In this document: positions 1 through 16,182 of the stretch, one piece after another | How positions within the stretch are numbered: the first letter of the stretch is position 1 | Layout of the letters: every line of letters starts with the position of its first letter | Source of the DNA: a virus | Strand: one strand, 5' to 3' | Virus genome (UHGV): UHGV-0293321 | Length of the DNA: 16,182 nt | Translations under genes and position numbers: made by a program | The notes under the pieces: generated by a model | Database searches by the model: none | Told to the model about the DNA's origin: nothing | Seen by the model: the letters and a program-made list of their open reading frames with translations, nothing else

Positions 1-2
1 AA

Positions 3-275
3 GGCCAGAAATACCGAAAAGACGTTCAGCAAATCATCCGCCAACTTAAGTTAGACATTTTCACCAAATCACGACTCCGCATCAAAGTCATCGCAGACGT
101 TCCAGACTCCCGCCGCCGCGACCTCGACAACATCCTGAAAGGTTTACTCGACTCCCTTATCCACGCCGGATTTGCGGAAGACGACGAGCAATTCGATGAC
201 ATTCGCGTAATTCGTGGCGTGAAAGAACCAGGCGGAAGGCTTGGAATAAAAATCACCGAACTGGAGAACGCATGA
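3..275 (+). CDS. rusA: RusA-like Holliday-junction resolvase, 5'-truncated by window edge (C-terminal ~90 aa)
   Basis: Open frame runs from the window edge to TGA at 273-275. Translation ...DSRRRDLDNILKGLLDSLIHAGFAEDDEQFDDIRVIRGVKEPGGRLGIKITELENA resembles the C-terminus of RusA-family resolvases as recalled. Stop overlaps the next start (ATGA). Absent from the ORF track because the start lies outside the window. Confidence 0.65.
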   Translation, partial: GQKYRKDVQQIIRQLKLDIFTKSRLRIKVIADVPDSRRRDLDNILKGLLDSLIHAGFAEDDEQFDDIRVIRGVKEPGGRLGIKITELENA

Positions 276-460
276 ACGCCACAATTCAAACGATACCAGA
301 GCTTCTTATCCAGACACGAGGCAATCAGACCGAAGTGGCAAGGATGCTTTCCTGCGCAAGAGGAACAGTGCTCAAGTACAACCGAGGCAGCAAAGGCGAG
401 CGTCACGTAATAGTTAACGGCGTCCTGATGGTCAAACAGGGCAAGAGGGGAAGACGATGA
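272..460 (+). CDS. ninH: NinH-like small DNA-binding protein (62 aa)
   Basis: ATG at 272. Blocks TIPxxL, GNQTEVAR, RGTVxKY and AIVNxVLMV match lambda NinH as recalled. Sits between rusA and Q as in nin regions. Start overlaps the rusA stop and its stop overlaps the Q start. Confidence 0.7.
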   Translation: MNATIQTIPELLIQTRGNQTEVARMLSCARGTVLKYNRGSKGERHVIVNGVLMVKQGKRGRR

Positions 461-945
461 GCATAAGAGAACTAAACCTCACCAAAGAACAGCACGATTG
501 GCTGAATGGCTGGCTTGAACTGTGGGGCGCATGGGTTTATTCAGGCCGCCTGGAAAAGCGCATGAGCAGCGTAATAGCGAAGTTCATGGAGAGCGTAGAG
601 CCGGGAAGAGTTATGACAAGGCCAATGTGTAATGATGATGATGGAATGTTGATTTCTCAGGTCGTCGATTCCGTCATGTACATTGACAAGAAAGCCTTTG
701 GCATCCTCCTCAGCTACTACGCTCATGGATCTTCCAAGCATGCCATTGCATCTTACTATCATCGTGTCGCAAGACCTCGCAAGATGTTATGCCGGGGCGG
801 CGGGCGTATTCAAAAACCATCGCTCGCAACCTGTCGCCGGGAAGTTGACGAAATCCTCAATGCTTCGTTGTTTATGATTTACCCGGTTCTGGATAGTGCG
901 TTTAAAAACCGGAAACGTGTAGAGAAAATTAAACATGTAGCATAG
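457..945 (+). CDS. Q: Late-gene antiterminator Q, QuuD/Q21-type (162 aa), not lambda-type Q
   Basis: Motifs WGAW, RPxCxDDDxMxI and LLxxYY align with the DLP12 QuuD-type Q family as recalled. Lies immediately upstream of a TTGACA promoter-like site and a hairpin plus T-tract, followed by lysis genes. Confidence 0.7.
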   Translation: MSIRELNLTKEQHDWLNGWLELWGAWVYSGRLEKRMSSVIAKFMESVEPGRVMTRPMCNDDDGMLISQVVDSVMYIDKKAFGILLSYYAHGSSKHAIASYYHRVARPRKMLCRGGGRIQKPSLATCRREVDEILNASLFMIYPVLDSAFKNRKRVEKIKHVA

Positions 946-951
946 AACGTG

Positions 952-982
952 TTGACATCATTGAGCAAATGAGCAACACTAT
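952..982 (+). promoter_or_regulatory. Candidate late promoter pR' (with putative Q-utilisation region)
   Basis: Consensus -35 TTGACA at 952-957, 7 nt after the Q stop. Only weak -10 candidates (AACACT, CACTAT) at 17-19 bp spacing. Position relative to Q and tR' matches lambdoid late promoter layout. Transcription start not determinable from sequence. Confidence 0.3.
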
Positions 983-990
983 TCGCATAA

Positions 991-1035
991 GCTGCCGTTA
1001 GTGACTCTTAAGTTGCAACGGTGGCTTTTTTGTTT
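991..1035 (+). terminator. tR'-like intrinsic terminator downstream of pR'
   Basis: GCTGCCGTT (991-999) pairs with AACGGTGGC (1017-1025), a 9 bp stem with two G-U pairs, followed by TTTTTTGTTT (1026-1035). The GCATAACAGGTAAGAGCATTGA block just downstream resembles the sequence after lambda tR' as recalled. Confidence 0.45.
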
Positions 1036-1316
1036 GCATAACAGGTAAGAGCATTGAACCCGCAGACCTCGCGGAATTGGTGAAAGGTGCCGCTCAGTGC
1101 TCTTATCGTTGTGGTGAATGCACAGGCTGATGTGTAAGGGCAAGAATCTTTCGCTGGATTCGGTGTGGCCACGTAGCCCGCTGTAGGCAGTTGCAGCAAA
1201 CCGGAGATCAGCACCGGTCGCCACAATCCAAACTGAGCCGTAGCCACTGGCTATCCTGAATTCATCAGTGATAGTTACGCTGCGGCCTTCTACACATGAT
1301 CTTCGTGAAAGCGGGT

Positions 1317-1351
1317 GGCAGGAGGTCGCGCTAACAACCTCCTGCCGTTTT
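1317..1351 (+). terminator. Strong GC-rich hairpin with short T-run (terminator-like or RNA processing structure) in the Q-S leader
   Basis: Perfect 10 bp inverted repeat GGCAGGAGGT (1317-1326) / ACCTCCTGCC (1337-1346) with a 10 nt loop, followed by GTTTT. I recall the same block upstream of lambda S. Confidence 0.45.
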
Positions 1352-1451
1352 GCCCGTGCATATCGGTCACGAACAAATCTGATTACTAAACACAGTAGCC
1401 TGGATTTGTTCTATCAGTAATCGACCTTATTCCTAATTAAATAGAGCAAAT

Positions 1452-1465
1452 CCCCTTATTGGGGG
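1452..1465 (+). promoter_or_regulatory. sdi-like stem-loop controlling choice between the two S start codons
   Basis: CCCC (1452-1455) TTATT GGGGG (1461-1465) hairpin immediately 5' of the ATG-AAG-ATG dual start of S, as in the lambda S translational control region. Confidence 0.5.
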
Positions 1466-1471
1466 TAAGAC

Positions 1472-1795
1472 ATGAAGATGCCAGAAAAACATGACCTGTT
1501 AGCCGCCATTCTCGCGGCAAAGGAACAAGGCATCGGGGCAATCCTTGCGTTTGCAATGGCGTACCTTCGCGGCAGATATAATGGCGGTGCGTTTACAAAA
1601 ACAGTAATCGACGCAACGATGTGCGCCATTATCGCCTGGTTCATTCGTGACCTTCTCGACTTCGCCGGACTAAGTAGCAATCTCGCTTATATAACGAGCG
1701 TGTTCATCGGCTACATCGGTACTGACTCGATAGGTTCGCTTATCAAACGCTTCGCTGCTAAAAAAGCCGGAGTAGAAGATGGTGGAAATCAATAA
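1472..1795 (+). CDS. S: Class I holin/antiholin S, lambda-type (107/105 aa dual-start)
   Basis: Translation [39 protein letters not shown]... is essentially identical to lambda S as recalled (one difference near the C-terminus, GGNQ vs GRNQ). Met1-Lys2-Met3 dual start at 1472 and 1478. Confidence 0.95.
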
Positions 1796-2255
1796 TCAAC
1801 GTAAGGCGTTCCTCGATATGCTGGCGTGGTCAGAGGGAACTGATAACGGACGTCAGAAAACCAGAAATCATGGTTATGACGTCATTGTTGGCGGAGAGCT
1901 ATTCACTGATTACTCCGATCACCCTCGCAAACTTGTCACGCTAAACCCCAAACTCAAATCAACAGCCGCCGGACGCTACCAGCTTCTTTCCCGTTGGTGG
2001 GATGCCTATCGTAAGCAGCTTGGCCTGAAAGACTTCTCTCCGAAAAGCCAGGACGCTGTGGCACTGCAACAGATTAAAGAGCGTGGCGCTTTACCGATGA
2101 TTGATCGCGGTGATATCCGTCAGGCTATCGACCGTTGCAGCAATATCTGGGCTTCACTGCCGGGCGCTGGTTATGGTCAGTTCGAGCATAAGGCTGACAG
2201 CCTGATTGCAAAATTCAAAGAAGCTGGCGGAACAGTCAGAGAGATTGAGGTATGA
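1779..2255 (+). CDS. R: Endolysin R, lambda-type lytic transglycosylase (158 aa)
   Basis: Translation [51 protein letters not shown]... is near-identical to lambda R as recalled. Start overlaps the end of S. Confidence 0.95.
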
Positions 2256-2719
2256 GCAGAGTAACCGCGATTATCTCCGCTCTGGTTATCTGCATCATCG
2301 TCTGCCTGTCATGGGCTGTTAATCATTACCGTGATAATGCCATTACCTACAAAGCCCAGCGCGACAAAAACACCAGAGAACTGAAGCTGGCGAACGCCAC
2401 CATTACTGACATGCAACAGCGCCAGCTTGATGCTGATGCACTCGATGCTAAATACACGAAGGAGTTAGCTGATGCGAAAGCTGAAAATGATGCTCTTCGG
2501 CGCAAGCTTGATAATGGTGGCCGGGTGCTCGTCAAAGGAAAATGCCCTGTGCCATCCTCAGCCGAAACCTCCAGCGCCTCCGGCATGGGCAATGATGCCA
2601 CCGTCGAACTCTCTCCAGTTGCTGGACGAAACGTTCTCGGTATCAGATCCGGAATCATCAGCGACCAAACATCACTGAGAGCGCTGCAGGAATACATCAA
2701 CACGCAGTGCCTGAAATGA
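2252..2719 (+). CDS. Rz: Spanin inner-membrane subunit Rz (i-spanin, 155 aa); N-terminal half lambda-like, C-terminal half divergent
   Basis: N-terminus [40 protein letters not shown]... matches lambda Rz as recalled, with an N-terminal transmembrane segment. ATG overlaps the R stop (ATGA). Contains the embedded +1 frame Rz1. Confidence 0.9.
2472..2678 (+). CDS. Rz1: Spanin outer-membrane lipoprotein Rz1 (o-spanin), fully embedded in Rz in the +1 frame
   Basis: Strong RBS AAGGAG at 2459-2464. Signal peptide [18 protein letters not shown] followed by Cys (lipobox VAGC), then a Pro-rich mature region ([11 protein letters not shown]). Same embedded architecture as lambda Rz/Rz1. Confidence 0.85.
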
Positions 2720-2727
2720 ACAATCAT

Positions 2728-2750
2728 AGCCTCGTAATAGCGAGGCTTTT
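2728..2750 (+). terminator. Weak hairpin after Rz (possible attenuating terminator)
   Basis: AGCCTCG (2728-2734) / CGAGGCT (2741-2747), 7 bp stem with a 6 nt loop, followed by TTT only. The T-tract is short, so efficiency is doubtful. Confidence 0.3.
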
Positions 2751-2768
2751 ACTACCCGAGGGTAAATA

Positions 2769-2957
2769 ATGTCATCTCCAATCATGAAGTATTTCGCTTA
2801 TCAACACCTCCCTGCGCATCTGCAGGAAGTAAGTAAGCCAATCGGTGACCTTGCGACACTGATGGATGAATCACTGCCGGACAGTGCTGAAAAGTCAGCA
2901 GGTCTCCGCAAGCTGCTCGAAGCTAAAGATGCGCTGGTGCGAGCAAAGCTGGGGTAA
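2769..2957 (+). CDS. Hypothetical small protein (62 aa), predicted helical, no family recognised
   Basis: ATG at 2769 with GAGGG about 8 nt upstream. Same strand as the operon, in the slot where lambda carries bor on the opposite strand. Stop TAA lies inside the first GTAAGT repeat motif. Confidence 0.5.
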   Translation: MSSPIMKYFAYQHLPAHLQEVSKPIGDLATLMDESLPDSAEKSAGLRKLLEAKDALVRAKLG

Positions 2958-2995
2958 GTCATTACAAAGCCTATCTACGGGTGGGCTTGATAATG
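2954..2995 (+). repeat. Copy A of an imperfect ~45 bp direct repeat (GTAAGT, short hairpin, TTGATAATG)
   Basis: GTAAGT at 2954-2959, AAGCC (2967-2971) / GGCTT (2984-2988) stem, then TTGATAATG ending at 2995. Aligns by eye with copy B at 3245-3295. Confidence 0.45.
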
Positions 2996-3180
2996 AAACC
3001 AGAATTTATTCTGGGAAACCAGTTACGGCAGTACAGCGAAACAACCCAAGCCAGTAAGTGGGGAAATAACACTGGCAGCCACTGAAAGATGAACCTCCAG
3101 CCTTATGGCAAAAAGATTCTTTGTGGTGGCGGACTGATGGAAAGACATCCTATTTCCAGCCAAACATTGAAGGAGTTGTT

Positions 3181-3252
3181 ATGTCAGCAGAAGGTTTCAA
3201 TAACCCATCAAAATTCCGGGATGAGTGGGATAGCAGCGTAAAGAGTAAGTGA
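3181..3252 (+). CDS. Candidate micro-ORF (23 aa, MSAEGFNNPSKFRDEWDSSVKSK) with consensus Shine-Dalgarno
   Basis: AAGGAG at 3170-3175, 5 nt spacer, ATG at 3181, TGA at 3250-3252. Lies between the two repeat copies. Too short to judge by composition. Confidence 0.2.
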   Translation: MSAEGFNNPSKFRDEWDSSVKSK

Positions 3253-3295
3253 TGCCATCACAAAAGCCATTCCCTACAGAGTGGCTTTGATAATG
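3245..3295 (+). repeat. Copy B of the imperfect direct repeat (GTAAGT, short hairpin, TTGATAATG)
   Basis: GTAAGT at 3245-3250, AAAGCC (3263-3268) / GGCTTT (3283-3288) stem, TTGATAATG ending at 3295. Confidence 0.45.
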
Positions 3296-3357
3296 GCTTA
3301 TACCCTACACGGGATAACTTAACTGATATCCCTTTTAACGGATAAACTGAGCCAACA

Positions 3358-3600
3358 ATGGCAGAGATTATTCCCATGACTGAAGAACAGAAATTCCAGT
3401 TAGAGATTTACAAACTGGTCATGAACCAGAACGCAGCCGCAGAAGAAGCATTTCAATTCATCGGCACTGACGAGTTGAAGCTTGAGCTATTCAAAATTCA
3501 CTTCCAGTCAGGCGGCGCTAATTCAGATATCACGACCCGCACAATCGAAGCGGTACGTAAATCGAAGGAAGCGTTAGACCTGTTTACTACCGGAGCATAA
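3358..3600 (+). CDS. Hypothetical small acidic protein (80 aa) immediately upstream of terS; same slot and length as P22 orf80
   Basis: ORF ends 2 nt before the terS start. Weak RBS; an alternative ATG at 3376. Homology to P22 orf80 is not verified, only position and length agree. Confidence 0.5.
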   Translation: MAEIIPMTEEQKFQLEIYKLVMNQNAAAEEAFQFIGTDELKLELFKIHFQSGGANSDITTRTIEAVRKSKEALDLFTTGA

Positions 3601-3602
3601 AC

Positions 3603-4043
3603 ATGGCGCGCCCAACAAAGTATCAAGAGGCGTACGCCGAACAGGCACGCAAACTGTGCTTGCTGGGCTACACCGATGCAGAGCTTGCTGATTTCTTCGA
3701 AGTCAGTGAGTCAACTATTAACAAGTGGAAGCTTGATTATCCTGAGTTTTCGGAGTCCATAAAAAAGGGTAAGGCCGTTGCTGATGCAGAAGTTAGTGAC
3801 CGTCTTTATCAACGCGCTATGGGCTTCGTGGCTCCAGACATCGATATTCGTGTTATTGAAAACAGAATTGTCGAAACTCCGCTTGAGAAGTATTACCCGC
3901 CTGATACAACCGCCGCCATCTTCTGGCTTAAGAACCGACAGAAGGATAAATGGCGCGACAAGGTTGATCACGAACTAACAGGCAAAGACGGCGGCGCAAT
4001 CCAGATTGAAACATCACCGATGAGTACTCTATTCGGAAAATGA
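3603..4043 (+). CDS. Terminase small subunit (146 aa), Sf6 gp1-like C-terminus with a different N-terminal DNA-binding domain
   Basis: C-terminal ...ELTGKDGGAIQIETSPMSTLFGK matches the Sf6 small terminase tail as recalled. N-terminal region looks like an HTH DNA-binding domain (ELADFFEVSESTINKW). GGAG RBS. Stop overlaps the terL start (ATGA). Confidence 0.8.
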   Translation: MARPTKYQEAYAEQARKLCLLGYTDAELADFFEVSESTINKWKLDYPEFSESIKKGKAVADAEVSDRLYQRAMGFVAPDIDIRVIENRIVETPLEKYYPPDTTAAIFWLKNRQKDKWRDKVDHELTGKDGGAIQIETSPMSTLFGK

Positions 4044-5455
4044 CCTCGATTAATCCTATCTTTGAACCGTTCATTGAGGCGCATCGCTACAAAGTCGCCA
4101 AAGGCGGTCGAGGTAGCGGTAAGTCATGGGCAATTGCGAGGCTGCTTGTTGAAGCGGCGCGCCGGCAGCCGGTGCGTATTCTCTGCGCTCGTGAACTGCA
4201 AAACAGTATCAGCGATTCGGTAATCCGTTTGCTTGAAGATACCATCGAGCGTGAAGGGTATTCGGCTGAGTTTGAAATTCAGCGTTCAATGATCCGTCAT
4301 CTCGGAACGAATGCTGAATTCATGTTCTACGGCATAAAAAACAACCCGACAAAAATTAAATCGCTCGAAGGTATTGATATCTGCTGGGTGGAGGAAGCGG
4401 AAGCGGTAACGAAGGAATCGTGGGATATTCTGATACCAACCATCCGTAAGCCGTTCTCTGAAATATGGGTAAGCTTCAACCCGAAAAACATCCTCGACGA
4501 TACCTATCAGCGATTCGTCGTAAACCCTCCTGATGATATTTGTCTGCTGACGGTGAACTACACCGACAACCCGCACTTTCCTGAAGTTCTCCGTCTGGAG
4601 ATGGAAGAGTGTAAACGCAGAAATCCGACACTGTATCGTCACATCTGGCTTGGTGAGCCAGTAAGCGCAAGTGATATGGCAATCATCAAACGTGAATGGC
4701 TTGAAGCCGCAACCGATGCGCACAAGAAACTCGGATGGAAAGCGAAAGGCGCTGTTGTCTCTGCGCATGACCCGTCAGATACAGGACCAGATGCTAAAGG
4801 TTATGCATCGCGTCACGGTTCGGTAGTTAAGCGCATTGCCGAAGGTCTGCTGATGGACATCAACGAGGGTGCTGACTGGGCTACTTCGCTGGCGATTGAA
4901 GACGGCGCTGACCACTACCTGTGGGATGGTGATGGTGTTGGTGCTGGGCTACGCAGACAGACAACGGAAGCGTTCTCCGGCAAGAAAATCACCGCCACGA
5001 TGTTCAAGGGCAGCGAATCGCCATTCGATGAAGATGCTCCGTATCAGGCCGGAGCATGGGCTGATGAAGTCGTACAGGGCGACAACGTTCGCACTATTGG
5101 CGATGTGTTCCGCAATAAGCGAGCGCAATTCTATTACGCGCTGGCTGACAGGCTGTATCTGACATATCGGGCGGTTGTCTACGGTGAGTATGCAGACCCC
5201 GACGACATGCTGAGTTTCGACAAAGAAGCGATAGGCGAGAAGATGCTGGAGAAGCTGTTTGCAGAACTGACGCAGATTCAGCGCAAATTCAATAACAACG
5301 GGAAGCTGGAGCTAATGACTAAGGTCGAAATGAAGCAGAAGCTCGGTATTCCATCTCCTAACCTGGCTGATGCGCTGATGATGTGTATGCATTGCCCGGA
5401 GTCGGCTGCGCAACCCGACTATTCCAGTTACTCAATTCCTTGTGGTGTAGGTTGA
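4040..5455 (+). CDS. Terminase large subunit (471 aa), headful-packaging type
   Basis: Walker A-like KGGRGSGKS near the N-terminus, with acidic nuclease-domain residues in the C-terminal half. Length and position match P22 gp2 / Sf6 gp2. Confidence 0.95.
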   Translation: MTSINPIFEPFIEAHRYKVAKGGRGSGKSWAIARLLVEAARRQPVRILCARELQNSISDSVIRLLEDTIEREGYSAEFEIQRSMIRHLGTNAEFMFYGIKNNPTKIKSLEGIDICWVEEAEAVTKESWDILIPTIRKPFSEIWVSFNPKNILDDTYQRFVVNPPDDICLLTVNYTDNPHFPEVLRLEMEECKRRNPTLYRHIWLGEPVSASDMAIIKREWLEAATDAHKKLGWKAKGAVVSAHDPSDTGPDAKGYASRHGSVVKRIAEGLLMDINEGADWATSLAIEDGADHYLWDGDGVGAGLRRQTTEAFSGKKITATMFKGSESPFDEDAPYQAGAWADEVVQGDNVRTIGDVFRNKRAQFYYALADRLYLTYRAVVYGEYADPDDMLSFDKEAIGEKMLEKLFAELTQIQRKFNNNGKLELMTKVEMKQKLGIPSPNLADALMMCMHCPESAAQPDYSSYSIPCGVG

Positions 5456-5456
5456 T

Positions 5457-7655
5457 ATGGCAGAAAAAAAGATGGCTGACTGGCATCGCAAGGTGCTGTG
5501 CAACTTTGATAATGCCTGGTCAGCAACGCAGGATATGCGTGAGCAGATTATTGAGGCTCAACGTTTCGTCAGGGTGTCCGGCGCACAGTGGGAAGGTAGC
5601 ACAAACGCTGGTTACTCGTTTGATGAGGGCAGGTTTGAGCATTACCCGCGTTTTGAACTGAATAAGATTGCCCGTGAATGTGATCGCATCATTGGCGAGT
5701 ATCGACAGAATCGCATCAGCGTTAAATTCAGGCCGAAGGATGACAAGGCATCGGAAGCGTTAGCCGAAAAGATGAACGGCAAATTCCGCGCTGACTATCA
5801 GGAAACATCCGGTGGTGAAGCGTGTGATAACGCATTTGATGATGCTGTAACGGGCGGATTCGGTTGTTTCCGCATGTGTGCCGATTACGAAGATGAAATG
5901 GATCCGAGTAACGAGCAGCGCCGCATCAGCCTTCTTCCTGTTTACGACCCAGCGACATGCGTCTTCTTCGATCAGGACAGCAAGCAATATGACCGCTCTG
6001 ATGCTATGTGGGCTATGGAAATGTTCTCCATGACGCCTAAAGCGTTCGAGGCTGAATACCCTGATTCCATCGCGGCAAGCCTTTCTCGTGATGACACTGG
6101 CACTCAATATGACTGGTCAACGCCTGATGCCATCTATGTTGGACGCTACTACGAAGTTCGCATAGAGAAGGTGAAGCTCACAGCATGGCGTAACCCTGTT
6201 AGCGGAGAAACGGCAATCTATGATGAAGAGCAAATCAAAGATATTGTTGACGAGCTAACCGATGGTGCATTCGAGCTGATCGGTGAGAGGACAGTGAAGA
6301 AACGCAGAGTTTATTGCGGTCTTCTGTCTGGCGCTGAATGGCTGGAAGAACCGAAGCGTATTCCGGGTGAACATATTCCTCTCATCCCGGTATATGGGCG
6401 TCGCTCATTTGTTGATAATCAGGAGCGAATCGAAGGCCACGCAGCAAAAGCGATGGATGCACAGCGTCTTGAGAACCTGATGGTTTCCATGATTGCAGAT
6501 AACGCTACTCAGGCTGGCGGTGATGGCATTCCTATCGTGGATGTTGATTTCATTCCCGGCCCATTAATGAATCACTGGGCAGAGAGGAATAAGAAAAGAC
6601 CTGCAGTTCTTCCCATGACCAGCAAGAAGGACAAAAACGGAACGGTCATTTCAGAGGCTCAGGTTGCTGGCTGGACACCTCCGACACAAATGCCTCCTGC
6701 TCTTGCCGGGCTATTGCAGTACACCGGAACGGCTATTCAGCAAATTACAGGTGCGTCGCAGCTTGAGAACATGCCGAGCAACGTCGCTACCGATACCGTT
6801 GATAGCATCTTTAACCGGATGGACACGCAGTCCTATATCTACATGGACAACATGGCTAAATCCATGCGCCGTGCTGGCGTCGTGTGGCTTTCTATGGCTC
6901 GTGAAGTCTATGGCAGTGATACGCCGATGCGTATCGTTAATGAGGACGGCAGCGATGACGTGGCGCTGATGACTGGTGAAGTGGTTGACCGTCAGACAGG
7001 GCAGGTTATCGCGCTTAATGACCTTTCGCAGGGTAACTATGAAGTGACTGTCGATGTTGGCCAGTCGTTCGCTACTCGCCGTGATGCAACGGTTAAGTCG
7101 TTACTTTCCATGCTGGCACTTATCCCACCAGGAACTCCGAAGCACGACCTTGTATCGTCGATGATTCTCGACAATATGGACGGCGAAGGGATGGACGACC
7201 TGAAAGAATACAACCGCAATCAGTTGCTTCTGTCTGGCGTTATCAAGCCGAGAACGCCTGAAGAGCAGCAGATGGTTGAACAGGCGAAACAACAACAGGC
7301 CAGTCAGCCAGATCCGGCTATGGTTGCAGCGCAAGGTCAGCTTCTTGCTGGTCAGGCTGAATTGCAGAAAGCGCAGAACGAACAGGCAGCCATTCAGGTT
7401 AAAGCATTCCAGGCACAGACTGATGCTCAGGTTGCAGCGGCAAATGTTGTGAAAATACTCGCATCTGCCGATAGCCAGCAGAAATCTGATATCCGCGAGG
7501 CTCTGAAACTGCTCGGACAGTTCCAGCAACAGCAAGGAGACAATGCCCGTGCTGATGCAGAGCTTGTCCTGAAAAGTCAGGCACAGGGCCATGCGCAGCG
7601 CATGGACATCAGCAGCATCCTGCAAAAATCAACCCGGCAACAACCACAGCAGTAA
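5457..7655 (+). CDS. Portal protein (732 aa), P22 gp1-like including the long C-terminal Q-rich barrel helix
   Basis: Blocks IPxVPVxG, RRVY and the C-terminal DPAMVxAQGxLLxGQAELxKAQN ... RMDIxxILQ match P22 portal as recalled. Confidence 0.95.
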   Translation: MAEKKMADWHRKVLCNFDNAWSATQDMREQIIEAQRFVRVSGAQWEGSTNAGYSFDEGRFEHYPRFELNKIARECDRIIGEYRQNRISVKFRPKDDKASEALAEKMNGKFRADYQETSGGEACDNAFDDAVTGGFGCFRMCADYEDEMDPSNEQRRISLLPVYDPATCVFFDQDSKQYDRSDAMWAMEMFSMTPKAFEAEYPDSIAASLSRDDTGTQYDWSTPDAIYVGRYYEVRIEKVKLTAWRNPVSGETAIYDEEQIKDIVDELTDGAFELIGERTVKKRRVYCGLLSGAEWLEEPKRIPGEHIPLIPVYGRRSFVDNQERIEGHAAKAMDAQRLENLMVSMIADNATQAGGDGIPIVDVDFIPGPLMNHWAERNKKRPAVLPMTSKKDKNGTVISEAQVAGWTPPTQMPPALAGLLQYTGTAIQQITGASQLENMPSNVATDTVDSIFNRMDTQSYIYMDNMAKSMRRAGVVWLSMAREVYGSDTPMRIVNEDGSDDVALMTGEVVDRQTGQVIALNDLSQGNYEVTVDVGQSFATRRDATVKSLLSMLALIPPGTPKHDLVSSMILDNMDGEGMDDLKEYNRNQLLLSGVIKPRTPEEQQMVEQAKQQQASQPDPAMVAAQGQLLAGQAELQKAQNEQAAIQVKAFQAQTDAQVAAANVVKILASADSQQKSDIREALKLLGQFQQQQGDNARADAELVLKSQAQGHAQRMDISSILQKSTRQQPQQ

Positions 7656-7745
7656 TTAACCCATAACGTGCAATGGCTGTCTTTATGAGGCCTGGCACCC
7701 TATTGCCTTCCGATGGGCTGAACATCGAGTAAACAGGGGTAACAA

Positions 7746-8639
7746 ATGGACCAGATGGCAGAAAACACACCAGAAGTTGAAATCGAAACCGACGCGTCAG
7801 AGCAGATTCCTGATGATGTCGAACTGGCTGAAGAAGTCGAAACAGAAGATGGCAGTGAGTCCTCTGGCAATGATGCAGAGGAAGCTACTGAAACTGATGA
7901 CGACGAATCAGAACAGGAATTCTACTTTGGTGACGAAAAGCTGGATTCGCCAACCAGCGAAGATAGCGCAGAGCATGGACTGGTAAAACACCTGCGCAAG
8001 ACGATTAAAGAGAAAGATCGCGAGCTGAAAGAGCTGATGCGTCAGTCTCAGAAACCCGTCGAGCAGCAGCCGGTAATCACTCAACCACCGCGAATGCCAA
8101 AACTGGATGATGAGGACATCGGTTTCGATGAAGAAATCTACCAGCAACGCATGGCTAAGTGGGCAGAGGATAACGGCAAGTACCAGCAACAGGAGATGGC
8201 TCGCAAGCAGAAGGAGCAGGAGCTTCAGGCTGCCTATCAAGAGCGATTATCCAAATATCAGCAACGTGTTAAGGCTCTCAAAGTTCCTGGCTATCAGGAA
8301 GCTGAGCAGGCCGTACTCGAGGAAATCCCCATCGAGACACAAAACGCGATCCTGTTTGAGTCAGAGAAGCCGGAAATCGTTGTTCTGGCGCTCGGTCGCA
8401 ACGCTGAACTGCGCAAGCAACTGGCAGAAGCTACCAACCCCGTAGCAATTGGTCGTCTGCTGGAACGTATCGAATCGAAGGCCAGAATCATGCCAAAAGC
8501 AAAAACCACGGCAGCCACAACCCCGACAGTTAAGGGGAGCAACGGCACAGTAATCAATAACCTCGACAAACTGAAAGCCAAGGCGCTGGAAACTGGTGAC
8601 TGGACGCCGTATTTCGCCGCTAAAAAGGCAAAAAAATAA
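7746..8639 (+). CDS. Scaffolding protein (297 aa) with polyacidic N-terminus and basic C-terminal coat-binding tail
   Basis: Position between portal and coat. First ~75 residues are extremely D/E-rich, the middle is predicted helical and charged, and the C-terminus is basic (...FAAKKAKK), consistent with P22-type scaffolds. Family call by position and composition. Confidence 0.75.
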   Translation: MDQMAENTPEVEIETDASEQIPDDVELAEEVETEDGSESSGNDAEEATETDDDESEQEFYFGDEKLDSPTSEDSAEHGLVKHLRKTIKEKDRELKELMRQSQKPVEQQPVITQPPRMPKLDDEDIGFDEEIYQQRMAKWAEDNGKYQQQEMARKQKEQELQAAYQERLSKYQQRVKALKVPGYQEAEQAVLEEIPIETQNAILFESEKPEIVVLALGRNAELRKQLAEATNPVAIGRLLERIESKARIMPKAKTTAATTPTVKGSNGTVINNLDKLKAKALETGDWTPYFAAKKAKK

Positions 8640-8657
8640 CCTATCGGAGCATTAAGC

Positions 8658-9911
8658 ATGACTAACCAATTAGCAAAAGACCTTGAAATCATGTTCGAAA
8701 ACTACGTTGAAGGCTTTGAGGCCGCCTGCGTAGTTTCCCGTAACGCTAAAAAATTCCGTCCCGGTGATACAGCAATGCAGCGAGCAGGTGATGTTCTGTA
8801 TCGTCCGCAGCATTACCACATGAACATTGAGGAAGGCCTAGACCTCAGCGGCAAAACGCCAACAGCACTGGTTCAGCGCCTTGTTCCTTCTGTGTTCAAG
8901 GAGCCGAAAAACATTCTGTACACTCTGGATGCGCGTGAAATGCGTGACCCGGAACATAAAACTGAAGCTGGTCGCGCCGCAGGTATGCGCCTTGCTGCAC
9001 AGATTGACTCTGACCTGATTTCCATGGTCACGCAGCGTGCTACTAACGTGATCACGATGGCTGACTCAACCACAGGTACACAGGGTCGTGATTTGTGGAA
9101 CTGTGCGGCAGGCATTGATGCCACCATGACGGCGATTGGTGTACCTCAGGGTATCAACCGTCGCTCTTTCTGGAACCCCTTCAACTACAAAGATCTTGCT
9201 GGCGAGCTTGGTCACCGTGCCTATGCTCAGGGCGCAACCCTGACAGCATACGAAAAAGCGCAGATCCCTCCGGTTGCTTCCTTTGATAGCTACAAGACCG
9301 ATATTTCTGGTCGATTACCGAAAGGAAGCGCTGAATCCTTGACGGTATCAGGCCAACCTGAACACAAGGTTGAAGCGAAAGATTCAAATGGTATGCCAGT
9401 TGATAACCGACAGGGGACTATTACGGTATCTGCATCTGGCTTGCAGGTTGGTGATGCGTTCACCATTGCCGGTGTGAATTCCGTACACCAGATCACAAAA
9501 GATACCACCGGGCAACCGCAGGTATTCCGTGTTCTGGCTGTTAGCGGAACTACCGTAACAATCTCTCCAAAGATTCTCCCTGTTGAAAATGCCGATGTTG
9601 CGAGTCGTCCATATGCAAACGTCGATGCCAAGCCGGCAGCATCAGCAGCAATCACCATTCTCAACAAGAACGCAGCACCTGCTAACCTGTTCTGGGCTGA
9701 TGGTTCTGTTGAGCTGATGTACGGCAAACTGGCGTTCCCGACTGGTCAGGGTCCACAGGTAATGACAGCAACCACCGAGCAGGGCGCTACGCTGATCATG
9801 TCTTACGCCTTCGACCACATCAAAGGTGTAACCACTGCGCGTTTCACCACTCTGTACGGTTGCTCTGTACTGGTTCCTGAATATACGGGCATCGTTATTG
9901 CCGGGCAGTAA
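8658..9911 (+). CDS. Major coat protein (417 aa), P22/Sf6-type
   Basis: AKKF...P near the N-terminus, ITVSASG, FWADGSVEL and overall length parallel P22 gp5 (AKKY, ITVSGAQ, FWADDAIRI) as recalled. GGAG RBS. Confidence 0.9.
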   Translation: MTNQLAKDLEIMFENYVEGFEAACVVSRNAKKFRPGDTAMQRAGDVLYRPQHYHMNIEEGLDLSGKTPTALVQRLVPSVFKEPKNILYTLDAREMRDPEHKTEAGRAAGMRLAAQIDSDLISMVTQRATNVITMADSTTGTQGRDLWNCAAGIDATMTAIGVPQGINRRSFWNPFNYKDLAGELGHRAYAQGATLTAYEKAQIPPVASFDSYKTDISGRLPKGSAESLTVSGQPEHKVEAKDSNGMPVDNRQGTITVSASGLQVGDAFTIAGVNSVHQITKDTTGQPQVFRVLAVSGTTVTISPKILPVENADVASRPYANVDAKPAASAAITILNKNAAPANLFWADGSVELMYGKLAFPTGQGPQVMTATTEQGATLIMSYAFDHIKGVTTARFTTLYGCSVLVPEYTGIVIAGQ

Positions 9912-9917
9912 TTTTGG

Positions 9918-9940
9918 TGGGGCTTCGGCCCCATTTTTAT
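9918..9940 (+). terminator. Intrinsic terminator directly after the coat gene
   Basis: TGGGGC (9918-9923), loop TTCG, GCCCCA (9928-9933), then TTTTTATT. A textbook hairpin with a UUCG tetraloop, 7 nt after the coat stop. Confidence 0.6.
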
Positions 9941-9952
9941 TGGGAGAAGACA

Positions 9953-10141
9953 ATGGCACGAACAATGCTCTATAAGCCTGGCAACATGATCACCTGCGGT
10001 CAGTTTGCTGTCGATTACATCATTGTTGATGACGAAGAAGTTAAATCTCACCTGAAAAAAGGCTGGGTAAAAACTCCTGAAGAAACCGCAACGAAGCATA
10101 AAGTGGCTAAGGCGGAAGAAGATGGCGAAAACGAAGGGTGA
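9953..10141 (+). CDS. Small hypothetical protein (62 aa) in the P22 orf69 position between coat and gp4
   Basis: ATG at 9953 preceded by GGGAGAAGA. The track's 9914 start is a TTG inside the terminator hairpin and is less likely. The 3' end overlaps the gp4 start by 20 nt. Confidence 0.5.
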   Translation: MARTMLYKPGNMITCGQFAVDYIIVDDEEVKSHLKKGWVKTPEETATKHKVAKAEEDGENEG

Positions 10142-10583
10142 TCTCGTTCTTAAGGCTTTACGAAAAGCCGGGCTGTATTCCAATGCCACGTTGACAGATG
10201 CTGACCCTCAGGCAATTGAAGATGCCATTAATGACCTCGAAGACATGATGGCAGCATGGCAGGCTAAAGGTATCGAGCTTGGATATCAGTTTGCTGATAC
10301 AGAAAACGGCATCATGCCGTTACCTGACGATGATTCAGGTATCCCTGCATGGGCAAATGATGGCGTCGCCTTGAAACTCGCTGTGCAAGTGTGCATGGAT
10401 AACGTCATTCAGCCGTCAGACGCTCTCCTTACCGCTGCTGACAGTGCATACCAGACAATTTGCATCGCTTTAACCAAAATACCACCACTTGAGCGGCGAA
10501 ATGACATGCCTCGCGGTAGTGGTAACAAAAGCGCGTTTACGTGGAATCGGTTTTACATCGAGAAAGATGATCCGAGTACGTGA
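10122..10583 (+). CDS. Head-to-tail adaptor, P22 gp4-like (153 aa)
   Basis: N-terminal KTKGDLVxxALRKxG, ATLTDxxPQ, DLExMMAxW and C-terminal MPRGSGN parallel P22 gp4 as recalled. Confidence 0.85.
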   Translation: MAKTKGDLVLKALRKAGLYSNATLTDADPQAIEDAINDLEDMMAAWQAKGIELGYQFADTENGIMPLPDDDSGIPAWANDGVALKLAVQVCMDNVIQPSDALLTAADSAYQTICIALTKIPPLERRNDMPRGSGNKSAFTWNRFYIEKDDPST

Positions 10584-10592
10584 GGTGAATAA

Positions 10593-12011
10593 ATGCCGAT
10601 TCAGCAACTTCCGCTTATGAAAGGTGTCGGCAAAGACTTCCGAAACGCCGACTATATCGACTATCTGCCAGTGAATATGTTGGCTACACCCAAAGAAATC
10701 CTCAACAGCAGCGGATATCTTCGCTCATTCCCGGGCATTGCCAAACGCTCTGATGTGAACGGTGTATCTCGCGGCGTCGAGTACAACATGGCGCAGAGTG
10801 CTGTTTATCGCGTGTGTGGTGGGAAGCTTTACAAAGGCGAAAGCGAAGTCGGTGACGTCTCCGGAAGTGGTCGCGTATCAATGGCGCATGGTCGAACATC
10901 TCAGGCTGTAGGCGTTAATGGTCAACTGGTCGAGTATCGTTATGATGGCACGGTTAAAACCGTCTCAAACTGGCCTACAGACAGCGGATTCACGCAGTAT
11001 GAGTTAGGTTCAGTCCGCGACATTACACGCTTACGTGGGCGTTATGCATGGTCAAAAGACGGTACTGATTCATGGTTTATCACTGACCTTGAAGACGAAT
11101 CGCATCCTGACCGATACAGCGCACAATATCGTGCTGAGTCTCAGCCTGACGGCATCATCGGCATCGGAACATGGCGAGACTTCATCGTCTGCTTTGGTTC
11201 ATCGACGATTGAATATTTCTCCCTGACTGGTGCAACCACCGTTGGTGCTGCTTTGTATGTCGCACAGCCATCACTGATGGTGCAGAAAGGCATTGCCGGG
11301 ACTTACTGCAAAACGCCGTTTGCTGATTCGTATGCGTTCATCAGCAATCCGGCAACAGGTGCGCCTTCTGTGTACATCATCGGTTCCGGTCAGGTATCAC
11401 CAATCGCCAGCGCGAGCATTGAGAAAATCCTCCGCTCCTACACTGCTGATGAACTGGCTGATGGCGTGATGGAATCGCTGCGATTTGATGCTCATGAGTT
11501 GCTGATTATCCACCTTCCGCGCCATGTACTCGTATACGACGCATCTTCAAGCGCCAATGGTCCGCAATGGTGTGTATTGAAAACAGGCCTGTATGACGAT
11601 GTGTACCGCGCTATCGACTTCATTTACGAAGGCAATCAGATAACGTGCGGCGATAAGCTGGAGTCCGTGACCGGGGAATTGCAGTTCGATATCAGCAGCC
11701 AGTACGACAAGCAGCAGGAACACCTGCTGTTTACTCCACTATTCAAAGCAGATAACGCCAGAGTTTTCGACCTTGAGGTTGAATCGTCAACTGGCGTTGC
11801 GCAGTACGCCGACCGCCTGTTCCTCTCTGCAACCACTGACGGCATAAATTACGGACGTGAGCAGATGATTGAGCAGAATGAACCGTTCGTTTACGACAAG
11901 CGTGTTTTGTGGAAGCGAGTAGGGCGCATCAGGAAAAATGTCGGCTTCAAACTTCGCGTTATCACGAAGTCACCTGTAACTCTGTCTGGCGCTCAGATAA
12001 GGATTGAGTAA
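10593..12011 (+). CDS. Tail hub/accessory protein, P22 gp10-like (472 aa)
   Basis: Length equals P22 gp10 and the position between gp4 and the needle fits. Assignment by synteny and size; sequence not recalled in detail. Confidence 0.75.
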
Positions 12012-12859
12012 TGGCGGATTCATCACTGAATAATCCTGTAGCGGTTCAGGCTACGCGCCTTGATGCTTCAATTTTGCCACGCAATATATTCAGCCAGTCT
12101 TACCTGCTGTATGTCATTAATCAGGGGGCTGATGTAGGCGCAATTGCCGGGAAGGCAAATCAGGCTGGTCAGGGCGCTTATGACGCGCAGGTAAGGAACG
12201 ATGAGCAGGATGTGATTCTCGCTGACCATGAGCAGCGAATTTCTGCTGCGGAAGCAACGCTTGTTAATCATGAGGAGCGAATCAGCCAGGCAGAATCAAC
12301 TCTTCAGGACCATGAAACACGAATCGCTCAGAATGAAAGCGATATTGCGTCGCTTGATACCAGAGTTCAGTCGCTGGAATCGCAGGTTTCAGACCATGAA
12401 ACGCGCATCGATGCTCTGGAGTATGCAACTACTCGCAAGAAGTCAGAGGTTGTTTACTCTGGCGTATCTGTAACCATCCCGACAGCGCCGACCAACCTTG
12501 TTAGCCTGCTGAAAACGCTCACGCCGTCATCCGGCTCGTTGGCACCATTCTTCGACACTGTTAACAACAAGATGGTTGTGTTCAACGAGAACAAAACCTT
12601 GTTCTTCAAGCTGTCGATCGTTGGGACGTGGCCCAGCGGAACAGCCAACAGGTCAATGCAGCTAACCTTTTCCGGCTCTGTTCCTGACACGTTGGTCAGC
12701 AGTCGTAATGCGGCGACAACAACCGACAACATCCTGTTAGCTACGTTCTTCAGCGTGGATAAAGACGGCTTTCTTGCCACAAATGGCAGTACGTTAACCA
12801 TTCAGTCAAATGGTGCGGCGTTTACTGCCACAACAATCAAAATCATTGCGGAGCAGTGA
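12011..12859 (+). CDS. Tail needle (P22 gp26 / Sf6 gp9-like, 282 aa) with trimeric coiled-coil repeats and a C-terminal knob domain
   Basis: N-terminus [36 protein letters not shown]...[28 protein letters not shown] is near-identical to the P22 gp26 N-terminal plug domain as recalled. It is followed by heptad repeats and a ~140 aa beta-rich C-terminal extension, as in the Sf6 needle knob. Confidence 0.9.
12224..12424 (+). repeat. Degenerate ~42 bp tandem periodicity within the needle gene (encodes repeated DHExRI coiled-coil units)
   Basis: GACCATGAG/GACCATGAA and AATCATGAG units recur at 42 bp spacing (12224, 12266, 12308, 12392), encoding DHEQRIS, NHEERIS, DHETRIA and DHETRID. Confidence 0.5.
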
Positions 12860-13338
12860 TGGAAATAAAGCTCATCGATAATCCGGTGAAGCTTGCAGAA
12901 TTCCTCAACAACCCGGCAAACACGGGAAATATCGTAGACATTGGAGATAAATACTACATCAAGACTGATGCGGTATATCTCGGCATCTACGAAGGATTAG
13001 TGCTGGCTGGAGTTCATGAAGTGCGTAACTTCTGGCATAGCGTTGTTGAATGCCATGCTGTGTACGACCCCGGATTCCGTGGCGAATATGCACTGCAAGG
13101 GCATCGATTATTCTGCAAATGGCTTCTCGAAAACTCACCATTTCTTAACAGCATCACCATGGTTCCTGACACCACCAAATACGGACGGGCAATTATCCGT
13201 TTGCTTGGCGCTACCCGTGTTGGTCACCTTGATGATGCTTATACCAGCAATGGAAAGCCTGTAGGCATCACGATTTATCAGTTACCGCGCTCAAAATACG
13301 AGGAGCTAAAGAATGTTAATTTTCCAGATTGCCAATAA
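12859..13338 (+). CDS. Protein in the P22 gene-14 slot (159 aa), function uncertain
   Basis: ATG at 12859 overlaps the needle stop (TGATG). The track's 12856 start is GTG. Positional assignment only, between needle and ejection proteins. Confidence 0.5.
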   Translation: MEIKLIDNPVKLAEFLNNPANTGNIVDIGDKYYIKTDAVYLGIYEGLVLAGVHEVRNFWHSVVECHAVYDPGFRGEYALQGHRLFCKWLLENSPFLNSITMVPDTTKYGRAIIRLLGATRVGHLDDAYTSNGKPVGITIYQLPRSKYEELKNVNFPDCQ

Positions 13339-13987
13339 GCACCTCAGCAAAGCTGTTTACTGCAAAGGCGGCAGTGATGGCGGTTCAAAAGCCCAGGCAC
13401 GCGCAACTGAAAAGGGTATCGAATTGCAGCGTGAAATGTGGCAAACGAACATGCAAAACCTAGCACCGTTCACGCCACTCGCTCAACAGTACGTATCAGA
13501 GTTGCAGAATCTTTCCTCTCTTCAGGGGCAAGGTCAGGCGCTTAACCAGTATTACAACTCCCAGCAGTATAAAGACCTTGCAGGGCAGGCGCGCTATCAG
13601 AGTCTGGCAGCAGCAGAGGCAACGGGTGGATTAGGCTCTACAGCAACAGGAAACCAGTTGGCAGCAATCGCACCTACACTCGGTCAAAACTGGCTGTCAG
13701 GTCAGATGAACAACTACAACAATCTGGCAAATATCGGCCTTGGTGCTCTTACCGGTCAGGCAAACGCCGGACAGAACTACGCTAACAACGTCAGCCAATT
13801 GTATCAACAGCAGGCGGCAGCAGCGGCAGCAAATGCGAATAAGCCTTCAGGCCTACAGAGTTTTGCTACAGGTGCCATTGGTGGGGCCGCATCAGGTGCA
13901 ATGATTGGTAGTGCAGTTCCTGTTATTGGGACTGGTATTGGTGCTCTTGCTGGCGGTGTTATCGGCGGTCTTGGATCATTGTTTTAA
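13313..13987 (+). CDS. Ejection (internal virion) protein, P22 gp7-slot (224 aa)
   Basis: AGGAG RBS at 13301-13305. Q/N-rich central region and Gly/Ala-rich hydrophobic C-terminal segment (AIGGAASGAMIGSAVPVIGTGIGALAGGVIGGLGSLF), typical of membrane-active ejection proteins. Synteny with P22 14-7-20-16. Confidence 0.6.
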   Translation: MLIFQIANKHLSKAVYCKGGSDGGSKAQARATEKGIELQREMWQTNMQNLAPFTPLAQQYVSELQNLSSLQGQGQALNQYYNSQQYKDLAGQARYQSLAAAEATGGLGSTATGNQLAAIAPTLGQNWLSGQMNNYNNLANIGLGALTGQANAGQNYANNVSQLYQQQAAAAAANANKPSGLQSFATGAIGGAASGAMIGSAVPVIGTGIGALAGGVIGGLGSLF

Positions 13988-13996
13988 GGTGGGAAT

Positions 13997-15268
13997 ATGG
14001 CTACTTGGCAACAAGGAATCAACTCAGGCGGTTTTCTTGCTGGTATCGGTGGGCAAAACTCAAATGCGCCAAAGGCAAGTGATGTAAGTGAGGCGTTGGC
14101 CTATATTCGCCAGAACAACGAAATGGAGCGCTCAGGTCGCAATAACATCGGCCTTCAGGCGTTGCAGGGGCTTGGTAGTGTCGCTCAAACATATCAAGCC
14201 GCAAAGCAACAGGAAGCGGATGCTGCATTCCAAAAAGAATATGCGGCAGCCATCCAGTCAGGTGATCGACAGCAGGTTCGAGATCTGATGACCAAATATC
14301 CGGGTCAATTAGAGAAGATTCAGTCTGGTATGAAGTGGGCAGACGAAGACCAGCGTAATTCTATCGGCACCTTAGCGGCTGGCGCACGCCTTGCGTCATC
14401 GTCTCCAGAAGCAATGAAATCATGGCTGCAAAACAACGCCAAGGAACTGAATCGCGTCGGTGTTGACCCTAACAACGTTGCTCAGATGTATCAGCAGAAT
14501 CCTTCAGGATTTGGTGAGTTTGTTGATCACCTTGGAATGGCCGCGCTTGGTCCGATTGATTACTTCAATGTTCAGGACAAGATGGTTGGTCGCCAGCAGG
14601 AGCAGCAAAGAATTAACGAAACAATCCGTAATAATGACATGACAAATGCCAGAGGGTGGGCAAGCAACAATATTGCGCAACAAAATGTCAATCTTCGTCG
14701 GATGGAATTAGAGGACAAGAAATACGACAGACTCATCGCAAATGAAACTAATGCCTTAAAACTTGCTGAATTGCAGGACAAGAGATTGCAGAATCAGCAA
14801 GCTATGGAGCAGGCAAAGCGAGATAAGGCCGATGCGTACAACTCTGGAATGGATAATCTCTCCAGAACGATAGAGACGGCTACAAAAGTTCTTAATAGCC
14901 CAGGATTCACGGGATATTTCGGAACAAACCTAAACCCACTATCGAGTAGATTCATTCCAGGAACAGAGGCTGCTGATACAGAAACTCTGGTTGACACACT
15001 GAAATCTCAGGGATTCTTATCTGGCATTCAGCAGATGAAAGGGATGGGGGCTTTAAGTAATGCCGAGGGGCAAAAGGTAATGGATGCTATTGGTAGTTTG
15101 TCCCCAAATCAGTCTGAAAAATCAGCCAGAGCAGCTATCAAAACAATCATAAAAACCACTGAGATGGCTCAGAAACGTATGCAACAGAAATACGGGAAGG
15201 ACATACAACCGTCTCAACAGCAGCTTTCTGATGATGACTTGATTAATAAATATCTCGGAGGGCAGTAA
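13997..15268 (+). CDS. Ejection protein, P22 gp20-slot (423 aa)
   Basis: AAGGTGGG RBS. Size and order match P22 gp20. Stop overlaps the next start (TAATG). Confidence 0.6.
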
Positions 15269-16182
15269 TGGCCTATAGTCGCGAACAGTTGATGACGGCG
15301 TTAAGGAATGCTGATGCTGCCGGTGATACTGAGGGAGCACGTCGCATTGCTCAGATGCTGTCTTCTGGTGATCAATCCACTCAAAACCAATCGCAGCCAG
15401 AAGAACAATCTCTGGTAGGAAAAGCCACTGACTGGCTCACTGGTGGTCAAAGTGCAGGGCAAATTGCAGAACAGGCTGGTCGTGGTCTGGTAAACATACC
15501 ATTTGACGTATTGCAGGGTGGCGCAAGTCTGATTAATGCAATCAGCCAGGGGCTTGGTGGCCCCAAGGTTTTGGATGATGTTTATCGCCCTGTCGATCGA
15601 CCGACAGACCGTTGGGCGCAAGCTGGAGAAACAATTGGTGGGTATCTCCTGCCAATTGGCACAGCGGCAAAAGCTGCTGGAGCGCCAGCAAAGCTCGCTG
15701 GAGATATCGGTTCCGCAGGAAACATGATTGCAGGTTCACTTGCTGATGCTGCAAATCAGGAGGGCGACTTTGCACAAAATGCTGCCATTAACGGTGGTAT
15801 CAATATTGGTGCTCAAGGCGTTCTTTCAGGTGTCGGGCGCGTTATTGCGCCAAGGGTTTCACAGGCTCTTGGTGGTGCAGCACTGAATTCTGCTAATGAT
15901 GTTTCCAGGATGGCAAAGTCAGGTGCTGGGCGTCAGTCAATTGCCAGTCAGGCCGCTAATGTGTCCGAAGATGTAGCAAAAGCGGCTGAGTCTGCTGGAA
16001 TTGATATAAACGCATTAACACCAGGAATGCGATCTGGAAGTCGTGGAATTGCACAAGCCGAAGGCGCATTGGCATCAACACCAGGAATTGTTCAGGACGC
16101 CCATCAGGCAGCATTTAACGAAATATCATCAAAGTTAAGTCGAAACCTTGATGAATTTGGGGCCGCATCTGGAACTGCATCA
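15268..16182 (+). CDS. Ejection protein, P22 gp16-slot, 3'-truncated by window edge (first 305 codons)
   Basis: ATG at 15268 overlapping the preceding stop. I translated the frame by hand to the window end and found no stop. Gly/Ala-rich. Absent from the ORF track because no stop lies in the window. Confidence 0.55.

Follow-up and report, generated by a model that had tools for sequence, protein, structure and literature searches.

Pervasive mosaicism has been described for the P22-like phages, with little exchange inside the procapsid cluster and with lysis cassettes and ejection genes that vary (PMC2629481); three coat types, those of P22, CUS-3, and Sf6, are known among them (PMC10345575). 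The GenBank record of Sf6, in its 2004 annotation, runs from a phage 21-like Q, pR', qut, and tR' through lambda-like S, R, and Rz to P22-like virion genes. In the annotation of CUS-3, "boundary sequences" flank the joint after tR' (joint 1 below) on both sides, and that of Sf6 places one boundary sequence at a break in Rz.

The stretch of DNA analyzed here (the window; 16,182 nt) comes from a P22-like (Lederbergvirus) Escherichia coli prophage, of which it is the late-gene region. The phage is very probably a temperate P22-like podovirus of the CUS-3/HK620/Sf6 group of that genus, the window covering the right end of the early-right operon and most of the late operon, with its mosaicism arising by ordinary lambdoid recombination. 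The patchwork of phage 21-, lambda-, and CUS-3/Sf6-type pieces is real, yet it is textbook and previously published for P22-like phages; nothing in the window is new in kind, and what remains uncatalogued is only the way in which its tiles are combined. Genes were identified by matches to Pfam, PHROG, and PDB. All reading frames are intact, and the phage is presumably functional. The features from the left edge through the lysis genes are as follows.

3-275, +, rusA (Holliday-junction resolvase), C-terminal 90 codons, truncated by the window edge (PF05866, E=3e-10)
272-460, +, ninH (PF06322, E=4e-23)
457-945, +, Q late-gene antiterminator, phage 21 type, 162 aa (PF06530; PDB 6JNX/6P18)
952-1036, +, phage 21 late promoter unit pR'/QBE/pause element/tR'
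952-957, +, pR' -35, TTGACA
960-975, +, QBE, ATTGAGCA/AATGAGCA
975-980, +, pR' -10
987, +, transcription start site
988-994, +, sigma-dependent pause element
989-1027, +, tR' hairpin (-20.2 kcal/mol, z=-4.05), with a T-tract up to 1036
1037-1221, +, non-coding filler after tR' (first 185 nt), from a third source
1222-1471, +, lambda-like distal late leader, counterpart of CUS-3 "bsq3" (lambda HSP 1222-2499, 96.4%)
1472-1795, +, holin S, lambda S107/S105 type with MKM dual start (PF05106, E=2e-30)
1779-2255, +, endolysin R, lambda-type lytic transglycosylase (PDB 1AM7)
2252-2719, +, Rz i-spanin, chimera (PF03245)
2472-2678, +, Rz1 o-spanin, HK620/ET826 type, inside Rz in another frame (PF06085, E=9e-20)
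2728-2747, +, terminator-like stem-loop and TTTT immediately 3' of Rz (-16.9 kcal/mol, z=-3.8; pattern scan)

The RusA fragment is 99% identical in amino acids to the rus products of HK620 and CUS-3, and the ninH stop codon overlaps the Q start codon (ATGA). An earlier note on this DNA had assigned Q to the short QuuD/Q21 type rather than to that of lambda, and rightly so: 160 of its 162 residues are those of Q21 in PDB 6JNX/6P18 (99% against phage 21 Q), and no tblastn match to the Q proteins of lambda, P22, or HK620 was obtained. A public assembly collection lists this exact protein in 2,767 index blocks. On its left, the Q module is bounded at 442-461: the phage 21 alignment begins at 442, and HK620-type relatives that carry a lambda-type Q can be aligned no further than 461-465. 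The phage 21 alignment runs to 1035, and the homology ends within the tR' T-tract (1031-1036), where the earlier note had put a joint (around 1030). The promoter unit is base for base that of phage 21, and the coordinates of its elements were taken over from OL657228, the curated record for phage 21 (offset 3059, ungapped HSP). By the mechanism described for Q21 (bioRxiv 10.1101/651190), Q would bind the QBE, two 8-bp repeats that lie between the -35 and -10 elements of pR', and load onto RNA polymerase stalled at the sigma-dependent pause element. Read-through past tR' and internal hairpins would then carry transcription into the lysis genes and the accessory slot and on through the genes for packaging, head, needle, and ejection.

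The leader downstream of tR' had been read as lambda-like; this is true from 1221 on, but 1037-1221 is filler of a third source. In phage 21, Sf6, 720R6, and Kapi1, this slot holds tRNA-Asn and tRNA-Thr, whereas no tRNA was found in the filler and an Rfam search of it gave no match at E<=1. The filler recurs, 98-99% identical, in JEP4, LCP17S3_I1, E212, and HK629, and contains a conserved hairpin element of about 80-105 nt at 1039-1135 (MFE z=-2.4) with no covariation. The CUS-3 misc_feature bsq3 falls at 1231-1471.

The lambda-like stretch, 97% identical, is limited to 1221-2501, which takes in the distal leader, S, R, and the beginning of Rz. S, which opens with atgaagatg, is 99% identical to lambda S, and R shares 156 of 158 residues with lambda lysozyme (PDB 1AM7), so that the lambda-like reading of the lysis cassette holds for these two genes (99%) but fails for most of Rz and all of Rz1, which are of the HK620 type. 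Lambda identity stops within Rz, at about 2416-2501, and does not reach 2720 as supposed. The first 35-80 or so codons of Rz are common to lambda, phage 21, and Sf6, and the remainder is HK620-type (94% against HK620, 66% against lambda, in amino acids). The break at 2355-2374 (tile edges) is the site of the Sf6 boundary sequence "bsq7", whose positions 37312-37359 map to 2321-2368. Rz1 is 100% identical to that of ET826, 93% to that of HK620, and 38% to that of lambda.

Between Rz and the DUF2560 gene lies a hypervariable accessory interval whose content differs in every relative. The earlier note had set the accessory islet at one of the joints, and the islet does lie in a recombination hot spot.

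2769-2957, +, orf62, slot-1 accessory gene, 62 aa (phrog_1761, E=1e-33)
2959-2996, +, hairpin linker A and TGATAATG, conserved right border of variable slot 1 (-19.5 kcal/mol, z=-6.5)
3016-3153, +, conserved non-coding linker separating slot 1 from slot 2
3154-3248, +, slot-2 content, about 95 nt, without a credible gene
3254-3297, +, hairpin linker B and TGATAATG, conserved right border of slot 2 (-21.1 kcal/mol, z=-4.6)
3358-3600, +, DUF2560 gene (HK620 hkbM, P22 orf80, Sf6 gene 67; PF10834, E=1e-43)

The 2,201 homologues of orf62 across Enterobacterales, all named hypothetical, are mostly 62 aa long and 87-98% identical; searches of Pfam, PADLOC, and NCBIfam gave no match. It occupies the same position, at 99% identity, in the ET826 and M9 prophages, which also share the Rz-orf62 joint. 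Both slots end in a conserved hairpin linker regardless of the preceding gene: in 11 relatives, linker A lies downstream of Rha, GIY-YIG, orf62, Sf6 gene 65, or HK620 hkbL, and linker B is kept 5' of DUF2560 in LCP17S3_I1, UPEC_U013, ET826, M9, and Sf6. The linker between the slots is 92-97% identical in 13 of 13 P22-like references, P22 included. Slot 2 holds Gp49, DUF551, Sf6 gene 66, or an 80-aa ORF in relatives; its content here is shared with LCP17S3_I1 only among 15 references (97.5-99%) and is also present in the IMG/VR contig L018. An ORF at 3089-3241 has no family match, and the PGAP annotation of LCP17S3_I1 has no corresponding gene call. The DUF2560 product is 98-100% identical across all P22-like references.

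From terS onward, the genes follow the P22 order and match P22-family Pfam models.

3603-4043, +, terS small terminase, chimera (phrog_309)
4040-5455, +, terL large terminase, Sf6 = CUS-3 type here (Sf6 gp2, PDB 4IDH, 1048 bits)
5457-7655, +, portal, CUS-3 type (PF16510, E=4e-170)
7746-8639, +, scaffolding protein, CUS-3 type
8658-9911, +, major coat protein, CUS-3 type (CUS-3 coat, PDB 8SKG, 918 bits)
9916-9935, coat terminator hairpin 5' of the small ORF ("t coat" in the Sf6 and HK620 annotations)
9953-10141, +, small ORF at the HK620 hkbT / Sf6 gene 6 position (phrog_1175, E=4e-28)
10122-10583, +, gp4 head-tail adaptor, CUS-3 type (PF11650)
10593-12011, +, gp10 head closure protein (PF11134, E=2e-299)
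12011-12859, +, gp26 tail needle, P22-like shaft and Sf6/HS1-type knob, chimera (PDB matches)
12856-13338, +, gp14 (DUF2824), Kapi1-type allele (PF11039, E=2e-63)
13313-13987, +, gp7 ejection protein (PF25688)
13997-15268, +, gp20 ejection protein, chimera (PF16928; tiles)
15268-16182, +, gp16 ejection protein, N-terminal 305 codons, truncated by the window edge (phrog_770, E=3e-103)

The description of this block as P22/Sf6-like is correct for gene order and domain families but not for the portal, scaffold, coat, and gp4, which are of the CUS-3 type; nor is the block of one type, since terS, gp26, and gp20 are themselves chimeras. TerS is 100% identical to that of CUS-3, and the proteins of Sf6, HK620, and Kapi1 align over just 21% of it: the N-terminal 117 or so residues are CUS-3-type, the last 30-38 or so are common to Sf6 and HK620, the joint lies at 3955-3979 (tile edges), and Sf6 gp1 structures match residues 109-146 only. 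TerL is 100% identical to both the Sf6 and CUS-3 proteins. The portal (97% against CUS-3, 56% against Sf6, 35% against P22) meets the Sf6/HK620 type at 5408-5459. Identity to CUS-3 is likewise 99% for the scaffold (33% to Sf6, no tblastn match to P22), 99% for the coat (29% to P22, whose coat matches only at E=2e-38, and no tblastn match to Sf6), and 100% for gp4 (42% to Sf6, 41% to P22).

Gp10 is conserved across all P22-like phages (93-99% in P22, Sf6, HK620, and CUS-3). Residues 1-144 of gp26 match P22 gp26 and residues 130-282 match PDB 3RWN/4K6B; the protein is 94% identical to that of Sf6 and 98% to that of UPEC_U013, and strain YP3 has the needle block at 98.4% identity. Gp14 is 98% identical to the Kapi1 protein, with no tblastn match to the P22, Sf6, HK620, or CUS-3 alleles, and gp7 is 94% identical to those of Kapi1 and LCP17S3_I1. 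The N-terminal half of gp20 is 720R6/LCP17S3-type and its low-GC (0.43) C-terminal half is MS14384-type, the two types overlapping at 14396-14595; the exact protein is found in at least 23 contigs. Gp16 is 99% identical to that of MS14384 and 95% to that of CUS-3.

A copying model resolves the window into 26-43 tiles drawn from 15 references; except for about 120 nt around 13823-13942 (76-89%), every tile is 95-100% identical to its reference. There are at least 15 hard allele switches. The three module types named in the earlier note are present, but a three-way mosaic with only two joints is an undercount. Switches lie exactly at gene borders at 442-461, 3601-3608, 5408-5459, about 10580, and 12843-12861. 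The three proposed modules cannot be told apart by GC content (0.476, 0.485-0.503, and about 0.51); the only outliers are the islet linkers (0.44), pR'-tR' (0.42), gp14 (0.455), and the C-terminal half of gp20.

Such a mosaic would be the usual outcome of recombination between lambdoid phages and prophages in common E. coli hosts. Alternative alleles, often non-homologous, would lie between short or long stretches common to nearly all relatives (tR' with the lambda-like leader; S-R with the first part of Rz; both hairpin linkers, A and B; the gene for DUF2560; the C terminus of terS with terL; gp10; and patches in gp20), and homologous crossovers in these stretches would reassort the variable pieces. 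Crossovers within conserved genes and linkers indicate homologous recombination, and gp10 is such a crossover region: in contigs whose procapsid genes are of the CUS-3, Sf6, and P22 types, 100% identity to the window sets in at 11677, 11677, and 12041, respectively, apart from one SNP at 15460 in two of them, with gp10 upstream of the switch 5-6% divergent; contigs L026 and L031 show the switch at 11677. Among prophages that have an identical terS or Q, there are three types of Q, two lengths of Rz, three types of procapsid, and at least five different islet contents. We infer that the present combination arose by homologous rather than site-targeted recombination.

A possible, though doubtful, alternative is that the joints stem mainly from illegitimate or "boundary-sequence"-targeted recombination at gene borders followed by selection, homologous crossing-over not being the main process. 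Several switches do fall precisely at borders where the stop codon of one gene overlaps the start of the next and no flank is shared, the alternative alleles are often non-homologous (Q21 versus lambda Q, tRNAs versus filler, Rha versus orf62), and homing-endonuclease genes occupy several such borders in relatives. However, the latest datable exchanges (100% blocks of 3.4-4.5 kb) end inside gp10 (11676) and gp26 rather than at borders, and conserved linkers bracket the accessory slots. The two processes are compatible, as old illegitimate joining may have made the alleles that homologous exchange now reassorts; at ninH-Q (442-461), DUF2560-terS (about 3601-3608), and gp4-gp10 (about 10580), no shared flank is visible, so ancient illegitimate joining fits better there.

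It is very improbable that the window is a new module-level three-way recombinant, unseen before, with two joints marking recent, unusual events. True, this exact tile combination stands under no catalogued name: no phage in curated collections covers more than 84% of the window or matches it colinearly at uniform identity, no complete E. coli genome covers more than 87%, and GTDB representative genomes lack the 40-mer across the tile joint near 3010, a 40-mer that occurs in four IMG/VR contigs, none colinear with the window. Yet public metagenome contigs, identical copies from several assemblies among them, tile the window at 100%. The same three-way layout is that of Sf6 as annotated in 2004 and of JEP4, LCP17S3_I1, UPEC_U013, and L050-L057; JEP4 and the prophage of E. 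coli LCP17S3_I1 share the identical Q21, filler, lambda leader, S, and R layout at 97-99%. Of 5,426 complete E. coli genomes, 145 have joint 1 in colinear form, and even the poorly matched 120 nt lie within a 221-nt patch (13790-14010) that 309 E. coli genomes carry at 99.1% identity. The novelty that the earlier note implied is therefore not borne out.

Less credible still is an assembly artefact, in which a metagenome assembler fused reads of co-resident lambdoid prophages over shared repeats: the identical public copies are indeed metagenome contigs, and the 95-100% shared stretches (S-R, gp10, DUF2560) are places where assemblers can change template, but no reading frame is broken, ten contigs from separate runs and assemblers (ENA ERZ78xxxx, ERZ28647244, Logan SRR10/11xxxxx) are 100.000% identical across every joint that they span, and each joint is found again in isolated phages or in closed chromosomes of E. 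coli.

The window illustrates lambdoid and P22-like mosaicism cleanly, with phage 21 late control combined with lambda-type lysis genes and a CUS-3-type head. Beyond getting the annotation right, it is of little consequence. The earlier note had read it as a three-way mosaic of a QuuD-type Q, a lambda-type lysis cassette and Sf6/P22-type packaging and virion genes; that observation is largely right, and its interpretation needs corrections. At the nucleotide level the window is most similar to phages of Lederbergvirus and to prophages of E. coli, and every protein but that of orf62 is at least 86% identical to an annotated homologue in reference (pro)phages. What the analysis offers in practice is an exact placement of the genes and regulatory sites. 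In the ORF map all credible genes lie on the plus strand, and each assignment is backed by Pfam, PHROG and PDB matches.

Gene map of the window
3-275, plus strand, rusA, cut by the window edge
272-460, plus strand, ninH
457-945, plus strand, Q
between Q and S, plus strand, non-coding leader of 526 nt
1472-1795, plus strand, S
1779-2255, plus strand, R
2252-2719, plus strand, Rz
2472-2678, plus strand, Rz1, embedded in Rz
from Rz to the DUF2560 gene, plus strand, interval of 638 nt with one small gene, orf62 (2769-2957)
3358-3600, plus strand, DUF2560 gene
after the DUF2560 gene, plus strand, terS, terL, portal, scaffold, coat, a small ORF, gp4, gp10, gp26, gp14, gp7, gp20 and the start of gp16

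By ORF map, Pfam and PHROG, the order terS-terL-portal-scaffold-coat-gp4-gp10-gp26-gp14-gp7-gp20-gp16 is that of the Lederbergvirus virion module, and the same order is seen in the P22, Sf6, HK620 and CUS-3 records. The coat gene is followed by a GC-rich stem-loop and T-run (9916-9935; z only -1.75), where the records of Sf6, HK620 and P22 place the coat terminator. Rfam at the gathering threshold gave no match in the whole window.

Q is identical to the phage 21 Q of PDB 6JNX/6P18 at 160 of 162 residues and belongs to PF06530 (E=1e-24), as a protein of the Q21/Q933W family; similarity to the Q proteins of lambda, P22 and HK620 was undetectable by tblastn. These results bear out the previous call of a Q21-type protein. 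The phage 21 record OL657228 aligns ungapped with window 442-1031 at 97%, which likewise confirms the joint that had been placed around 1030. The late promoter elements have the same sequence in the window as in this curated record.

Late promoter elements, located by identity to the phage 21 record
952-957, plus strand, -35 element
960-975, plus strand, QBE, two 8-bp subsites ATTGAGCA/AATGAGCA as a direct repeat
975-980, plus strand, -10 element
987, plus strand, start site (TSS)
988-994, plus strand, sigma-dependent pause element (SDPE)
989-1036, plus strand, tR' intrinsic terminator

With a QBE repeat between the -35 and -10 elements, an SDPE just past the TSS and a terminator, as these elements are defined for the Q21/Q933W family (10.1101/651190), the arrangement has the makings of a cognate pR' unit as judged from the sequence; the tR' hairpin folds at -20.2 kcal/mol (z=-4.05). 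In the structural work on Q21, two protomers, bound at the QBE, are loaded onto the polymerase during its pause and build a nozzle at the RNA exit channel (10.1101/651190), and by analogy the Q of the window would act in the same way. A consensus promoter scan of 900-3700 is uninformative, because pR' was not among its sites, which were fewer than those predicted in shuffled sequences. In the phage 21 record, Q21 gives a BLASTp E of ~6e-5 against a K-12 prophage antitermination protein.

Q covaries with its binding site when window 760-975 is set against Sf6 35790-36010 and CUS-3 2260-2500. The 172-aa Q of Sf6 and CUS-3 is the same as Q21 until about residue 100 and has many differences at 103-147, and their promoter has ATTAGCCA/TTTAGCCA where the Q21 promoter has ATTGAGCA/AATGAGCA, tR' being common to both. 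This suggests a second Q/QBE specificity pair inside the Q21 family, with a putative recombination break near window 740.

Joint 1, where the phage 21-type homology ends (1031-1036), is a slot and not a point. The T-tract of tR' is followed by tRNA-Asn and tRNA-Thr in phage 21, Sf6, 720R6 and Kapi1, and instead by a 185-nt non-coding filler (1037-1221) in the window, JEP4, LCP17S3_I1, E212 and HK629. A tRNA scan of the post-tR' slot of the window found none, and Rfam at E<=1 gave no match over 940-1480. In the window and in both its filler-bearing and its tRNA-bearing relatives, lambda homology resumes at 1221-1231. Two of the “boundary sequences” of CUS-3 fall here, bsq4 at ~976-1039 and bsq3 at 1231-1471 in window coordinates. 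Colinear copies of the entire run between Q and S (the end of Q, pR', tR', filler, leader and the start of S) occur in 145 of the 5,426 complete E. coli genomes, the best of them at 98.9%.

Directly 3' of tR' lies a highly conserved non-coding element of ~80-105 nt (1039-1135), which contains a long imperfect hairpin (1040-1115).

Copies of the 1039-1135 element in related loci
~698-800 in L020
~698-785 in L021
~698-783 in L022
a further copy in L023 (HK629), where an HNH endonuclease gene separates it from tR'

The element occurs at ≥90% identity, intergenic and after unrelated hairpins, in Salmonella phage LPST49 and in vB_EcoM-ep3, a Jilinvirus myophage. Its final 40 nt are found again in P1, ~300 nt past trnA-trnT on the downstream side, and in siphophages of Klebsiella and Salmonella. 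The element is not a tRNA and matches no Rfam family. A conserved fold in the filler is unsupported: the structure test gave an MFE z of only -2.4, and six copies have 0 compensatory pairs and several broken ones. That the element is something beyond leader filler, namely an autonomous non-coding element (whether a small RNA, a miniature mobile element, or a target of recombination or homing), appears improbable.

Similarity to lambda is confined to window 1222-2499 (96.4%; lambda 44936-46213). S (PF05106) has the MKM dual start of a class I holin and is 99% identical to lambda S, and R, a lambda R-type transglycosylase, is identical to 1AM7 at 156 of 158 residues. The spanins have the embedded two-gene layout (Rz, PF03245; Rz1, PF06085) and are HK620-type rather than lambda alleles: Rz is 94% identical to that of HK620 versus 66% to that of lambda, Rz1 93% versus 38%, and lambda nucleotide identity stops at ~2416-2501. 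Thus, the description of leader and lysis genes as lambda-type stands for S and R (99%) and for the leader from 1222, but not for the filler 1037-1221, most of Rz and Rz1. Most references have a break at 2355-2374, which coincides with the bsq7 annotated in Sf6.

The accessory islet from Rz to DUF2560 consists of two variable slots. Slot 1 holds orf62 in the window and Rha, KilA-N, GIY-YIG, a 50-aa ORF or others in relatives; slot 2 is ~95 nt without a credible gene in the window and carries Gp49, DUF551 or Sf6 gene 66 in relatives.

Right borders of the two slots
2959-2996, linker A, hairpin then TGATAATG, right border of slot 1 (z -6.5)
3254-3297, linker B, hairpin then TGATAATG, right border of slot 2 (z -4.6)

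Both linkers are kept in nearly all Lederbergvirus loci examined, independent of the preceding gene, the motif being present in L003-L005, L007-L010, L012, L014 and L015. They look like cassette-border linkers, and the GC of the islet linkers is low (0.44). The orf62 product has 2,201 homologues across Enterobacterales, mostly of 62 aa and all without an assigned name, and prophages ET826 and M9 have exactly the same Rz-orf62 joint, 99% identical. Searches for a defence or other function of the islet ORFs gave no PADLOC, Pfam or NCBIfam match. The ORFs at 2866-3057 and 3089-3241 were rejected as genes because family support is absent.

Among the packaging genes, terL does not differ in protein sequence from that of Sf6 or of CUS-3 (100%), and terS is itself composite: its N-terminal ~117 residues are CUS-3-type and its likeness to Sf6 gp1 is limited to the last ~30-38 residues, with an internal joint at 3955-3979. 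The procapsid is of the CUS-3 type, portal (97% aa), scaffold (99%), coat (99%; 918 bits to PDB 8SKG) and gp4 together being 97-100% identical to CUS-3. Against Sf6 the corresponding values are 56% for portal, 33% for scaffold and 42% for gp4, with no tblastn match for coat; against P22 they are 35% for portal, 29% for coat and 41% for gp4, with no match for scaffold. Nucleotide identity to Sf6 is lost at 5408 and regained at 10579. Coat types of P22-like phages, including those of CUS-3 and Sf6, are defined in PMC10345575. Hence, of the block named “Sf6/P22-type” in the earlier note, the P22 order and the Sf6-identical terL are upheld, but portal, scaffold, coat and gp4 are not of that kind, and the procapsid genes should be labeled “CUS-3-type” instead.

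Beyond the procapsid, gp10 is conserved across all P22-like phages, the gp26 needle joins a P22-like shaft to an Sf6/HS1-type knob, and gp14 and gp7 are Kapi1-type. The gp14 allele (12856-13338) encodes 160 aa (PF11039/DUF2824). It has no tblastn match at E<=1e-3 to gp14 of P22, Sf6, HK620 or CUS-3, though these are annotated as the same family. Two allele classes that have diverged deeply, one of 151 aa and one of 159-160 aa, therefore occur at the gp14 position. The gp20 gene is a chimera of a 720R6-type N-half and an MS14384-type C-half, joined over a shared patch (14396-14595); for the C-half, the MS14384-type allele is the sole match among 15 references. The GC of this C-half (14596-15268) is markedly low (0.43; GC3 0.43).

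Sf6 (NC_005344) has the same overall plan: nin genes, PF06530-type Q, phage 21-type tR', lambda-type S/R, Rz/Rz1, accessory slot, DUF2560, terS, terL and P22-order virion genes, with 94-100% protein identity in S, R, terL, gp10 and the needle knob. In its record a phage 21-like Q with late promoter, qut and tR' is already annotated, ahead of S, R and Rz of lambda type and virion genes of P22 type (Casjens et al. 2004, J Mol Biol 339:379, here through PMC2629481). Mosaicism of this kind is not new, and nothing but the specific combination of tiles is uncatalogued. Sf6 differs from the window in its 172-aa Q subtype (84% aa) with another QBE, in retaining tRNA-Asn and tRNA-Thr after tR', in Rz/Rz1 of another type (54% aa; no match for Rz1), in its own types of portal, scaffold, coat and gp4, and in other gp14, gp7 and gp20 alleles. 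CUS-3 (CP000711), together with 720R6, phiv205-1 and E212, shares terS, terL, portal, scaffold, coat, gp4 and gp10 at 97-100% protein identity, identical S and R, the first 100 nt of the filler and annotated bsq4 and bsq3 on either side of joint 1. In contrast, this group has the 172-aa Q subtype with its own QBE, an additional leader insert of ~135 nt, a 145-aa Rz, a 203-aa protein as islet gene, a short P22-like needle and other gp14, gp7 and gp20 alleles.

JEP4 (MT740315) and the LCP17S3_I1 prophage (NZ_CM149865) share the 162-aa Q21-type Q, phage 21 pR'-tR', tRNA-free filler, lambda-like leader, S and R. LCP17S3_I1 is continuous with window 1-2354 (99%) and 3016-11692 (97-98%), but its Rz is of 145 aa, its slot 1 holds a GIY-YIG gene, a NUMOD4 endonuclease follows gp10, and gp20 is truncated; JEP4 covers window 455-2700 at 95-97%, but has terminase genes of P22 size (489 and 1,497 nt) and a Rha islet. 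Phage 21 (OL657228; 6JNX, 6P18) matches in Q (99%) and in identical -35, QBE, -10, TSS, pause element and tR', whereas its tRNA-Asn/tRNA-Thr, pinholin, SAR endolysin and siphovirus head and tail genes are all missing from the window. Lambda (NC_001416) resembles the window from the distal leader through S and R into the first part of Rz; unrelated are its Q, pR', 6S/tR' region, remaining Rz, Rz1, bor and all that follows. In the epsilon34 paper, the P22-like group is described as having mosaic early regions and interchangeable lysis cassettes, with a procapsid cluster rarely exchanged within and hypervariable ejection genes (PMC2629481); a review of ejection proteins makes the same point (PMC8954989).

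A copying-model parse of the window against 15 references required 26 tiles when switches were penalised harshly and 43 when they were penalised mildly. Identity per tile is 95-100%, except for ~120 nt around 13823-13942; the 221 nt that span this gap (13790-14010) are present at 99.1% in 309 E. coli genomes, and the needle-gp14 block is present at 98.4% in strain YP3. All joints and tiles are individually present in named genomes, and the most that a single curated record covers is 84% of the window among phages and 87% among E. coli genomes. The mosaic itself offers nothing novel beyond an uncatalogued mix of known tiles. The junction 40-mer, which spans the tile joint near 3010, is absent from GTDB representatives and occurs in four IMG/VR contigs, 0 of 4 being colinear with the window. 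Look-ups by exact protein showed that public metagenome assemblies contain this phage: contig L032 equals window 1-8691 and contig L030 window 3997-16182, both at 100.000%, so that together they tile the window, and eight more contigs from other runs are 100% identical along their full lengths. An assembly chimera is ruled out by these independent contigs, identical over the joints, and the sequence is thus already public.

How the tiles came together is best seen at gp10. Three contigs with an identical gp20 (L026, L027 and L031) have procapsids of the CUS-3, P22 and Sf6 types, respectively. In L026 and L031, gp10 diverges from the window by 5-6% through 11676 and is followed by 4.5 kb of identity from 11677; in L027 identity begins at 12041 (crossover 12040/12041), and a single SNP at 15460 is found in L026 and in L027. 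The shared block of 4.1-4.5 kb comprises the end of gp10, gp26, gp14, gp7, gp20 and the start of gp16 (11677-16182). A single needle/ejection module has therefore come to stand next to each of the three procapsid types very recently, through crossovers that lie in the conserved gp10 or at its end; those within gp10 can be dated. The exact terS and Q are listed in 16,572 and 2,767 index blocks, respectively, of the public assembly collection. Prophages with an identical terS or Q differ in Q (three types), Rz length (two), islet content (at least five) and procapsid (three types). Together with the gp10 crossovers and the linkers at both slots, this variety supports reassortment through homologous recombination within shared sequence. 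Some older joints lie exactly at gene borders without a shared flank and fit classical illegitimate joining plus selection, a process compatible with homologous exchange. Composition did not help to place any of these joints: in the GC and codon-usage test across them that the earlier note had proposed, module means were too close to discriminate, and such profiles are unable to reveal joints between phages of one shared host.

Selfish elements lie at or near tile borders in relatives, with none in the window.

Selfish elements in related loci
15553-16086 in L004, and 17132-17716 in L043 and L046, NUMOD4/HNH endonuclease genes beside gp10
1331-1843 in L023 (HK629), HNH gene between tR' and filler
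5897-6385 in L004, GIY-YIG gene in slot 1
13939-15740 in L049, IS21-family element in a portal gene

Downstream of the window, L030 (13389-21272) carries an Arc/antirepressor (ant-type) region, a tailspike, gtrA/gtrB/gtrC-like O-antigen modification genes and an integrase. The tailspike is a 623-aa protein with the head-binding domain of P22 (PF09008 Head_binding), encoded after the ant-type region. Given the gtr-like genes and the integrase, the source phage is probably a serotype-converting prophage.

Follow-up and report, generated by a model that had tools for sequence, protein, structure and literature searches.

A conserved two-domain RNA fold in the leader of a lambda-type holin gene

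Our analysis showed that the leader upstream of the holin gene S in the window (the whole stretch of phage DNA that was analysed, 16,182 nucleotides of the virus genome UHGV-0293321) is a conserved plus-strand RNA fold made up of two domains. The sequence, which is lambda's own, and the sdi element within it were already known. The larger conserved fold, a third copy of one of its repeats, and its association with two holin families are suggested to be new: none of the three is covered by an Rfam family or by annotation in the records examined, and the literature searched, which lacked older subscription papers, yielded neither a description of the larger fold nor an experiment on its effect on the gene downstream. 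Judged from the sequence, the element would be a structured cis-acting mRNA leader, ordinary in kind but placed ahead of a textbook gene. S of lambda is the textbook example of a holin, and the control of its dual start by sdi is a classic case of translational regulation.

Genomic location and inverted repeats

The window is the late region of a lambdoid phage (Table 1). Gene 59 of Sf6, which encodes a Q21-like Q, and the annotated pR′, qut and tR′ of that phage align with window positions 446-1036, and the tR′-like hairpin (folding energy −10.1 kcal/mol) is followed by UUUUUUGUU. The ORFs 1472-1795, 1779-2255 and 2252-2719 match S, R and Rz of lambda in position and order. The repeats lie in the leader of about 440 nt between tR′ (about 995-1034) and S. 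BLAST showed this leader to be mosaic: positions 1020-1221 are common only to HK629/JEP4-like phages, 1222-1475 match lambda at 97%, and 1301-1475 are common to a much larger set of phages. The first-pass annotation had noted the same block in lambda, where it is not known to have an assigned function, and indeed 1301-1471 is 100% identical to lambda 45015-45185, where the lambda record (J02459) holds no annotation. A tRNA scan of the window found none, and a promoter and terminator scan of the window region called no sites. The reading of 1037-1221 as a degenerate copy of an Sf6 tRNA gene was rejected by comparison with Sf6.

The first-pass annotation had described a perfect 10 bp hairpin followed by two interleaved inverted repeats. 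Our inverted repeat search recovered the hairpin (1317-1326/1337-1346, 100% complementary, with a 10-nt loop), the first pair (GAACAAATC at 1371-1379 with GATTTGTTC at 1403-1411, 9 bp, 100%) and the second pair (GATTACT at 1381-1387 with AGTAATC at 1416-1422, 7 bp, 100%), the 7-bp repeat being interleaved with the 9-bp repeat as described. The search also found ATAGAGCAAATCC at 1441-1453, which is complementary to GGATTTGTTCTAT at 1402-1414 over 13 nt (92%), and TTCGTGA at 1302-1308, which is perfectly complementary to TCACGAA at 1367-1373. This third repeat copy and this closing helix had been missed before.

To set the chance level, 1301-1471 was shuffled 2000 times with its dinucleotides preserved. 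Perfect stems of 10 bp or longer with a loop of 3-40 nt had P=0.0035, a pair of stems of 9 bp or longer arose in 0 of the 2000 shuffles, and a single 7-bp stem arose in 23% of them. This indicates that the 10-bp hairpin and the GAACAAATC/GATTTGTTC pair exceed chance, and that GATTACT/AGTAATC taken alone does not. RNA folding of 1300-1480 gave −65.2 kcal/mol, against −42.1 ± 3.9 kcal/mol in shuffled sequences (z = −6.0, 0/200).

The sole ORF across the region, 1268-1420, matches phrog_22751, a PHROG of unknown function. Its substitutions were distributed over the three codon positions as 16/12/16 and comprised 27 nonsynonymous, 2 stop and 15 synonymous changes; there were frameshifts in 4 rows of the alignment, and TGA in HK629-type phages. 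The protein-coding reading was rejected on this substitution pattern, the stops and the frameshifts, in keeping with the first impression that no credible ORF follows the tR′-like terminator. These stops and frameshifts occur in viable phages.

Table 1. Features of the leader and its surroundings (window coordinates)
Feature	Coordinates	Strand	Remarks
Q21-type antiterminator	ORF 457-945		phrog_943, E=4e-90
tR′-like terminator, late promoter leader	995..1034	+	Hairpin and U run; context only, outside the module
Whole conserved leader module	1295..1481	+	Covariance model match end to end
Closing helix E:E′, 5′ arm UUCGUGA	1302..1308	+	RNAalifold consensus
Hairpin 1 outer stem, 5′ arm GCGGGU	1311..1316	+	Pairs with 1352-1357
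Hairpin 1 inner stem-loop	1317..1346	+	Arms GGCAGGAGGU / ACCUCCUGCC, loop CGCGCUAACA
3′ bulge GUUUU	1347..1351	+	Between inner and outer stems; doubles as short U tract in lambda type
Hairpin 1 outer stem, 3′ arm GCCCGU	1352..1357	+	Pairs with 1311-1316
Closing helix E:E′, 3′ arm UCACGAA	1367..1373	+	Overlaps first 3 nt of the GAACAAATC arm
Arm A (GAACAAAUC)	1371..1379	+	Left arm of the first pair as originally described; alternative partner of A′
GATTACT	1381..1387	+	Left arm of the second pair as originally described; unsupported as helix arm
Small apical hairpin UUACU ... AGUAG	1383..1398	+	Between A and A′; in MFE
Shared arm A′ (GGAUUUGUUCUAU)	1402..1414	+	Core GGAUUUGUU invariant
AGTAATC	1416..1422	+	Right arm of the second pair as originally described; unsupported as helix arm
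Arm A2 (AUAGAGCAAAUCC)	1441..1453	+	Third copy; last two C's are the base of the sdi stem
sdi stem-loop CCCC UUAUU GGGGG	1452..1465	+	At S ribosome-binding site
S holin/antiholin, dual start (Met1-Lys2-Met3)	1472..1795	+	phrog_126 holin/anti-holin, E=1e-40; lambda S annotation agrees

A conserved plus-strand fold of two domains

By a sensitive BLAST search, 188 phage records carry the block upstream of their holin gene, including forms at 72-79% identity in P22, epsilon34, ES18, HK620 and others. Additional copies were taken from GTDB genomes by way of the S protein and from IMG/VR by way of two DNA patterns. As GGATTTGTTC and the S start were fixed in the first IMG/VR pattern, their invariance in that set is by construction; invariance was therefore judged on the BLAST-derived relatives and on the second pattern, which left GGATTTGTTC and the S start free. 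This second pattern, which because of its gap range did not contain the lambda type, supplied divergent leader types. The MAFFT alignment held 108 distinct leaders after removal of control-DNA artefacts. Pairwise identity among leader types was 64-91%, and that of the window to the other types was 65-76%.

Fifteen representatives of the leader types were given to RNAalifold with no structure supplied, and a covariance model was built from this 15-type alignment; the second alignment consisted of 100 distinct model-aligned sequences. The model matched the plus strand at 1295-1481 (cmsearch, 175.8 bits, E=5e-40), which was its sole match on both strands of the 16-kb window, and it had no match at the S-homologue loci with unrelated leaders. 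The leader block was present in 1110 of 5426 complete E. coli genomes (about 20%); it was unannotated in 11 of 12 sampled E. coli rows and called a 'hypothetical protein' in the other. An Rfam search at permissive thresholds gave nothing relevant to the leader, with no match to any family including Lambda_thermo. The lone hit, Ms_IGR-4, scored 17.3 bits against a threshold of 55 and lay at 1235-1288, outside the repeats.

RNAalifold selected the pairing 1302-1308/1367-1373 around hairpin 1, the pairing 1402-1411/1444-1453, and the sdi stem. The 5′ domain is a long imperfect hairpin of about 25 bp. In its closing helix E:E′, 99.3% of cells were paired, with G-C changed to U.G in 2 sequences; in many mosaic phages the module is bounded on its 5′ side by the 5′ arm of this helix, and many BLAST matches begin at 1301. 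The outer stem of hairpin 1 was 97% paired and showed C-G changed to U-A in 34 sequences and G-C changed to A-U in 15-16 sequences, with 19 G.U intermediates. The inner hairpin had a folding energy of −18.7 kcal/mol (z=−5.3), with a loop of 10 nt, or of 6 nt with one extra pair. Among the 108 relatives, 81% of the cells of the inner stem were paired and double changes were found at 6 pairs. In the L076/L116 leaders the inner stem was wholly replaced (GGGAUACU/AGUAUCCC) and the loop nearly kept (GCGCAAAC for GCGCUAAC). The pair 1321:1342 was canonical in 27 of the 108 relatives and mismatched in the other 81, and the 'perfect' hairpin of lambda and the window is an exception among its relatives. 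The GUUUU bulge reads UGAUCU, UGAUUU, UGAAAU, CAGAUC or UAAUGG in other types.

In the 3′ domain, A2 is the best-supported partner of A′. This pairing extends over 13 pairs, of which 96.7% of cells were paired, with a covariation of 0.143 against 0.084 in shuffles (0/500). Double changes were found at 3 pairs: U-A to A-U in 19 sequences, A-U to G-C in 2, and U-A to G.U in 15. The core of A′ was invariant in the BLAST-derived relatives and in 50+ loci from the free pattern, bar one terminal C-to-A variant. The stem of sdi also showed compensatory changes, CCCC/GGGG being replaced by CCUCAC/GUGAGG in P22 types. It has been reported that sdi controls initiation at the two S starts and hence the holin:antiholin ratio (PMC3359269).

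The pairing of A with A′, the first pair as originally described, is less well supported than that with the downstream copy at 1441-1453. A:A′ (1371-1379/1403-1411) was 94% paired and showed no double changes, because the shared arm never varies; its pair 1378:1404 was C.A in 39 of the 108 relatives. The single-sequence MFE adopts A:A′ and, within its loop, the apical hairpin. The latter has an invariant UAC...GUA core, reads GUUAC/GUAAC in the HK620 type, and was 79% paired, a count lowered by the MAFFT register.

The second pair of the first-pass annotation fared worse. Only 71% of the cells of 1381-1387/1416-1422 were paired, which is due to the lambda-type rows, and its covariation was 0.060, below the 0.076 of shuffles. 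Most of the unique variants that alter its arms break a pair uncompensated: U1421C, U1418C and U1418A each produce a mismatch that the left arm does not make good. The pair is absent from P22, HK620 and other types. Since it is confined to the lambda type and uncompensated, the picture of two interleaved helices falls, and with it the pseudoknot: an H-type pseudoknot was rejected because evolution has not maintained its second stem. From the sequence alone, 4 nt (1412-1415) would have to cross the 9-bp stem. Such a span looks too short for a pseudoknot.

One part of the original proposal that stood is the mutual exclusion of two helices, although these are A:A′ and A′:A2. Both are conserved (94% and 97% paired) and they share 1403-1411. 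The constrained ensembles of the two conformers differed by 0-4.4 kcal/mol in 9 leader types. Predicted accessibility of the Shine-Dalgarno sequence was equal or higher with A′:A2 in 9 of the 9 types (mean 0.33 vs 0.22 with A:A′). The near-invariant CAAA at 1374-1377 forms pairs in the alternative conformer but none in the consensus fold. That a stretch left unpaired in the consensus should vary so little hints that both states matter.

Three further pairings were rejected. A long-range pairing of 1299-1307 with the Met1 codon region (1471-1479) appeared in single-sequence folds and was lost in P22-type and class II holin contexts. The apparent covariation at 1299:1378 (A-U 51, G-C 36, G.U 18) is confounded, G1299 belonging in such types to an upstream hairpin. 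The lower stem of the MFE (1365-1368/1423-1426) is absent in P22 types, and most changes in it are uncompensated.

Over the 100 model-aligned sequences, 98.1% of the cells of the consensus fold were paired and 10 pairs had double changes. Its covariation was 0.191, against 0.123 in shuffles (0/500), which ignore relatedness, and at most 0.075 with slid partners. The model-based alignment leans towards the structure of the model and relatedness inflates its figures; the MAFFT counts point the same way. Independent covariation events are few, perhaps 5-8 leader types, because the relatives are closely related and mosaic. On the plus strand, G.U outnumbered A.C by 159:3 in the outer stem and by 107:1 in A′:A2. 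This excess fits an RNA read from the plus strand and would be unexpected of DNA palindromes, protein sites or minus-strand RNA. The inner stem was opposite in this respect (G.U 15, A.C 85) because of its hypervariable pair. The suggestion that the repeats act at the RNA level in the late transcript was thus borne out by the compensatory changes in the hairpin and its outer extension and by the plus-strand G.U excess; taken as a whole, the first interpretation is partly supported. With homologues in several genomes, compensatory changes and an identified transcribed strand, the leader has the features of a candidate Rfam-type family.

Possible functions and alternative explanations

The leader is associated with holin starts as a module. 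A lambda-type leader (about 95% identity) extends as far as the start codon of an unrelated class II holin of 67 aa with a dual start; this was seen in BTP1 and Oslo and in 80 of the 80 IMG/VR loci fetched with that holin. The dual start of the BTP1-type class II holin is its own (MYRM), and it comes with an sdi-like stem, CCCC...GGGG. HK620 and the window are 99% identical in the DNA of S but 72% identical in the leader, which indicates that the leader is not simply hitch-hiking with S and that the two have separate histories. S homologues at 81-83% amino-acid identity have short unrelated leaders in which only an sdi-like stem is kept, so the module is dispensable for this holin family. According to the parts of PMC5630979 consulted, Sf6, which carries the leader, acquired 13 holin coding changes when evolved experimentally toward faster lysis, and its searched main-text passages report no change in the leader. 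A portion of PMC7067206 places the beginning of the BTP1 lytic operon signal directly after two tRNA genes, a point that corresponds to the place of this leader.

We propose, with about even confidence for and against, that the lysis-gene mRNA carries here a structured 5′ untranslated leader acting in cis, which sets the folding context of the holin start and is possibly bistable. The functional steps, namely effects on translation, mRNA stability and switching, are all ones that we infer. Counting against the proposal are the small number of independent covariation events, the lean of the model-based alignment, the S homologues that do without the module, the mismatch at 1321:1342 in most relatives with A.C exceeding G.U in the inner stem, an overall conservation no greater than at the fourfold-degenerate sites of S, and the Sf6 result. 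The leader would travel as a module with the holin translation start. The A′:A2 helix adjoins sdi and may compete for C1452-C1453 at its base; through this competition it could set the openness of the Shine-Dalgarno and Met1 region, and with it the holin-to-antiholin ratio of initiation. The same fold may shield the holin start from the variable upstream sequence of mosaic phages. As the A:A′ conformer is of similar predicted energy, the leader may be bistable. The helix E:E′ takes the first three bases of A and can form before A′ is transcribed, so the consensus state would probably be favoured during transcription.

A stronger version, which we consider unlikely, is that the leader is a true bistable RNA device tuning the lysis clock, a portable 'lysis-timing leader' common to unrelated dual-start holins. 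Here co-transcriptional folding would give a first state with E:E′ and A′:A2, in which the sdi base is opened, and rearrangement would give a second state with the A:A′ hairpin and a full sdi, in which the Shine-Dalgarno sequence and Met1 of lambda would be sequestered. The balance of the two might set the antiholin:holin ratio or the rate of holin translation, and it might respond to temperature, to processing, to a trans factor or to how fast the polymerase moves, Q-modified or not.

Other explanations of the leader have to be weighed against a cis-acting structured leader. The hairpin 1317-1346 and the GUUUU after it might be a back-up intrinsic terminator, which would stop polymerase not modified by Q that has passed tR′ and so keep the holin silent in lysogens, while Q-modified polymerase reads through. 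The GC-rich stem (−18.7 kcal/mol) followed by GUUUUG and the position between a constitutive late promoter and a lethal gene are consistent with this, and Luk and Szybalski reportedly described tandem terminators in the lambda late leader in 1983. However, the U tract GUUUUGCC has 4 U's and was not called by the scan, a point that is weak alone as the same scan misses lambda's own tR′. Other leader types have a different tail but retain the hairpin and the outer stem that lies past it; since the GUUUU is not conserved, termination is not the function they share. What is conserved in these 5-6 nt is their role as a bulge, most relatives have a mismatch in the middle of the stem, and the conserved part at 1360-1455 would be left unexplained. 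We regard this terminator as improbable.

It is similarly improbable, in our view, that the leader has no function of its own and is a recently shared, recombining linker between Q/pR′ modules and lysis cassettes, with palindromes maintained or reshaped by template-switch mutation. Two observations typical of palindrome mutation are a hairpin loop that turns up as its reverse complement in several backgrounds and a hypervariable mid-stem pair; in addition, the distant S homologues lack the leader. Identity between leader types, moreover, is no higher than at the fourfold-degenerate sites of S, so that only the invariant islands argue for selection; this neutral-rate test is uninformative because the leader and S have different histories. 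Against a neutral linker, the strand-specific excess of G.U over A.C would be unexpected from DNA-level processes, compensatory changes occur in helices whose arms are 26-60 nt apart, and invariant islands of 9-13 nt lie inside leaders of 65-76% identity. One of these, GGATTTGTT, was invariant even with the retrieval pattern that left those bases free.

A site for RNase III or other processing, combined with a 5′ stabiliser, is plausible but slightly less probable still. Cleavage of the 5′ domain of about 25 bp (1298-1379) would detach the lysis mRNA from upstream tRNAs or the promoter-proximal leader and give it a folded 5′ end, so slowing its decay. The arrangement of a lower stem, an asymmetric internal loop with a bulge, and a 10-bp upper stem fits such a site, as does the start of the BTP1 lytic operon signal at the leader. 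Also in its favour is a paper of 1988 about RNase III sites on lambda's late transcript, cited as reference 49 in the part of PMC7547250 consulted, but those sites may lie in the 6S region, which is not common to this window, and cleavage is not reliably predictable from sequence.

Least likely of all, and hardly credible to us, is that the three GARCAAATCC copies (two direct, one inverted) and the palindromes are DNA sites for a phage or host protein, as the first-pass annotation had allowed: three copies in 83 bp do stand out from the chance-level single-mismatch matches elsewhere in the window, but the strand-specific G.U pattern disfavours such sites, the copies vary almost only by A to G opposite U with RNA pairing kept, invariance falls on the shared inverted copy, which would be expected of an arm that pairs with two RNA partners, the flanking extension of A′:A2 covaries (U-A to A-U, A-U to G-C), and no known operator or IHF-type consensus was matched by eye. 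A dispersed DNA motif was likewise rejected, as within the window the copies cluster only at the leader.

Our analysis suggests that sdi is merely where a much larger conserved RNA fold ends. Should this fold affect holin translation or the life of the mRNA, it would be a factor in lysis timing that has gone unrecognised, and lysis timing is a key trait for phage fitness; lambda 45116-45128 (1402-1414 in the window) and 45155-45167 (1441-1453) would provide a ready test bed. Should it have no effect, the case would show that mosaic phage leaders can mimic functional RNA.

Comparison with known systems

Compared with intrinsic (Rho-independent) terminators such as tR′ of lambda, the leader likewise has a GC-rich hairpin followed by U's in a late-promoter leader. 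Unlike in these terminators, the U tract is short and not conserved, and the sequence beyond it pairs back into a covarying outer stem.

The 5′ domain resembles phage RNase III hairpins (T7 R1.1-type; the N leader and sib of lambda): like them it is a helix of about 25 bp, imperfect and interrupted by an asymmetric internal loop, on a long polycistronic phage transcript. The likeness is one of predicted fold. Such sites are not assignable from sequence.

Bistable leaders, such as attenuators, riboswitch expression platforms, the alternative-structure leader of lambda cIII and Lambda_thermo of Rfam, share with the present one an invariant arm (1402-1411 here) with two mutually exclusive partners of similar predicted energy adjoining a ribosome-binding site. 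Unlike them, this leader matched nothing in Rfam, Lambda_thermo included, and its switching would follow from the predicted conformers. We know of no ligand, leader peptide, temperature effect or other trigger for it.

Another close system is sdi of lambda S, which lies on the same transcript and is contiguous with the fold, A′:A2 ending at 1453 inside the sdi base (1452-1465). Both are RNA structures upstream of a dual-start holin, with compensatory changes in P22-type relatives. Whereas sdi is a single small stem-loop at the ribosome-binding site, the leader adds about 150 nt of conserved structure upstream of it.

Loop and stem of hairpin 1

The loop of hairpin 1, the inner stem-loop of the leader upstream of the S holin gene, reads CGCGCTAACA in the window, and several leaders of the lambda, P22 and HK620 types carry its reverse complement instead (TGTTAGCGCA, TTGTTGGCGCA, TGTTGACGCA; loci L015, L284, L006 [HK620], L041, L217, L210, L112, L146, L176, L186 and L215). 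This recurrence across leader backgrounds implies that the loop has been inverted repeatedly between the stem arms. Stem pair 1321:1342 is hypervariable at both positions among the 108 distinct leaders aligned (A.C 36, U.C 23, G-C 20, G.A 14, A.A 6, A-U 4, U-A 3, U.U 2), and elsewhere leaders of the lambda type hardly vary.

The hairpin arms pair a consensus Shine-Dalgarno sequence, AGGAGGU, with the anti-SD-like ACCUCCU. AGGAGG is gone from most relatives, which have AAGAGG or ATGAGG instead.

Coordinates of features in and around the leader (window unless another locus is named)
Feature	Locus	Position	Sequence or strand
Hairpin 1 loop		1327-1336	CGCGCTAACA
Hairpin 1 arms		1320-1326/1337-1343	AGGAGGU/ACCUCCU
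Predicted leader-closing pairing		1299-1307/1471-1479	ATCTTCGTG/CATGAAGAT
Near copy of sdi 5′ arm		1425-1433	CCUUAUUCC
Shine-Dalgarno region		1459-1470	GGGGGUAAG
50-aa ORF		1268-1420	plus
Upstream segment		1037-1221	
Inverted repeat, 12 bp		1046-1057/1094-1105	
Predicted intrinsic terminator	L004 (P22)	479-504	minus; hairpin plus UUUUCUUUU
Leader + class II holin	L230 (BTP1)	698-884	
Leader + class II holin	L229 (Oslo)	769-958	
Leader + class II holin	L231-L310		

Other features of the leader

Single-sequence folds predict that the leader-closing pairing, whose 3′ strand spans the Met1 codon of S, would enclose the entire leader and bury Met1. The complementarity is weaker in P22 types and is lost where the class II holin follows the leader. 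A near copy of the 5′ arm of sdi, the stem-loop at the S ribosome-binding site, could pair with the Shine-Dalgarno region, and is predicted to do so in the MFE fold of the window when A2 (1441-1453) is free. Leaders of the lambda, HK620 and L039 types have this near copy (UUCCUAAU), whereas the P22 type lacks it.

The 50-aa ORF over the leader matched phrog_22751 (E=3e-29) and showed no coding signature; this family probably consists of spurious ORF calls over the conserved leader. In P22, AAAAGAAAACCCAGA..GCTGGG adjoins the left side of CTTCGTGA, and our scan predicted a minus-strand terminator. HK620-type leaders and some of the lambda type have equivalent sites; the window has none. A search for a minus-strand promoter for an antisense transcript over the leader found none.

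Leader joined to an unrelated holin, and probable control DNA

In BTP1, Oslo and loci L231-L310, the lambda-type leader runs directly into the start codon of a 67-aa class II holin (MYRMDKIREW...) that is unrelated to S and has a dual start of its own and an sdi-like CCCC/GGGG stem. Lambda S was found at 98-100% identity in assemblies (GTDB genome contigs, L011-L048 and others) labelled Bacillota, Pseudomonas, Flavobacterium, Streptomyces-like and other unrelated taxa. Eight of these assemblies (L018, L020, L027, L030, L031, L044, L052 and L061) carry T-rich adapter-like sequence joined at lambda ~45042. These copies of S look like contaminating sequencing control DNA.

Segment upstream of the leader

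The window shares the upstream segment, which includes a 12-bp inverted repeat, only with HK629/JEP4-like phages. Neither a tRNA nor a PHROG match was found in it, and it stands where Sf6, BTP1 and Oslo have tRNA-Asn and tRNA-Thr.

Follow-up and report, generated by a model that had tools for sequence, protein, structure and literature searches.

How does a lysis gene come to match phage lambda closely in its first half and to depart from it in the second, with the change falling just past the start of another gene nested inside it? The locus that raises this question lies in the viral genome UHGV-0293321, of which a stretch of 16,182 nucleotides (hereafter the window, to which all positions refer) was analysed. 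Nucleotides 2252-2719 very probably encode a predicted Rz/Rz1 spanin pair that is a natural recombinant of old lambdoid/P22-like allele families of the Enterobacteriaceae.

Layout of the lysis cassette

The lysis genes and the elements next to them are arranged as follows:

1472-1795, plus strand: holin S, lambda type (Pfam PF05106, E 2.4e-30)
1779-2255, plus strand: endolysin R, lambda type (assigned by identity to lambda R alone)
2252-2719, plus strand: Rz, inner-membrane spanin subunit, 155 aa (PF03245; PHROG 13), hybrid, lambda-like in its 5' part and of PS119/HK620 type in its 3' part
2459-2464, plus strand: Shine-Dalgarno sequence AAGGAG of Rz1 (sequence reading), the same bases being Rz codons K70-E71
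2472-2678, plus strand: Rz1, outer-membrane lipoprotein spanin subunit, 68 aa, HK620-type (PF06085; PHROG 3198)
2728-2747, no strand given: GC-rich hairpin directly 3' of the Rz stop (pattern scan)

Rz1 lies entirely inside Rz and is read in its +1 frame from its own Shine-Dalgarno sequence, 7 nt upstream, and its own ATG, which falls inside the Rz codons D74-A75. Both reading frames are intact. A Pfam search with R returned no match at E ≤ 0.01. An antisense open reading frame at 2347-2727 (126 aa) was rejected as a mechanical ORF within a doubly coding region. Between 900 and 3400, promoter and terminator patterns occurred at or below shuffle expectation, except for the hairpin after Rz; the scan called it on the minus strand, and on the plus strand it reads AGCCTCG-TAATAG-CGAGGCT followed by TTTTAC. 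Searches of the whole window with Rfam (gathering thresholds) and ARAGORN gave no matches.

Similarity to lambda ends within Rz

The comparison with lambda divides this region into the following parts:

1222-2496, plus strand: lambda-like tract comprising the late leader, S, R and Rz codons 1-82 (ungapped blastn against lambda)
2371-2449, plus strand: variant patch in the first coiled coil, an HK620-type allele (T41, T50, Q56, L59, A61, D62)
2486-2497, plus strand: main junction interval against lambda, Rz codons 79-82 and Rz1 codons 5-9 (informative sites)

The preliminary description had read S, R and the first 80 or so codons of Rz as near-lambda, and a local blastn search against lambda (NC_001416; Rz at 45966-46427, Rz1 at 46186-46368) bears this out, with a single ungapped match of 96.4% identity between window 1222-2499 and lambda 44936-46213. 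S is 98.8% identical to lambda S at the nucleotide level with one amino acid change, R is 96.2% identical with two (16 of its 18 nucleotide changes are silent), and Rz codons 1-82 are 92.7% identical with six. Most of the mismatches in the 5' part of Rz (14 of 18) are located in 2371-2449, a patch with 100% identity to HK620. In 60-nt windows the identity to lambda is 0.92-1.00 up to 2406, 0.83-0.95 at 2377-2496 and 0.45-0.62 from 2497, so that the sharp drop expected near 2480-2520 is indeed present. More precisely, the switch lies between 2485, the last lambda-specific site, and 2497, the first non-lambda site, which is 11-25 nt past the Rz1 ATG at 2472. When lambda and ST104 serve as references, the informative sites number 28 lambda-like and 7 ST104-like before the switch and 6 and 98 after it; the maximum chi-square of 78 was reached by none of 5000 permutations (p ≤ 2e-4).

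The proteins follow the same course. Rz is 93% identical to its lambda counterpart over residues 1-83 and only 34% identical over residues 84-155, as had been supposed for a C-terminal domain that leaves lambda near nucleotide 2500. For Rz1 the identity is 39% overall in a global alignment and 33% in the mature part, while a local BLASTP alignment covers 61 aa with 44% identity and 59% positives (E 1e-10). Rz1 had been described as differing from lambda Rz1 from codon 2 onward. It does belong to a different allele family, but codons 3-8 (KLKMML) are those of lambda and the divergence begins at codon 9 (2496-2498); at codon 2 a polymorphism of a single base separates R here from L in lambda, and 76 of 81 lambda-type genes have R. 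Rz1 measures 60 aa in lambda and 68 aa here, and the two phages carry different families from Rz R84 and Rz1 codon 9. In both, Rz1 is nested and starts at the same site, and they share the membrane anchor and first coiled coil.

Relatives of the 3' module

Downstream of the main junction the nearest relatives change:

2497-2643, plus strand: PS119/HK620-type module (99% identical to HK620 and ST104, about 50% to lambda)

This module comprises the end of the first coiled coil and the linker in the Rz frame, and the signal-peptide core, lipobox and Pro-rich region in the Rz1 frame. It is 95-100% identical to HK620 and to P22-like Salmonella phages of the PS119/ST104 type, or 99% in a comparison of five segments. 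In PS119, ST104, SE1 and SPN9CC (gene 15 + Rz1) the 3' module matches the window at 99% over 2497-2643, whereas the holin (13) and endolysin (19) of these phages bear no relation to lambda S and R, their first-coiled-coil allele is only 77% identical over 2317-2449 and their last 76 nt are 83% identical.

Could the step in identity simply reflect unequal rates, with S, R and the Rz 5' part constrained and the doubly coding 3' part evolving fast? The gene is most variable past the Rz1 start in every sample, and both the linker of Rz and the signal peptide of Rz1 are tolerant of changes (Cahill 2017, PMC5295617). Divergence without recombination is nevertheless highly improbable. Neutral divergence in R must be low, as the mostly silent differences in this 96%-identical gene indicate, and yet identity falls to about 50% from 2497; the 3' types are bimodal with no intermediates, and the permutations did not reproduce the switch. 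What refutes this explanation is that the nearest relatives to the left and right of 2497 disagree: ST104 is 95-100% identical over 2467-2643 and at random level over S and R, and lambda has the reverse pattern. The holin/endolysin region of ST104 has only random-level identity to the window (0.08-0.52). Because the holin and endolysin genes of ST104 are unrelated to those of lambda, the near-identical 3' part reflects recombination and not uneven divergence. Relative to lambda, the distal part of Rz and almost all of Rz1 are thus of another allele family, joined by recombination, as had been proposed.

The same hybrid is found at the same position and over its full length in HK620, where S, R and the 5' part of Rz are lambda-like and the 3' part beyond the joint is of PS119 type (Rz is HK620p37, NC_002730 17319-17786; the nested Rz1 is unannotated there). 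The Rz genes of HK620 and the window are 95.3% identical overall and 100% identical over 2377-2553, with 22 nucleotide differences, and both lie in a P22-like podovirus late operon. The two phages differ in the Q gene and downstream of the Rz stop, where the window has 2720-2957 with a 62-aa ORF (no Pfam match) and HK620 has hkbK and hkbL. The arrangement is therefore already known, since this hybrid was sequenced in coliphage HK620 in 2001. The GenBank note on HK620 Rz reads "similar to Rz protein of Bacteriophage PS119", and a literature search pairing HK620 with PS119 found no paper.

These occurrences also bear on a technical explanation, namely an assembly chimera or two prophages merged into one contig. 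E. coli genomes hold a median of two and up to nine Rz-like places, and a block shared among them could mislead an assembler. The same join, however, is present in the independently sequenced isolated phages HK620, Kapi1, APC_JM3.2, JEP4 and phiv205-1; the exact Rz protein is already public (DAL16378.1) and occurs on seven contigs from several sources; and neither reading frame is interrupted. We rejected this explanation, which has very little probability left. The family assignment and the exact Rz1 protein (WP_136755538.1) are likewise already public. Among E. coli complete genomes the best copy of 2252-2760 is 96.1% identical. The presence of the same hybrid in isolated HK620, Kapi1 and APC_JM3.2 supports the view that the predicted pair would function in lysis.

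A second junction near the end of Rz

The 3' part is itself not uniform:

2604-2646, plus strand: second junction interval, within the PS119-type family (informative-site switch)
2644-2719, plus strand: terminal segment, Rz 131-155 (distal second coiled coil and C-terminal end) and Rz1 58-68, closest to a Citrobacter locus (L234)

With HK620 and L234 as references, informative sites change between 2603 and 2647 from 85 HK620-like and 3 L234-like to 2 and 12, respectively (permutation p ≤ 2e-4). The last 76 nt are 95% identical to L234 (Citrobacter sp.), 91% to L238, 83% to ST104 and 82% to HK620, and 14 of the 22 differences from HK620 are concentrated there (Fisher p 1.3e-7). The last 76 nt are hence closest to an allele from a Citrobacter genome.

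The distal Rz domain and Rz1 had been interpreted as one co-evolving unit that was exchanged as a whole. They do travel together, but because Rz1 lies wholly inside Rz, any crossover upstream of Rz1 moves both, and their co-transfer is not itself evidence of co-evolution. Moreover, the unit is a mosaic; the second junction shows that, within one family at least, an exchange can affect the C-terminal end of Rz and leave out most of Rz1.

Predicted architecture of Rz and Rz1

Rz is a member of the lambda Rz i-spanin family (the "Lambda" i-spanin family of Kongari 2018), with matches to PF03245 (Phage_lysis; 102.2 bits against a cut-off of 25.4, E 3e-29) and, over its full length, to PHROG 13 (E 3.9e-74). 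Residues 1-40 are those of lambda Rz, and the N-terminal anchor (1-24) was judged from this identity. A single-sequence AlphaFold model shows a helix at 3-87 (pLDDT ~80), a region of low confidence at 92-139 and a helix at 139-152 with pLDDT ~50; confidence is low beyond residue 90 and the distal part is unreliable. With this reservation for the distal part, the layout agrees with the domain map of lambda Rz, in which CC1 spans 27-87, the L2 linker 89-120 and CC2 121-150 (Cahill 2017, PMC5295617). Rz C98 and C153 align with the periplasmic C99 and C152 of lambda, so both cysteines are kept.

In Rz1 the following elements were read from the translation:

2517-2528, plus strand: lipobox V-A-G-C (Cys19), then Ser at +2
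2553-2606, plus strand: Pro-rich region, which aligns to lambda KPPPPPAWIMQPP

Rz1 matches PF06085 (70.6 bits, cut-off 27.9) and is 93% identical to both HK620 Rz1 and ST104 Rz1, which are listed together in the "HK620 o-spanin family", a grouping within the lambda Rz family but apart from the lambda o-spanin family (Kongari 2018). It is thus a member of the HK620 o-spanin family. The lipobox and the Pro-rich core are retained, as had been noted: the former (VAGC, C19) corresponds to VVGC (C20) in lambda and, judged by eye, is of the outer-membrane sorting type with Ser and not Asp at +2, and the mature domain keeps the periplasmic C27, the second cysteine shared with lambda Rz1, and the core PKPPAPPAW (PPxPPAW in common with lambda). 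In lambda, Rz E150 interacts with Rz1 R59 (Kongari 2018). This pair is without counterpart here, where Rz has T151 and the Rz1 tail is different, and its absence may be a hint of co-adaptation between Rz and Rz1.

The HK75, HK97, P22 and CUS-3 proteins ("HK97 o-spanin family") have the same anchor (..YTKELADA) and the Rz1 Shine-Dalgarno sequence and ATG at the identical spot, and their Rz end, LQEYIRTQCLK, resembles that of the window. They split from the window right after Rz1 codon 2 (2481), and the mature Rz1 is 30% identical. In a phage-wide blastn search, in which 81 of 665 records span at least 80% of the Rz gene, matches of this HK97/P22 type accordingly end at query position 230 (window 2481), and those of the lambda/Stx type at 248 (window 2499).

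A shared block at the proposed crossover

What would have allowed different 3' parts to join at this place? Across 164 Rz genes of the two types the following block was recognized:

2450-2496, plus strand: conserved block common to lambda-type and PS119-type genes, the candidate crossover zone

The block is nearly invariant in these 164 genes, a conservation that is partly an ascertainment effect, as the samples (IMG/VR, GTDB) were retrieved by peptide patterns that include KAENDALR and LDAKYTKE, the former biasing toward conservation. Downstream, 2497-2643 exists as two discrete types (81 and 83 genes) with no intermediates. Between the 81 lambda-type and the 83 PS119-type genes there is no fixed difference in 2252-2496, and the first one occurs exactly at 2497. 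Because the families lack fixed differences before that point, the crossover can be placed only as upstream of 2497.

We propose a crossover by homologous recombination within the sequence common to both families, which ends at 2496. The 5' part would contribute the membrane anchor with the first coiled coil as far as R83, within the same 1.3-kb lambda-like tract as S and R, and the 3' part would contribute the Rz linker, the second coiled coil and the C-terminal end together with the +1 frame Rz1 from its signal-peptide codon 9. In lambda Rz, lysis-defective missense changes cluster at 57-73, and regions that are sensitive in one gene coincide with silent ones in the other (Cahill 2017, PMC5295617). 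The shared stretch may therefore be conserved because it is doubly constrained, by the mutation-sensitive core of the coiled coil and by the translation start of Rz1. From 2497 the tolerant Rz linker would overlap the degenerate Rz1 signal peptide, which would explain why the families drifted apart downstream. Since Rz1 is nested, it would move together with the distal half of Rz, so that the C-terminal ends that interact stay cognate. Another exchange, at about 2604-2646, probably left this copy with a terminal segment whose closest relative is an allele from a Citrobacter genome.

Genome context and direction of the exchange

Which of the two parts entered the other? Over its whole length the window matches 720R6 (84% coverage, 94.3% identity), Kapi1 (78%, 95.1%) and CUS-3 (76%, 95.8%), in which the corresponding products are annotated. 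The gene order, Q - lysis genes - small and large terminase (the small one assigned by PHROG) - portal - scaffold - coat - ejection proteins, is that of HK620 and CUS-3, and the late operon is of the P22-like (Lederbergvirus) type. The cassette had been called otherwise lambda-like. This holds for 1222-2496 only, as the Q gene, the region downstream and the structural genes are P22-like (HK620, CUS-3, Kapi1).

It is quite possible, though we would put it somewhat below an even chance, that the exchange ran in the opposite direction, such that the P22-like operon had Rz1 and the Rz 3' end of PS119 type as its native genes and the lambda-type tract from the leader through S and R to the Rz 5' part (1222-2496) is incoming. 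This tract would have displaced a PS119-type holin and endolysin, its left crossover falling within the shared late leader and its right one within the conserved 5' half of Rz. Because the backbone outside 1222-2496 is P22-like, its terminase, portal, coat and other genes matching 720R6, Kapi1, CUS-3 and HK620, such a course is equally or more parsimonious than entry of the Rz 3' part and Rz1. PS119-type Rz/Rz1 are, in addition, present in many P22-like Salmonella phages, and homology to ST104 is found on both flanks of the holin-endolysin pair, in the leader (1301-1467, 93.5%, also common with lambda) and at the start of Rz (2257-2316, 97%). Endolysin types, too, reassort freely before both Rz types, each of which is preceded by lambda R, PS119 gp19 or a phage-21-like signal-anchored endolysin. 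On the other hand, modules of the lambda type and of the PS119 type are each known from siphovirus as well as podovirus backgrounds, so there is no definable "native" state, and the event is older than this copy, as HK620 has the same hybrid. A recombinant origin of the spanin pair is common to both directions.

The Rz1 start as a possible recombination joint

Is the junction specific to these two families? Among 43 distinct Rz genes from Escherichia, Citrobacter, Enterobacter, Raoultella, Pantoea and others, likewise retrieved by peptide patterns, the Rz1 ATG and Shine-Dalgarno sequence are at the same place in KELADA in all 43, and AAGGAG or AAGGAA lies 7 nt 5' of the ATG in 42. At least six different continuations begin 0-8 codons past the Rz1 ATG. 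The block with the ATG of Rz1 and its ribosome-binding site is thus common to all the different Rz/Rz1 types, which part from one another within the next 0-8 codons.

Upstream, the alleles of 2317-2449 reassort with the 3' types, and ten loci combine a lambda-type allele with a PS119-type 3' part. Of 83 PS119-type genes, 68 have the pair A61/D62, which is absent from all 71 lambda-type genes scorable for the motif. In lambda Rz, V61A alone is lysis-defective.

Tentatively, and with rather more doubt than confidence, we suggest that the Rz1-start block (K-E-L-A-D-A) could be a universal recombination joint of the lambda-Rz family, and that residues of CC1 could be tuned to the module downstream. 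One conserved inner-membrane half upstream would then be combined with at least six swappable outer-membrane halves downstream, each consisting of the Rz linker, the second coiled coil and Rz1.

Implications

Mosaicism of lambdoid lysis cassettes is textbook knowledge, and the discovery value of this locus is small. It is a worked example of a module boundary that falls on a doubly constrained stretch, in which nesting guarantees the joint inheritance of the interacting spanin ends. The locus also offers natural chimeras for spanin genetics, which combine the first coiled coil of lambda with a foreign distal half, and the naturally occurring A61 of its Rz, at the position where V61A kills lambda Rz, could be used in the same way. 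One i-spanin family has been found paired with seven o-spanin families, which was read as independent evolution of the components (Kongari 2018). A universal joint at the Rz1 start, if true, would account for this pairing, and tuning of CC1 residues to the downstream module, if true, would suggest that the two halves touch each other once the spanin has collapsed into its fusion-active state.

Results

The genes and signals considered here are listed by window position; Rz is the inner-membrane spanin subunit (i-spanin) and Rz1 the outer-membrane lipoprotein subunit (o-spanin), whose gene is nested in Rz.

457-945: Q antiterminator, 162 aa (PHROG 943, PF06530), outside the lambda match
1472-1795, plus strand: lambda-type holin S, 107 codons (Pfam PF05106, lambda S holin family)
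1779-2255, plus strand: lambda-type endolysin R, 158 codons, two residues off lambda R; no match in the Pfam search
2252-2719, plus strand: Rz, 155 codons (Pfam PF03245, 102 bits against a cut-off of 25.4; PHROG agrees)
2459-2464, plus strand: Rz1 Shine-Dalgarno AAGGAG, the same bases encoding Rz K70-E71
2472-2678, plus strand, +1 frame inside Rz: Rz1, 68 codons (PF06085, 70.6 bits against 27.9; PHROG agrees)
2769-2957: 62-aa ORF of unknown function (PHROG 1761 and 5120)

An antisense ORF of 126 codons (2347-2727, minus strand) runs across the part where Rz and Rz1 are both encoded; nothing indicates that it is a gene, and the Stx2 II record (L165) lists comparable antisense ORFs as hypothetical proteins.

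In a local blastn comparison with the lambda reference, the sole match aligned 1222-2499 with lambda 44936-46213, ungapped and at 96.4% identity. At the nucleotide level S is 98.8% identical to lambda (one amino acid change), R 96.2% (two changes, with 16 of 18 base changes silent) and Rz codons 1-82 92.7% (six changes), which bears out the near-lambda character that the preliminary description gave to S, R and the early part of Rz. Identity to lambda, scored in windows of 60 nt, is 0.92-1.00 as far as 2406 and 0.83-0.95 over 2377-2496, but 0.45-0.62 from 2497 to the end. The Salmonella phage ST104 shows the reverse pattern: its holin and endolysin are of a different type, with random-level identity to the window (0.08-0.52), whereas 2497-2643 is 95-100% identical to ST104 and HK620. 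Both phages carry the PS119-type gene 15/Rz1, as do SE1, SPN9CC, SPN3UB and others. With lambda and ST104 as references, informative sites are 28 lambda-like and 7 ST104-like to the left of the break and 6 and 98 to its right, placing the break between 2485 and 2497 (maximum chi-square 78, reached by none of 5000 label permutations), where a drop near 2480-2520 had correctly been predicted. This position is 11-25 nt 3' of the Rz1 ATG (2472-2474), falling in Rz codons 79-82 and, in the other frame, in Rz1 codons 5-9. Protein identity to lambda is 93% for Rz residues 1-83, 34% for residues 84-155, 39% for Rz1 and 33% for mature Rz1.

Rz1 had also been said to differ from lambda from codon 2 onward, which is wrong: codons 3-8 are identical and true divergence begins at codon 9 (2496-2498; lambda Rz1 starts with MLKLKMML-CVMM). 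The codon-2 difference (window 2476) is a single-base polymorphism unrelated to the module, R being present in the window and in 76 of the 81 sampled lambda-type genes from IMG/VR contigs, with lambda's own L in the minority.

Uneven divergence was considered as an explanation of the break and rejected, since the closest relatives switch at one point while silent-site divergence is a few percent on either side. Judged from these alignments, the joint can only be a product of recombination, no other source being possible for such a switch. Its mechanism would be nothing out of the ordinary, a homologous exchange in which two allele families crossed over at a block that both conserve.

We surveyed a sample of 160 IMG/VR viral contigs, of which 80 were recovered by means of the window Rz and the other 80 by means of its lambda counterpart. 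Over 2497-2643 the genes fall into two discrete types, 81 lambda-type and 83 PS119-type, with no intermediates, and alleles of 2317-2449 reassort with both 3' types, 10 loci combining a lambda-type allele with a 3' part of the PS119 type. There are no fixed differences between the types in 2252-2496 and the first lies exactly at 2497, although conservation just 5' of this point is partly a retrieval effect, as the patterns included KAENDALR and ENDALRDD. Three kinds of endolysin (lambda R, PS119 gp19 and a phage-21-like signal-anchored enzyme) occur ahead of either Rz type, which makes the Rz start another joint. When the whole Rz gene was compared with 50,697 phage records by pattern-free blastn, 665 had a match and only 81 covered at least 80% of the gene; lambda/Stx-phage matches end at query position 248 (window 2499) and HK97/P22-type matches at 230 (window 2481). 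A seven-way alignment agrees: divergence sets in directly after Rz1 codon 2 in the HK97/P22 type and after codon 8 in the lambda type. Of 5426 complete E. coli genomes, 5018 contain Rz-like sequence.

Further Rz loci were retrieved. Twenty-two Rz proteins from GTDB genome contigs (L172-L200 and others) are identical to that of lambda, in addition to several copies with apparent sequencing errors; the contigs are about 3.5 kb or 48.4-48.5 kb long, belong to assemblies labelled Kitasatospora, Flavobacterium, Cohnella, Pedobacter, Shewanella, Enterococcus and others, and are most likely lambda control DNA contaminating the assemblies. In UAB_Phi20 (L166, 822-1304) the deposited Rz begins at an internal Met and yields a 99-aa product; the open frame extends upstream through a typical Rz membrane anchor, and the annotation is probably too short. 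Shortened chromosomal copies of 134, 82, 20 and 25 codons (L169, L206, L225 and L230, from Escherichia, Shigella, Raoultella and Enterobacter genomes) are consistent with decaying prophages.

Discussion

Why does the boundary sit at the start of Rz1? The Rz1 ATG straddles Rz D74-A75 (GAT GCx), a position that it keeps in all 43 of the distinct Rz genes taken from species-representative genomes (genera including Escherichia, Citrobacter, Enterobacter, Raoultella, Lelliottia, Scandinavium, Atlantibacter, Phytobacter and Pantoea). In 42 of these it is preceded, at 7 nt, by AAGGAG or AAGGAA. Some of the conservation is due to ascertainment, one retrieval pattern being LDAKYTKE; the LADA codons and the ATG are not within that pattern. 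At least six unrelated-looking continuations start 0-8 codons after the ATG block, among them NATIESLRADV, KKQLDDLQRCV, QKTISDLRRDV and VRENINQLERDV. In lambda Rz the first coiled coil comprises residues 27-87 and the following linker, L2, residues 89-120 (Cahill 2017, PMC5295617); lambda genetics fits a boundary at the shared block, with lysis-defective missense mutations concentrated at residues 57-73 and the sensitive parts of either gene lying over silent parts of its partner. AlphaFold, given the window Rz as a single sequence, models one helix spanning residues 3-87 and assigns low confidence to the part after it. We infer that two overlapping constraints, on the coiled-coil core and on the nested-gene start, would keep the stretch up to 2496 constant, and that its constancy would provide the homology for crossovers. 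3' of 2496, a tolerant Rz linker would overlap a degenerate Rz1 signal peptide, a pairing that may have let the families drift beyond recognition.

The junction itself is confirmed, and its interpretation as an exchange of one co-evolving unit is supported with qualifications. One stretch of DNA encodes both the distal half of Rz and Rz1; their joint transfer is for that reason forced and alone no evidence of selection. The window also has a second junction within the unit. With HK620 and L234, a Citrobacter sp. genome locus, as references, informative sites change from 85/3 to 2/12 between 2603 and 2647 (permutation p <= 2e-4). The 147 nt of 2497-2643 are 99% identical to HK620 vs. 88% to L234 (99% against 88-93% with ST104 and a further Rz locus, L238, included), while the last 76 nt of Rz (2644-2719) are 82-83% identical to HK620/ST104 vs. 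95% to L234 and 91% to L238. These 76 nt encode Rz residues 131-155, the Rz1-contacting part, and of Rz1 itself just the final 11 residues (58-68). The second junction speaks against a strictly indivisible Rz/Rz1 unit. Lambda Rz E150 interacts with Rz1 R59 (Kongari et al. 2018, PMC6139136), a pair without counterpart in the window, which has T151 and a different, longer Rz1 tail; its absence is an indirect hint of Rz/Rz1 co-adaptation. Within 2371-2449 (Rz residues 41-66) there are 14 mismatches to lambda and 100% identity to HK620, giving L59, A61 and D62. V61A by itself renders lambda Rz lysis-defective (Cahill 2017, Table 3, PMC5295617). A61/D62 occurs in 68 of 83 PS119-type vs. 0 of 71 scored lambda-type genes, an association that could reflect epistasis or simply tight linkage.

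The description of an otherwise lambda-like cassette applies to 1222-2496 but not to the genome: Q is outside the lambda match, and everything beyond ~2957 belongs to a late operon of P22-like (Lederbergvirus) type, that of 720R6, Kapi1, CUS-3 and HK620. Lambda similarity starts abruptly at 1222, leaving 946-1221 between Q and the match, which indicates a further mosaic joint between Q and the late leader. The leader (1301-1467) is common to ST104 (93.5%) and lambda, and ST104 also matches Rz 2257-2316 at 97% identity, so that the holin-endolysin pair is flanked by homology on both sides. Given this and the P22-like backbone, it is at least as parsimonious that a P22-like operon had its PS119-type holin and endolysin displaced by a lambda-type tract running from the leader through S and R to the 5' part of Rz as that a lambda cassette acquired a new Rz 3' end. 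The event is older than the window copy, since HK620 has the same hybrid.

Just 3' of Rz lies a GC-rich hairpin (2728-2747). No megablast match was found for 2720-2957 in the phage collection, and matches to P22-like phages resume at ~2957; the 62-aa ORF in this interval, which has no Pfam match, appears to be a small gene inserted between those for lysis and those for packaging.

The mosaic Rz/Rz1 arrangement is already known. HK620 (GenBank AF335538/NC_002730, published 2001) is 95.3% identical to the window over the whole Rz gene, and its depositors labelled Rz “similar to Rz protein of Bacteriophage PS119” and the adjoining S and R “similar to Bacteriophage lambda”. Kapi1, APC_JM3.2, JEP4, phiv205-1 and others carry the same hybrid, and the exact window proteins are public (Rz DAL16378.1, Rz1 WP_136755538.1). 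HK620, ST104, SE1 and SPN9CC have been placed in the lambda Rz i-spanin family of 83 members, and their Rz1 proteins in a separate “HK620” o-spanin family (14) beside “lambda” (28) and “HK97” (32); the occurrence of one i-spanin family with seven o-spanin families was taken to reflect independent evolutionary paths of the components (Kongari et al. 2018, PMC6139136). Independent paths cannot literally hold for nested genes. Our analysis suggests that the conserved non-overlapping half unites the i-spanin family, while the overlapping half diverges or is swapped along with Rz1.

Follow-up and report, generated by a model that had tools for sequence, protein, structure and literature searches.

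Conserved hairpin linkers and exchangeable small genes at the lysis-to-packaging junction of a P22/Sf6-like phage

Background

Classic morons are expressed from the prophage, each with a promoter and a terminator of its own. In the polycistronic mRNAs of phages, intergenic hairpins serve as RNase III or stabiliser sites, the R sites of T7 being an example. Clark and colleagues, working on HK620 in 2001, reportedly described boundary or linker sequences at the mosaic junctions of lambdoid phages; such sequences are short, conserved and located exactly where similarity starts or stops. The morons of Juhala and Hendrix (HK97/HK022; bor of lambda) are extra genes next to the lysis genes, with a patchy distribution among lambdoid genomes. 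In P22, the pid moron locus, located between orf25 and orf80, has been described in the same neighbourhood (Cenens et al. 2013, PMC3573128; Wolput et al. 2022, PMC8835761), at a site that in related phages is empty or filled by another insert (PMC3573128). The 86-aa pid gene lies on the opposite strand; promoter and terminator are its own, and it has a long 5' UTR. P22 deleted for orf25-orf80 is still viable, and the DUF2560 gene included in this deletion (orf80) is therefore dispensable in P22 (PMC11016777).

The DNA analysed here (the window) is a stretch of 16,182 nucleotides of the virus genome UHGV-0293321. It belongs to a P22/Sf6-like phage, and its positions 2720-3602, hereafter the islet, are the accessory junction that lambdoid phages have between the lysis genes and terS. 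Sf6 (genes 65-68) and HK620 (hkbM/hkbN) share its order, namely Rz, a first cargo slot, a hairpin (hairpin 1) within a conserved non-coding element (ncA), a second cargo slot, a second hairpin (hairpin 2), the DUF2560 gene and terS. Where the window has an ORF of 62 codons (ORF62) Sf6 carries gene 65, where the window has a cassette with a micro-ORF it carries gene 66 (Pfam Phage_gp49_66), and it has the additional gene 68 between DUF2560 and terS. The same junction is occupied in P22, whose 3' part of ncA, hairpin 2 and Orf80 are 95-96% identical to the window at the DNA level; pid is absent from the window, and whereas pid, with a promoter to itself, is inserted just past hairpin 2 and runs on the opposite strand, the cargo of the window precedes hairpin 2 on the late strand and has no detected promoter.

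The patchy, lysis-adjacent cargo of the islet resembles the morons of Juhala and Hendrix, but it differs from classic morons in that no promoter was found, its GC content is not distinctive and expression would be expected late in lytic growth. The hairpins resemble boundary sequences in their conservation and in their position at the edges of similarity; unlike these, they share a secondary structure of RNA type that is conserved and shows compensatory changes, and they are not among the features labelled 'bsq', which the Sf6 record annotates elsewhere. Long, imperfect, interrupted by an internal loop, intergenic in a long transcript and without a U-tract, they also recall the T7 R sites; no sequence similarity connects the two, and the likeness is one of a possible way of working, not of membership.

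Results

Layout and coding content of the islet

The islet, with 883 bp, is the longest gap in the window between plus-strand ORFs of at least 100 aa, followed by one of 526 bp at 946-1471, in agreement with the low coding density for which the initial annotation had singled it out. The two ORFs of 62 and 80 aa which that annotation placed about 400 bp apart were confirmed in position and strand, with 400 bp between them (Table 1). It had called their products small, acidic and without a recognisable family; acidity holds for ORF80 (pI 4.7) and not for ORF62, which is near neutral (pI 6.7, with 8 acidic and 8 basic residues), and the lack of a recognisable family holds for ORF62, which falls in an unnamed family outside Pfam, and not for ORF80, a DUF2560 protein and the very gene (orf80) that the annotation had listed as P22 cargo. 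The repeats noticed in the 400-bp spacer are real, but the spacer is not loose sequence: it is a conserved and structured non-coding module with a micro-gene. Among the proposed micro-ORFs, only that at 3181-3252 (23 aa) is kept in frame. The 50-aa ORF at 3089-3241 was discarded as a gene, relatives breaking the frame through an A-run of 5, 6 or 7 bases, as was the 34-aa ORF at 2981-3085, which lies inside the non-coding ncA with 1-nt indels between relatives. Relatives keep the frames of ORF62 and ORF80 open, and neither product is a structural protein; neither of the two findings that the initial annotation had named as refuting its view was thus obtained. Scans of the window for tRNAs and Rfam families gave no match.

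At its 3' end the islet closes with the DUF2560 gene, which abuts terS. A repeat search found that the 19 nt directly preceding the terS ATG have a near-copy, identical at 16 of 19 positions, directly before the ATG of ORF62; in relatives, the same 19-nt junction as that of the terS ATG here precedes a micro-ORF designated type A. The repeat may be a scar of recombination, though it is short enough to have arisen by chance.

Table 1. Features of the islet (positions in the window)
Feature	Position	Strand	Description
Post-Rz hairpin	2728..2747	+	Directly 3' of the Rz stop; AGCCTCG-TAATAG-CGAGGCT, then TTTT; start of slot 1
19-nt repeat, upstream copy	2748-2766		TTTACTACCCGAGGGTAAA
ORF62	2769..2957	+	62 aa, predicted helical hairpin; RBS GAGGG at 2758-2762
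Hairpin 1	2959..2996	+	3' boundary of slot 1; 3' arm ends GATAATG
ncA	2959..3152	+	Conserved non-coding element, ~195 nt, hairpin 1 included
Cassette	3153..3256	+	104 bp, slot-2 cargo; in alignments, relatives are empty or have Sf6 gene 66
Micro-ORF	3181..3252	+	23 codons, MSAEGFNNPSKFRDEWDSSVKSK; RBS AAGGAG at 3170-3175
Hairpin 2	3254..3297	+	3' boundary of slot 2; paralogue of hairpin 1, ends GATAATG
Leader	3298..3357	+	Conserved, untranslated; precedes whichever gene is next
ORF80	3358..3600	+	DUF2560 family, acidic, four predicted helices
19-nt repeat, downstream copy	3583..3601		TTTACTACCGGAGCATAAA; 3' end of ORF80, directly 5' of the terS ATG

Two cargo slots between conserved linkers

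Comparison with related phages shows two cargo slots delimited by conserved non-coding linkers, into which phages have recombined differing small accessory genes. The linkers are the terminator-like hairpin after Rz, the two paralogous hairpins ending in GATAATG, the 195-nt ncA element and the 60-nt leader, and the cargo of the window phage consists of ORF62 in slot 1 and the 104-bp cassette with its 23-codon micro-ORF in slot 2. At least six gene sets occupy slot 1 in 97 related viral contigs (gp65-like, Rha, KilA-N, HK97 p61-like, a 166-aa gene and ORF62); ORF62 is found in three of these contigs and other genes in the remaining 94. Slot 2 is also variable, holding Sf6 gene 66, the micro-ORF cassette, P22 pid or nothing, the last in loci L009-L015 and in about 42 of 94 contigs. 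The view of the islet as an accessory region with variable cargo was thus borne out, the contents of the slots differing across Sf6/P22-like genomes (gene 65/66, pid, cassette or empty).

The breakpoints of similarity coincide with the hairpins. Similarity to Sf6, Huey, 611R6 and phiKp30 begins about 2-8 nt past the ORF62 stop, at hairpin 1, ends at 3152 and returns at 3257, at hairpin 2, and the linkers (ncA, both hairpins and the leader) are 88-99% identical across siphoviruses and podoviruses with unrelated flanks. As in morons, ORF62 and the cassette are inserted between genes that are adjacent in relatives. No sigma-70-like promoter was found for either on the plus strand between 2000 and 4500 in a consensus scan, by which weak promoters may be missed, and the stable hairpins that follow both cargo genes, in the place of a moron's own terminator, have no U-tract.

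Structure and conservation of the linkers

The post-Rz hairpin looks like a weak intrinsic terminator; a terminator scan lists its stem, although scored on the minus strand, the plus-strand T-run being of 4 T only, and the equivalent hairpins of phages Emek and HK544 are annotated as rho-independent terminators. Hairpins 1 and 2 are not canonical intrinsic terminators, as their stems run into GAUAAUG and UUUU is found only at the post-Rz hairpin. Their 3' arms contain the repeats GTGGGCTTGATAATG (2981-2995) and GTGGCTTTGATAATG (3281-3295). Hairpin 1 folds into a 6-bp outer stem, a 2x2 internal loop and a 9-bp inner stem closed by a UACG tetraloop, and every variant of the 5' arm of its inner stem retains pairing through changes from U.G to C-G. 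In hairpin 2 the outer stem has 7 bp and the inner one 10 bp, again with a 2x2 internal loop between them; across its 23 distinct variants 95.4% of cells pair, compared to 29-54% with slid partners, and four pairs are changed on both sides, in addition to several U.G pairs which would be mismatches on the other strand, this covariation stemming mainly from two sequence lineages with few independent events. On the evidence of the alignments, the hairpins are not a product of chance, because they are conserved in more than 190 phage records and hairpin 2 shows compensatory changes. There are chimeras of hairpins 1 and 2 and copies of hairpin 1 joined straight to the leader, and in Stx phages hairpin 1 is also found alone, 3' of other cargo.

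The ncA element is 88-99% identical in 193 phage records, including HK97, HK022, HK620, Sf6 and ST64T, while P22 carries just its 3' 125 nt. A coding role is excluded by the 1-nt indels between relatives. Its fold favours the plus strand (z of -3.7 against -1.4 on the minus strand; consensus fold of -45.3 against -32.7 kcal/mol), and no covariation was seen beyond hairpin 1, so that its conservation could reflect recent shared ancestry instead of function. Neither ncA nor the hairpins matched an Rfam family at the gathering thresholds, the best hits below them being mir-458 (22.2 bits, cut-off 59) and Proteo-phage-1 (16.8 bits, cut-off 42). The possibility that ncA is the promoter and 5' UTR of pid was dismissed, as pid lies on the opposite strand and downstream of hairpin 2. 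The leader stays the same from prophage to prophage, although the gene behind it may be DUF2560, an HNH gene or a Terminase_2-type terS.

ORF62, the cargo of slot 1

ORF62 falls in PHROG 1761/5120, which bears no function label, and has no match in Pfam, NCBIfam or defence databases. Its family is very large, with 4,169 clusters at 50% identity, 2,201 clusters at 90% identity and relatives in 321 phage records. Proteins of Vibrio, Acinetobacter, Erwinia and Mycobacterium phages share 67-81% identity with it at unrelated genome positions, and the copies of coliphages and mycobacteriophages are about 70% identical to each other. An identical protein begins 50 nt past Rz in all eight of the prophage loci shown, with at least four terminase types. 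The domain occurs alone, in tandem duplication, or fused to other small phage domains without assigned function (RyR, WDGH, crAss001_48 and an XRE-type HTH), and the Cys of the AKDCFVRA motif, otherwise common, has been lost in the enterobacterial clade.

Structure prediction, proposed with the initial annotation, was carried out with AlphaFold2 and returned a helical hairpin for ORF62 (pLDDT 97) and four helices for ORF80 (pLDDT 84). The ORF62 model yielded no Foldseek match at E <= 0.001 (best E 1.9), a sequence search of the PDB with ORF62 and ORF80 gave nothing useful, and the best PDB hit of the family profile, the phage P1 tail protein Gp22 (E 0.074), was judged noise. The sole PADLOC match was the HTH portion of one fusion protein. 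Homology to Sf6 gp68 was considered and rejected, since the two sequences have no visible similarity. A literature search for the LRKLLEAKD motif, the PHROG numbers 1761/5120 and the WDGH domain found nothing.

The micro-ORF cassette of slot 2

Phages HK544 and Emek have the same 104-bp cassette, as do 129 of 5,426 complete E. coli genomes; nearly all of the records listed leave it without annotation. Its micro-ORF has an RBS 5 nt upstream of the start in the window, and the homologues, of 23-30 aa with the core G[FS][DN]NP[STV][KQ]FR[DE]E[WL]D, occupy four late-operon positions in phages and prophages of E. coli, Salmonella, Enterobacter, Atlantibacter, Cronobacter and Proteus. Between DUF2560 and terS, at least 69 viral contigs have the type-A micro-ORF, set off from the DUF2560 stop and the terS ATG by spacers of constant length (2 nt and 7 nt) and followed by at least two terS types; homologues follow Rz in Proteus phages and lie between antiterminator and lysis genes in Cronobacter phage ES2, and the copy in the window is not adjacent to terS. 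All 21 DNA alleles recovered in the widest scan span 23-30 codons. The pN/pS ratio is 0.10-0.56 with synonymous sites near saturation, values to be read with the bias of peptide-based homologue searches towards low pN/pS. Frame, length, RBS and pN/pS all agree, and together they indicate a translated gene at 3181-3252.

A collection of about 15 billion proteins contains none of the 23-aa forms, and the micro-proteins constitute a conserved, essentially unannotated family. Membership in Pfam DUF2740 was rejected (13 bits against a cut-off of 27). The micro-ORF was also considered as the cut-off 5' end of a 95-aa gene that follows DUF2560 in locus L009, but that protein is unrelated, and the sequences matching the micro-ORF in this comparison are themselves complete ORFs of 23 codons.

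ORF80, a DUF2560 protein

ORF80 matches Pfam PF10834 with 147.7 bits (cut-off 25, E 1e-43), its residues 5-76 covering positions 1-72 of the 72-position profile. Judging from a DNA identity of 95.6% to the P22 stretch containing Orf80, from notes in the Sf6 and Emek records and from its position directly upstream of the packaging genes, it is the orthologue of P22 Orf80, Sf6 gp67 and HK620 HkbM. The family is small, with only 93 clusters, all from Enterobacterales where named; the ORF80 model has no fold match in the PDB, and a literature search returned only passing mentions of DUF2560 in two papers. DUF2560 is already catalogued and is not new.

Discussion

We consider it likely that the islet is a junction for cargo exchange, set where the lysis cassette meets the packaging genes in a lambdoid late operon of the Sf6/P22 type. 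Since all its parts share the strand of the late operon and the promoter scan was negative, they would most likely be transcribed during late lytic growth, by antiterminated transcripts that start at the late promoter and read through. The hairpins would fold in the sense RNA, and their most likely contribution, which is a guess, would be to RNase processing or to the stability of the late mRNA. At the DNA level, the conserved hairpin sequences could double as homology for the recombination that swaps cargo.

That the spacer consists instead of functionless, decaying remains of deleted genes, with small ORFs arising by accident, is highly improbable. Low coding density, the empty slot 2 of many relatives and the clearly spurious ORFs would fit such decay, which is contradicted by linkers that stay 88-99% identical between unrelated flanks, by the compensatory changes of hairpin 2 and by a micro-ORF whose start, stop and peptide core are kept across genera while synonymous sites approach saturation. 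Very little more probability attaches to ncA being the gene of a trans-acting small RNA. The element is strongly conserved, has no coding capacity and folds in a strand-specific manner, but it lacks a promoter, a U-tract terminator and an Rfam family, and its covariation is limited to hairpin 1; moreover, among the prophage ncRNAs of BTP1, a phage with only the 3' part of ncA, STnc6000 to STnc6040 (coordinates retrieved; nine ncRNAs reported) include none in the matching region. We also regard as doubtful the idea, suggested by a position directly upstream of terS and by apparent translational coupling, that DUF2560 and the micro-protein assist DNA packaging as accessory factors or tune the translation of terS. 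In the window, 2 nt separate the DUF2560 stop from the terS ATG, the type-A micro-ORF keeps its fixed spacers between the two genes, and HNH packaging cofactors hold the same position in HK97-like phages; against this, the P22 deletion mutant is viable, many relatives miss DUF2560, the micro-ORF or both, and the micro-ORF is placed elsewhere in Proteus phages, in ES2 and in the window itself.

As regards function within the cargo-exchange junction, ORF62 most likely binds a broadly conserved cellular component or small molecule rather than serving virion assembly, because its conservation across phyla is so strong. A more specific reading, which the initial annotation had raised and which we put forward tentatively, would make an anti-defence or host-takeover effector of ORF62 and perhaps of the micro-protein. 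Such an effector might be a sponge for, or an inhibitor of, a conserved immune signal or host factor, and its late expression would protect the progeny or the next infection. Genes that are small, mobile and moron-like and that lie where two modules meet would suit this role, as would a domain that stands alone, is duplicated or is joined to other small phage domains, that changes its genome position in unrelated phages and whose extreme conservation suggests a universal target. Counter-defence genes are usually early, however, and a late-operon position is unusual for them; the enterobacterial clade has lost the AKDCFVRA Cys; and the families to which the initial annotation had pointed offered no help, as ORF62 resembled no known anti-defence, anti-CRISPR, Ocr/ArdA-like, nucleotide-sponge or defence-associated member in sequence or fold in the searches described above. 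With similar reserve, ORF62 might be the enterobacterial member of a pan-phage helical-hairpin domain of about 60 residues, spread from phages of Proteobacteria to those of Actinobacteria (about 4,200 clusters at 50% identity), that neutralises an immune signal or a host factor of universal conservation; a second late-operon effector, wholly unannotated, would be the GFDNPSKFRDEWD peptide of 23 residues.

The junction itself is ordinary, and its value lies in ORF62, the micro-protein gene and the paired hairpins. The GATAATG hairpins provide a sequence-level handle on cargo exchange and possibly on the processing of late mRNA, and the micro-protein gene escapes standard annotation though it is conserved across genera and often located directly 5' of terS. 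ORF62, whose similarity between coliphages and mycobacteriophages points to a very conserved target, is with its 62 aa an easily tested entry into one of the larger phage families without Pfam model or structure. If ORF62 and the GFDNPSKFRDEWD peptide are both effectors, the junction would be a reservoir of new small phage effectors.

Organisation of the junction between Rz and terS

The window comprises the late region of a lambdoid phage of the Sf6/HK620/CUS-3 type (Lederbergvirus); its longest interval free of + strand ORFs of 100 aa or more is the 883 bp between Rz and terS. The two ORFs which the initial annotation had placed here, of 62 aa (ORF62) and 80 aa (ORF80), are both present and 400 bp apart, and AlphaFold2 models of both are helical. 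Their description as a small acidic pair fits ORF80 (pI 4.7) but not ORF62 (pI 6.7; acidic and basic residues are balanced at 8 each). Ahead of the holin gene, a further 526 bp (946-1471) form the second longest gap between large ORFs and presumably represent the late promoter and its leader. In BTP1, where Rz starts at 387735, the ncRNA STnc6010 lies immediately 5' of the lysis genes.

Features of the late region around the accessory junction
Feature	Coordinates	Description
Holin	1472-1795	lambda-type
Endolysin	1779-2255	
Rz	2252-2719	with embedded Rz1
Accessory junction	2720-3602	
ORF62	2769-2957	+ strand, 62 aa
ncA	2959-3152	first conserved block; 88-99% identity in 193 phage records
Hairpin 1	2959-2996	start of ncA; 6 + 9 bp, UACG loop
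Micro-ORF cassette	3153-3256	104 bp; slot 2 of the window
Micro-ORF	3181-3252	+ strand
Hairpin 2	3254-3297	start of second conserved block; 7 + 10 bp
Leader		60 nt, directly 3' of hairpin 2
ORF80	3358-3600	+ strand, 80 aa
terS	3603-4043	
terL	4040-5455	
Portal	5457-7655	P22-type

Conserved hairpins and non-coding DNA

What had been regarded as a repeat-containing spacer is an ordered and conserved module composed of the non-coding element ncA, two hairpins, a leader and the micro-ORF cassette. Alignments with Sf6, Huey, 611R6 and phiKp30 start some 2-8 nt past the ORF62 stop (at 2959 for Sf6), break off at 3152 and pick up again at 3257. Among the carriers of ncA are siphoviruses (HK97, HK022) as well as podoviruses (Sf6, HK620, ST64T); P22 retains only its 3' 125 nt, behind rha, ES18 just the 5' 114 nt, and Stx phages no more than the first 38 nt. 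Copies differ by single-nucleotide indels, among them an A-run of 5, 6 or 7 bases, and the element is therefore non-coding; the same indels rule out a 50-aa ORF at 3089-3241 as a gene. Neither covariation outside hairpin 1 nor an Rfam match was found for ncA, and of the BTP1 prophage ncRNAs whose coordinates were retrieved from the transcriptome tables, part of the nine reported, none maps to the equivalent region. In 29 of 96 distinct ncA copies (~30%), a 58-nt insertion at 3008/3009 (for example 4241-4298 of locus L009) replaces the small hairpin CCAGAATTTATTCTGG (2999-3014) and brings its own, ACAGATTTAACTAAATCTGT. The leader stands before the gene for DUF2560 (Pfam PF10834), an HNH gene or a terS gene, depending on the prophage.

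The repeats reported earlier are genuine: GTGGGCTTGATAATG (2981-2995) and GTGGCTTTGATAATG (3281-3295) each form the 3' arm of a hairpin, and the two hairpins are related. Across 23 distinct variants of hairpin 2, pairing is maintained in 95.4% of cells; sliding the 3' partners lowers this to 29-54%. Four pairs are altered on both sides (A-U to G-C), one is found as G-C, G.U and A-U, and several positions are U.G. In hairpin 1, where the 3' arm of the variants was fixed by the search pattern, the 5' arm of the inner stem keeps its pairing in every variant through U.G to C-G changes. As U.G pairs become C/A mismatches on the opposite strand, and the consensus fold is stronger on the + strand (-45.3 kcal/mol) than on the other (-32.7), sequence comparison argues that the hairpins are structures of the sense RNA. 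No U-tract follows either of them, so they are not canonical terminators. Hairpin 1/hairpin 2 chimeras occur and some hairpin 1 copies are joined straight to the leader, indicating recombination between the paralogous hairpins, which is a simple route to the deletion or exchange of cargo.

Variable cargo in two slots

The proposal of an accessory islet with variable cargo was borne out by IMG/VR contigs fetched with the hairpin-1 arm, which show alternative contents in both slots. Slot 1, from Rz to hairpin 1, holds a gp65-like, Rha, KilA-N, HK97 p61-like or 166-aa gene, or ORF62, the last in only 3 of 97 contigs. Slot 2, from ncA to hairpin 2, is empty in about 42 of 94; 19 have Sf6 gene 66 (Pfam Phage_gp49_66) there, and nine the micro-ORF cassette. 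In P22, the moron pid is inserted just after hairpin 2, on the opposite strand; Cenens et al. described its place as a genuine moron site, with relatives lacking the insert or carrying another (PMC3573128).

In Huey (PQ850609.1), both the Sf6 gene 66 homologue (1729-2109) and the 166-aa slot-1 gene (994-1494) are named 'anti-CRISPR protein', labels for which no support was seen; the PHROG matched by Sf6 gene 66 has no assigned function. In 611R6 (ON470589.1, 2414-2854) and two further phage records (H5, H6), the orthologue of the window terS is named 'HNH homing endonuclease', probably a mis-annotation; the window gene belongs to PHROG 309, terminase small subunit.

ORF80 and ORF62

The initial annotation recognised no family for either protein, which stands for ORF62 as regards Pfam and NCBIfam, neither of which has a model for it, but not for ORF80, which matches DUF2560 from end to end (E 1e-43). 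The orf80 of P22, cited in that annotation as the content of this site in P22, is in fact the same gene: the DNA is 95.6% identical to the P22 stretch that contains it, and Sf6 gp67 and HK620 HkbM are orthologues too. The family comprises 93 clusters at 90% identity, with every named member from Enterobacterales. The ORF80 model consists of four helices (pLDDT 84), for which Foldseek returned no fold match in the PDB.

ORF62 is the most interesting of the proteins encoded here. It matches PHROGs 1761 and 5120, both without assigned function, and its relatives form 2,201 clusters at 90% identity; an exhaustive HMMER scan of clusters at 50% identity yields 4,169. Homologues were found by tblastn in 321 phage records, including Vibrio phages (identity up to 81%), Brevibacterium, Gordonia and Mycobacterium phages (67-70%), Acinetobacter phages (T4-like 133 and ZZ1 among them), Erwinia jumbo phages, N4-like roseophages and Myxococcus Mx4; no P22-like phage of E. 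coli or Salmonella appears among the matches listed or the ten commonest host genera. In distant phages the genes occupy unrelated genome positions, often with non-coding DNA on either side. In enterobacterial prophages an identical protein begins 50 nt after the Rz stop in all 8 loci shown, which together represent at least four types of terminase. The consensus for the family reads ILKYFxYxHLPxHLQxVSKPIGDLAxxMDxxLPDxAEKSAGLRKLLEAKDCFVRAxL, with Ala-Leu in the enterobacterial clade where Cys-Phe is usual, and the model is a short helix against a helical hairpin (pLDDT 97). The domain also occurs in tandem pairs and in fusions (P0186, P0218, P0231, P0257, P0260, P0124, P0131) with RyR (PF02026), WDGH (PF25311), crAss001_48-like (PF21825) and XRE-type HTH domains; these partners are themselves phage domains still little understood. 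Conservation across such distant hosts argues for a very conserved partner of ORF62.

The 19 nt preceding the ORF62 start (2748-2766) share 16 positions with the equally long 3' end of the DUF2560 gene before terS (3583-3601), a resemblance which suggests that ORF62 was formerly located behind a DUF2560 gene and which may be a chance match.

A 23-codon micro-ORF

The slot-2 cassette is shared with HK544 and Emek, and of 5,426 complete E. coli genomes 129 contain it; nearly all records listed leave it unannotated. It contains an ORF of 23 codons, MSAEGFNNPSKFRDEWDSSVKSK, with AAGGAG five bases 5' of its ATG; both substitutions within it in Emek are synonymous. A paralogue with 60% identity, MATQGFDNPSKFRDEWDKQAEGK, likewise of exactly 23 codons, lies between the DUF2560 stop (2 nt) and the terS ATG (7 nt) in at least 69 viral contigs, and precedes at least two terS types. 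Homologues of 23-30 codons stand directly behind the Rz terminator in the Proteus phages Pm34 and Brookers, and Enterobacter and Atlantibacter genomes carry others. The core conserved across these sequences reads G[FS][DN]NP[STV][KQ]FR[DE]E[WL]D. Pairwise pN/pS is 0.10-0.56 at a pS of 0.4-1.0, values open to downward bias from the peptide-guided searches that supplied the homologues; the conservation of start, stop and length is free of this bias.

In Pm34 (KY420199.1, 1160-1306), the frame annotated as gp6 (48 aa) differs from that of the micro-ORF, MAAQGFDNPTQFREELDKSIPKE, and is probably wrong, as the conserved 23-codon ORF occupies the same place. In Cronobacter phage ES2 (JF314845.1, ~1185-1268), an unannotated 27-aa homologue, MKSCNATQGFDNPTKFREEWDRQTKEA, lies between the antitermination gene and the lysis gene block including the lysozyme; the mini-gene is thus also found at the other end of the lysis cassette.

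The 23-aa forms are absent from a collection of about 15 billion proteins, where a 29-aa form appears solely as 'uncharacterised protein'. The 90%-identity cluster of the latter (P0364) includes 'lysophospholipase/fibronectin type 3' proteins of 663-707 aa (JGI), probably because of an artefact of clustering or a short segment in common. The micro-protein has no PHROGs family, and its assignment to Pfam DUF2740 was rejected (13 bits, cut-off 27).

Proposed working and roles

The comparisons establish a mosaic architecture with alternative cargo, conserved sense-strand hairpins and conserved open frames. As every element is encoded on the late strand and a sigma-70-like consensus scan of the + strand at 2000-4500 detected no promoter, they are probably transcribed late through antiterminated read-through. 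The hairpins would probably serve in the processing or stabilisation of the late mRNA, and their DNA would also provide homology at which cargo can be exchanged.

ORF62, the micro-protein and DUF2560 would be dispensable accessory proteins. P22 remains viable after deletion of orf25-orf80 (PMC11016777), making the DUF2560 gene accessory under laboratory conditions. Coupling to terS suggests that DUF2560 and the micro-protein might have a packaging-related role, although this reading is weakened by the same deletion and by their patchy distribution and variable positions. ORF62 could possibly act in anti-defence, but the analysis yielded nothing positive in its favour.

The junction is real and accessory, of a kind already known from the P22 pid/moron site and from the region of genes 65-68 in Sf6. 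The ORF62 family and the micro-protein of 23 residues are the leads to pursue.

Follow-up and report, generated by a model that had tools for sequence, protein, structure and literature searches.

What are the repeated elements that lie at gene ends between the lysis and packaging genes of this phage, and what might they do there? The window, by which we mean the whole 16,182-nt stretch of viral DNA that was analyzed, is the late region of a P22-like/lambdoid phage and carries holin, endolysin, Rz/Rz1, small ORFs, a DUF2560 gene, and terminase. A first-pass annotation had described repeated modules within it, each made of a stop codon in the hexamer GTAAGT, a short AAGCC/GGCTT hairpin, and TTGATAATG, whose ATG was taken to begin a short ORF; it had proposed either a duplicated junction at which small genes are inserted or deleted, or a repeated regulatory RNA. 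The genes around the two hairpins, H1 and H2, are all on the plus strand between Rz and terminase, and the interval is laid out as follows:

2728..2751, plus strand: terminator-like hairpin after Rz (AGCCTCG-TAATAG-CGAGGCT, then TTTT), left border of the accessory-gene slot
2769..2957, plus strand: 62-aa accessory ORF, cassette 1 (from the ORF list)
2959..2996, plus strand: hairpin H1 (fold, covariance model (CM), copies in relatives)
2997..3024, plus strand: variable linker with a small hairpin (CCAGAAT-TT-ATTCTGG), holding the start of a non-conserved ORF from ATG 2993
3025..3152, plus strand: block B, a ~130-nt, almost invariant non-coding block between the hairpins (copies compared)
3153..3253, plus strand: cassette 2, with a micro-ORF at 3181-3252 (23 aa, MSAEGFNNPSKFRDEWDSSVKSK)
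3254..3297, plus strand: hairpin H2 (fold, CM, H2/H3 alignment)
3299..3344, strand not assigned: two tandem 18-bp palindromes directly after H2
3358..3600, plus strand: DUF2560 gene (P22 orf80 / HK620 hkbM / Sf6 gene 67; PF10834, E 1e-43)

Homologues of the hairpin that closes the Rz side of the slot are annotated as "rho-independent terminator" in Emek and HK544, and our terminator scan flagged its minus-strand reading alone. The 62-aa ORF, whose stop codon (TAA, 2955-2957) lies inside the first GTAAGT and 1 nt ahead of H1, matched phrog_1761 (E 1e-33) and phrog_5120 in PHROG, both of unknown function, and matched nothing in Pfam. The micro-ORF of cassette 2 is preceded by a strong Shine-Dalgarno sequence (GAAGGAG) and ends with the third GTAAGT plus TGA; it had no PHROG or Pfam match, and its slot is occupied by gene 66 in Sf6, 611R6, and Huey. 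The DUF2560 gene (phrog_571, phrog_309) is the first conserved gene past the hairpin region and is followed by the small terminase gene (3603-4043). A tRNA/tmRNA search returned no candidates.

Hairpins H1 and H2 and their surroundings

H1 and H2 share a common architecture: a lower stem, a 2x2 internal loop (CA/GA), an upper stem of 9-10 bp, and a small apical loop. The lower stem of H1 pairs 2959-2964 with 2991-2996, its internal loop is formed by CA at 2965-66 and GA at 2989-90, and its upper stem (2967-2975/2980-2988) is capped by a UACG loop (2976-2979). H2 has a lower stem at 3254-3258/3293-3297, an upper stem at 3263-3272/3279-3288 with its loop at 3273-3278, and an internal loop (3259-3262/3289-3292) that is widened by a C.A mismatch in the window copy. 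Instead of the short AAGCC/GGCTT stem originally described, the element is therefore a two-part helix of ~17-20 bp that includes TTGATAATG. This sequence occurs exactly at 2987 (2987-2995, in H1) and 3287 (3287-3295, in H2), where it forms the 3' arm of the hairpin and its ATG pairs with an upstream CAT.

The predicted fold of H1 was -19.5 kcal/mol (z -6.5) on the plus strand compared with -11.5 kcal/mol (z -2.4) on the minus strand; H2 folded at -21.1 kcal/mol (z -4.7), with about equal stability on both strands. When the two hairpins were aligned with each other, they scored 26, a value that none of 1000 shuffles reached (11.5 +/- 2.1), so the copies align better than shuffled sequence. A CM built solely from the H2 and H3 copies of other phages (H3 being a third type, described below) found H1 at E=3e-6 and nothing besides the hairpins in the 16-kb window; the CM score of H2 was 54.5 bits (E 5e-12). 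Folds, alignment, and CM together confirm that the modules of hairpin plus TTGATAATG are real, and longer than had been reported.

The GTAAGT part of the proposed unit fared worse. The hexamer is indeed present at 2954, 3054, and 3245, with a further copy at 2829, and the whole window holds seven copies where 4.0 were expected, a number reached in 28 of 200 shuffles. Four copies fall in 2800-3299, which this hexamer achieved in 0 of 5000 shuffles, but at least four copies of one hexamer or another turn up there in 15% of shuffles, and with the hexamer having been chosen post hoc, the cluster is not significant (P=0.15). The copies are not homologous to one another; the one at 2954 is part of the 62-aa ORF and is missing in other H1-carrying phages, and the one at 3054 lies in the invariant non-coding block B and reads GAAAGT in some relatives. 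Because GTAAGT and its TAA are neither conserved with H1 nor significantly clustered, we excluded them from the repeated unit, and the recurrence of GTAAGT is coincidental. The associated claim that every copy supplies the stop codon of an ORF held for two of the three: TAA 2955-2957 ends the 62-aa ORF, which is real, and TAA 3055-3057 ends an overlapping ORF (2866-3057) that has no family match. No ORF of at least 20 aa ends at TAA 3246-3248; the adjoining TGA (3250-3252) ends an ORF at 3121-3252 and the 23-aa micro-ORF inside it.

Short ORFs (30 aa and 9 aa) do start at the hairpin ATGs, but their length is not conserved, as the ORF from the H1 ATG (2993) runs for 3, 9, 13, or 30 codons among relatives. 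Given this range of 3-30 codons and no match in PHROG or Pfam, protein coding from the hairpin ATGs was rejected; the ATG is a paired structural element of the helix rather than a conserved gene start. Coding across block B was rejected as well, since its 38 unique copies, which are nearly identical, carry 1-nt indels in runs of G and A (A5, A6, A7) that break the frame, and it matched no PHROG or Pfam family. Block B showed no significant structure when folded (z -0.4 and -1.3), and its only Rfam match was sub-threshold and partial (Proteo-phage-1, RF03044; 16.8 bits vs 42).

The palindromes that follow H2 have the form TATCC-N8-GGATA, with one mismatch at 3299-3316 and an exact copy at 3327-3344, giving two matches in the window compared with 0.21 expected. 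Of 242 loci, 160 had exactly one exact copy and one other locus had two. In the sequences inspected, the palindrome adjoins a hairpin, with conserved arms and a variable spacer, and the tandem pair looks like a candidate operator for a dimeric DNA-binding protein.

A conserved hairpin family at accessory-gene junctions

A blastn-short search found 129 copies of H1, and for the whole family we collected 293 hairpin copies of ~38-47 nt in 194 of 243 sources (2.1 Mb), with sampling that was seeded with sequence patterns and is thus biased toward conserved copies. A DUF2560-anchored protein scan of genome contigs yielded seven loci, including one divergent Citrobacter copy. The copies fall into three sequence types, H1, H2, and H3, with H3 occurring in P22 and HK97, and they show that the family is conserved across enterobacterial lambdoid phages, namely P22-like, HK97/HK022-like, mEp, and Stx phages. 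They always lie on the sense strand between lysis and packaging genes, an interval to which the family is confined. At the 98 loci with at least two copies, these were always on one strand, spanned 230-890 nt, and followed the order H1-H3 (72 loci) or H1-H2 (24 loci). The presence of the motif in related genomes had been proposed as a check on the original observation, and it was found in more than 200 phage records. The E. coli K-12 prophages DLP12 and Qin gave no copy with the CM from H2/H3.

All three types consist of a lower stem, the CA-GA internal loop, and a 9-10 bp upper stem, and their predicted helix comprises 16-20 steps (5-8 bp, the 2x2 loop, and 9-10 bp). The sense strand was the more stable one in 55 of 56 H1 variants and in all 20 H3 variants, with mean folds of -19 to -20 kcal/mol compared with -11 to -13.5 kcal/mol. 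In the H2/H3 alignment, 94.8% of cells were paired, compared with 31-52% when the partner was slid; the corresponding values for the H1 alignment were 93.9% and 27-48%. H2 and H3 copies carry A-U to G-C double changes at four pairs, and one further pair varies between G-C, G.U, and A-U. The Citrobacter H1 copy shows C-G to G-C and A-U to C-G swaps, and in another variant (L162) the internal loop is closed by a double change, GA to TG. Most pairs are invariant, and the covariation comes from a few lineage-level differences (H2 vs H3, Citrobacter), which amount to few independent events. Taken together, these data show a hairpin family of fixed architecture with a base-pairing constraint on the sense strand.

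The hairpins also proved to be the edges of mosaicism. Breakpoints in BLAST comparisons with 130 related loci piled up at 2957-2960, 2995, 3149-3152, and 3251-3257, which are the hairpin edges. H1 was flanked by 18 sequence families upstream and 13 downstream, and H2 by 10 and 4, respectively. At least 25 unrelated ORF clusters, including Rha, ANT, Sf6 gp66/N4 gp49, Tad2-like, T5orf172, and DUF551, end no more than 45 nt upstream of a hairpin, showing that many unrelated accessory-gene cassettes have it directly at their 3' side; apart from the hairpin, these neighbors have no sequence in common. One locus (L123), which also carries the 62-aa ORF and H1, corresponds to the window minus exactly the 300-bp H1-to-H2 interval, its two matching parts overlapping by 15 nt at the shared 3' arm, and at several loci H1 is joined to the downstream flank of H2. 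This arm, GGCTT(T)GATAATG, is common to H1 and H2 over 13-15 nt. The minimal efficient processing segment (MEPS) is 23-27 bp for Red-beta and 31-34 bp for RecA (PMC3945230). Since the 37-47 nt of near-identity in the hairpin exceed the minimal pairing length of Red-beta/Erf-type recombinases, the hairpin is the patch at which cassettes change between phages.

The hairpins thus mark sites of exchange or loss of small genes. Comparison of the loci shows the hairpin itself to be a homology patch for cassette exchange between phages, and the shared 3' arm to be a site of deletion between H1 and H2. The idea of a duplicated junction with gene insertion and deletion, or of a regulatory RNA, accordingly survives in the breakpoints, flank families, L123, and covariation, but not in its GTAAGT, short-stem, and ATG-start components.

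Short "boundary" or "linker" sequences of lambdoid phages are said to have been described by Susskind and Botstein within the modular theory and, reportedly, by Clark et al. in 2001 for HK620. Like these, the H hairpins are short conserved sequences at non-homologous module junctions, common to many lambdoid phages and long enough for phage recombinases, and their use in recombination is indicated by comparative evidence of exchange and deletion. Unlike them, the hairpins are structured and covarying, and they occur in the lysis-packaging interval only. The Sf6 record annotates boundary sequences as bsq features; in the part of it that we inspected, the sole one, bsq7, lies inside gene 63 and not at H1/H2.

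Possible functions of the hairpins

We tentatively favor a dual role, to which we assign a probability of about 0.4, in which the hairpin is an RNA element of the late mRNA, concerned with processing or stability, and also a homology patch for cassette exchange. It would act as RNA in the Q-antiterminated late polycistronic transcript, where it may be a punctuation signal that is either processed by RNase III or stabilizes the message. With such a signal, the accessory-gene part of the mRNA and the packaging and morphogenesis part downstream would have separate fates, and the same hairpin also acts as the homology patch in cassette shuffling.

RNase III signals of phage polycistronic mRNAs include the T7 R1.1-type inter-cistronic sites and the lambda sib/tI retroregulator. 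With respect to helix length and shape, we infer a likeness to T7 R1.1 and lambda sib: RNase III sites have a helix of ~20 bp, usually with an internal loop or bulge, as the predicted hairpin does, and they lie between the cistrons of polycistronic transcripts, just as H hairpins follow stop codons. Like these sites, the H hairpin is irregular, spans about two helical turns, has its internal loop ~10 bp below the apical loop, and recurs several times within an operon, directly behind a stop codon and between two genes of a long phage transcript. Unlike the larger, asymmetric loops of T7 sites, its internal loop is small and symmetric (2x2, CA/GA), and it is confined to one short late-operon interval rather than found between all genes. 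REP/BIME-type intergenic hairpins act as mRNA 3'-end stabilizers, and they resemble H in being repeated imperfect palindromes of ~35-40 nt that are intergenic in operons and transcribed within mRNA. The H sequence is unrelated to them and is phage- and locus-specific rather than dispersed across the genome. Two observations speak against the RNA reading: the transcriptome paper on the BTP1 prophage gives no RNA feature for this position, and H2 is about as stable on one strand as on the other. G.T pairs would be tolerated in a single-stranded DNA hairpin of the top strand too, so the pairing is compatible with a role as ssDNA as well as RNA.

An unlikely alternative is that H terminates transcription intrinsically, but weakly or conditionally, or that it is a dual element like lambda tI/sib. 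In the lysogen, unmodified RNA polymerase that started at accessory-gene promoters would terminate or pause at the upper stem; polymerase carrying the Q modification would continue past it, and only in that case would the full helix form. The 9-10 bp upper stem is GC-rich (whole hairpin, -19.5 to -21 kcal/mol), with a stable UNCG-type loop, and stands immediately past stop codons; the shoulders, A-rich on the 5' side and with U on the 3' side (ACAAAGCC...GGCUU(U)GAU), are reminiscent of bidirectional terminators, and H2 on the minus strand is followed by UUUUGU. The phage L authors also mention unexplained intra-operon terminators in P22-like late operons. However, intrinsic terminators carry a U-tract of about 5 or more U within 8 nt, whereas the tails here, UUGAUAAU (H1) and UUUGAUAA (H2), provide just 2-3 U after the stem, and the sense-strand terminator scan did not flag H1 or H2. 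Terminators have no counterpart of the conserved lower stem and internal loop, and about half of the H2 copies (25 of 52) sit right behind the T-run of a separate, bona fide terminator. In the curated records of Emek and HK544, the terminator after Rz is marked and the H hairpins are not. Thus, the H hairpin is not a canonical terminator.

Intrinsic terminators reportedly close "morons" (Juhala et al. in 2000 are said to have described this), and H resembles them in that a stable, GC-rich stem-loop immediately follows an accessory gene inserted in the late operon. It differs in its lack of a U-tract, in its conserved lower stem and internal loop, and in that the same sequence follows many unrelated genes, often behind a separate true terminator. 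A promoter of their own, as in morons or as the terminator reading would have it, was not detected for the H cassettes: a consensus scan of low sensitivity found no sense-strand sigma-70-like site in 2200-4100. We also considered a promoter in TTGATA/GATAAT, which was rejected as no acceptable -35/-10 pair was seen by eye and the scan found none.

We consider it improbable that H is instead a device for translational control or coupling. This reading starts from an SD-like GGGUGG/GAGUGG in the 3' arm, 8 nt before the AUG, both of which the helix keeps inaccessible; on reaching the upstream stop codon, a terminating ribosome would open the helix and could then re-initiate, so that ribosomes are relayed downstream. 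Stop codons adjoin or enter the lower stem (0-20 nt before it or inside it), UGAUAAUG forms a stop-stop-start arrangement, and the variable sites in the first codons after the H1 AUG (CCA/CCG/CCT, GAA/GAG, TTT/TTA) are third codon positions. Against this, the 3-30 codon ORFs opened by the AUG have unrelated sequences between phages and no family match, in several contexts the true gene downstream starts further on, from an SD and ATG of its own, and pairing with a conserved CAU accounts better for the AUG.

Still less probable is that H has no function and is a neutral remnant, spread recently by recombination together with its neighbors, in a pattern due to chance. The very high identity among copies and the non-significant GTAAGT clustering would be expected under this explanation, but not the compensatory double substitutions and sense-strand-specific G.U pairs, the persistence of the hairpin as an island while both flanks were replaced many times, or the retention of one architecture and the same CA/GA loop by three sequence types.

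Finally, a DNA-level role, in which an ssDNA hairpin or cruciform would be a recombination site or an illegitimate-recombination hotspot with cassettes inserted precisely at the hairpin base (integron attC-like or palindrome-stimulated), is very improbable: the cassette-plus-hairpin unit has both borders exactly at the stem base in dozens of junctions, its stem/unpaired spacer/stem/loop layout resembles a folded attC, and G.T pairs fit ssDNA, but the hairpin sequence lacks attC core sites (RYYYAAC/GTTRRRY), no dedicated recombinase gene adjoins the 1-3 copies per genome, the high conservation of sequence rather than of structure only fits ordinary homologous exchange, and tight borders are also expected from dense gene packing and selection. 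H shares with integron attC sites the form of an imperfect inverted repeat at the 3' end of interchangeable cassettes, yet unlike them it is strongly sequence-conserved, present in 1-3 copies, and located in a phage late operon. Membership in the attC class was rejected, as the hairpin ends, (C/T)CATTAC ... GATAATG(G/A), fit the core sites on neither strand; no integron integrase or attI was found near H, whose neighbors are lysis, accessory, DUF2560/HNH, and terminase genes.

Novelty and implications for lambdoid phages

The hairpin family and block B are absent from Rfam, from the curated phage records inspected, and from the literature searched. The window gave no Rfam match at the gathering threshold, and the best sub-threshold match at H2 was mir-458 on the minus strand (22.2 of 59 bits). 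The prophage sRNAs Pas, AgvB, AsxR, and STnc100 were considered and set aside, as they lie elsewhere (near Q and the holin gene) and are already in Rfam; among the BTP1 prophage ncRNAs for which coordinates were retrieved, none lies between rha and pid. A literature search with the literal hairpin sequences returned unrelated primers only. Matches to some part of the 921-bp region exist in 2569 of 5426 complete E. coli genomes and in over 200 phage records.

Whatever the mechanism, the hairpin is a simple sequence-plus-structure beacon for an accessory-gene hotspot, which holds Rha/ANT regulators, the Sf6 gp66/N4 gp49 family, and a Tad2-like anti-Thoeris domain; with such contents, the beacon should be useful for mining anti-defense genes. 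A far-reaching but highly speculative possibility is that the hairpins are cis sites of a dedicated, hairpin-guided cassette exchange on folded ssDNA, functionally analogous to attC and acting during phage replication or recombination, or that H1-block B-H3 is excised from the late transcript as a stable ncRNA. If hairpin-guided exchange were true, the lysis-packaging junction would be a programmable slot for accessory and anti-defense genes. The hairpins provide a concrete, testable case of the long-debated "linker/boundary sequence" model of lambdoid mosaicism, and if they punctuate the late mRNA, as our preferred reading has it, they would represent an unstudied layer of post-transcriptional control in the model phages P22, HK97, and Sf6.

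Gene setting of the repeated hairpins

The window is a P22-like/lambdoid phage late region in which all genes lie on the plus strand, and its gene order therefore places the hairpin region after the lysis genes and before the packaging genes. In P22 and lambda biology, the lysis-packaging interval of lambdoid phages is part of a long Q/gp23-antiterminated late transcript. The hairpin directly after Rz, whose homologues in Emek and HK544 are annotated as rho-independent terminators, is an intra-operon terminator through which the antiterminated late transcript must pass.

Features of the interval, with the H3 hairpin of other phages for comparison
1472-1795, plus strand: holin
1779-2255, plus strand: endolysin, lambda-R-type
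2252-2719, plus strand: Rz with embedded Rz1
2728-2751, directly after Rz: terminator-like hairpin AGCCTCG-TAATAG-CGAGGCT, then TTTT
2769-2957, plus strand: 62-aa ORF (phrog_1761/phrog_5120)
2959-2996: hairpin H1, UCAUUA / CA / AAGCCUAUC / UACG / GGUGGGCUU / GA / UAAUGA
3181-3252: 23-aa micro-ORF (MSAEGFNNPSKFRDEWDSSVKSK), strong Shine-Dalgarno GAAGGAG 7 nt upstream
3254-3297: hairpin H2, GCCAU / CACA / AAAGCCAUUC / CCUACA / GAGUGGCUUU / GAUA / AUGGC
3358-3600, plus strand: DUF2560 gene
3603-4043, plus strand: small terminase
4040-5455, plus strand: large terminase
P22, HK97, ST64T and many others: hairpin H3, GGUUAUUG / CA / GAGGCCAUUC / AAU / GAGUGGUCUC / GA / CAAUGGC

The first-pass annotation had described repeated modules here, with three copies of GTAAGT whose TAA is in each case the stop codon of an ORF, two of the copies being followed by a short hairpin and TTGATAATG, the ATG of which would open a short ORF. 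GTAAGT does occur at 2954, 3054 and 3245, with an extra copy at 2829, and its seven copies in the whole window are unremarkable against 4.0 expected. Four copies of this particular hexamer in 500 nt never arose in shuffled sequence, yet in 15% of shuffles at least one hexamer of any kind reaches four. The copies are non-homologous and sit in differing contexts across phages, rather than forming a repeated unit: that at 2954 lies inside the 62-aa ORF, and the sequence before H1 is quite different in other phages; that at 3054 lies inside an invariant block (block B, between the hairpins) and reads GAAAGT in some relatives; and that at 3245 terminates a small cassette. The TAA is an ORF stop at 2955-2957 (the phrog_1761 gene) and at 3055-3057, where it closes an overlapping ORF (2866-3057) without a family match, but not at 3246-3248, where no ORF of at least 20 aa in the ORF list of the window terminates.

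The hairpin modules themselves are real. TTGATAATG lies at 2987-2995 in H1 and 3287-3295 in H2, and the two modules align to each other with a score of 26, compared to 11.5 +/- 2.1 for shuffles (0/1000 as high). The stem is not merely the AAGCC/GGCTT first noticed, the inverted repeats being much longer, and TTGATAATG is the 3' half of the helix, its ATG pairing with a conserved CAT of the 5' arm.

A conserved two-part helix on the sense strand

H, as we call this hairpin in all its types, is a conserved helix of ~17-20 steps in two parts, constrained on the sense strand. H1, H2 and H3 share a lower stem (5-8 bp), a 2x2 CA/GA internal loop, an upper stem (9-10 bp) and an apical loop (3-6 nt). 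The CA/GA loop is found in 52/56, 16/19 and 16/19 of their unique variants, respectively. H1 folds at -19.5 kcal/mol (z -6.5; opposite strand -11.5 kcal/mol) and H2 at -21.1 kcal/mol (z -4.7). G.U and U.G pairs are abundant on the sense strand, which is accordingly the more stable in 55/56 H1 and 20/20 H3 variants; the two strands of H2 are about equally stable. One natural H3 variant (L162, a related locus, 4037-4083) has its CA/GA loop closed by a double substitution of GA to TG, which converts the loop bases into two Watson-Crick pairs and yields a perfect 20-bp helix of -31.4 kcal/mol; it offers a natural means of probing what the internal loop does.

Pairing holds in 94.8% of cells across 33 aligned, distinct H2/H3 sequences, compared to 31-52% when the 3' partner is slid, and in 93.9% across 37 distinct H1 sequences, compared to 27-48%, all figures to be read against high conservation. 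Changes on both sides occur at four pairs of the H2/H3 alignment, including two upper-stem pairs and the pairs closing the internal loop (A-U in H1/H2, G-C in H3), although these double changes represent few lineage-level events. One further H2/H3 pair is G-C, G.U or A-U depending on the phage, and C-G to G-C and A-U to C-G swaps are seen in a divergent copy from a Citrobacter prophage, where the DUF2560 gene downstream has only 45% identity. The pairing speaks against a rival explanation in which H has no function. A covariance model trained solely on H2/H3 of other phages detected H1 of the window (E 3e-6), with no other hit in the 16-kb window and none in the K-12 DLP12/Qin prophages.

Matches to parts of the 921-bp region occur in 208 phage records (Salmonella, Escherichia, Shigella, Klebsiella and Stx phages) and in 2569/5426 complete E. 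coli genomes. Using sequence-pattern seeds, we gathered 293 hairpins in 194 loci from 243 sources (2.1 Mb); no copies were found at other places in the collected contigs. Two-hairpin loci always carry both on one strand, 230-890 nt apart, in the order H1-H3 (72) or H1-H2 (24).

Cassettes and other occupants of the interval

Within a long polycistronic operon, H immediately follows the stop codons of exchangeable accessory genes. BLAST breakpoints between the window and related loci cluster at 2957-2960 (60 loci), 2995 (22), 3149-3152 (40) and 3251-3257 (53), where H1, block B and H2 begin or end. H1 is flanked by 18 upstream and 13 downstream sequence families, and H2 by 10 and 4. No fewer than 25 unrelated ORF clusters have their 3' ends in the 45 nt preceding H1/H2, among them Rha-family regulators, ANT/KilAC, the Sf6 gp66/N4 gp49 family, a Tad2-like (anti-Thoeris) domain protein, T5orf172/MUG113 and DUF551 (L112, L140 and other loci). 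In the window, these cassettes are the 62-aa ORF before H1 and the 23-aa micro-ORF before H2. The 62-aa ORF has 70-77% DNA-level similarity to small genes of Erwinia/Dickeya jumbo phages and to Vibrio, Acinetobacter and Mycobacterium phage genes, and has travelled very widely for a small gene. The micro-ORF has no family match and is conserved in HK544 and Emek, and its slot holds gene 66 (N4 gp49/Sf6 gp66 family) in Sf6, 611R6 and Huey.

Serial insertion or deletion at a repeated junction, as the first-pass annotation had suggested, is supported by locus L123, in which the 62-aa ORF and H1 run directly into the window's post-H2 sequence (300 bp of the window are missing, and the joined segments overlap by 15 nt in the shared 3' arm), and by H1-to-H2-flank junctions in several other loci. 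The minimal efficient pairing segment is 23-27 bp for Red-beta and 31-34 bp for RecA (PMC3945230). The 37-47 nt of near-identity in H exceed both, and H is the sole sequence common to otherwise unrelated neighbours, so that it serves as a homology patch for cassette exchange; on comparative anatomy, this role is better supported than one in RNA punctuation.

Block B (~3025-3152, ~130 nt) is purine/A-rich and almost invariant in 38 unique copies, flanked by H1 and H2/H3, across P22-like, HK97-like and Sf6-like phages. Its 1-nt indels in homopolymers (G4/G5; A5/A6/A7; the common A6+G form being A AAA AAG) argue against coding, and we regard it as non-coding. No significant fold was predicted for it, and its partial match to the unpaired flanks of Rfam Proteo-phage-1 is sub-threshold (16.8 of 42 bits).

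Other elements adjoin the hairpins. Two tandem 18-bp palindromes, TATCC-N8-GGATA, lie directly 3' of H2 (3299-3316 and 3327-3344); the exact motif occurs once in 160/242 related loci and twice in one more, adjoining the hairpin in the sequences inspected. In non-homologous downstream flanks the arms are kept and the spacer varies (e.g. TATCCCCGCAAGCGGATA, a variant that we take to resemble lambda OR3). The pair looks like an operator, upstream of DUF2560/HNH-terminase, to which a dimeric DNA-binding protein would bind. In L042 (6311-6375, minus strand), an H2-type hairpin has a bona fide Rfam int-alpA RNA motif (50.3 bits; gathering 35.8) as its immediate neighbour, so the slot hosts another structured RNA in some phages; int-alpA-like sequence also follows block B in L167, L116 and L091. 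Annotated orf-118 of ST64T (L006, 1350-1706) corresponds to the 80-aa DUF2560 homologue plus 38 N-terminal residues encoded across the end of block B and H3; its start codon was probably called too far upstream.

Candidate roles of the hairpin

Most likely H acts as RNA, as an RNase III-type processing or stability "punctuation" signal, so that accessory-gene RNA and the DUF2560/HNH-terminase-head RNA downstream of it would have separate fates. A helix of about two turns, interrupted by an internal loop some 10 bp below the apical one, is the hallmark of the RNase III signals, such as the T7 R sites and lambda sib, of phage polycistronic mRNAs. The length of H and the position of its internal loop favour such a role by analogy, and H would then work like a phage inter-cistronic RNase III/stability hairpin. 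As a specific mechanism this is tentative, with a probability of roughly 0.3. Dunn and Studier in 1983, Nicholson in 1999 and Court et al. in 2013 reportedly treat RNase III signals of phage polycistronic mRNAs.

Among the rivals, H could be a terminator that is weak or conditional, or a dual element of the sib/tI type. It is not an intrinsic terminator of the canonical kind, as it lacks the U-tract, with only 2-3 U after the stem, and a sense-strand scan flags neither H1 nor H2; for 25/52 H2 copies a distinct GC hairpin carrying a T-run lies immediately ahead, and curated records annotate the post-Rz terminator and leave H out. Translational coupling would draw on an SD-like GGGUGG/GAGUGG that precedes the AUG by 8 nt and is sequestered in the helix. 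The ORFs opened by this AUG have 3, 9, 13 or 30 codons and no family match, and a gene start is ruled out. A DNA-level hairpin recombination site is another rival; H is not an integron attC site, because it has neither core sites nor an integrase. A promoter was not supported by a promoter scan, a tRNA search returned none, and H reaches no Rfam family.

No published description of H was found in the literature searched, whose scope did not extend to the classic genome papers on HK620, Sf6 and P22; H was not found in BTP1 transcriptome annotations and is absent among the bsq features in the inspected part of the Sf6 record. We rate H as a conserved cis-acting intergenic hairpin that doubles as a boundary sequence, of which earlier mention is possible. 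As a patch between unrelated modules, it works like a lambdoid boundary or linker sequence. H matters mainly because it is widespread in model phages and brackets an ultra-conserved block. It also flags a hotspot of accessory and anti-defence genes, and the hairpins could serve as a beacon for anti-defence gene mining.

Follow-up and report, generated by a model that had tools for sequence, protein, structure and literature searches.

The terS gene at positions 3603 to 4043 of the window (the whole stretch of 16,182 nucleotides analysed here, virus genome UHGV-0293321) is very likely a natural two-part chimera. A body of the PHROG 309 family, serving DNA recognition and ring formation, would here be joined to an Sf6-type tail that comes from the packaging module with terL, and the product is the small terminase subunit (TerS) of phage CUS-3. 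Residues 1 to about 120, with a predicted three-helix helix-turn-helix (HTH) domain and a helical core with an inserted beta-hairpin, would derive from the very large, cross-phylum PHROG 309 family. The last 26 or so residues would derive, together with the adjoining terL, from an Sf6-type packaging module. The body presumably makes the ring oligomer and recognises the pac site of its own phage, and the tail is presumably the C-terminal beta-barrel or tail that docks TerS on the Sf6-type TerL.

The gene encodes the small terminase of phage CUS-3

3603 to 4043, plus strand: terS, small terminase subunit (TerS) of 146 residues, CUS-3 type (open reading frame; identity with CUS-3; PHROG 309)
4040 to 5455, plus strand: terL, large terminase of the Sf6 type (Terminase_3; residues 1-453 99.8% identical to Sf6 gp2; start overlaps the terS stop)

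The ORF listing gives 3603-4043 on the plus strand as a reading frame of 146 codons, with an ATG start and a TGA stop. The stop of terS and the start of terL overlap in an ATGA at 4040-4043, and this overlap, which couples the gene to TerL, is an arrangement common to 14 relatives. The gene at 4040-5455 matched Terminase_3 (Pfam E 3e-41) and is followed by a portal gene of the P22 type (Pfam E 4e-170); the upstream neighbour of terS is a DUF2560 gene at 3358-3600. An Rfam scan of positions 3200-4400 returned nothing relevant. Judged by its sequence, the window comes from an E. coli phage or prophage of the P22-like group (Lederbergvirus); it matched vB_EcoP-720R6, Kapi1 and CUS-3 best, with 94-96% identity across 76-84% of its length.

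The comparison with CUS-3 identifies the product of ORF 3603-4043 as a small terminase identical in protein to CUS-3 TerS: it showed 100% amino-acid identity over 146 residues to the annotated CUS-3 terminase small subunit (proteins of FN394218, FN394994 and FN395002), and the gene was 98.6% identical in nucleotides to that in CP000711 (CUS-3). Nothing of substance differs between the two proteins (CUS-3 TerS: ABQ88402, CP000711; FN394218 series), and the CUS-3 neighbours match as well, with an hkbM/DUF2560 gene upstream and an Sf6-type terL downstream. CUS-3 covers 76% of the window at 95.8% identity, and the window phage is a related mosaic, not CUS-3 itself. The first-pass annotation of the region, made from the letters and their reading frames, had already called the gene a small terminase, and this assignment was upheld by the PHROG 309 match and the overlap with terL.

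Names such as 'HNH homing endonuclease', 'XRE-family regulator' and 'activator of late transcription' would instead make the product an HTH transcription factor or a nuclease, which we consider very unlikely. The gene lies directly upstream of terL and overlaps it, and there is no other TerS candidate between the lysis genes and terL. Its product matched the terminase small subunit family phrog_309 with E 2e-68 and carries the tail of a crystallised TerS, Sf6 gp1, and the Pfam search revealed neither an HNH nor a nuclease domain.

E. coli prophages commonly carry this allele, which had previously been sequenced and named. Of 5426 complete E. coli genomes, 395 contained terS in full length, and 321 IMG/VR contigs encoded the TerS; among 78 loci that were compared, 76-77 had an Sf6-type terL downstream.

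Some peculiarities of the public records were seen alongside. In the records of phages phiv205-1, 611R6 and 683R2 the same TerS goes by the name 'HNH homing endonuclease', most RefSeq E. coli genomes label it 'hypothetical protein', and the Sf6-type TerS family often carries the NCBI name 'ubiquitin carboxyl-hydrolase'. Short contigs with the E. coli prophage terS at 99-100% identity (L010, L011 and L012) sit in metagenome-assembled genomes labelled Collinsella and Bacillota, a placement that is probably binning contamination. One terS allele of the same length, P0088, goes out of frame just past the A-run (…SESIK RARPSLMQKLV…) and is in frame again about 40 codons on; this looks like compensating indels at a homopolymer, perhaps sequencing errors.

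The body belongs to a family other than that of Sf6 gp1

3603 to 3962, plus strand: TerS body, residues 1-120, DNA-binding domain and oligomerisation core, PHROG 309, non-Sf6-type (BLASTP, homologue identities, family search)
3627 to 3737, plus strand: predicted three-helix HTH DNA-binding domain, residues 9-45, putative pac-recognition module
3741 to 3953, plus strand: predicted oligomerisation core, with a helix at residues 47-73, a beta-hairpin at 75-98 and helices at 102-117 (AlphaFold2; hhalign gap against Sf6)

Residues 1-142 matched phrog_309 with E 2.1e-68. Sf6 gp1, by contrast, matched phrog_1482 (E 2e-66), a family that the window TerS reached only at residues 109-145. The Pfam family PF20901 (Sf6_terminase) was found in all Sf6-family proteins, and a Pfam search of the window TerS gave no PF20901 match at E<=0.1. 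By BLASTP, residues 1 to about 115 had no pairwise similarity to Sf6 gp1 (taken from AF547987). Relatives of the body were numerous: an exhaustive HMMER search returned 12,537 cluster representatives at E<=1e-3, and most of these matches stopped at query residues 120-140. Bodies attached to other tails and TerLs were 73-90% identical to the window body. With tblastn, homologues at 50-60% identity came from phages of Acinetobacter, Klebsiella, Salmonella, Vibrio, Riemerella and Pseudomonas, and those at 33-40% identity from Lactococcus, Streptococcus, Staphylococcus and Geobacillus, as well as from one archaeal virus.

A homologue in Lactococcus phage ul36.k1t1 (H102; DQ394807 16187-16516), with a body 38% identical, is named 'putative activator of late transcription'. 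This would hint that some members of the TerS family, or their paralogues, may function as transcription factors or be interpreted as such.

An AlphaFold2 monomer model based on 81 homologues had a mean pLDDT of 88. The helices of the HTH at residues 9-45 reached pLDDT 94-97, and weak Pfam HTH matches were found at residues 14-45. After these the model placed a long helix at 47-73, a beta-hairpin at 75-98 and helices at 102-117, and then an unstructured tail (pLDDT 59-77). The top Foldseek match of the model was Sf6 gp1, and the second structural match was a protein of Bacillus cereus prophage phBC6A51 (PDB 2AO9; Foldseek E 0.014-0.08; 15-16% identity). As modelled, the protein has the generic architecture of a phage TerS, namely an N-terminal HTH, a central helical oligomerisation core and a C-terminal stalk or tail (PMC9611059), and it is from this architecture that the oligomerisation role of the core would follow. 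By analogy (PMC9611059, PMC4872099), HTH domains on the outside of the ring would bind pac DNA, the helical core would build the ring, and the C-terminal strand or strands would form the barrel or tail that engages TerL. Docking to TerL by the tail, DNA recognition by the HTH and the oligomeric state are thus features that we infer from other phages.

Although pairwise alignment fails over the body, the two DNA-binding domains are remote homologues of one fold, highly diverged and not unrelated. With the tails removed, hhalign aligned CUS-3-type and Sf6 bodies with a probability of 95-96% (E 1e-9 to 2e-8) and 19-22% identity over the first ~70 residues. In the profile-profile alignment, R48 of Sf6 pairs with K41 here, so that the basic residue is kept, and K59 of Sf6 pairs with S52. 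The PDB includes Sf6 gp1 mutant entries R48A and K59E, and these are residues that we take to contact DNA. In sum, gp1 of Shigella phage Sf6 (PDB 3HEF, 4DYC; PF20901; PHROG 1482) is alike in architecture and remotely homologous in its HTH, and it is the top match among solved structures, yet over residues 1 to about 115 the identity is about 18-25% and is seen by profile methods only. The TerS of Salmonella phage P22, gp3 (PDB 3P9A; PF16677), comes from the same P22-like group, and the P22 TerL differs in type. The window TerS scored 13.8 bits against PF16677 (GP3_package), whose cut-off is 29.4 (E 0.067), and an all-PDB sequence search at E<=10 gave no match to P22 gp3 (3P9A).

These results altered part of what had been proposed for the N-terminal region. 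The first-pass annotation described the first ~60 residues as a distinct HTH domain, ahead of an Sf6-like oligomerisation region, and held that full-length collinear similarity to Sf6 gp1 would speak against this. The HTH itself is borne out by the weak Pfam matches and by the AlphaFold2 helices at 9-45, but the non-Sf6 part extends over residues 1 to about 115 or 120, and the domain is a remote homologue of that of Sf6. Pairwise similarity is indeed confined to residues 116-146, but the bodies are collinear over the HTH region at the profile level, at 19-22% identity. The Sf6-like oligomerisation region did not hold up: the core at residues 47-117 lacks pairwise similarity to Sf6 and belongs to PHROG 309, with a hairpin region (75-98, ~24 residues) that was gapped against Sf6 gp1 in hhalign.

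Body and tail meet at a recombination junction

3948 to 4040, plus strand: Sf6-type C-terminal tail, residues 116-146, putative TerL-docking and beta-barrel segment (PDB search, BLASTP against Sf6 gp1, co-occurrence of tail and TerL)
3954 to 3981, no strand: junction zone at which recombination joined the CUS-3-type body to the Sf6-type tail and terL (loss of similarity on both sides)

At the C-terminus the picture is reversed. When all PDB sequences were searched at E<=10, Sf6 gp1 chains alone were returned, matched at residues 109-146 (E 5e-11). BLASTP against Sf6 gp1 aligned residues 116-146 only, with 26 of 31 identical (84%; E 9e-16), and the last 20 residues (127-146, GKDGGAIQIETSPMSTLFGK) were identical to Sf6 gp1. 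A resemblance of this kind is far beyond chance, and the claim of the earlier annotation that the last ~25 residues are nearly those of Sf6 gp1 was correct. The Sf6-type tail adjoins an Sf6-type TerL, the neighbouring protein being 99.8% identical to Sf6 gp2 over 453 residues.

The DNA allowed the junction to be placed. Compared with Sf6, the gene was unalignable up to gene nt ~350, had GCGACAAGGT in common at nt 352-362, and was more than 95% identical from nt 379 past the stop into terL. For relatives with the same body and other tails, the match to the window broke off at gene nt ~360. Since the identity with Sf6 has risen by nt 379 and the relatives with other tails diverge at ~360, the crossover zone corresponds to window positions 3954-3981. 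The crossover falls at codons R118-D119-K120, inside K[WY][RG]DK, which is the sole short motif common to both TerS families. All this points to a body and an Sf6-type tail with terL that were joined by recombination, and to an exchanged unit that is the body (residues 1 to about 120) versus the tail, not the DNA-binding domain versus the rest. A domain swap had been suggested before; there is a recombination joint in the DNA, but it lies at nt 352-379 and separates body from tail.

Without recombination, the gene would have to be a vertically inherited and much diverged orthologue of Sf6 gp1, of which purifying selection has kept only the TerL-binding tail. The bodies are remote homologues in the same domain order (hhalign 95-96%; Foldseek top match Sf6 gp1), and the K[WY][RG]DK motif before the tail is common to both, as such descent would have it. 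However, tail and terL are more than 95% identical to Sf6 in nucleotides, synonymous sites included, and the DNA just upstream is unalignable; given so abrupt a step in nucleotide identity, selection on the protein cannot be the cause. The body is, moreover, 73-90% identical to bodies with unrelated tails and TerLs. We regard vertical descent as most improbable.

Still less credible is a swap limited to a DNA-binding domain of ~60 residues at the N-terminus, with the oligomerisation core and the tail both of the Sf6 type. Exchange of this domain alone is reported for P22-like phages (Leavitt et al. 2013), but here residues 60-115 are without similarity to Sf6 gp1 and are conserved along with residues 1-60 across PHROG 309. 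The predicted hairpin at 75-98 has no Sf6 counterpart, and in the DNA the joint falls at gene nt 352-379 rather than at ~180.

Tails and large terminases co-occur in relatives

The chimeric reading draws further on the relatives of the gene. In the alignment of close relatives, the body was conserved up to ...FWLKNRQKDKWRDK and was then followed by discrete, unrelated tails. At least eight tail types were found across 14 loci, each adjoining a different TerL; the tail of locus L004, for example, reads QEVEHTGEVSLIQRIQEARKRARGE. Bodies 88-90% identical to that of the window adjoined TerLs with 21%, 46% and 64% identity to the window TerL, and their tails were unrelated. An Sf6-type tail was present in all four cases in which TerL reached 86% or more identity to Sf6 gp2 (the window, Sf6, Atlantibacter L013 and Yersinia L014), and it was seen only beside a TerL of the Sf6 type, whatever the body, the Sf6 body being just 18% identical to the others. 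The Sf6 family had the same pattern of body and tail. Tail type thus followed TerL type in all these comparisons, which supports a tail that is a module travelling with terL. In a second tail pair, L151 with an Sf6-type body and 'SSDGSMTPKP' and L006 with a CUS-3-type body and 'SDDGSMTPKAP', the tails are 48% identical, but the TerLs only 36%.

Since terL directly follows the tail, their co-occurrence is explicable by linkage alone, and it could reflect this rather than functional matching. The Sf6-type tail might then have no matching function and have hitch-hiked, the crossover that brought in an Sf6-type terL having fallen by chance a few codons short of the end of terS. Contiguity by itself predicts the pattern, and the crossover zone coincides with a shared 10-nt microhomology. 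We nevertheless judge hitch-hiking to be improbable, on several grounds. Both TerS families vary from the same point, right after [RG]DK, and with many discrete tail types, which is what a functional module boundary predicts. TerL specificity is set by C-terminal TerS segments in T4/RB49, lambda/21 and P22 (PMC4872099, PMC4669245), and when T4 and RB49 exchange this C-terminal domain, TerL specificity is exchanged with it (PMC4872099). Finally, the same pattern is found at the C-terminus of TerL and the portal.

This latter pattern is a second mosaic joint, formed by window positions 5399-5455 (TerL residues 454-471) and the portal gene at 5457-7655. The last 18 residues of TerL (PESAAQPDYSSYSIPCGVG) and the portal are other than Sf6 type. 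The portal has 56% identity to its Sf6 counterpart, against 83% to the one in L006, and the TerL of L006, which is only 64% identical overall, has the same C-terminal tail as the window TerL. The C-terminal tail of TerL thus seems to travel with its downstream partner gene, the portal, as is the case in TerS.

On the other side of the gene, the DUF2560 (hkbM-like) gene keeps its place directly upstream of the CUS-3-type TerS body in loci L004-L007, despite their differing tails and TerLs. With this gene constant upstream of the body, the left edge of the exchanged unit lies further upstream.

Engineered and natural swaps at the TerS C-terminus (T4/RB49 gp16; lambda/21 Nu1) indicate that TerL specificity resides in a short C-terminal segment, which is exchangeable apart from the DNA-recognition part (PMC4872099, PMC4669245). 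The TerS proteins of T4/RB49 and lambda/21 belong to unrelated families, and the exchange in the window is a natural one, read from sequence alone.

A nucleotide patch inside terS is conserved across phyla

3747 to 3769, no strand: nucleotide-conserved patch inside terS, codons 49-56 (TTT TCG GAG TCC ATA AAA AAG GG), candidate pac core (codon constraint)

A pac specificity other than that of Sf6, with the pac site inside terS, is plausible by analogy, and headful packaging would, going by other phages, start in or near terS. For Sf6, Leavitt et al. in 2013 reportedly placed the pac site in the stretch of gene 1 coding for the DNA-binding domain. P22 packages its DNA by the headful mechanism, and its pac site is within gene 3 (terS) (PMC8022706).

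In 58 unique alleles of 146 codons, gene nt 151-167 (GAGTCCATAAAAAAGGG, window 3753-3769) were invariant, and the same codons recurred in homologues down to ~45% identity and in other phyla. We scanned codons in a deep set of 49 homologues dereplicated at 85% nucleotide identity, with a GC content of 36-63%. Codon 53 was NTA in 41 of the 49 (expected 8.8, z=12), codon 52 was NNC in 45 (z=8.9), and codon 49 was TTT in 41 (z=8.4). All other columns had a z of at most 4.7, and the next-ranked ones were neighbours of the patch. The strongly constrained codons, 49-54, occupy window positions 3747-3764, and the preferred choices there run TTT ... TCC/GCC, NTA, AAA/AAG. The patch was kept in phages of Proteobacteria, Bacteroidota, Planctomycetota and Firmicutes. 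The Sf6 DNA at the same position differs, and no repeat of the motif was found elsewhere in the window within 3 mismatches. P22 served as a positive control for the use of allele invariance: its known pac site (gene-3 nt 268-289) fell within the third-longest invariant run among 61 alleles, which agrees with the approach, but other segments lay in such runs too, and at shallow divergence the method is unspecific.

In the window, an A_AAA_AAG heptamer lies in frame within the patch and has a -1-frame stop (GGG TAA) after it, and this heptamer region (TCCATAAAAAAGGGTAAG) is a candidate -1 frameshift site. In the 'IKKGK' subfamily, an in-frame A_AAA_AAR heptamer was present in 19 of 22 members, and in 18 of these 19 a -1-frame stop followed within 1-14 codons. 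The other subfamily kept NTA-AAG without the slippery run.

The most economical reading of the patch is a DNA-level site, possibly a pac core to which TerS would bind through its own DNA-binding domain. In its widest form, which we put forward tentatively and think somewhat doubtful, the proposal is that TTT-NNN-NAN-NCC-NTA-AAR would be the pac recognition core of the whole PHROG 309 family; placed in the DNA coding for the end of the DNA-binding domain, it would move with the body upon gene transfer. A less likely variant is that -1 frameshifting in the 'IKKGK' subfamily would release a free DNA-binding domain of 56-70 residues.

Some other candidates were considered and rejected. A conserved RNA hairpin, in which GGAGUCCAUA pairs with a downstream UAUGGGCUUC, had a fold z of -2.8, yet at least 5 of its 6 pairs were kept in only 11 of 48 homologues. 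An ORF overlapping in the +1 frame and closed by the conserved TAA fared no better, as the open stretch before the stop ranged from 2 to 78 codons. The start of the phage N7 record at terS nt 19, taken as a clue to pac, merely copies the Sf6 coordinate convention.

Low synonymous diversity was also noted at the 5' end of terS (nt 7-68, window 3609-3670), with invariant runs at nt 7-32 and 46-68 and a palindrome, GGCGTACGCC, at nt 27-36. Among the 58 unique alleles, the first 68 nt had 4 polymorphic sites, against 96 in the whole 441-nt gene. This feature was absent from the deep set of 49 homologues and is confined to close relatives; it may reflect a constraint on translation initiation or a recent sweep.

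Discussion

The body/tail modularity of P22-like small terminases has already been published, and the present gene is an example of a known phenomenon. Leavitt et al. reportedly described modular exchange in the TerS of P22-like phages in 2013, including exchange of the DNA-binding domain alone. The finding itself is therefore already known, the protein being in GenBank as CUS-3 TerS and the modularity being published. What the window offers is a clean natural example of the re-assortment of packaging modules, in which the crossover lies between a part that would recognise DNA and make the ring and a short tail that accompanies the motor protein. One gene downstream, the tail of TerL and the portal follow the same logic.

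The conserved nucleotide patch is the only item here that could lead to anything new. Should the patch prove to be the pac site, packaging-initiation sites, and hence hot-spots of generalised or lateral transduction, would become predictable from sequence in thousands of phages and prophages.

Follow-up and report, generated by a model that had tools for sequence, protein, structure and literature searches.

The stretch of virus genome UHGV-0293321 analysed here (16,182 nt, hereafter the window) carries a gene that is very probably the Sf6/HS1-type 'knobbed' tail needle of a P22-like (Lederbergvirus) Escherichia/Shigella phage or prophage, with a coiled-coil shaft that changes its length among relatives by gain and loss of whole repeat units (Table 1). 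The ORF call gave an intact reading frame of 282 codons with an ATG start, which shares one nucleotide with the stop codon of the upstream gp10 gene, while the TGA of the needle overlaps the ATG of the downstream gene at 12859. The profile of the Sf6-type knob (PF16532) matches aa 108–282 of the product with an E-value of 1.5e-116 in a Pfam search, and pairwise alignment with Sf6 gp9 demonstrates 94% identity overall, 97% in the shaft and 98% in the knob. The gene order of the window, terL-portal-scaffold-coat-gp4-gp10-needle-gp14-gp7-gp20, is that of a P22-like late/morphogenesis operon, and the location of the needle between the gp10 and gp14 homologues is common to the window, Sf6 and P22. 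The gp10 tail hub forms the channel that is plugged by the needle (PMC3741392, PMC9728967). Proteins 99% identical to the needle carry the name 'tail needle knob protein', matches under the same annotation are present in 1162 of the 5426 E. coli genomes that are complete, and hundreds of E. coli prophages have the gene annotated in RefSeq. There is nothing unusual about this copy, and the gene is already known from two knob crystal structures, a Pfam family and a RefSeq name. Three small ORFs, at 12068–12271 (−), 12228–12473 (+) and 12454–12801 (−), were treated as chance occurrences given the strong homology of the needle frame. An Rfam scan of the window gave no match.

Table 1. Coordinates of the tail needle gene of the window, its domains and repeat units, and the neighbouring genes
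Feature	Position	Strand	Basis or remark
gp10 tail hub (PF11134), upstream neighbour	10593–12011	+	E-value 2e-299
Sf6-type tail needle gene (Sf6 gene 9 / P22 gene 26 homologue)	12011–12859	+	282 aa plus stop
Plug / tail-hub-binding domain (aa 1–60)	12011–12190	+	Identity to P22 gp26 and Sf6 gp9; gp26 PDB matches
N63-x-x-Q66-D67 polar-core motif	12197–12211	+	Alignment; putative role from P22 gp26
Coiled-coil shaft, putatively trimeric, 11 unbroken heptads (aa 63–139)	12197–12427	+	a/d register
Repeat unit 1	12224–12265	+	Crossover partner of unit 2 in 268-aa and 296-aa alleles
Repeat unit 2	12266–12307	+	Partner of unit 1 in crossover
Repeat unit 3	12308–12349	+	Crossover partner of unit 5 in 254-, 310- and 338-aa alleles
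Repeat unit 4, degenerate	12350–12391	+	Forms the 84-nt block with unit 3
Repeat unit 5, transition into knob	12392–12433	+	Periodicity, repeat comparison, allele junctions
C-terminal knob (aa 142–282), predicted TNF-like jelly-roll trimer with putative L-glutamate sites	12434–12856	+	~98% identity to 3RWN and 4K6B
gp14 homologue (DUF2824), downstream neighbour	12859–13338	+	E-value 1.9e-63

The N-terminal plug is 87% identical to P22 gp26 (52/60 residues aligned) and 80% identical to Sf6 gp9 (48/60), and the PDB matches of the N-terminal half of the needle are P22 gp26 chains, including 8EAP_B (aa 3–64). An earlier note on this DNA, made from its letters alone, had called the plug almost P22-identical; the homology with gp26 stands, whereas 'almost identical' overstates the value of 87%. 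In published work the N-terminal domain acts as the channel plug (PMC3741392, PMC9728967), and by analogy with P22 gp26 (2POH, 3C9I) the same function may be expected here. Residues N63, D64, E65, Q66 and D67 are invariant in the alignment of the window needle with Sf6, P22 and 720R6. In P22 gp26 the NxxQD motif coordinates Ca2+ (PMC13580157), and the corresponding residues of the window needle may also bind this ion. Besides the plug and the polar-core motif, the window needle has in common with gp26 the first two DHExRI units of the shaft, a shaft length of 11 heptads and the gene position, but the shafts are only 33% identical (23/70) and the C-terminal tip of P22 is unrelated to the knob.

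The closest known system is Sf6 gp9 (3RWN), which has the same length of 282 aa, the same 11 heptads and DHExRI motifs at the same positions, as well as a knob identical in 138 out of 141 residues. The differences are the three knob substitutions and the plug, which is closer to P22; similarity to Sf6 at the DNA level starts at about nt 152 of the window gene. The window needle is a mosaic allele with a plug-domain ancestry unlike that of Sf6. The needle of the E. coli prophage HS1 (4K6B, 317 aa) possesses a near-identical knob and the same plug-shaft-knob architecture, but its shaft comprises 16 heptads and is built from other unit sequences (DHETRITAAETELA and similar).

In a PDB search the knob is about 98% identical to the Sf6 and HS1 knobs (3RWN and 4K6B, E-value about 1e-89). 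Comparison of aa 142–282 with the C-terminus of P22 gp26 revealed no similarity (local score of 34 vs 30 ± 5 for shuffled sequences); a P22-type tip domain (gp26 aa 141–233) was not recognized in the needle, the PDB alignments of gp26 ending at about aa 137–144. These results bear out the claim of a beta-rich C-terminal domain of ~140 aa absent from P22 gp26: in the proposed alignment with P22 gp26 and Sf6 gp9, it matched the Sf6/HS1 knobs and did not align to the gp26 tip. The published knobs have a TNF-like fold with L-glutamate as a ligand, for which the contact residues are listed (PMC3741392). A TNF-like fold is also predicted for the window knob, where all six contact residues (E146, K200, S248, D250, L255 and K277) are retained as in Sf6, pointing to putative L-glutamate sites.

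The same note had taken the knob for a likely host-range determinant, and this part lacks support in view of the data on P22 with an HS1 knob, the tailspike mutants of Sf6 and the near-invariance of the knob. We consider it improbable that the knob is a receptor-binding domain that recognizes a specific outer-membrane component and sets by its variation the strains infected. Such a role would fit, according to PMC3741392, the resemblance of the fold to the TNF-like receptor-binding knobs of adenovirus and PRD1 and the location of the knob where the virion first contacts the membrane, as well as the occurrence of knobbed needles in Escherichia and Shigella phages exclusively (PMC3741392) and the presence of related knob domains at protein C-termini in T4-like, Vi01-like and other phages. 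However, when P22 is given the HS1 knob it infects Salmonella efficiently (Leavitt et al. 2013, PMC3741392), a needle with a foldon tip is also functional, and mutations expected to destroy L-glutamate binding did not visibly affect virion function (PMC3741392), whereas the mutants with expanded host range in Sf6 map only to the tailspike (PMC9400499). Leavitt et al. considered a role of the needle tip in host specificity unlikely, reported that the tip affects the kinetics of DNA delivery, and found at most 4.9% divergence across 69 knobs (PMC3741392). Across 74 genomes we observed knob identities of 96.4–100%, a range biased upward since the 80 loci with the highest knob similarity had been taken, next to tailspike receptor-binding parts that fall into 58 unrelated clusters. 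For a determinant of strain-level specificity, one would expect the reverse of a near-invariant knob beside diverse tailspikes. Neither diversity tracking the host nor published swaps that alter host specificity were found for the knob, and its function as a host-range determinant is not supported. The length class of the needle does not track the length or type of the tailspike either (medians of 679 and 683 aa, Mann-Whitney p = 1.0, with complete tailspikes in only 9 members of the 317-aa class).

With the register anchored on P22 gp26 (I133 = a, L136 = d; PMC4786415), the a/d pattern of the shaft is unbroken over its 11 heptads, with N L I L I L I I V V I at the a positions and Q H A H A H N L L H L at the d positions, as in a continuous coiled coil; its trimeric state is putative, by analogy with the known needles. 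The Sf6 shaft also has 11 heptads, and the published range of heptad number is 11–16 (PMC3741392). The motif [D/N]HExRI, with Ile in the a position of the core and His in the d position, occurs at aa 72, 86, 100 and 128, while a degenerate version (SLDTRV) stands in the unit at aa 114. Base matching of the shaft DNA at lag 42 is 0.48, compared to 0.29 ± 0.03 in codon shuffles (z = 6.3), and none of 2000 shuffles reached this value, even as the maximum across all in-frame lags. The second-best lag is 84, the protein signal is highest at lags 14 and 28, and a repeat search identified four copies with spacings of 42, 42 and 84 nt. Together with the five 42-nt units, this periodicity confirms the view of the shaft as a series of 42-bp quasi-repeats with periodic DHExRI motifs; the opposite outcome of the suggested self-comparison, no periodicity, did not occur. 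Pairwise, the units have 15–26 of 42 nt in common (36–62%) and exact in-register runs of 3–11 nt, including the 11-nt run GACCATGAAAC in units 3 and 5. Tandem Repeats Finder (TRF) with a minimum score of 30, applied to positions 11800–13000 and to the whole window, reported no array in the needle gene because divergence among the repeats is too great. For units of such age and divergence, 'quasi-repeats' is the fitting word. Arg is encoded by CGA in three out of four DHExRI units, while this codon makes up 14% of the Arg codons in ten structural genes; its sharing among the units hints at their common descent.

Among 120 homologues, needles vary from 254 to 345 aa and their shafts form a ladder of whole heptads (59, 73, 87, 101, 108, 115, 122, 136, 143 and 150 aa), the difference in total length to the 282-aa needle being divisible by seven in 113 cases. 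The comparison of repeat number across relatives, which the earlier note had proposed as a check, thus yielded a whole-heptad series, and its range of 7–20 heptads is wider than the published 11–16. The steps between natural alleles are whole units of 14 or 28 aa, and for five alleles the DNA contains hybrid units that put the exchange in DHExRI-coding microhomologies of 6–11 nt. The 84-nt block of units 3 and 4 is duplicated in loci L001 and L002 and triplicated in L006. In the 310-aa allele the doubled block is 100% identical, as seen in two independent assemblies, whereas the 338-aa allele has three blocks, of which copies 2 and 3 open with a hybrid of the 5' part of unit 5 and the 3' part of unit 3, indicating an exchange inside CATGAAACGCG. 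The reciprocal hybrid of units 5 and 3 is present in the 254-aa allele (3 sequences). The products of exchange between units 1 and 2 are the 296-aa allele, a duplication with its junction in CATGAG (3 contigs), and the 268-aa allele, a deletion with its junction in AGCGAAT (11 distinct sequences, >25 contigs). The 331-aa allele was found in 5 contigs, and the 338- and 345-aa alleles come from one short-read assembly each, where the assembler may miscount three identical 84-nt copies. The rare alleles are carried, among others, by the assemblies GCA_044416865.1 and GCA_900523235.1 (310 aa), GCA_025636725.1 (338 aa) and GCA_013855085.1 (296 aa) and by ERR11477502 (268 aa). A probe for the 84-nt duplication junction of the L006 type had no single-piece match in complete E. 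coli genomes; all rows with 100% coverage were two-piece matches, in which the search had merged pieces of units 3 and 4 in their normal order into one place. A laboratory counterpart of the 310- and 338-aa alleles is the engineered elongated gp26 fibre (4LIN, 300 aa), with which aa 74–143 of the window needle align twice, the second time at residues 141–210, but this protein is artificial, has a P22 backbone and lacks the knob. We take it to have been designed as a duplication of the gp26 helical core. Text searches of the literature found no account of unit-wise shaft duplication, with Bhardwaj et al. 2009 (PMC2713385) and 2011 (PMC3162447) outside their coverage.

It is highly improbable that the 42-nt periodicity is an imprint of the heptad coiled coil on codon choice, with the lengths arising from unrelated indels or swaps of shaft modules. 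The lack of a TRF array, identities of 50–62% between units and the 7-aa periodicity expected of any coiled coil would all agree with such an imprint, and the contrast of 282 vs 303/317 aa, a large part of the diversity in length, indeed follows types of shaft sequence that are moved as modules. However, the signal is strongest at 14 aa or 42 nt and not at 7 aa or 21 nt (0.48 vs 0.37), the motif D/N-H-E-x-R-I recurs with CAT and CGA codons in common, and the differences between near-identical alleles are exact whole units, with hybrid junction units that need inter-unit exchange. For the rare alleles, this explanation is ruled out by the junction sequences.

The dominant needle lengths are 282, 303 and 317 aa, and the others are rare. 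The protein clusters of 282 aa (P0026) and 317 aa (P0039) contain 3620 and 1430 members, respectively, and about 116 viral contigs sampled with a knob-only query have needles of 282 aa (91) and 317 aa (26) exclusively; this query was used instead of the full-length protein, which retrieved 282-aa genes only, its ranking favouring ungapped alignments. A third, divergent type of shaft sequence is likewise exactly 282 aa long. The claim that DNA repeats allow slippage to change needle length holds in essence, as seen from the whole-unit alleles and their junctions in DHExRI-coding microhomologies, with the limits that the units of the window are too diverged for frequent slippage and that the variants are rare. 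A contingency locus, where high-frequency slippage switches needle length within a phage population as in phase variation, is extremely improbable: unit-wise gains and losses do happen, the perfect 84-nt duplication of L001 and L002 should ease further change and the three copies of L006 fit a step from two to three, but perfect or near-perfect head-to-tail DNA repeats are absent from the window (no TRF array, units 36–62% identical, exact matches not longer than 11 nt), thousands of sequences are dominated by only two or three classes of length, and only two occur among the viral contigs.

The most plausible scenario remains a knobbed needle with occasional exchange of whole shaft units. From published work on near-identical proteins, three chains would make one needle, whose N-terminal ~60 residues would close the gp10 channel and retain the packaged DNA, whose residues 63–139 would wind into a three-stranded coiled coil 11 heptads long, and whose residues 142–282 would fold into a TNF-like knob that has three L-glutamate sites. 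On contact with the outer membrane during infection, the needle would be expelled, its tip probably influencing the speed of DNA delivery and not the choice of host. The short in-register microhomologies of the units would permit misaligned exchange, by replication slippage or unequal crossing-over within one genome or between two, and whole units would occasionally be gained or lost with the reading frame and heptad phase kept. We infer that rare length alleles are the outcome of this process, while selection may hold most needles at 11, 14 or 16 heptads. At the window allele such exchange should be infrequent because the exact in-register match does not exceed 11 nt and TRF recognizes no array.

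As an annotation, the needle gene has little weight, being an unremarkable member of a family with solved structures, a Pfam entry and a RefSeq name. The near-invariance of its knob beside hypervariable tailspikes provides genome-scale support for the experimental view that the knob lacks a specificity role, and host-range prediction or engineering in these phages should aim at the tailspike. It is possible, although we regard it as rather unlikely, that needle length is a selected, tunable trait, and that the 14-residue DHExRI cassettes, which put a layer of His at alternate d positions of the core, are maintained as microhomologies in register. If so, misaligned exchange would give a correctly phased trimer two or four heptads longer or shorter, and P22-like phages would step between 11, 14 and 16 heptads to suit the dimension of the host envelope or the kinetics of ejection. 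The needles of 7–20 heptads, including paired duplication and deletion products of whole-unit exchange, represent a natural allelic series for relating needle length to DNA-ejection kinetics and envelope penetration.

The needle gene belongs to a late operon of P22-like (Lederbergvirus) type, from a phage or a prophage, in the order large terminase, P22-type portal, scaffold, P22 coat, gp4, gp10, needle, gp14 homologue, gp7 and gp20, with the Q antiterminator, holin, lambda R-type lysozyme and Rz genes farther upstream. Its start codon shares one base with the stop of the upstream gene, and its stop overlaps the downstream gene's ATG at 12859. The top whole-window matches are Escherichia phages vB_EcoP-720R6 (720R6), Kapi1 and CUS-3. 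One ORF is in effect the R lysozyme of phage lambda (PDB 1AM7, E 2.6e-105), yet has no Pfam match at E <= 0.001, which is a gap in the Pfam result and not a novel gene.

Features of the window that bear on the needle gene and its surroundings
Feature	Position	Strand	Remarks
Needle ORF	12011-12859	+	ATG start, 282 codons, intact
gp10	immediately upstream of needle		PF11134, E 2e-299
gp14 homologue	immediately downstream of needle		DUF2824
Shaft units 1-5	12224-12265, 12266-12307, 12308-12349, 12350-12391, 12392-12433		unit 4 degenerate
His of DHExRI units	H73 12227-12229, H87 12269-12271, H101 12311-12313, H129 12395-12397		core position d
Clusters of megablast match ends	12011-12240 and 12387-12412
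Lambda R-like lysozyme ORF	1779-2255		158 aa
Tandem repeat within gp7 ejection-protein gene	13808-13831		period 9, 2.5 copies
Tandem repeat near coat gene end	9850-9875		period 13, 1.9 copies

Residues 108-282 belong to the Pfam family PF16532, "Sf6-type phage tail needle knob" (E 1.5e-116). In the PDB search, the knobs of Sf6 gp9 (3RWN, E 1e-89) and of the E. coli prophage HS1 (4K6B) match residues 130-282 with 2-3 substitutions, and the P22 gp26 tail-needle entries 2POH, 3C9I, 4ZKP, 4LIN and 8EAP match residues 1-137/144. A gene of the E. coli YP3 prophage shares 98.6% DNA identity with the needle gene, which is matched in 1162 of 5426 complete E. coli genomes; its RefSeq name there, "tail needle knob protein", is also that of 99%-identical database proteins. 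In every respect that can be judged from sequence, the protein corresponds to an Sf6-type knobbed tail needle; a P22-type tip was rejected, since the knob has no similarity to the P22 C-terminus. The anatomy proposed in the earlier note (a gp26-like plug, a periodic shaft and an extra C-terminal knob) is borne out by PF16532, the PDB matches and the heptad register. What that note observed is confirmed, and its interpretation is partly supported: anatomy and length variability stand, whereas the proposed host-range role does not. The gene was already known.

The plug had been described as almost P22-identical; it is indeed closer to P22 gp26 than to Sf6 gp9, but the identity over residues 1-60 is 87% (80% with Sf6). 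Since the remainder of the protein is 97-98% Sf6-like and DNA similarity to Sf6 begins at about nucleotide 152 of the gene, this needle allele is a mosaic. The C-terminal domain is missing from P22 gp26, as claimed: its local alignment to the P22 C-terminus scores 34, versus 30 +/- 5 for shuffles. Neither an alignment of this kind nor a lack of periodicity, the two outcomes that the earlier note had named against itself, was found. The knob retains each of the six L-glutamate contact residues listed in PMC3741392.

Megablast matches of other phages and prophages begin or end in clusters at gene positions ~35, ~142-152, ~200-224 (a conserved 13-residue segment and the first DHExRI unit), ~321 and ~377-402 (the last DHETRI unit). 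This clustering marks module junctions where plug, shaft and knob are reassorted. Many E. coli O157:H7 chromosomes (H109-H118) match the gene at nucleotides 321-849 only, with 94.9% identity, in keeping with the small, needle-bearing remnant of a P22-like prophage that Leavitt et al. (PMC3741392) noted in >100 E. coli genomes.

The knob had been proposed as a host-range determinant, and several lines of evidence speak against this role. Leavitt et al. 2013 (PMC3741392), who solved the HS1 knob structure, reported that P22 carrying the HS1 knob infects Salmonella efficiently, that a needle with a foldon tip remains functional, and that virion function is not visibly affected by mutations predicted to eliminate L-glutamate binding. 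Their conclusion was that the tip is unlikely to act in host specificity and that it affects DNA-delivery kinetics, with K+ efflux as the readout. Sf6-type knobs, present in 69 of 164 P22-like genomes, diverge by at most 4.9% and are confined to Escherichia and Shigella phages (PMC3741392), and experimental expansion of the Sf6 host range mapped to the tailspike alone (PMC9400499). Among 74 genomes with complete needle and tailspike genes, the knobs are 96.4-100% identical (median 99.3%), a value biased upward by the picking of loci through knob similarity, whereas the receptor-binding parts of the tailspikes fall into 58 clusters, with 99% of pairs lacking meaningful similarity. The near-invariant knob does not fit the pattern of a diversity-bearing receptor-binding protein. 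Needle length class shows no relation to the length of the tailspike (median 679 aa in one class and 683 aa in the other, p = 1.0), with complete tailspikes for only nine 317-aa needles. The knob may still have a residual role in its native hosts, in contact with a conserved envelope component.

The claim that the shaft is built of 42-bp quasi-repeats is well founded. At lag 42, the matching-base fraction of the shaft DNA is 0.48, compared with 0.29 +/- 0.03 after codon shuffling (z = 6.3), a value attained by 0 of 2000 shuffles, whichever in-frame lag is taken; the next strongest signal is at lag 84, and lag 21 is weaker (0.37). A repeat search recovered four copies spaced by 42, 42 and 84 nt, and the D/N-H-E-x-R-I signature recurs at residues 72, 86, 100 and 128, with a degenerate unit (SLDTRV) at 114. 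The units have 15-26 of 42 nucleotides in common, their longest in-register exact run is 11, and Tandem Repeats Finder reported no array in the needle gene; to judge from their sequences, the units are old. The short tandem repeats in the gp7 gene and near the coat gene end both score low and probably have no significance.

Among the best 120 homologues (cluster representatives, all with PF16532), needles measure 254, 267, 268, 282, 285, 288, 296, 298, 303, 309, 310, 316, 317, 324, 331, 338 or 345 aa, with 75 representatives at 282 aa and 24 at 303 aa, and the offset from 282 aa is a multiple of seven in 113 of them. Between fixed anchors their shafts span 59, 73, 87, 101, 108, 115, 122, 136, 143 or 150 aa, and form a ladder with whole-heptad steps between 7 and 20 heptads. 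The only off-register shafts are those of P0005 (309 aa), P0106 (285 aa) and P0034 (316 aa); these genes could belong to defective prophages, or the discontinuities could be tolerated. In P0005, on a 5.03-Mb chromosome, 27 aa are duplicated, which amounts to three heptads and six further residues; six-residue insertions reportedly create beta-layers in coiled coils (PMC4786415).

Comparison of near-identical alleles in 14-residue register revealed that units 3-4 are missing from the 254-aa allele and present twice in the 310-aa and three times in the 338-aa allele, that units 1 and 2 are fused in the 268-aa allele, and that the 296-aa allele has one additional unit between them; in the HS1-type lineage, another 28-aa block is duplicated in the 331- and 345-aa forms. 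We aligned the DNA of five length alleles in 42-nt register. The duplicated 84-nt blocks are 100% identical. Copies 2 and 3 of the 338-aa allele start with GACCATGAAACGCGAATC, in which the 5' end of unit 5 runs on into the 3' part of unit 3; this places the exchange within CATGAAACGCG; the reciprocal hybrid GAACATGAAACGCGCATC is found in the 254-aa allele. The unit added in the 296-aa allele combines the 5' part of unit 2 with the 3' part of unit 1, joined within CATGAG, and the 268-aa allele has the 5' part of unit 1 and the 3' part of unit 2, joined within AGCGAAT. Thus, both duplication and deletion products of misaligned exchange occur naturally for unit pairs 3/5 and 1/2. For pair 3/5 both junctions lie in one and the same microhomology, as true reciprocal products should, and for pair 1/2 they lie in adjacent ones. 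The shortness of all these microhomologies (6-11 nt) points towards replication slippage or short-homology recombination, and the sequences would fit either.

Several rare alleles recur and are not one-off errors: the 268-aa allele in 11 distinct sequences (E. coli and S. flexneri, >25 contigs), the 254-aa in three sequences, the 331-aa on five contigs, the 296-aa on three and the 310-aa in two independent assemblies. The 338- and 345-aa alleles come from one assembly each, and a short-read assembler could miscount a triple 84-nt repeat. In one contig with the 268-aa allele, a 181-aa HNH homing-endonuclease-like ORF (NUMOD4 + HNH_3; L005:963-1508) separates gp10 from the needle gene; neither the window nor the other loci examined have it.

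In a length-agnostic, knob-anchored sample of viral contigs (about 116 distinct loci), only two lengths occur, 282 aa at 91 loci and 317 aa at 26; in the protein collection, the clusters of P0026 (282 aa) and P0039 (317 aa) have 3620 and 1430 members. Units are gained and lost, but rarely, and the proposed repeat-mediated length change is essentially right as whole-unit alleles with hybrid junctions but not as a fast slippage process. Phase-variation-like switching was rejected, as the diverged units of the window are poor substrates and two lengths dominate; the gene also lacks the characteristics of a tandem-repeat contingency locus. Four loci (L144, L132, L123, L159) carry a shaft of a third type, very different in sequence (DHEIRLASAEAKIQ DHETRITNAEAAIV GLDSRLTTAENDID ...), on the same knob, in a needle of exactly 282 aa like the Sf6 type. 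This equal length hints at selection on length rather than sequence, and needle length looks to be held to a few preferred values.

Publications or curated databases already cover the knob, through two crystal structures and a Pfam family, along with the plug-shaft-knob architecture, the varying number of heptads (11-16 heptads, 220-320 A; PMC3741392) and the experimental case against a host-range role. Whole-unit exchange junctions and the 7-20-heptad range, for which no explicit description was found in the literature searched (a set that did not extend to the most relevant paper, Bhardwaj et al. 2009), are a modest elaboration and not a discovery.

With the register taken over from P22 gp26 (I133 = a, L136 = d; Hartmann et al., PMC4786415), residues 63-139 form 11 unbroken heptads, the number also published for the Sf6 and P22 shafts (PMC3741392), with N L I L I L I I V V I at a and Q H A H A H N L L H L at d. 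The N63-x-x-Q66-D67 motif, which in P22 gp26 coordinates a core Ca2+ ion (PMC13580157), is invariant among the window, Sf6, P22 and 720R6 needles. Each DHExRI unit places Ile at a and His at d, and His occupies 4 of the 11 d positions. We found no discussion of such residues in the needle literature examined. Each would form a layer of three histidines within the trimer, and these layers might make the shaft sensitive to pH or metal.
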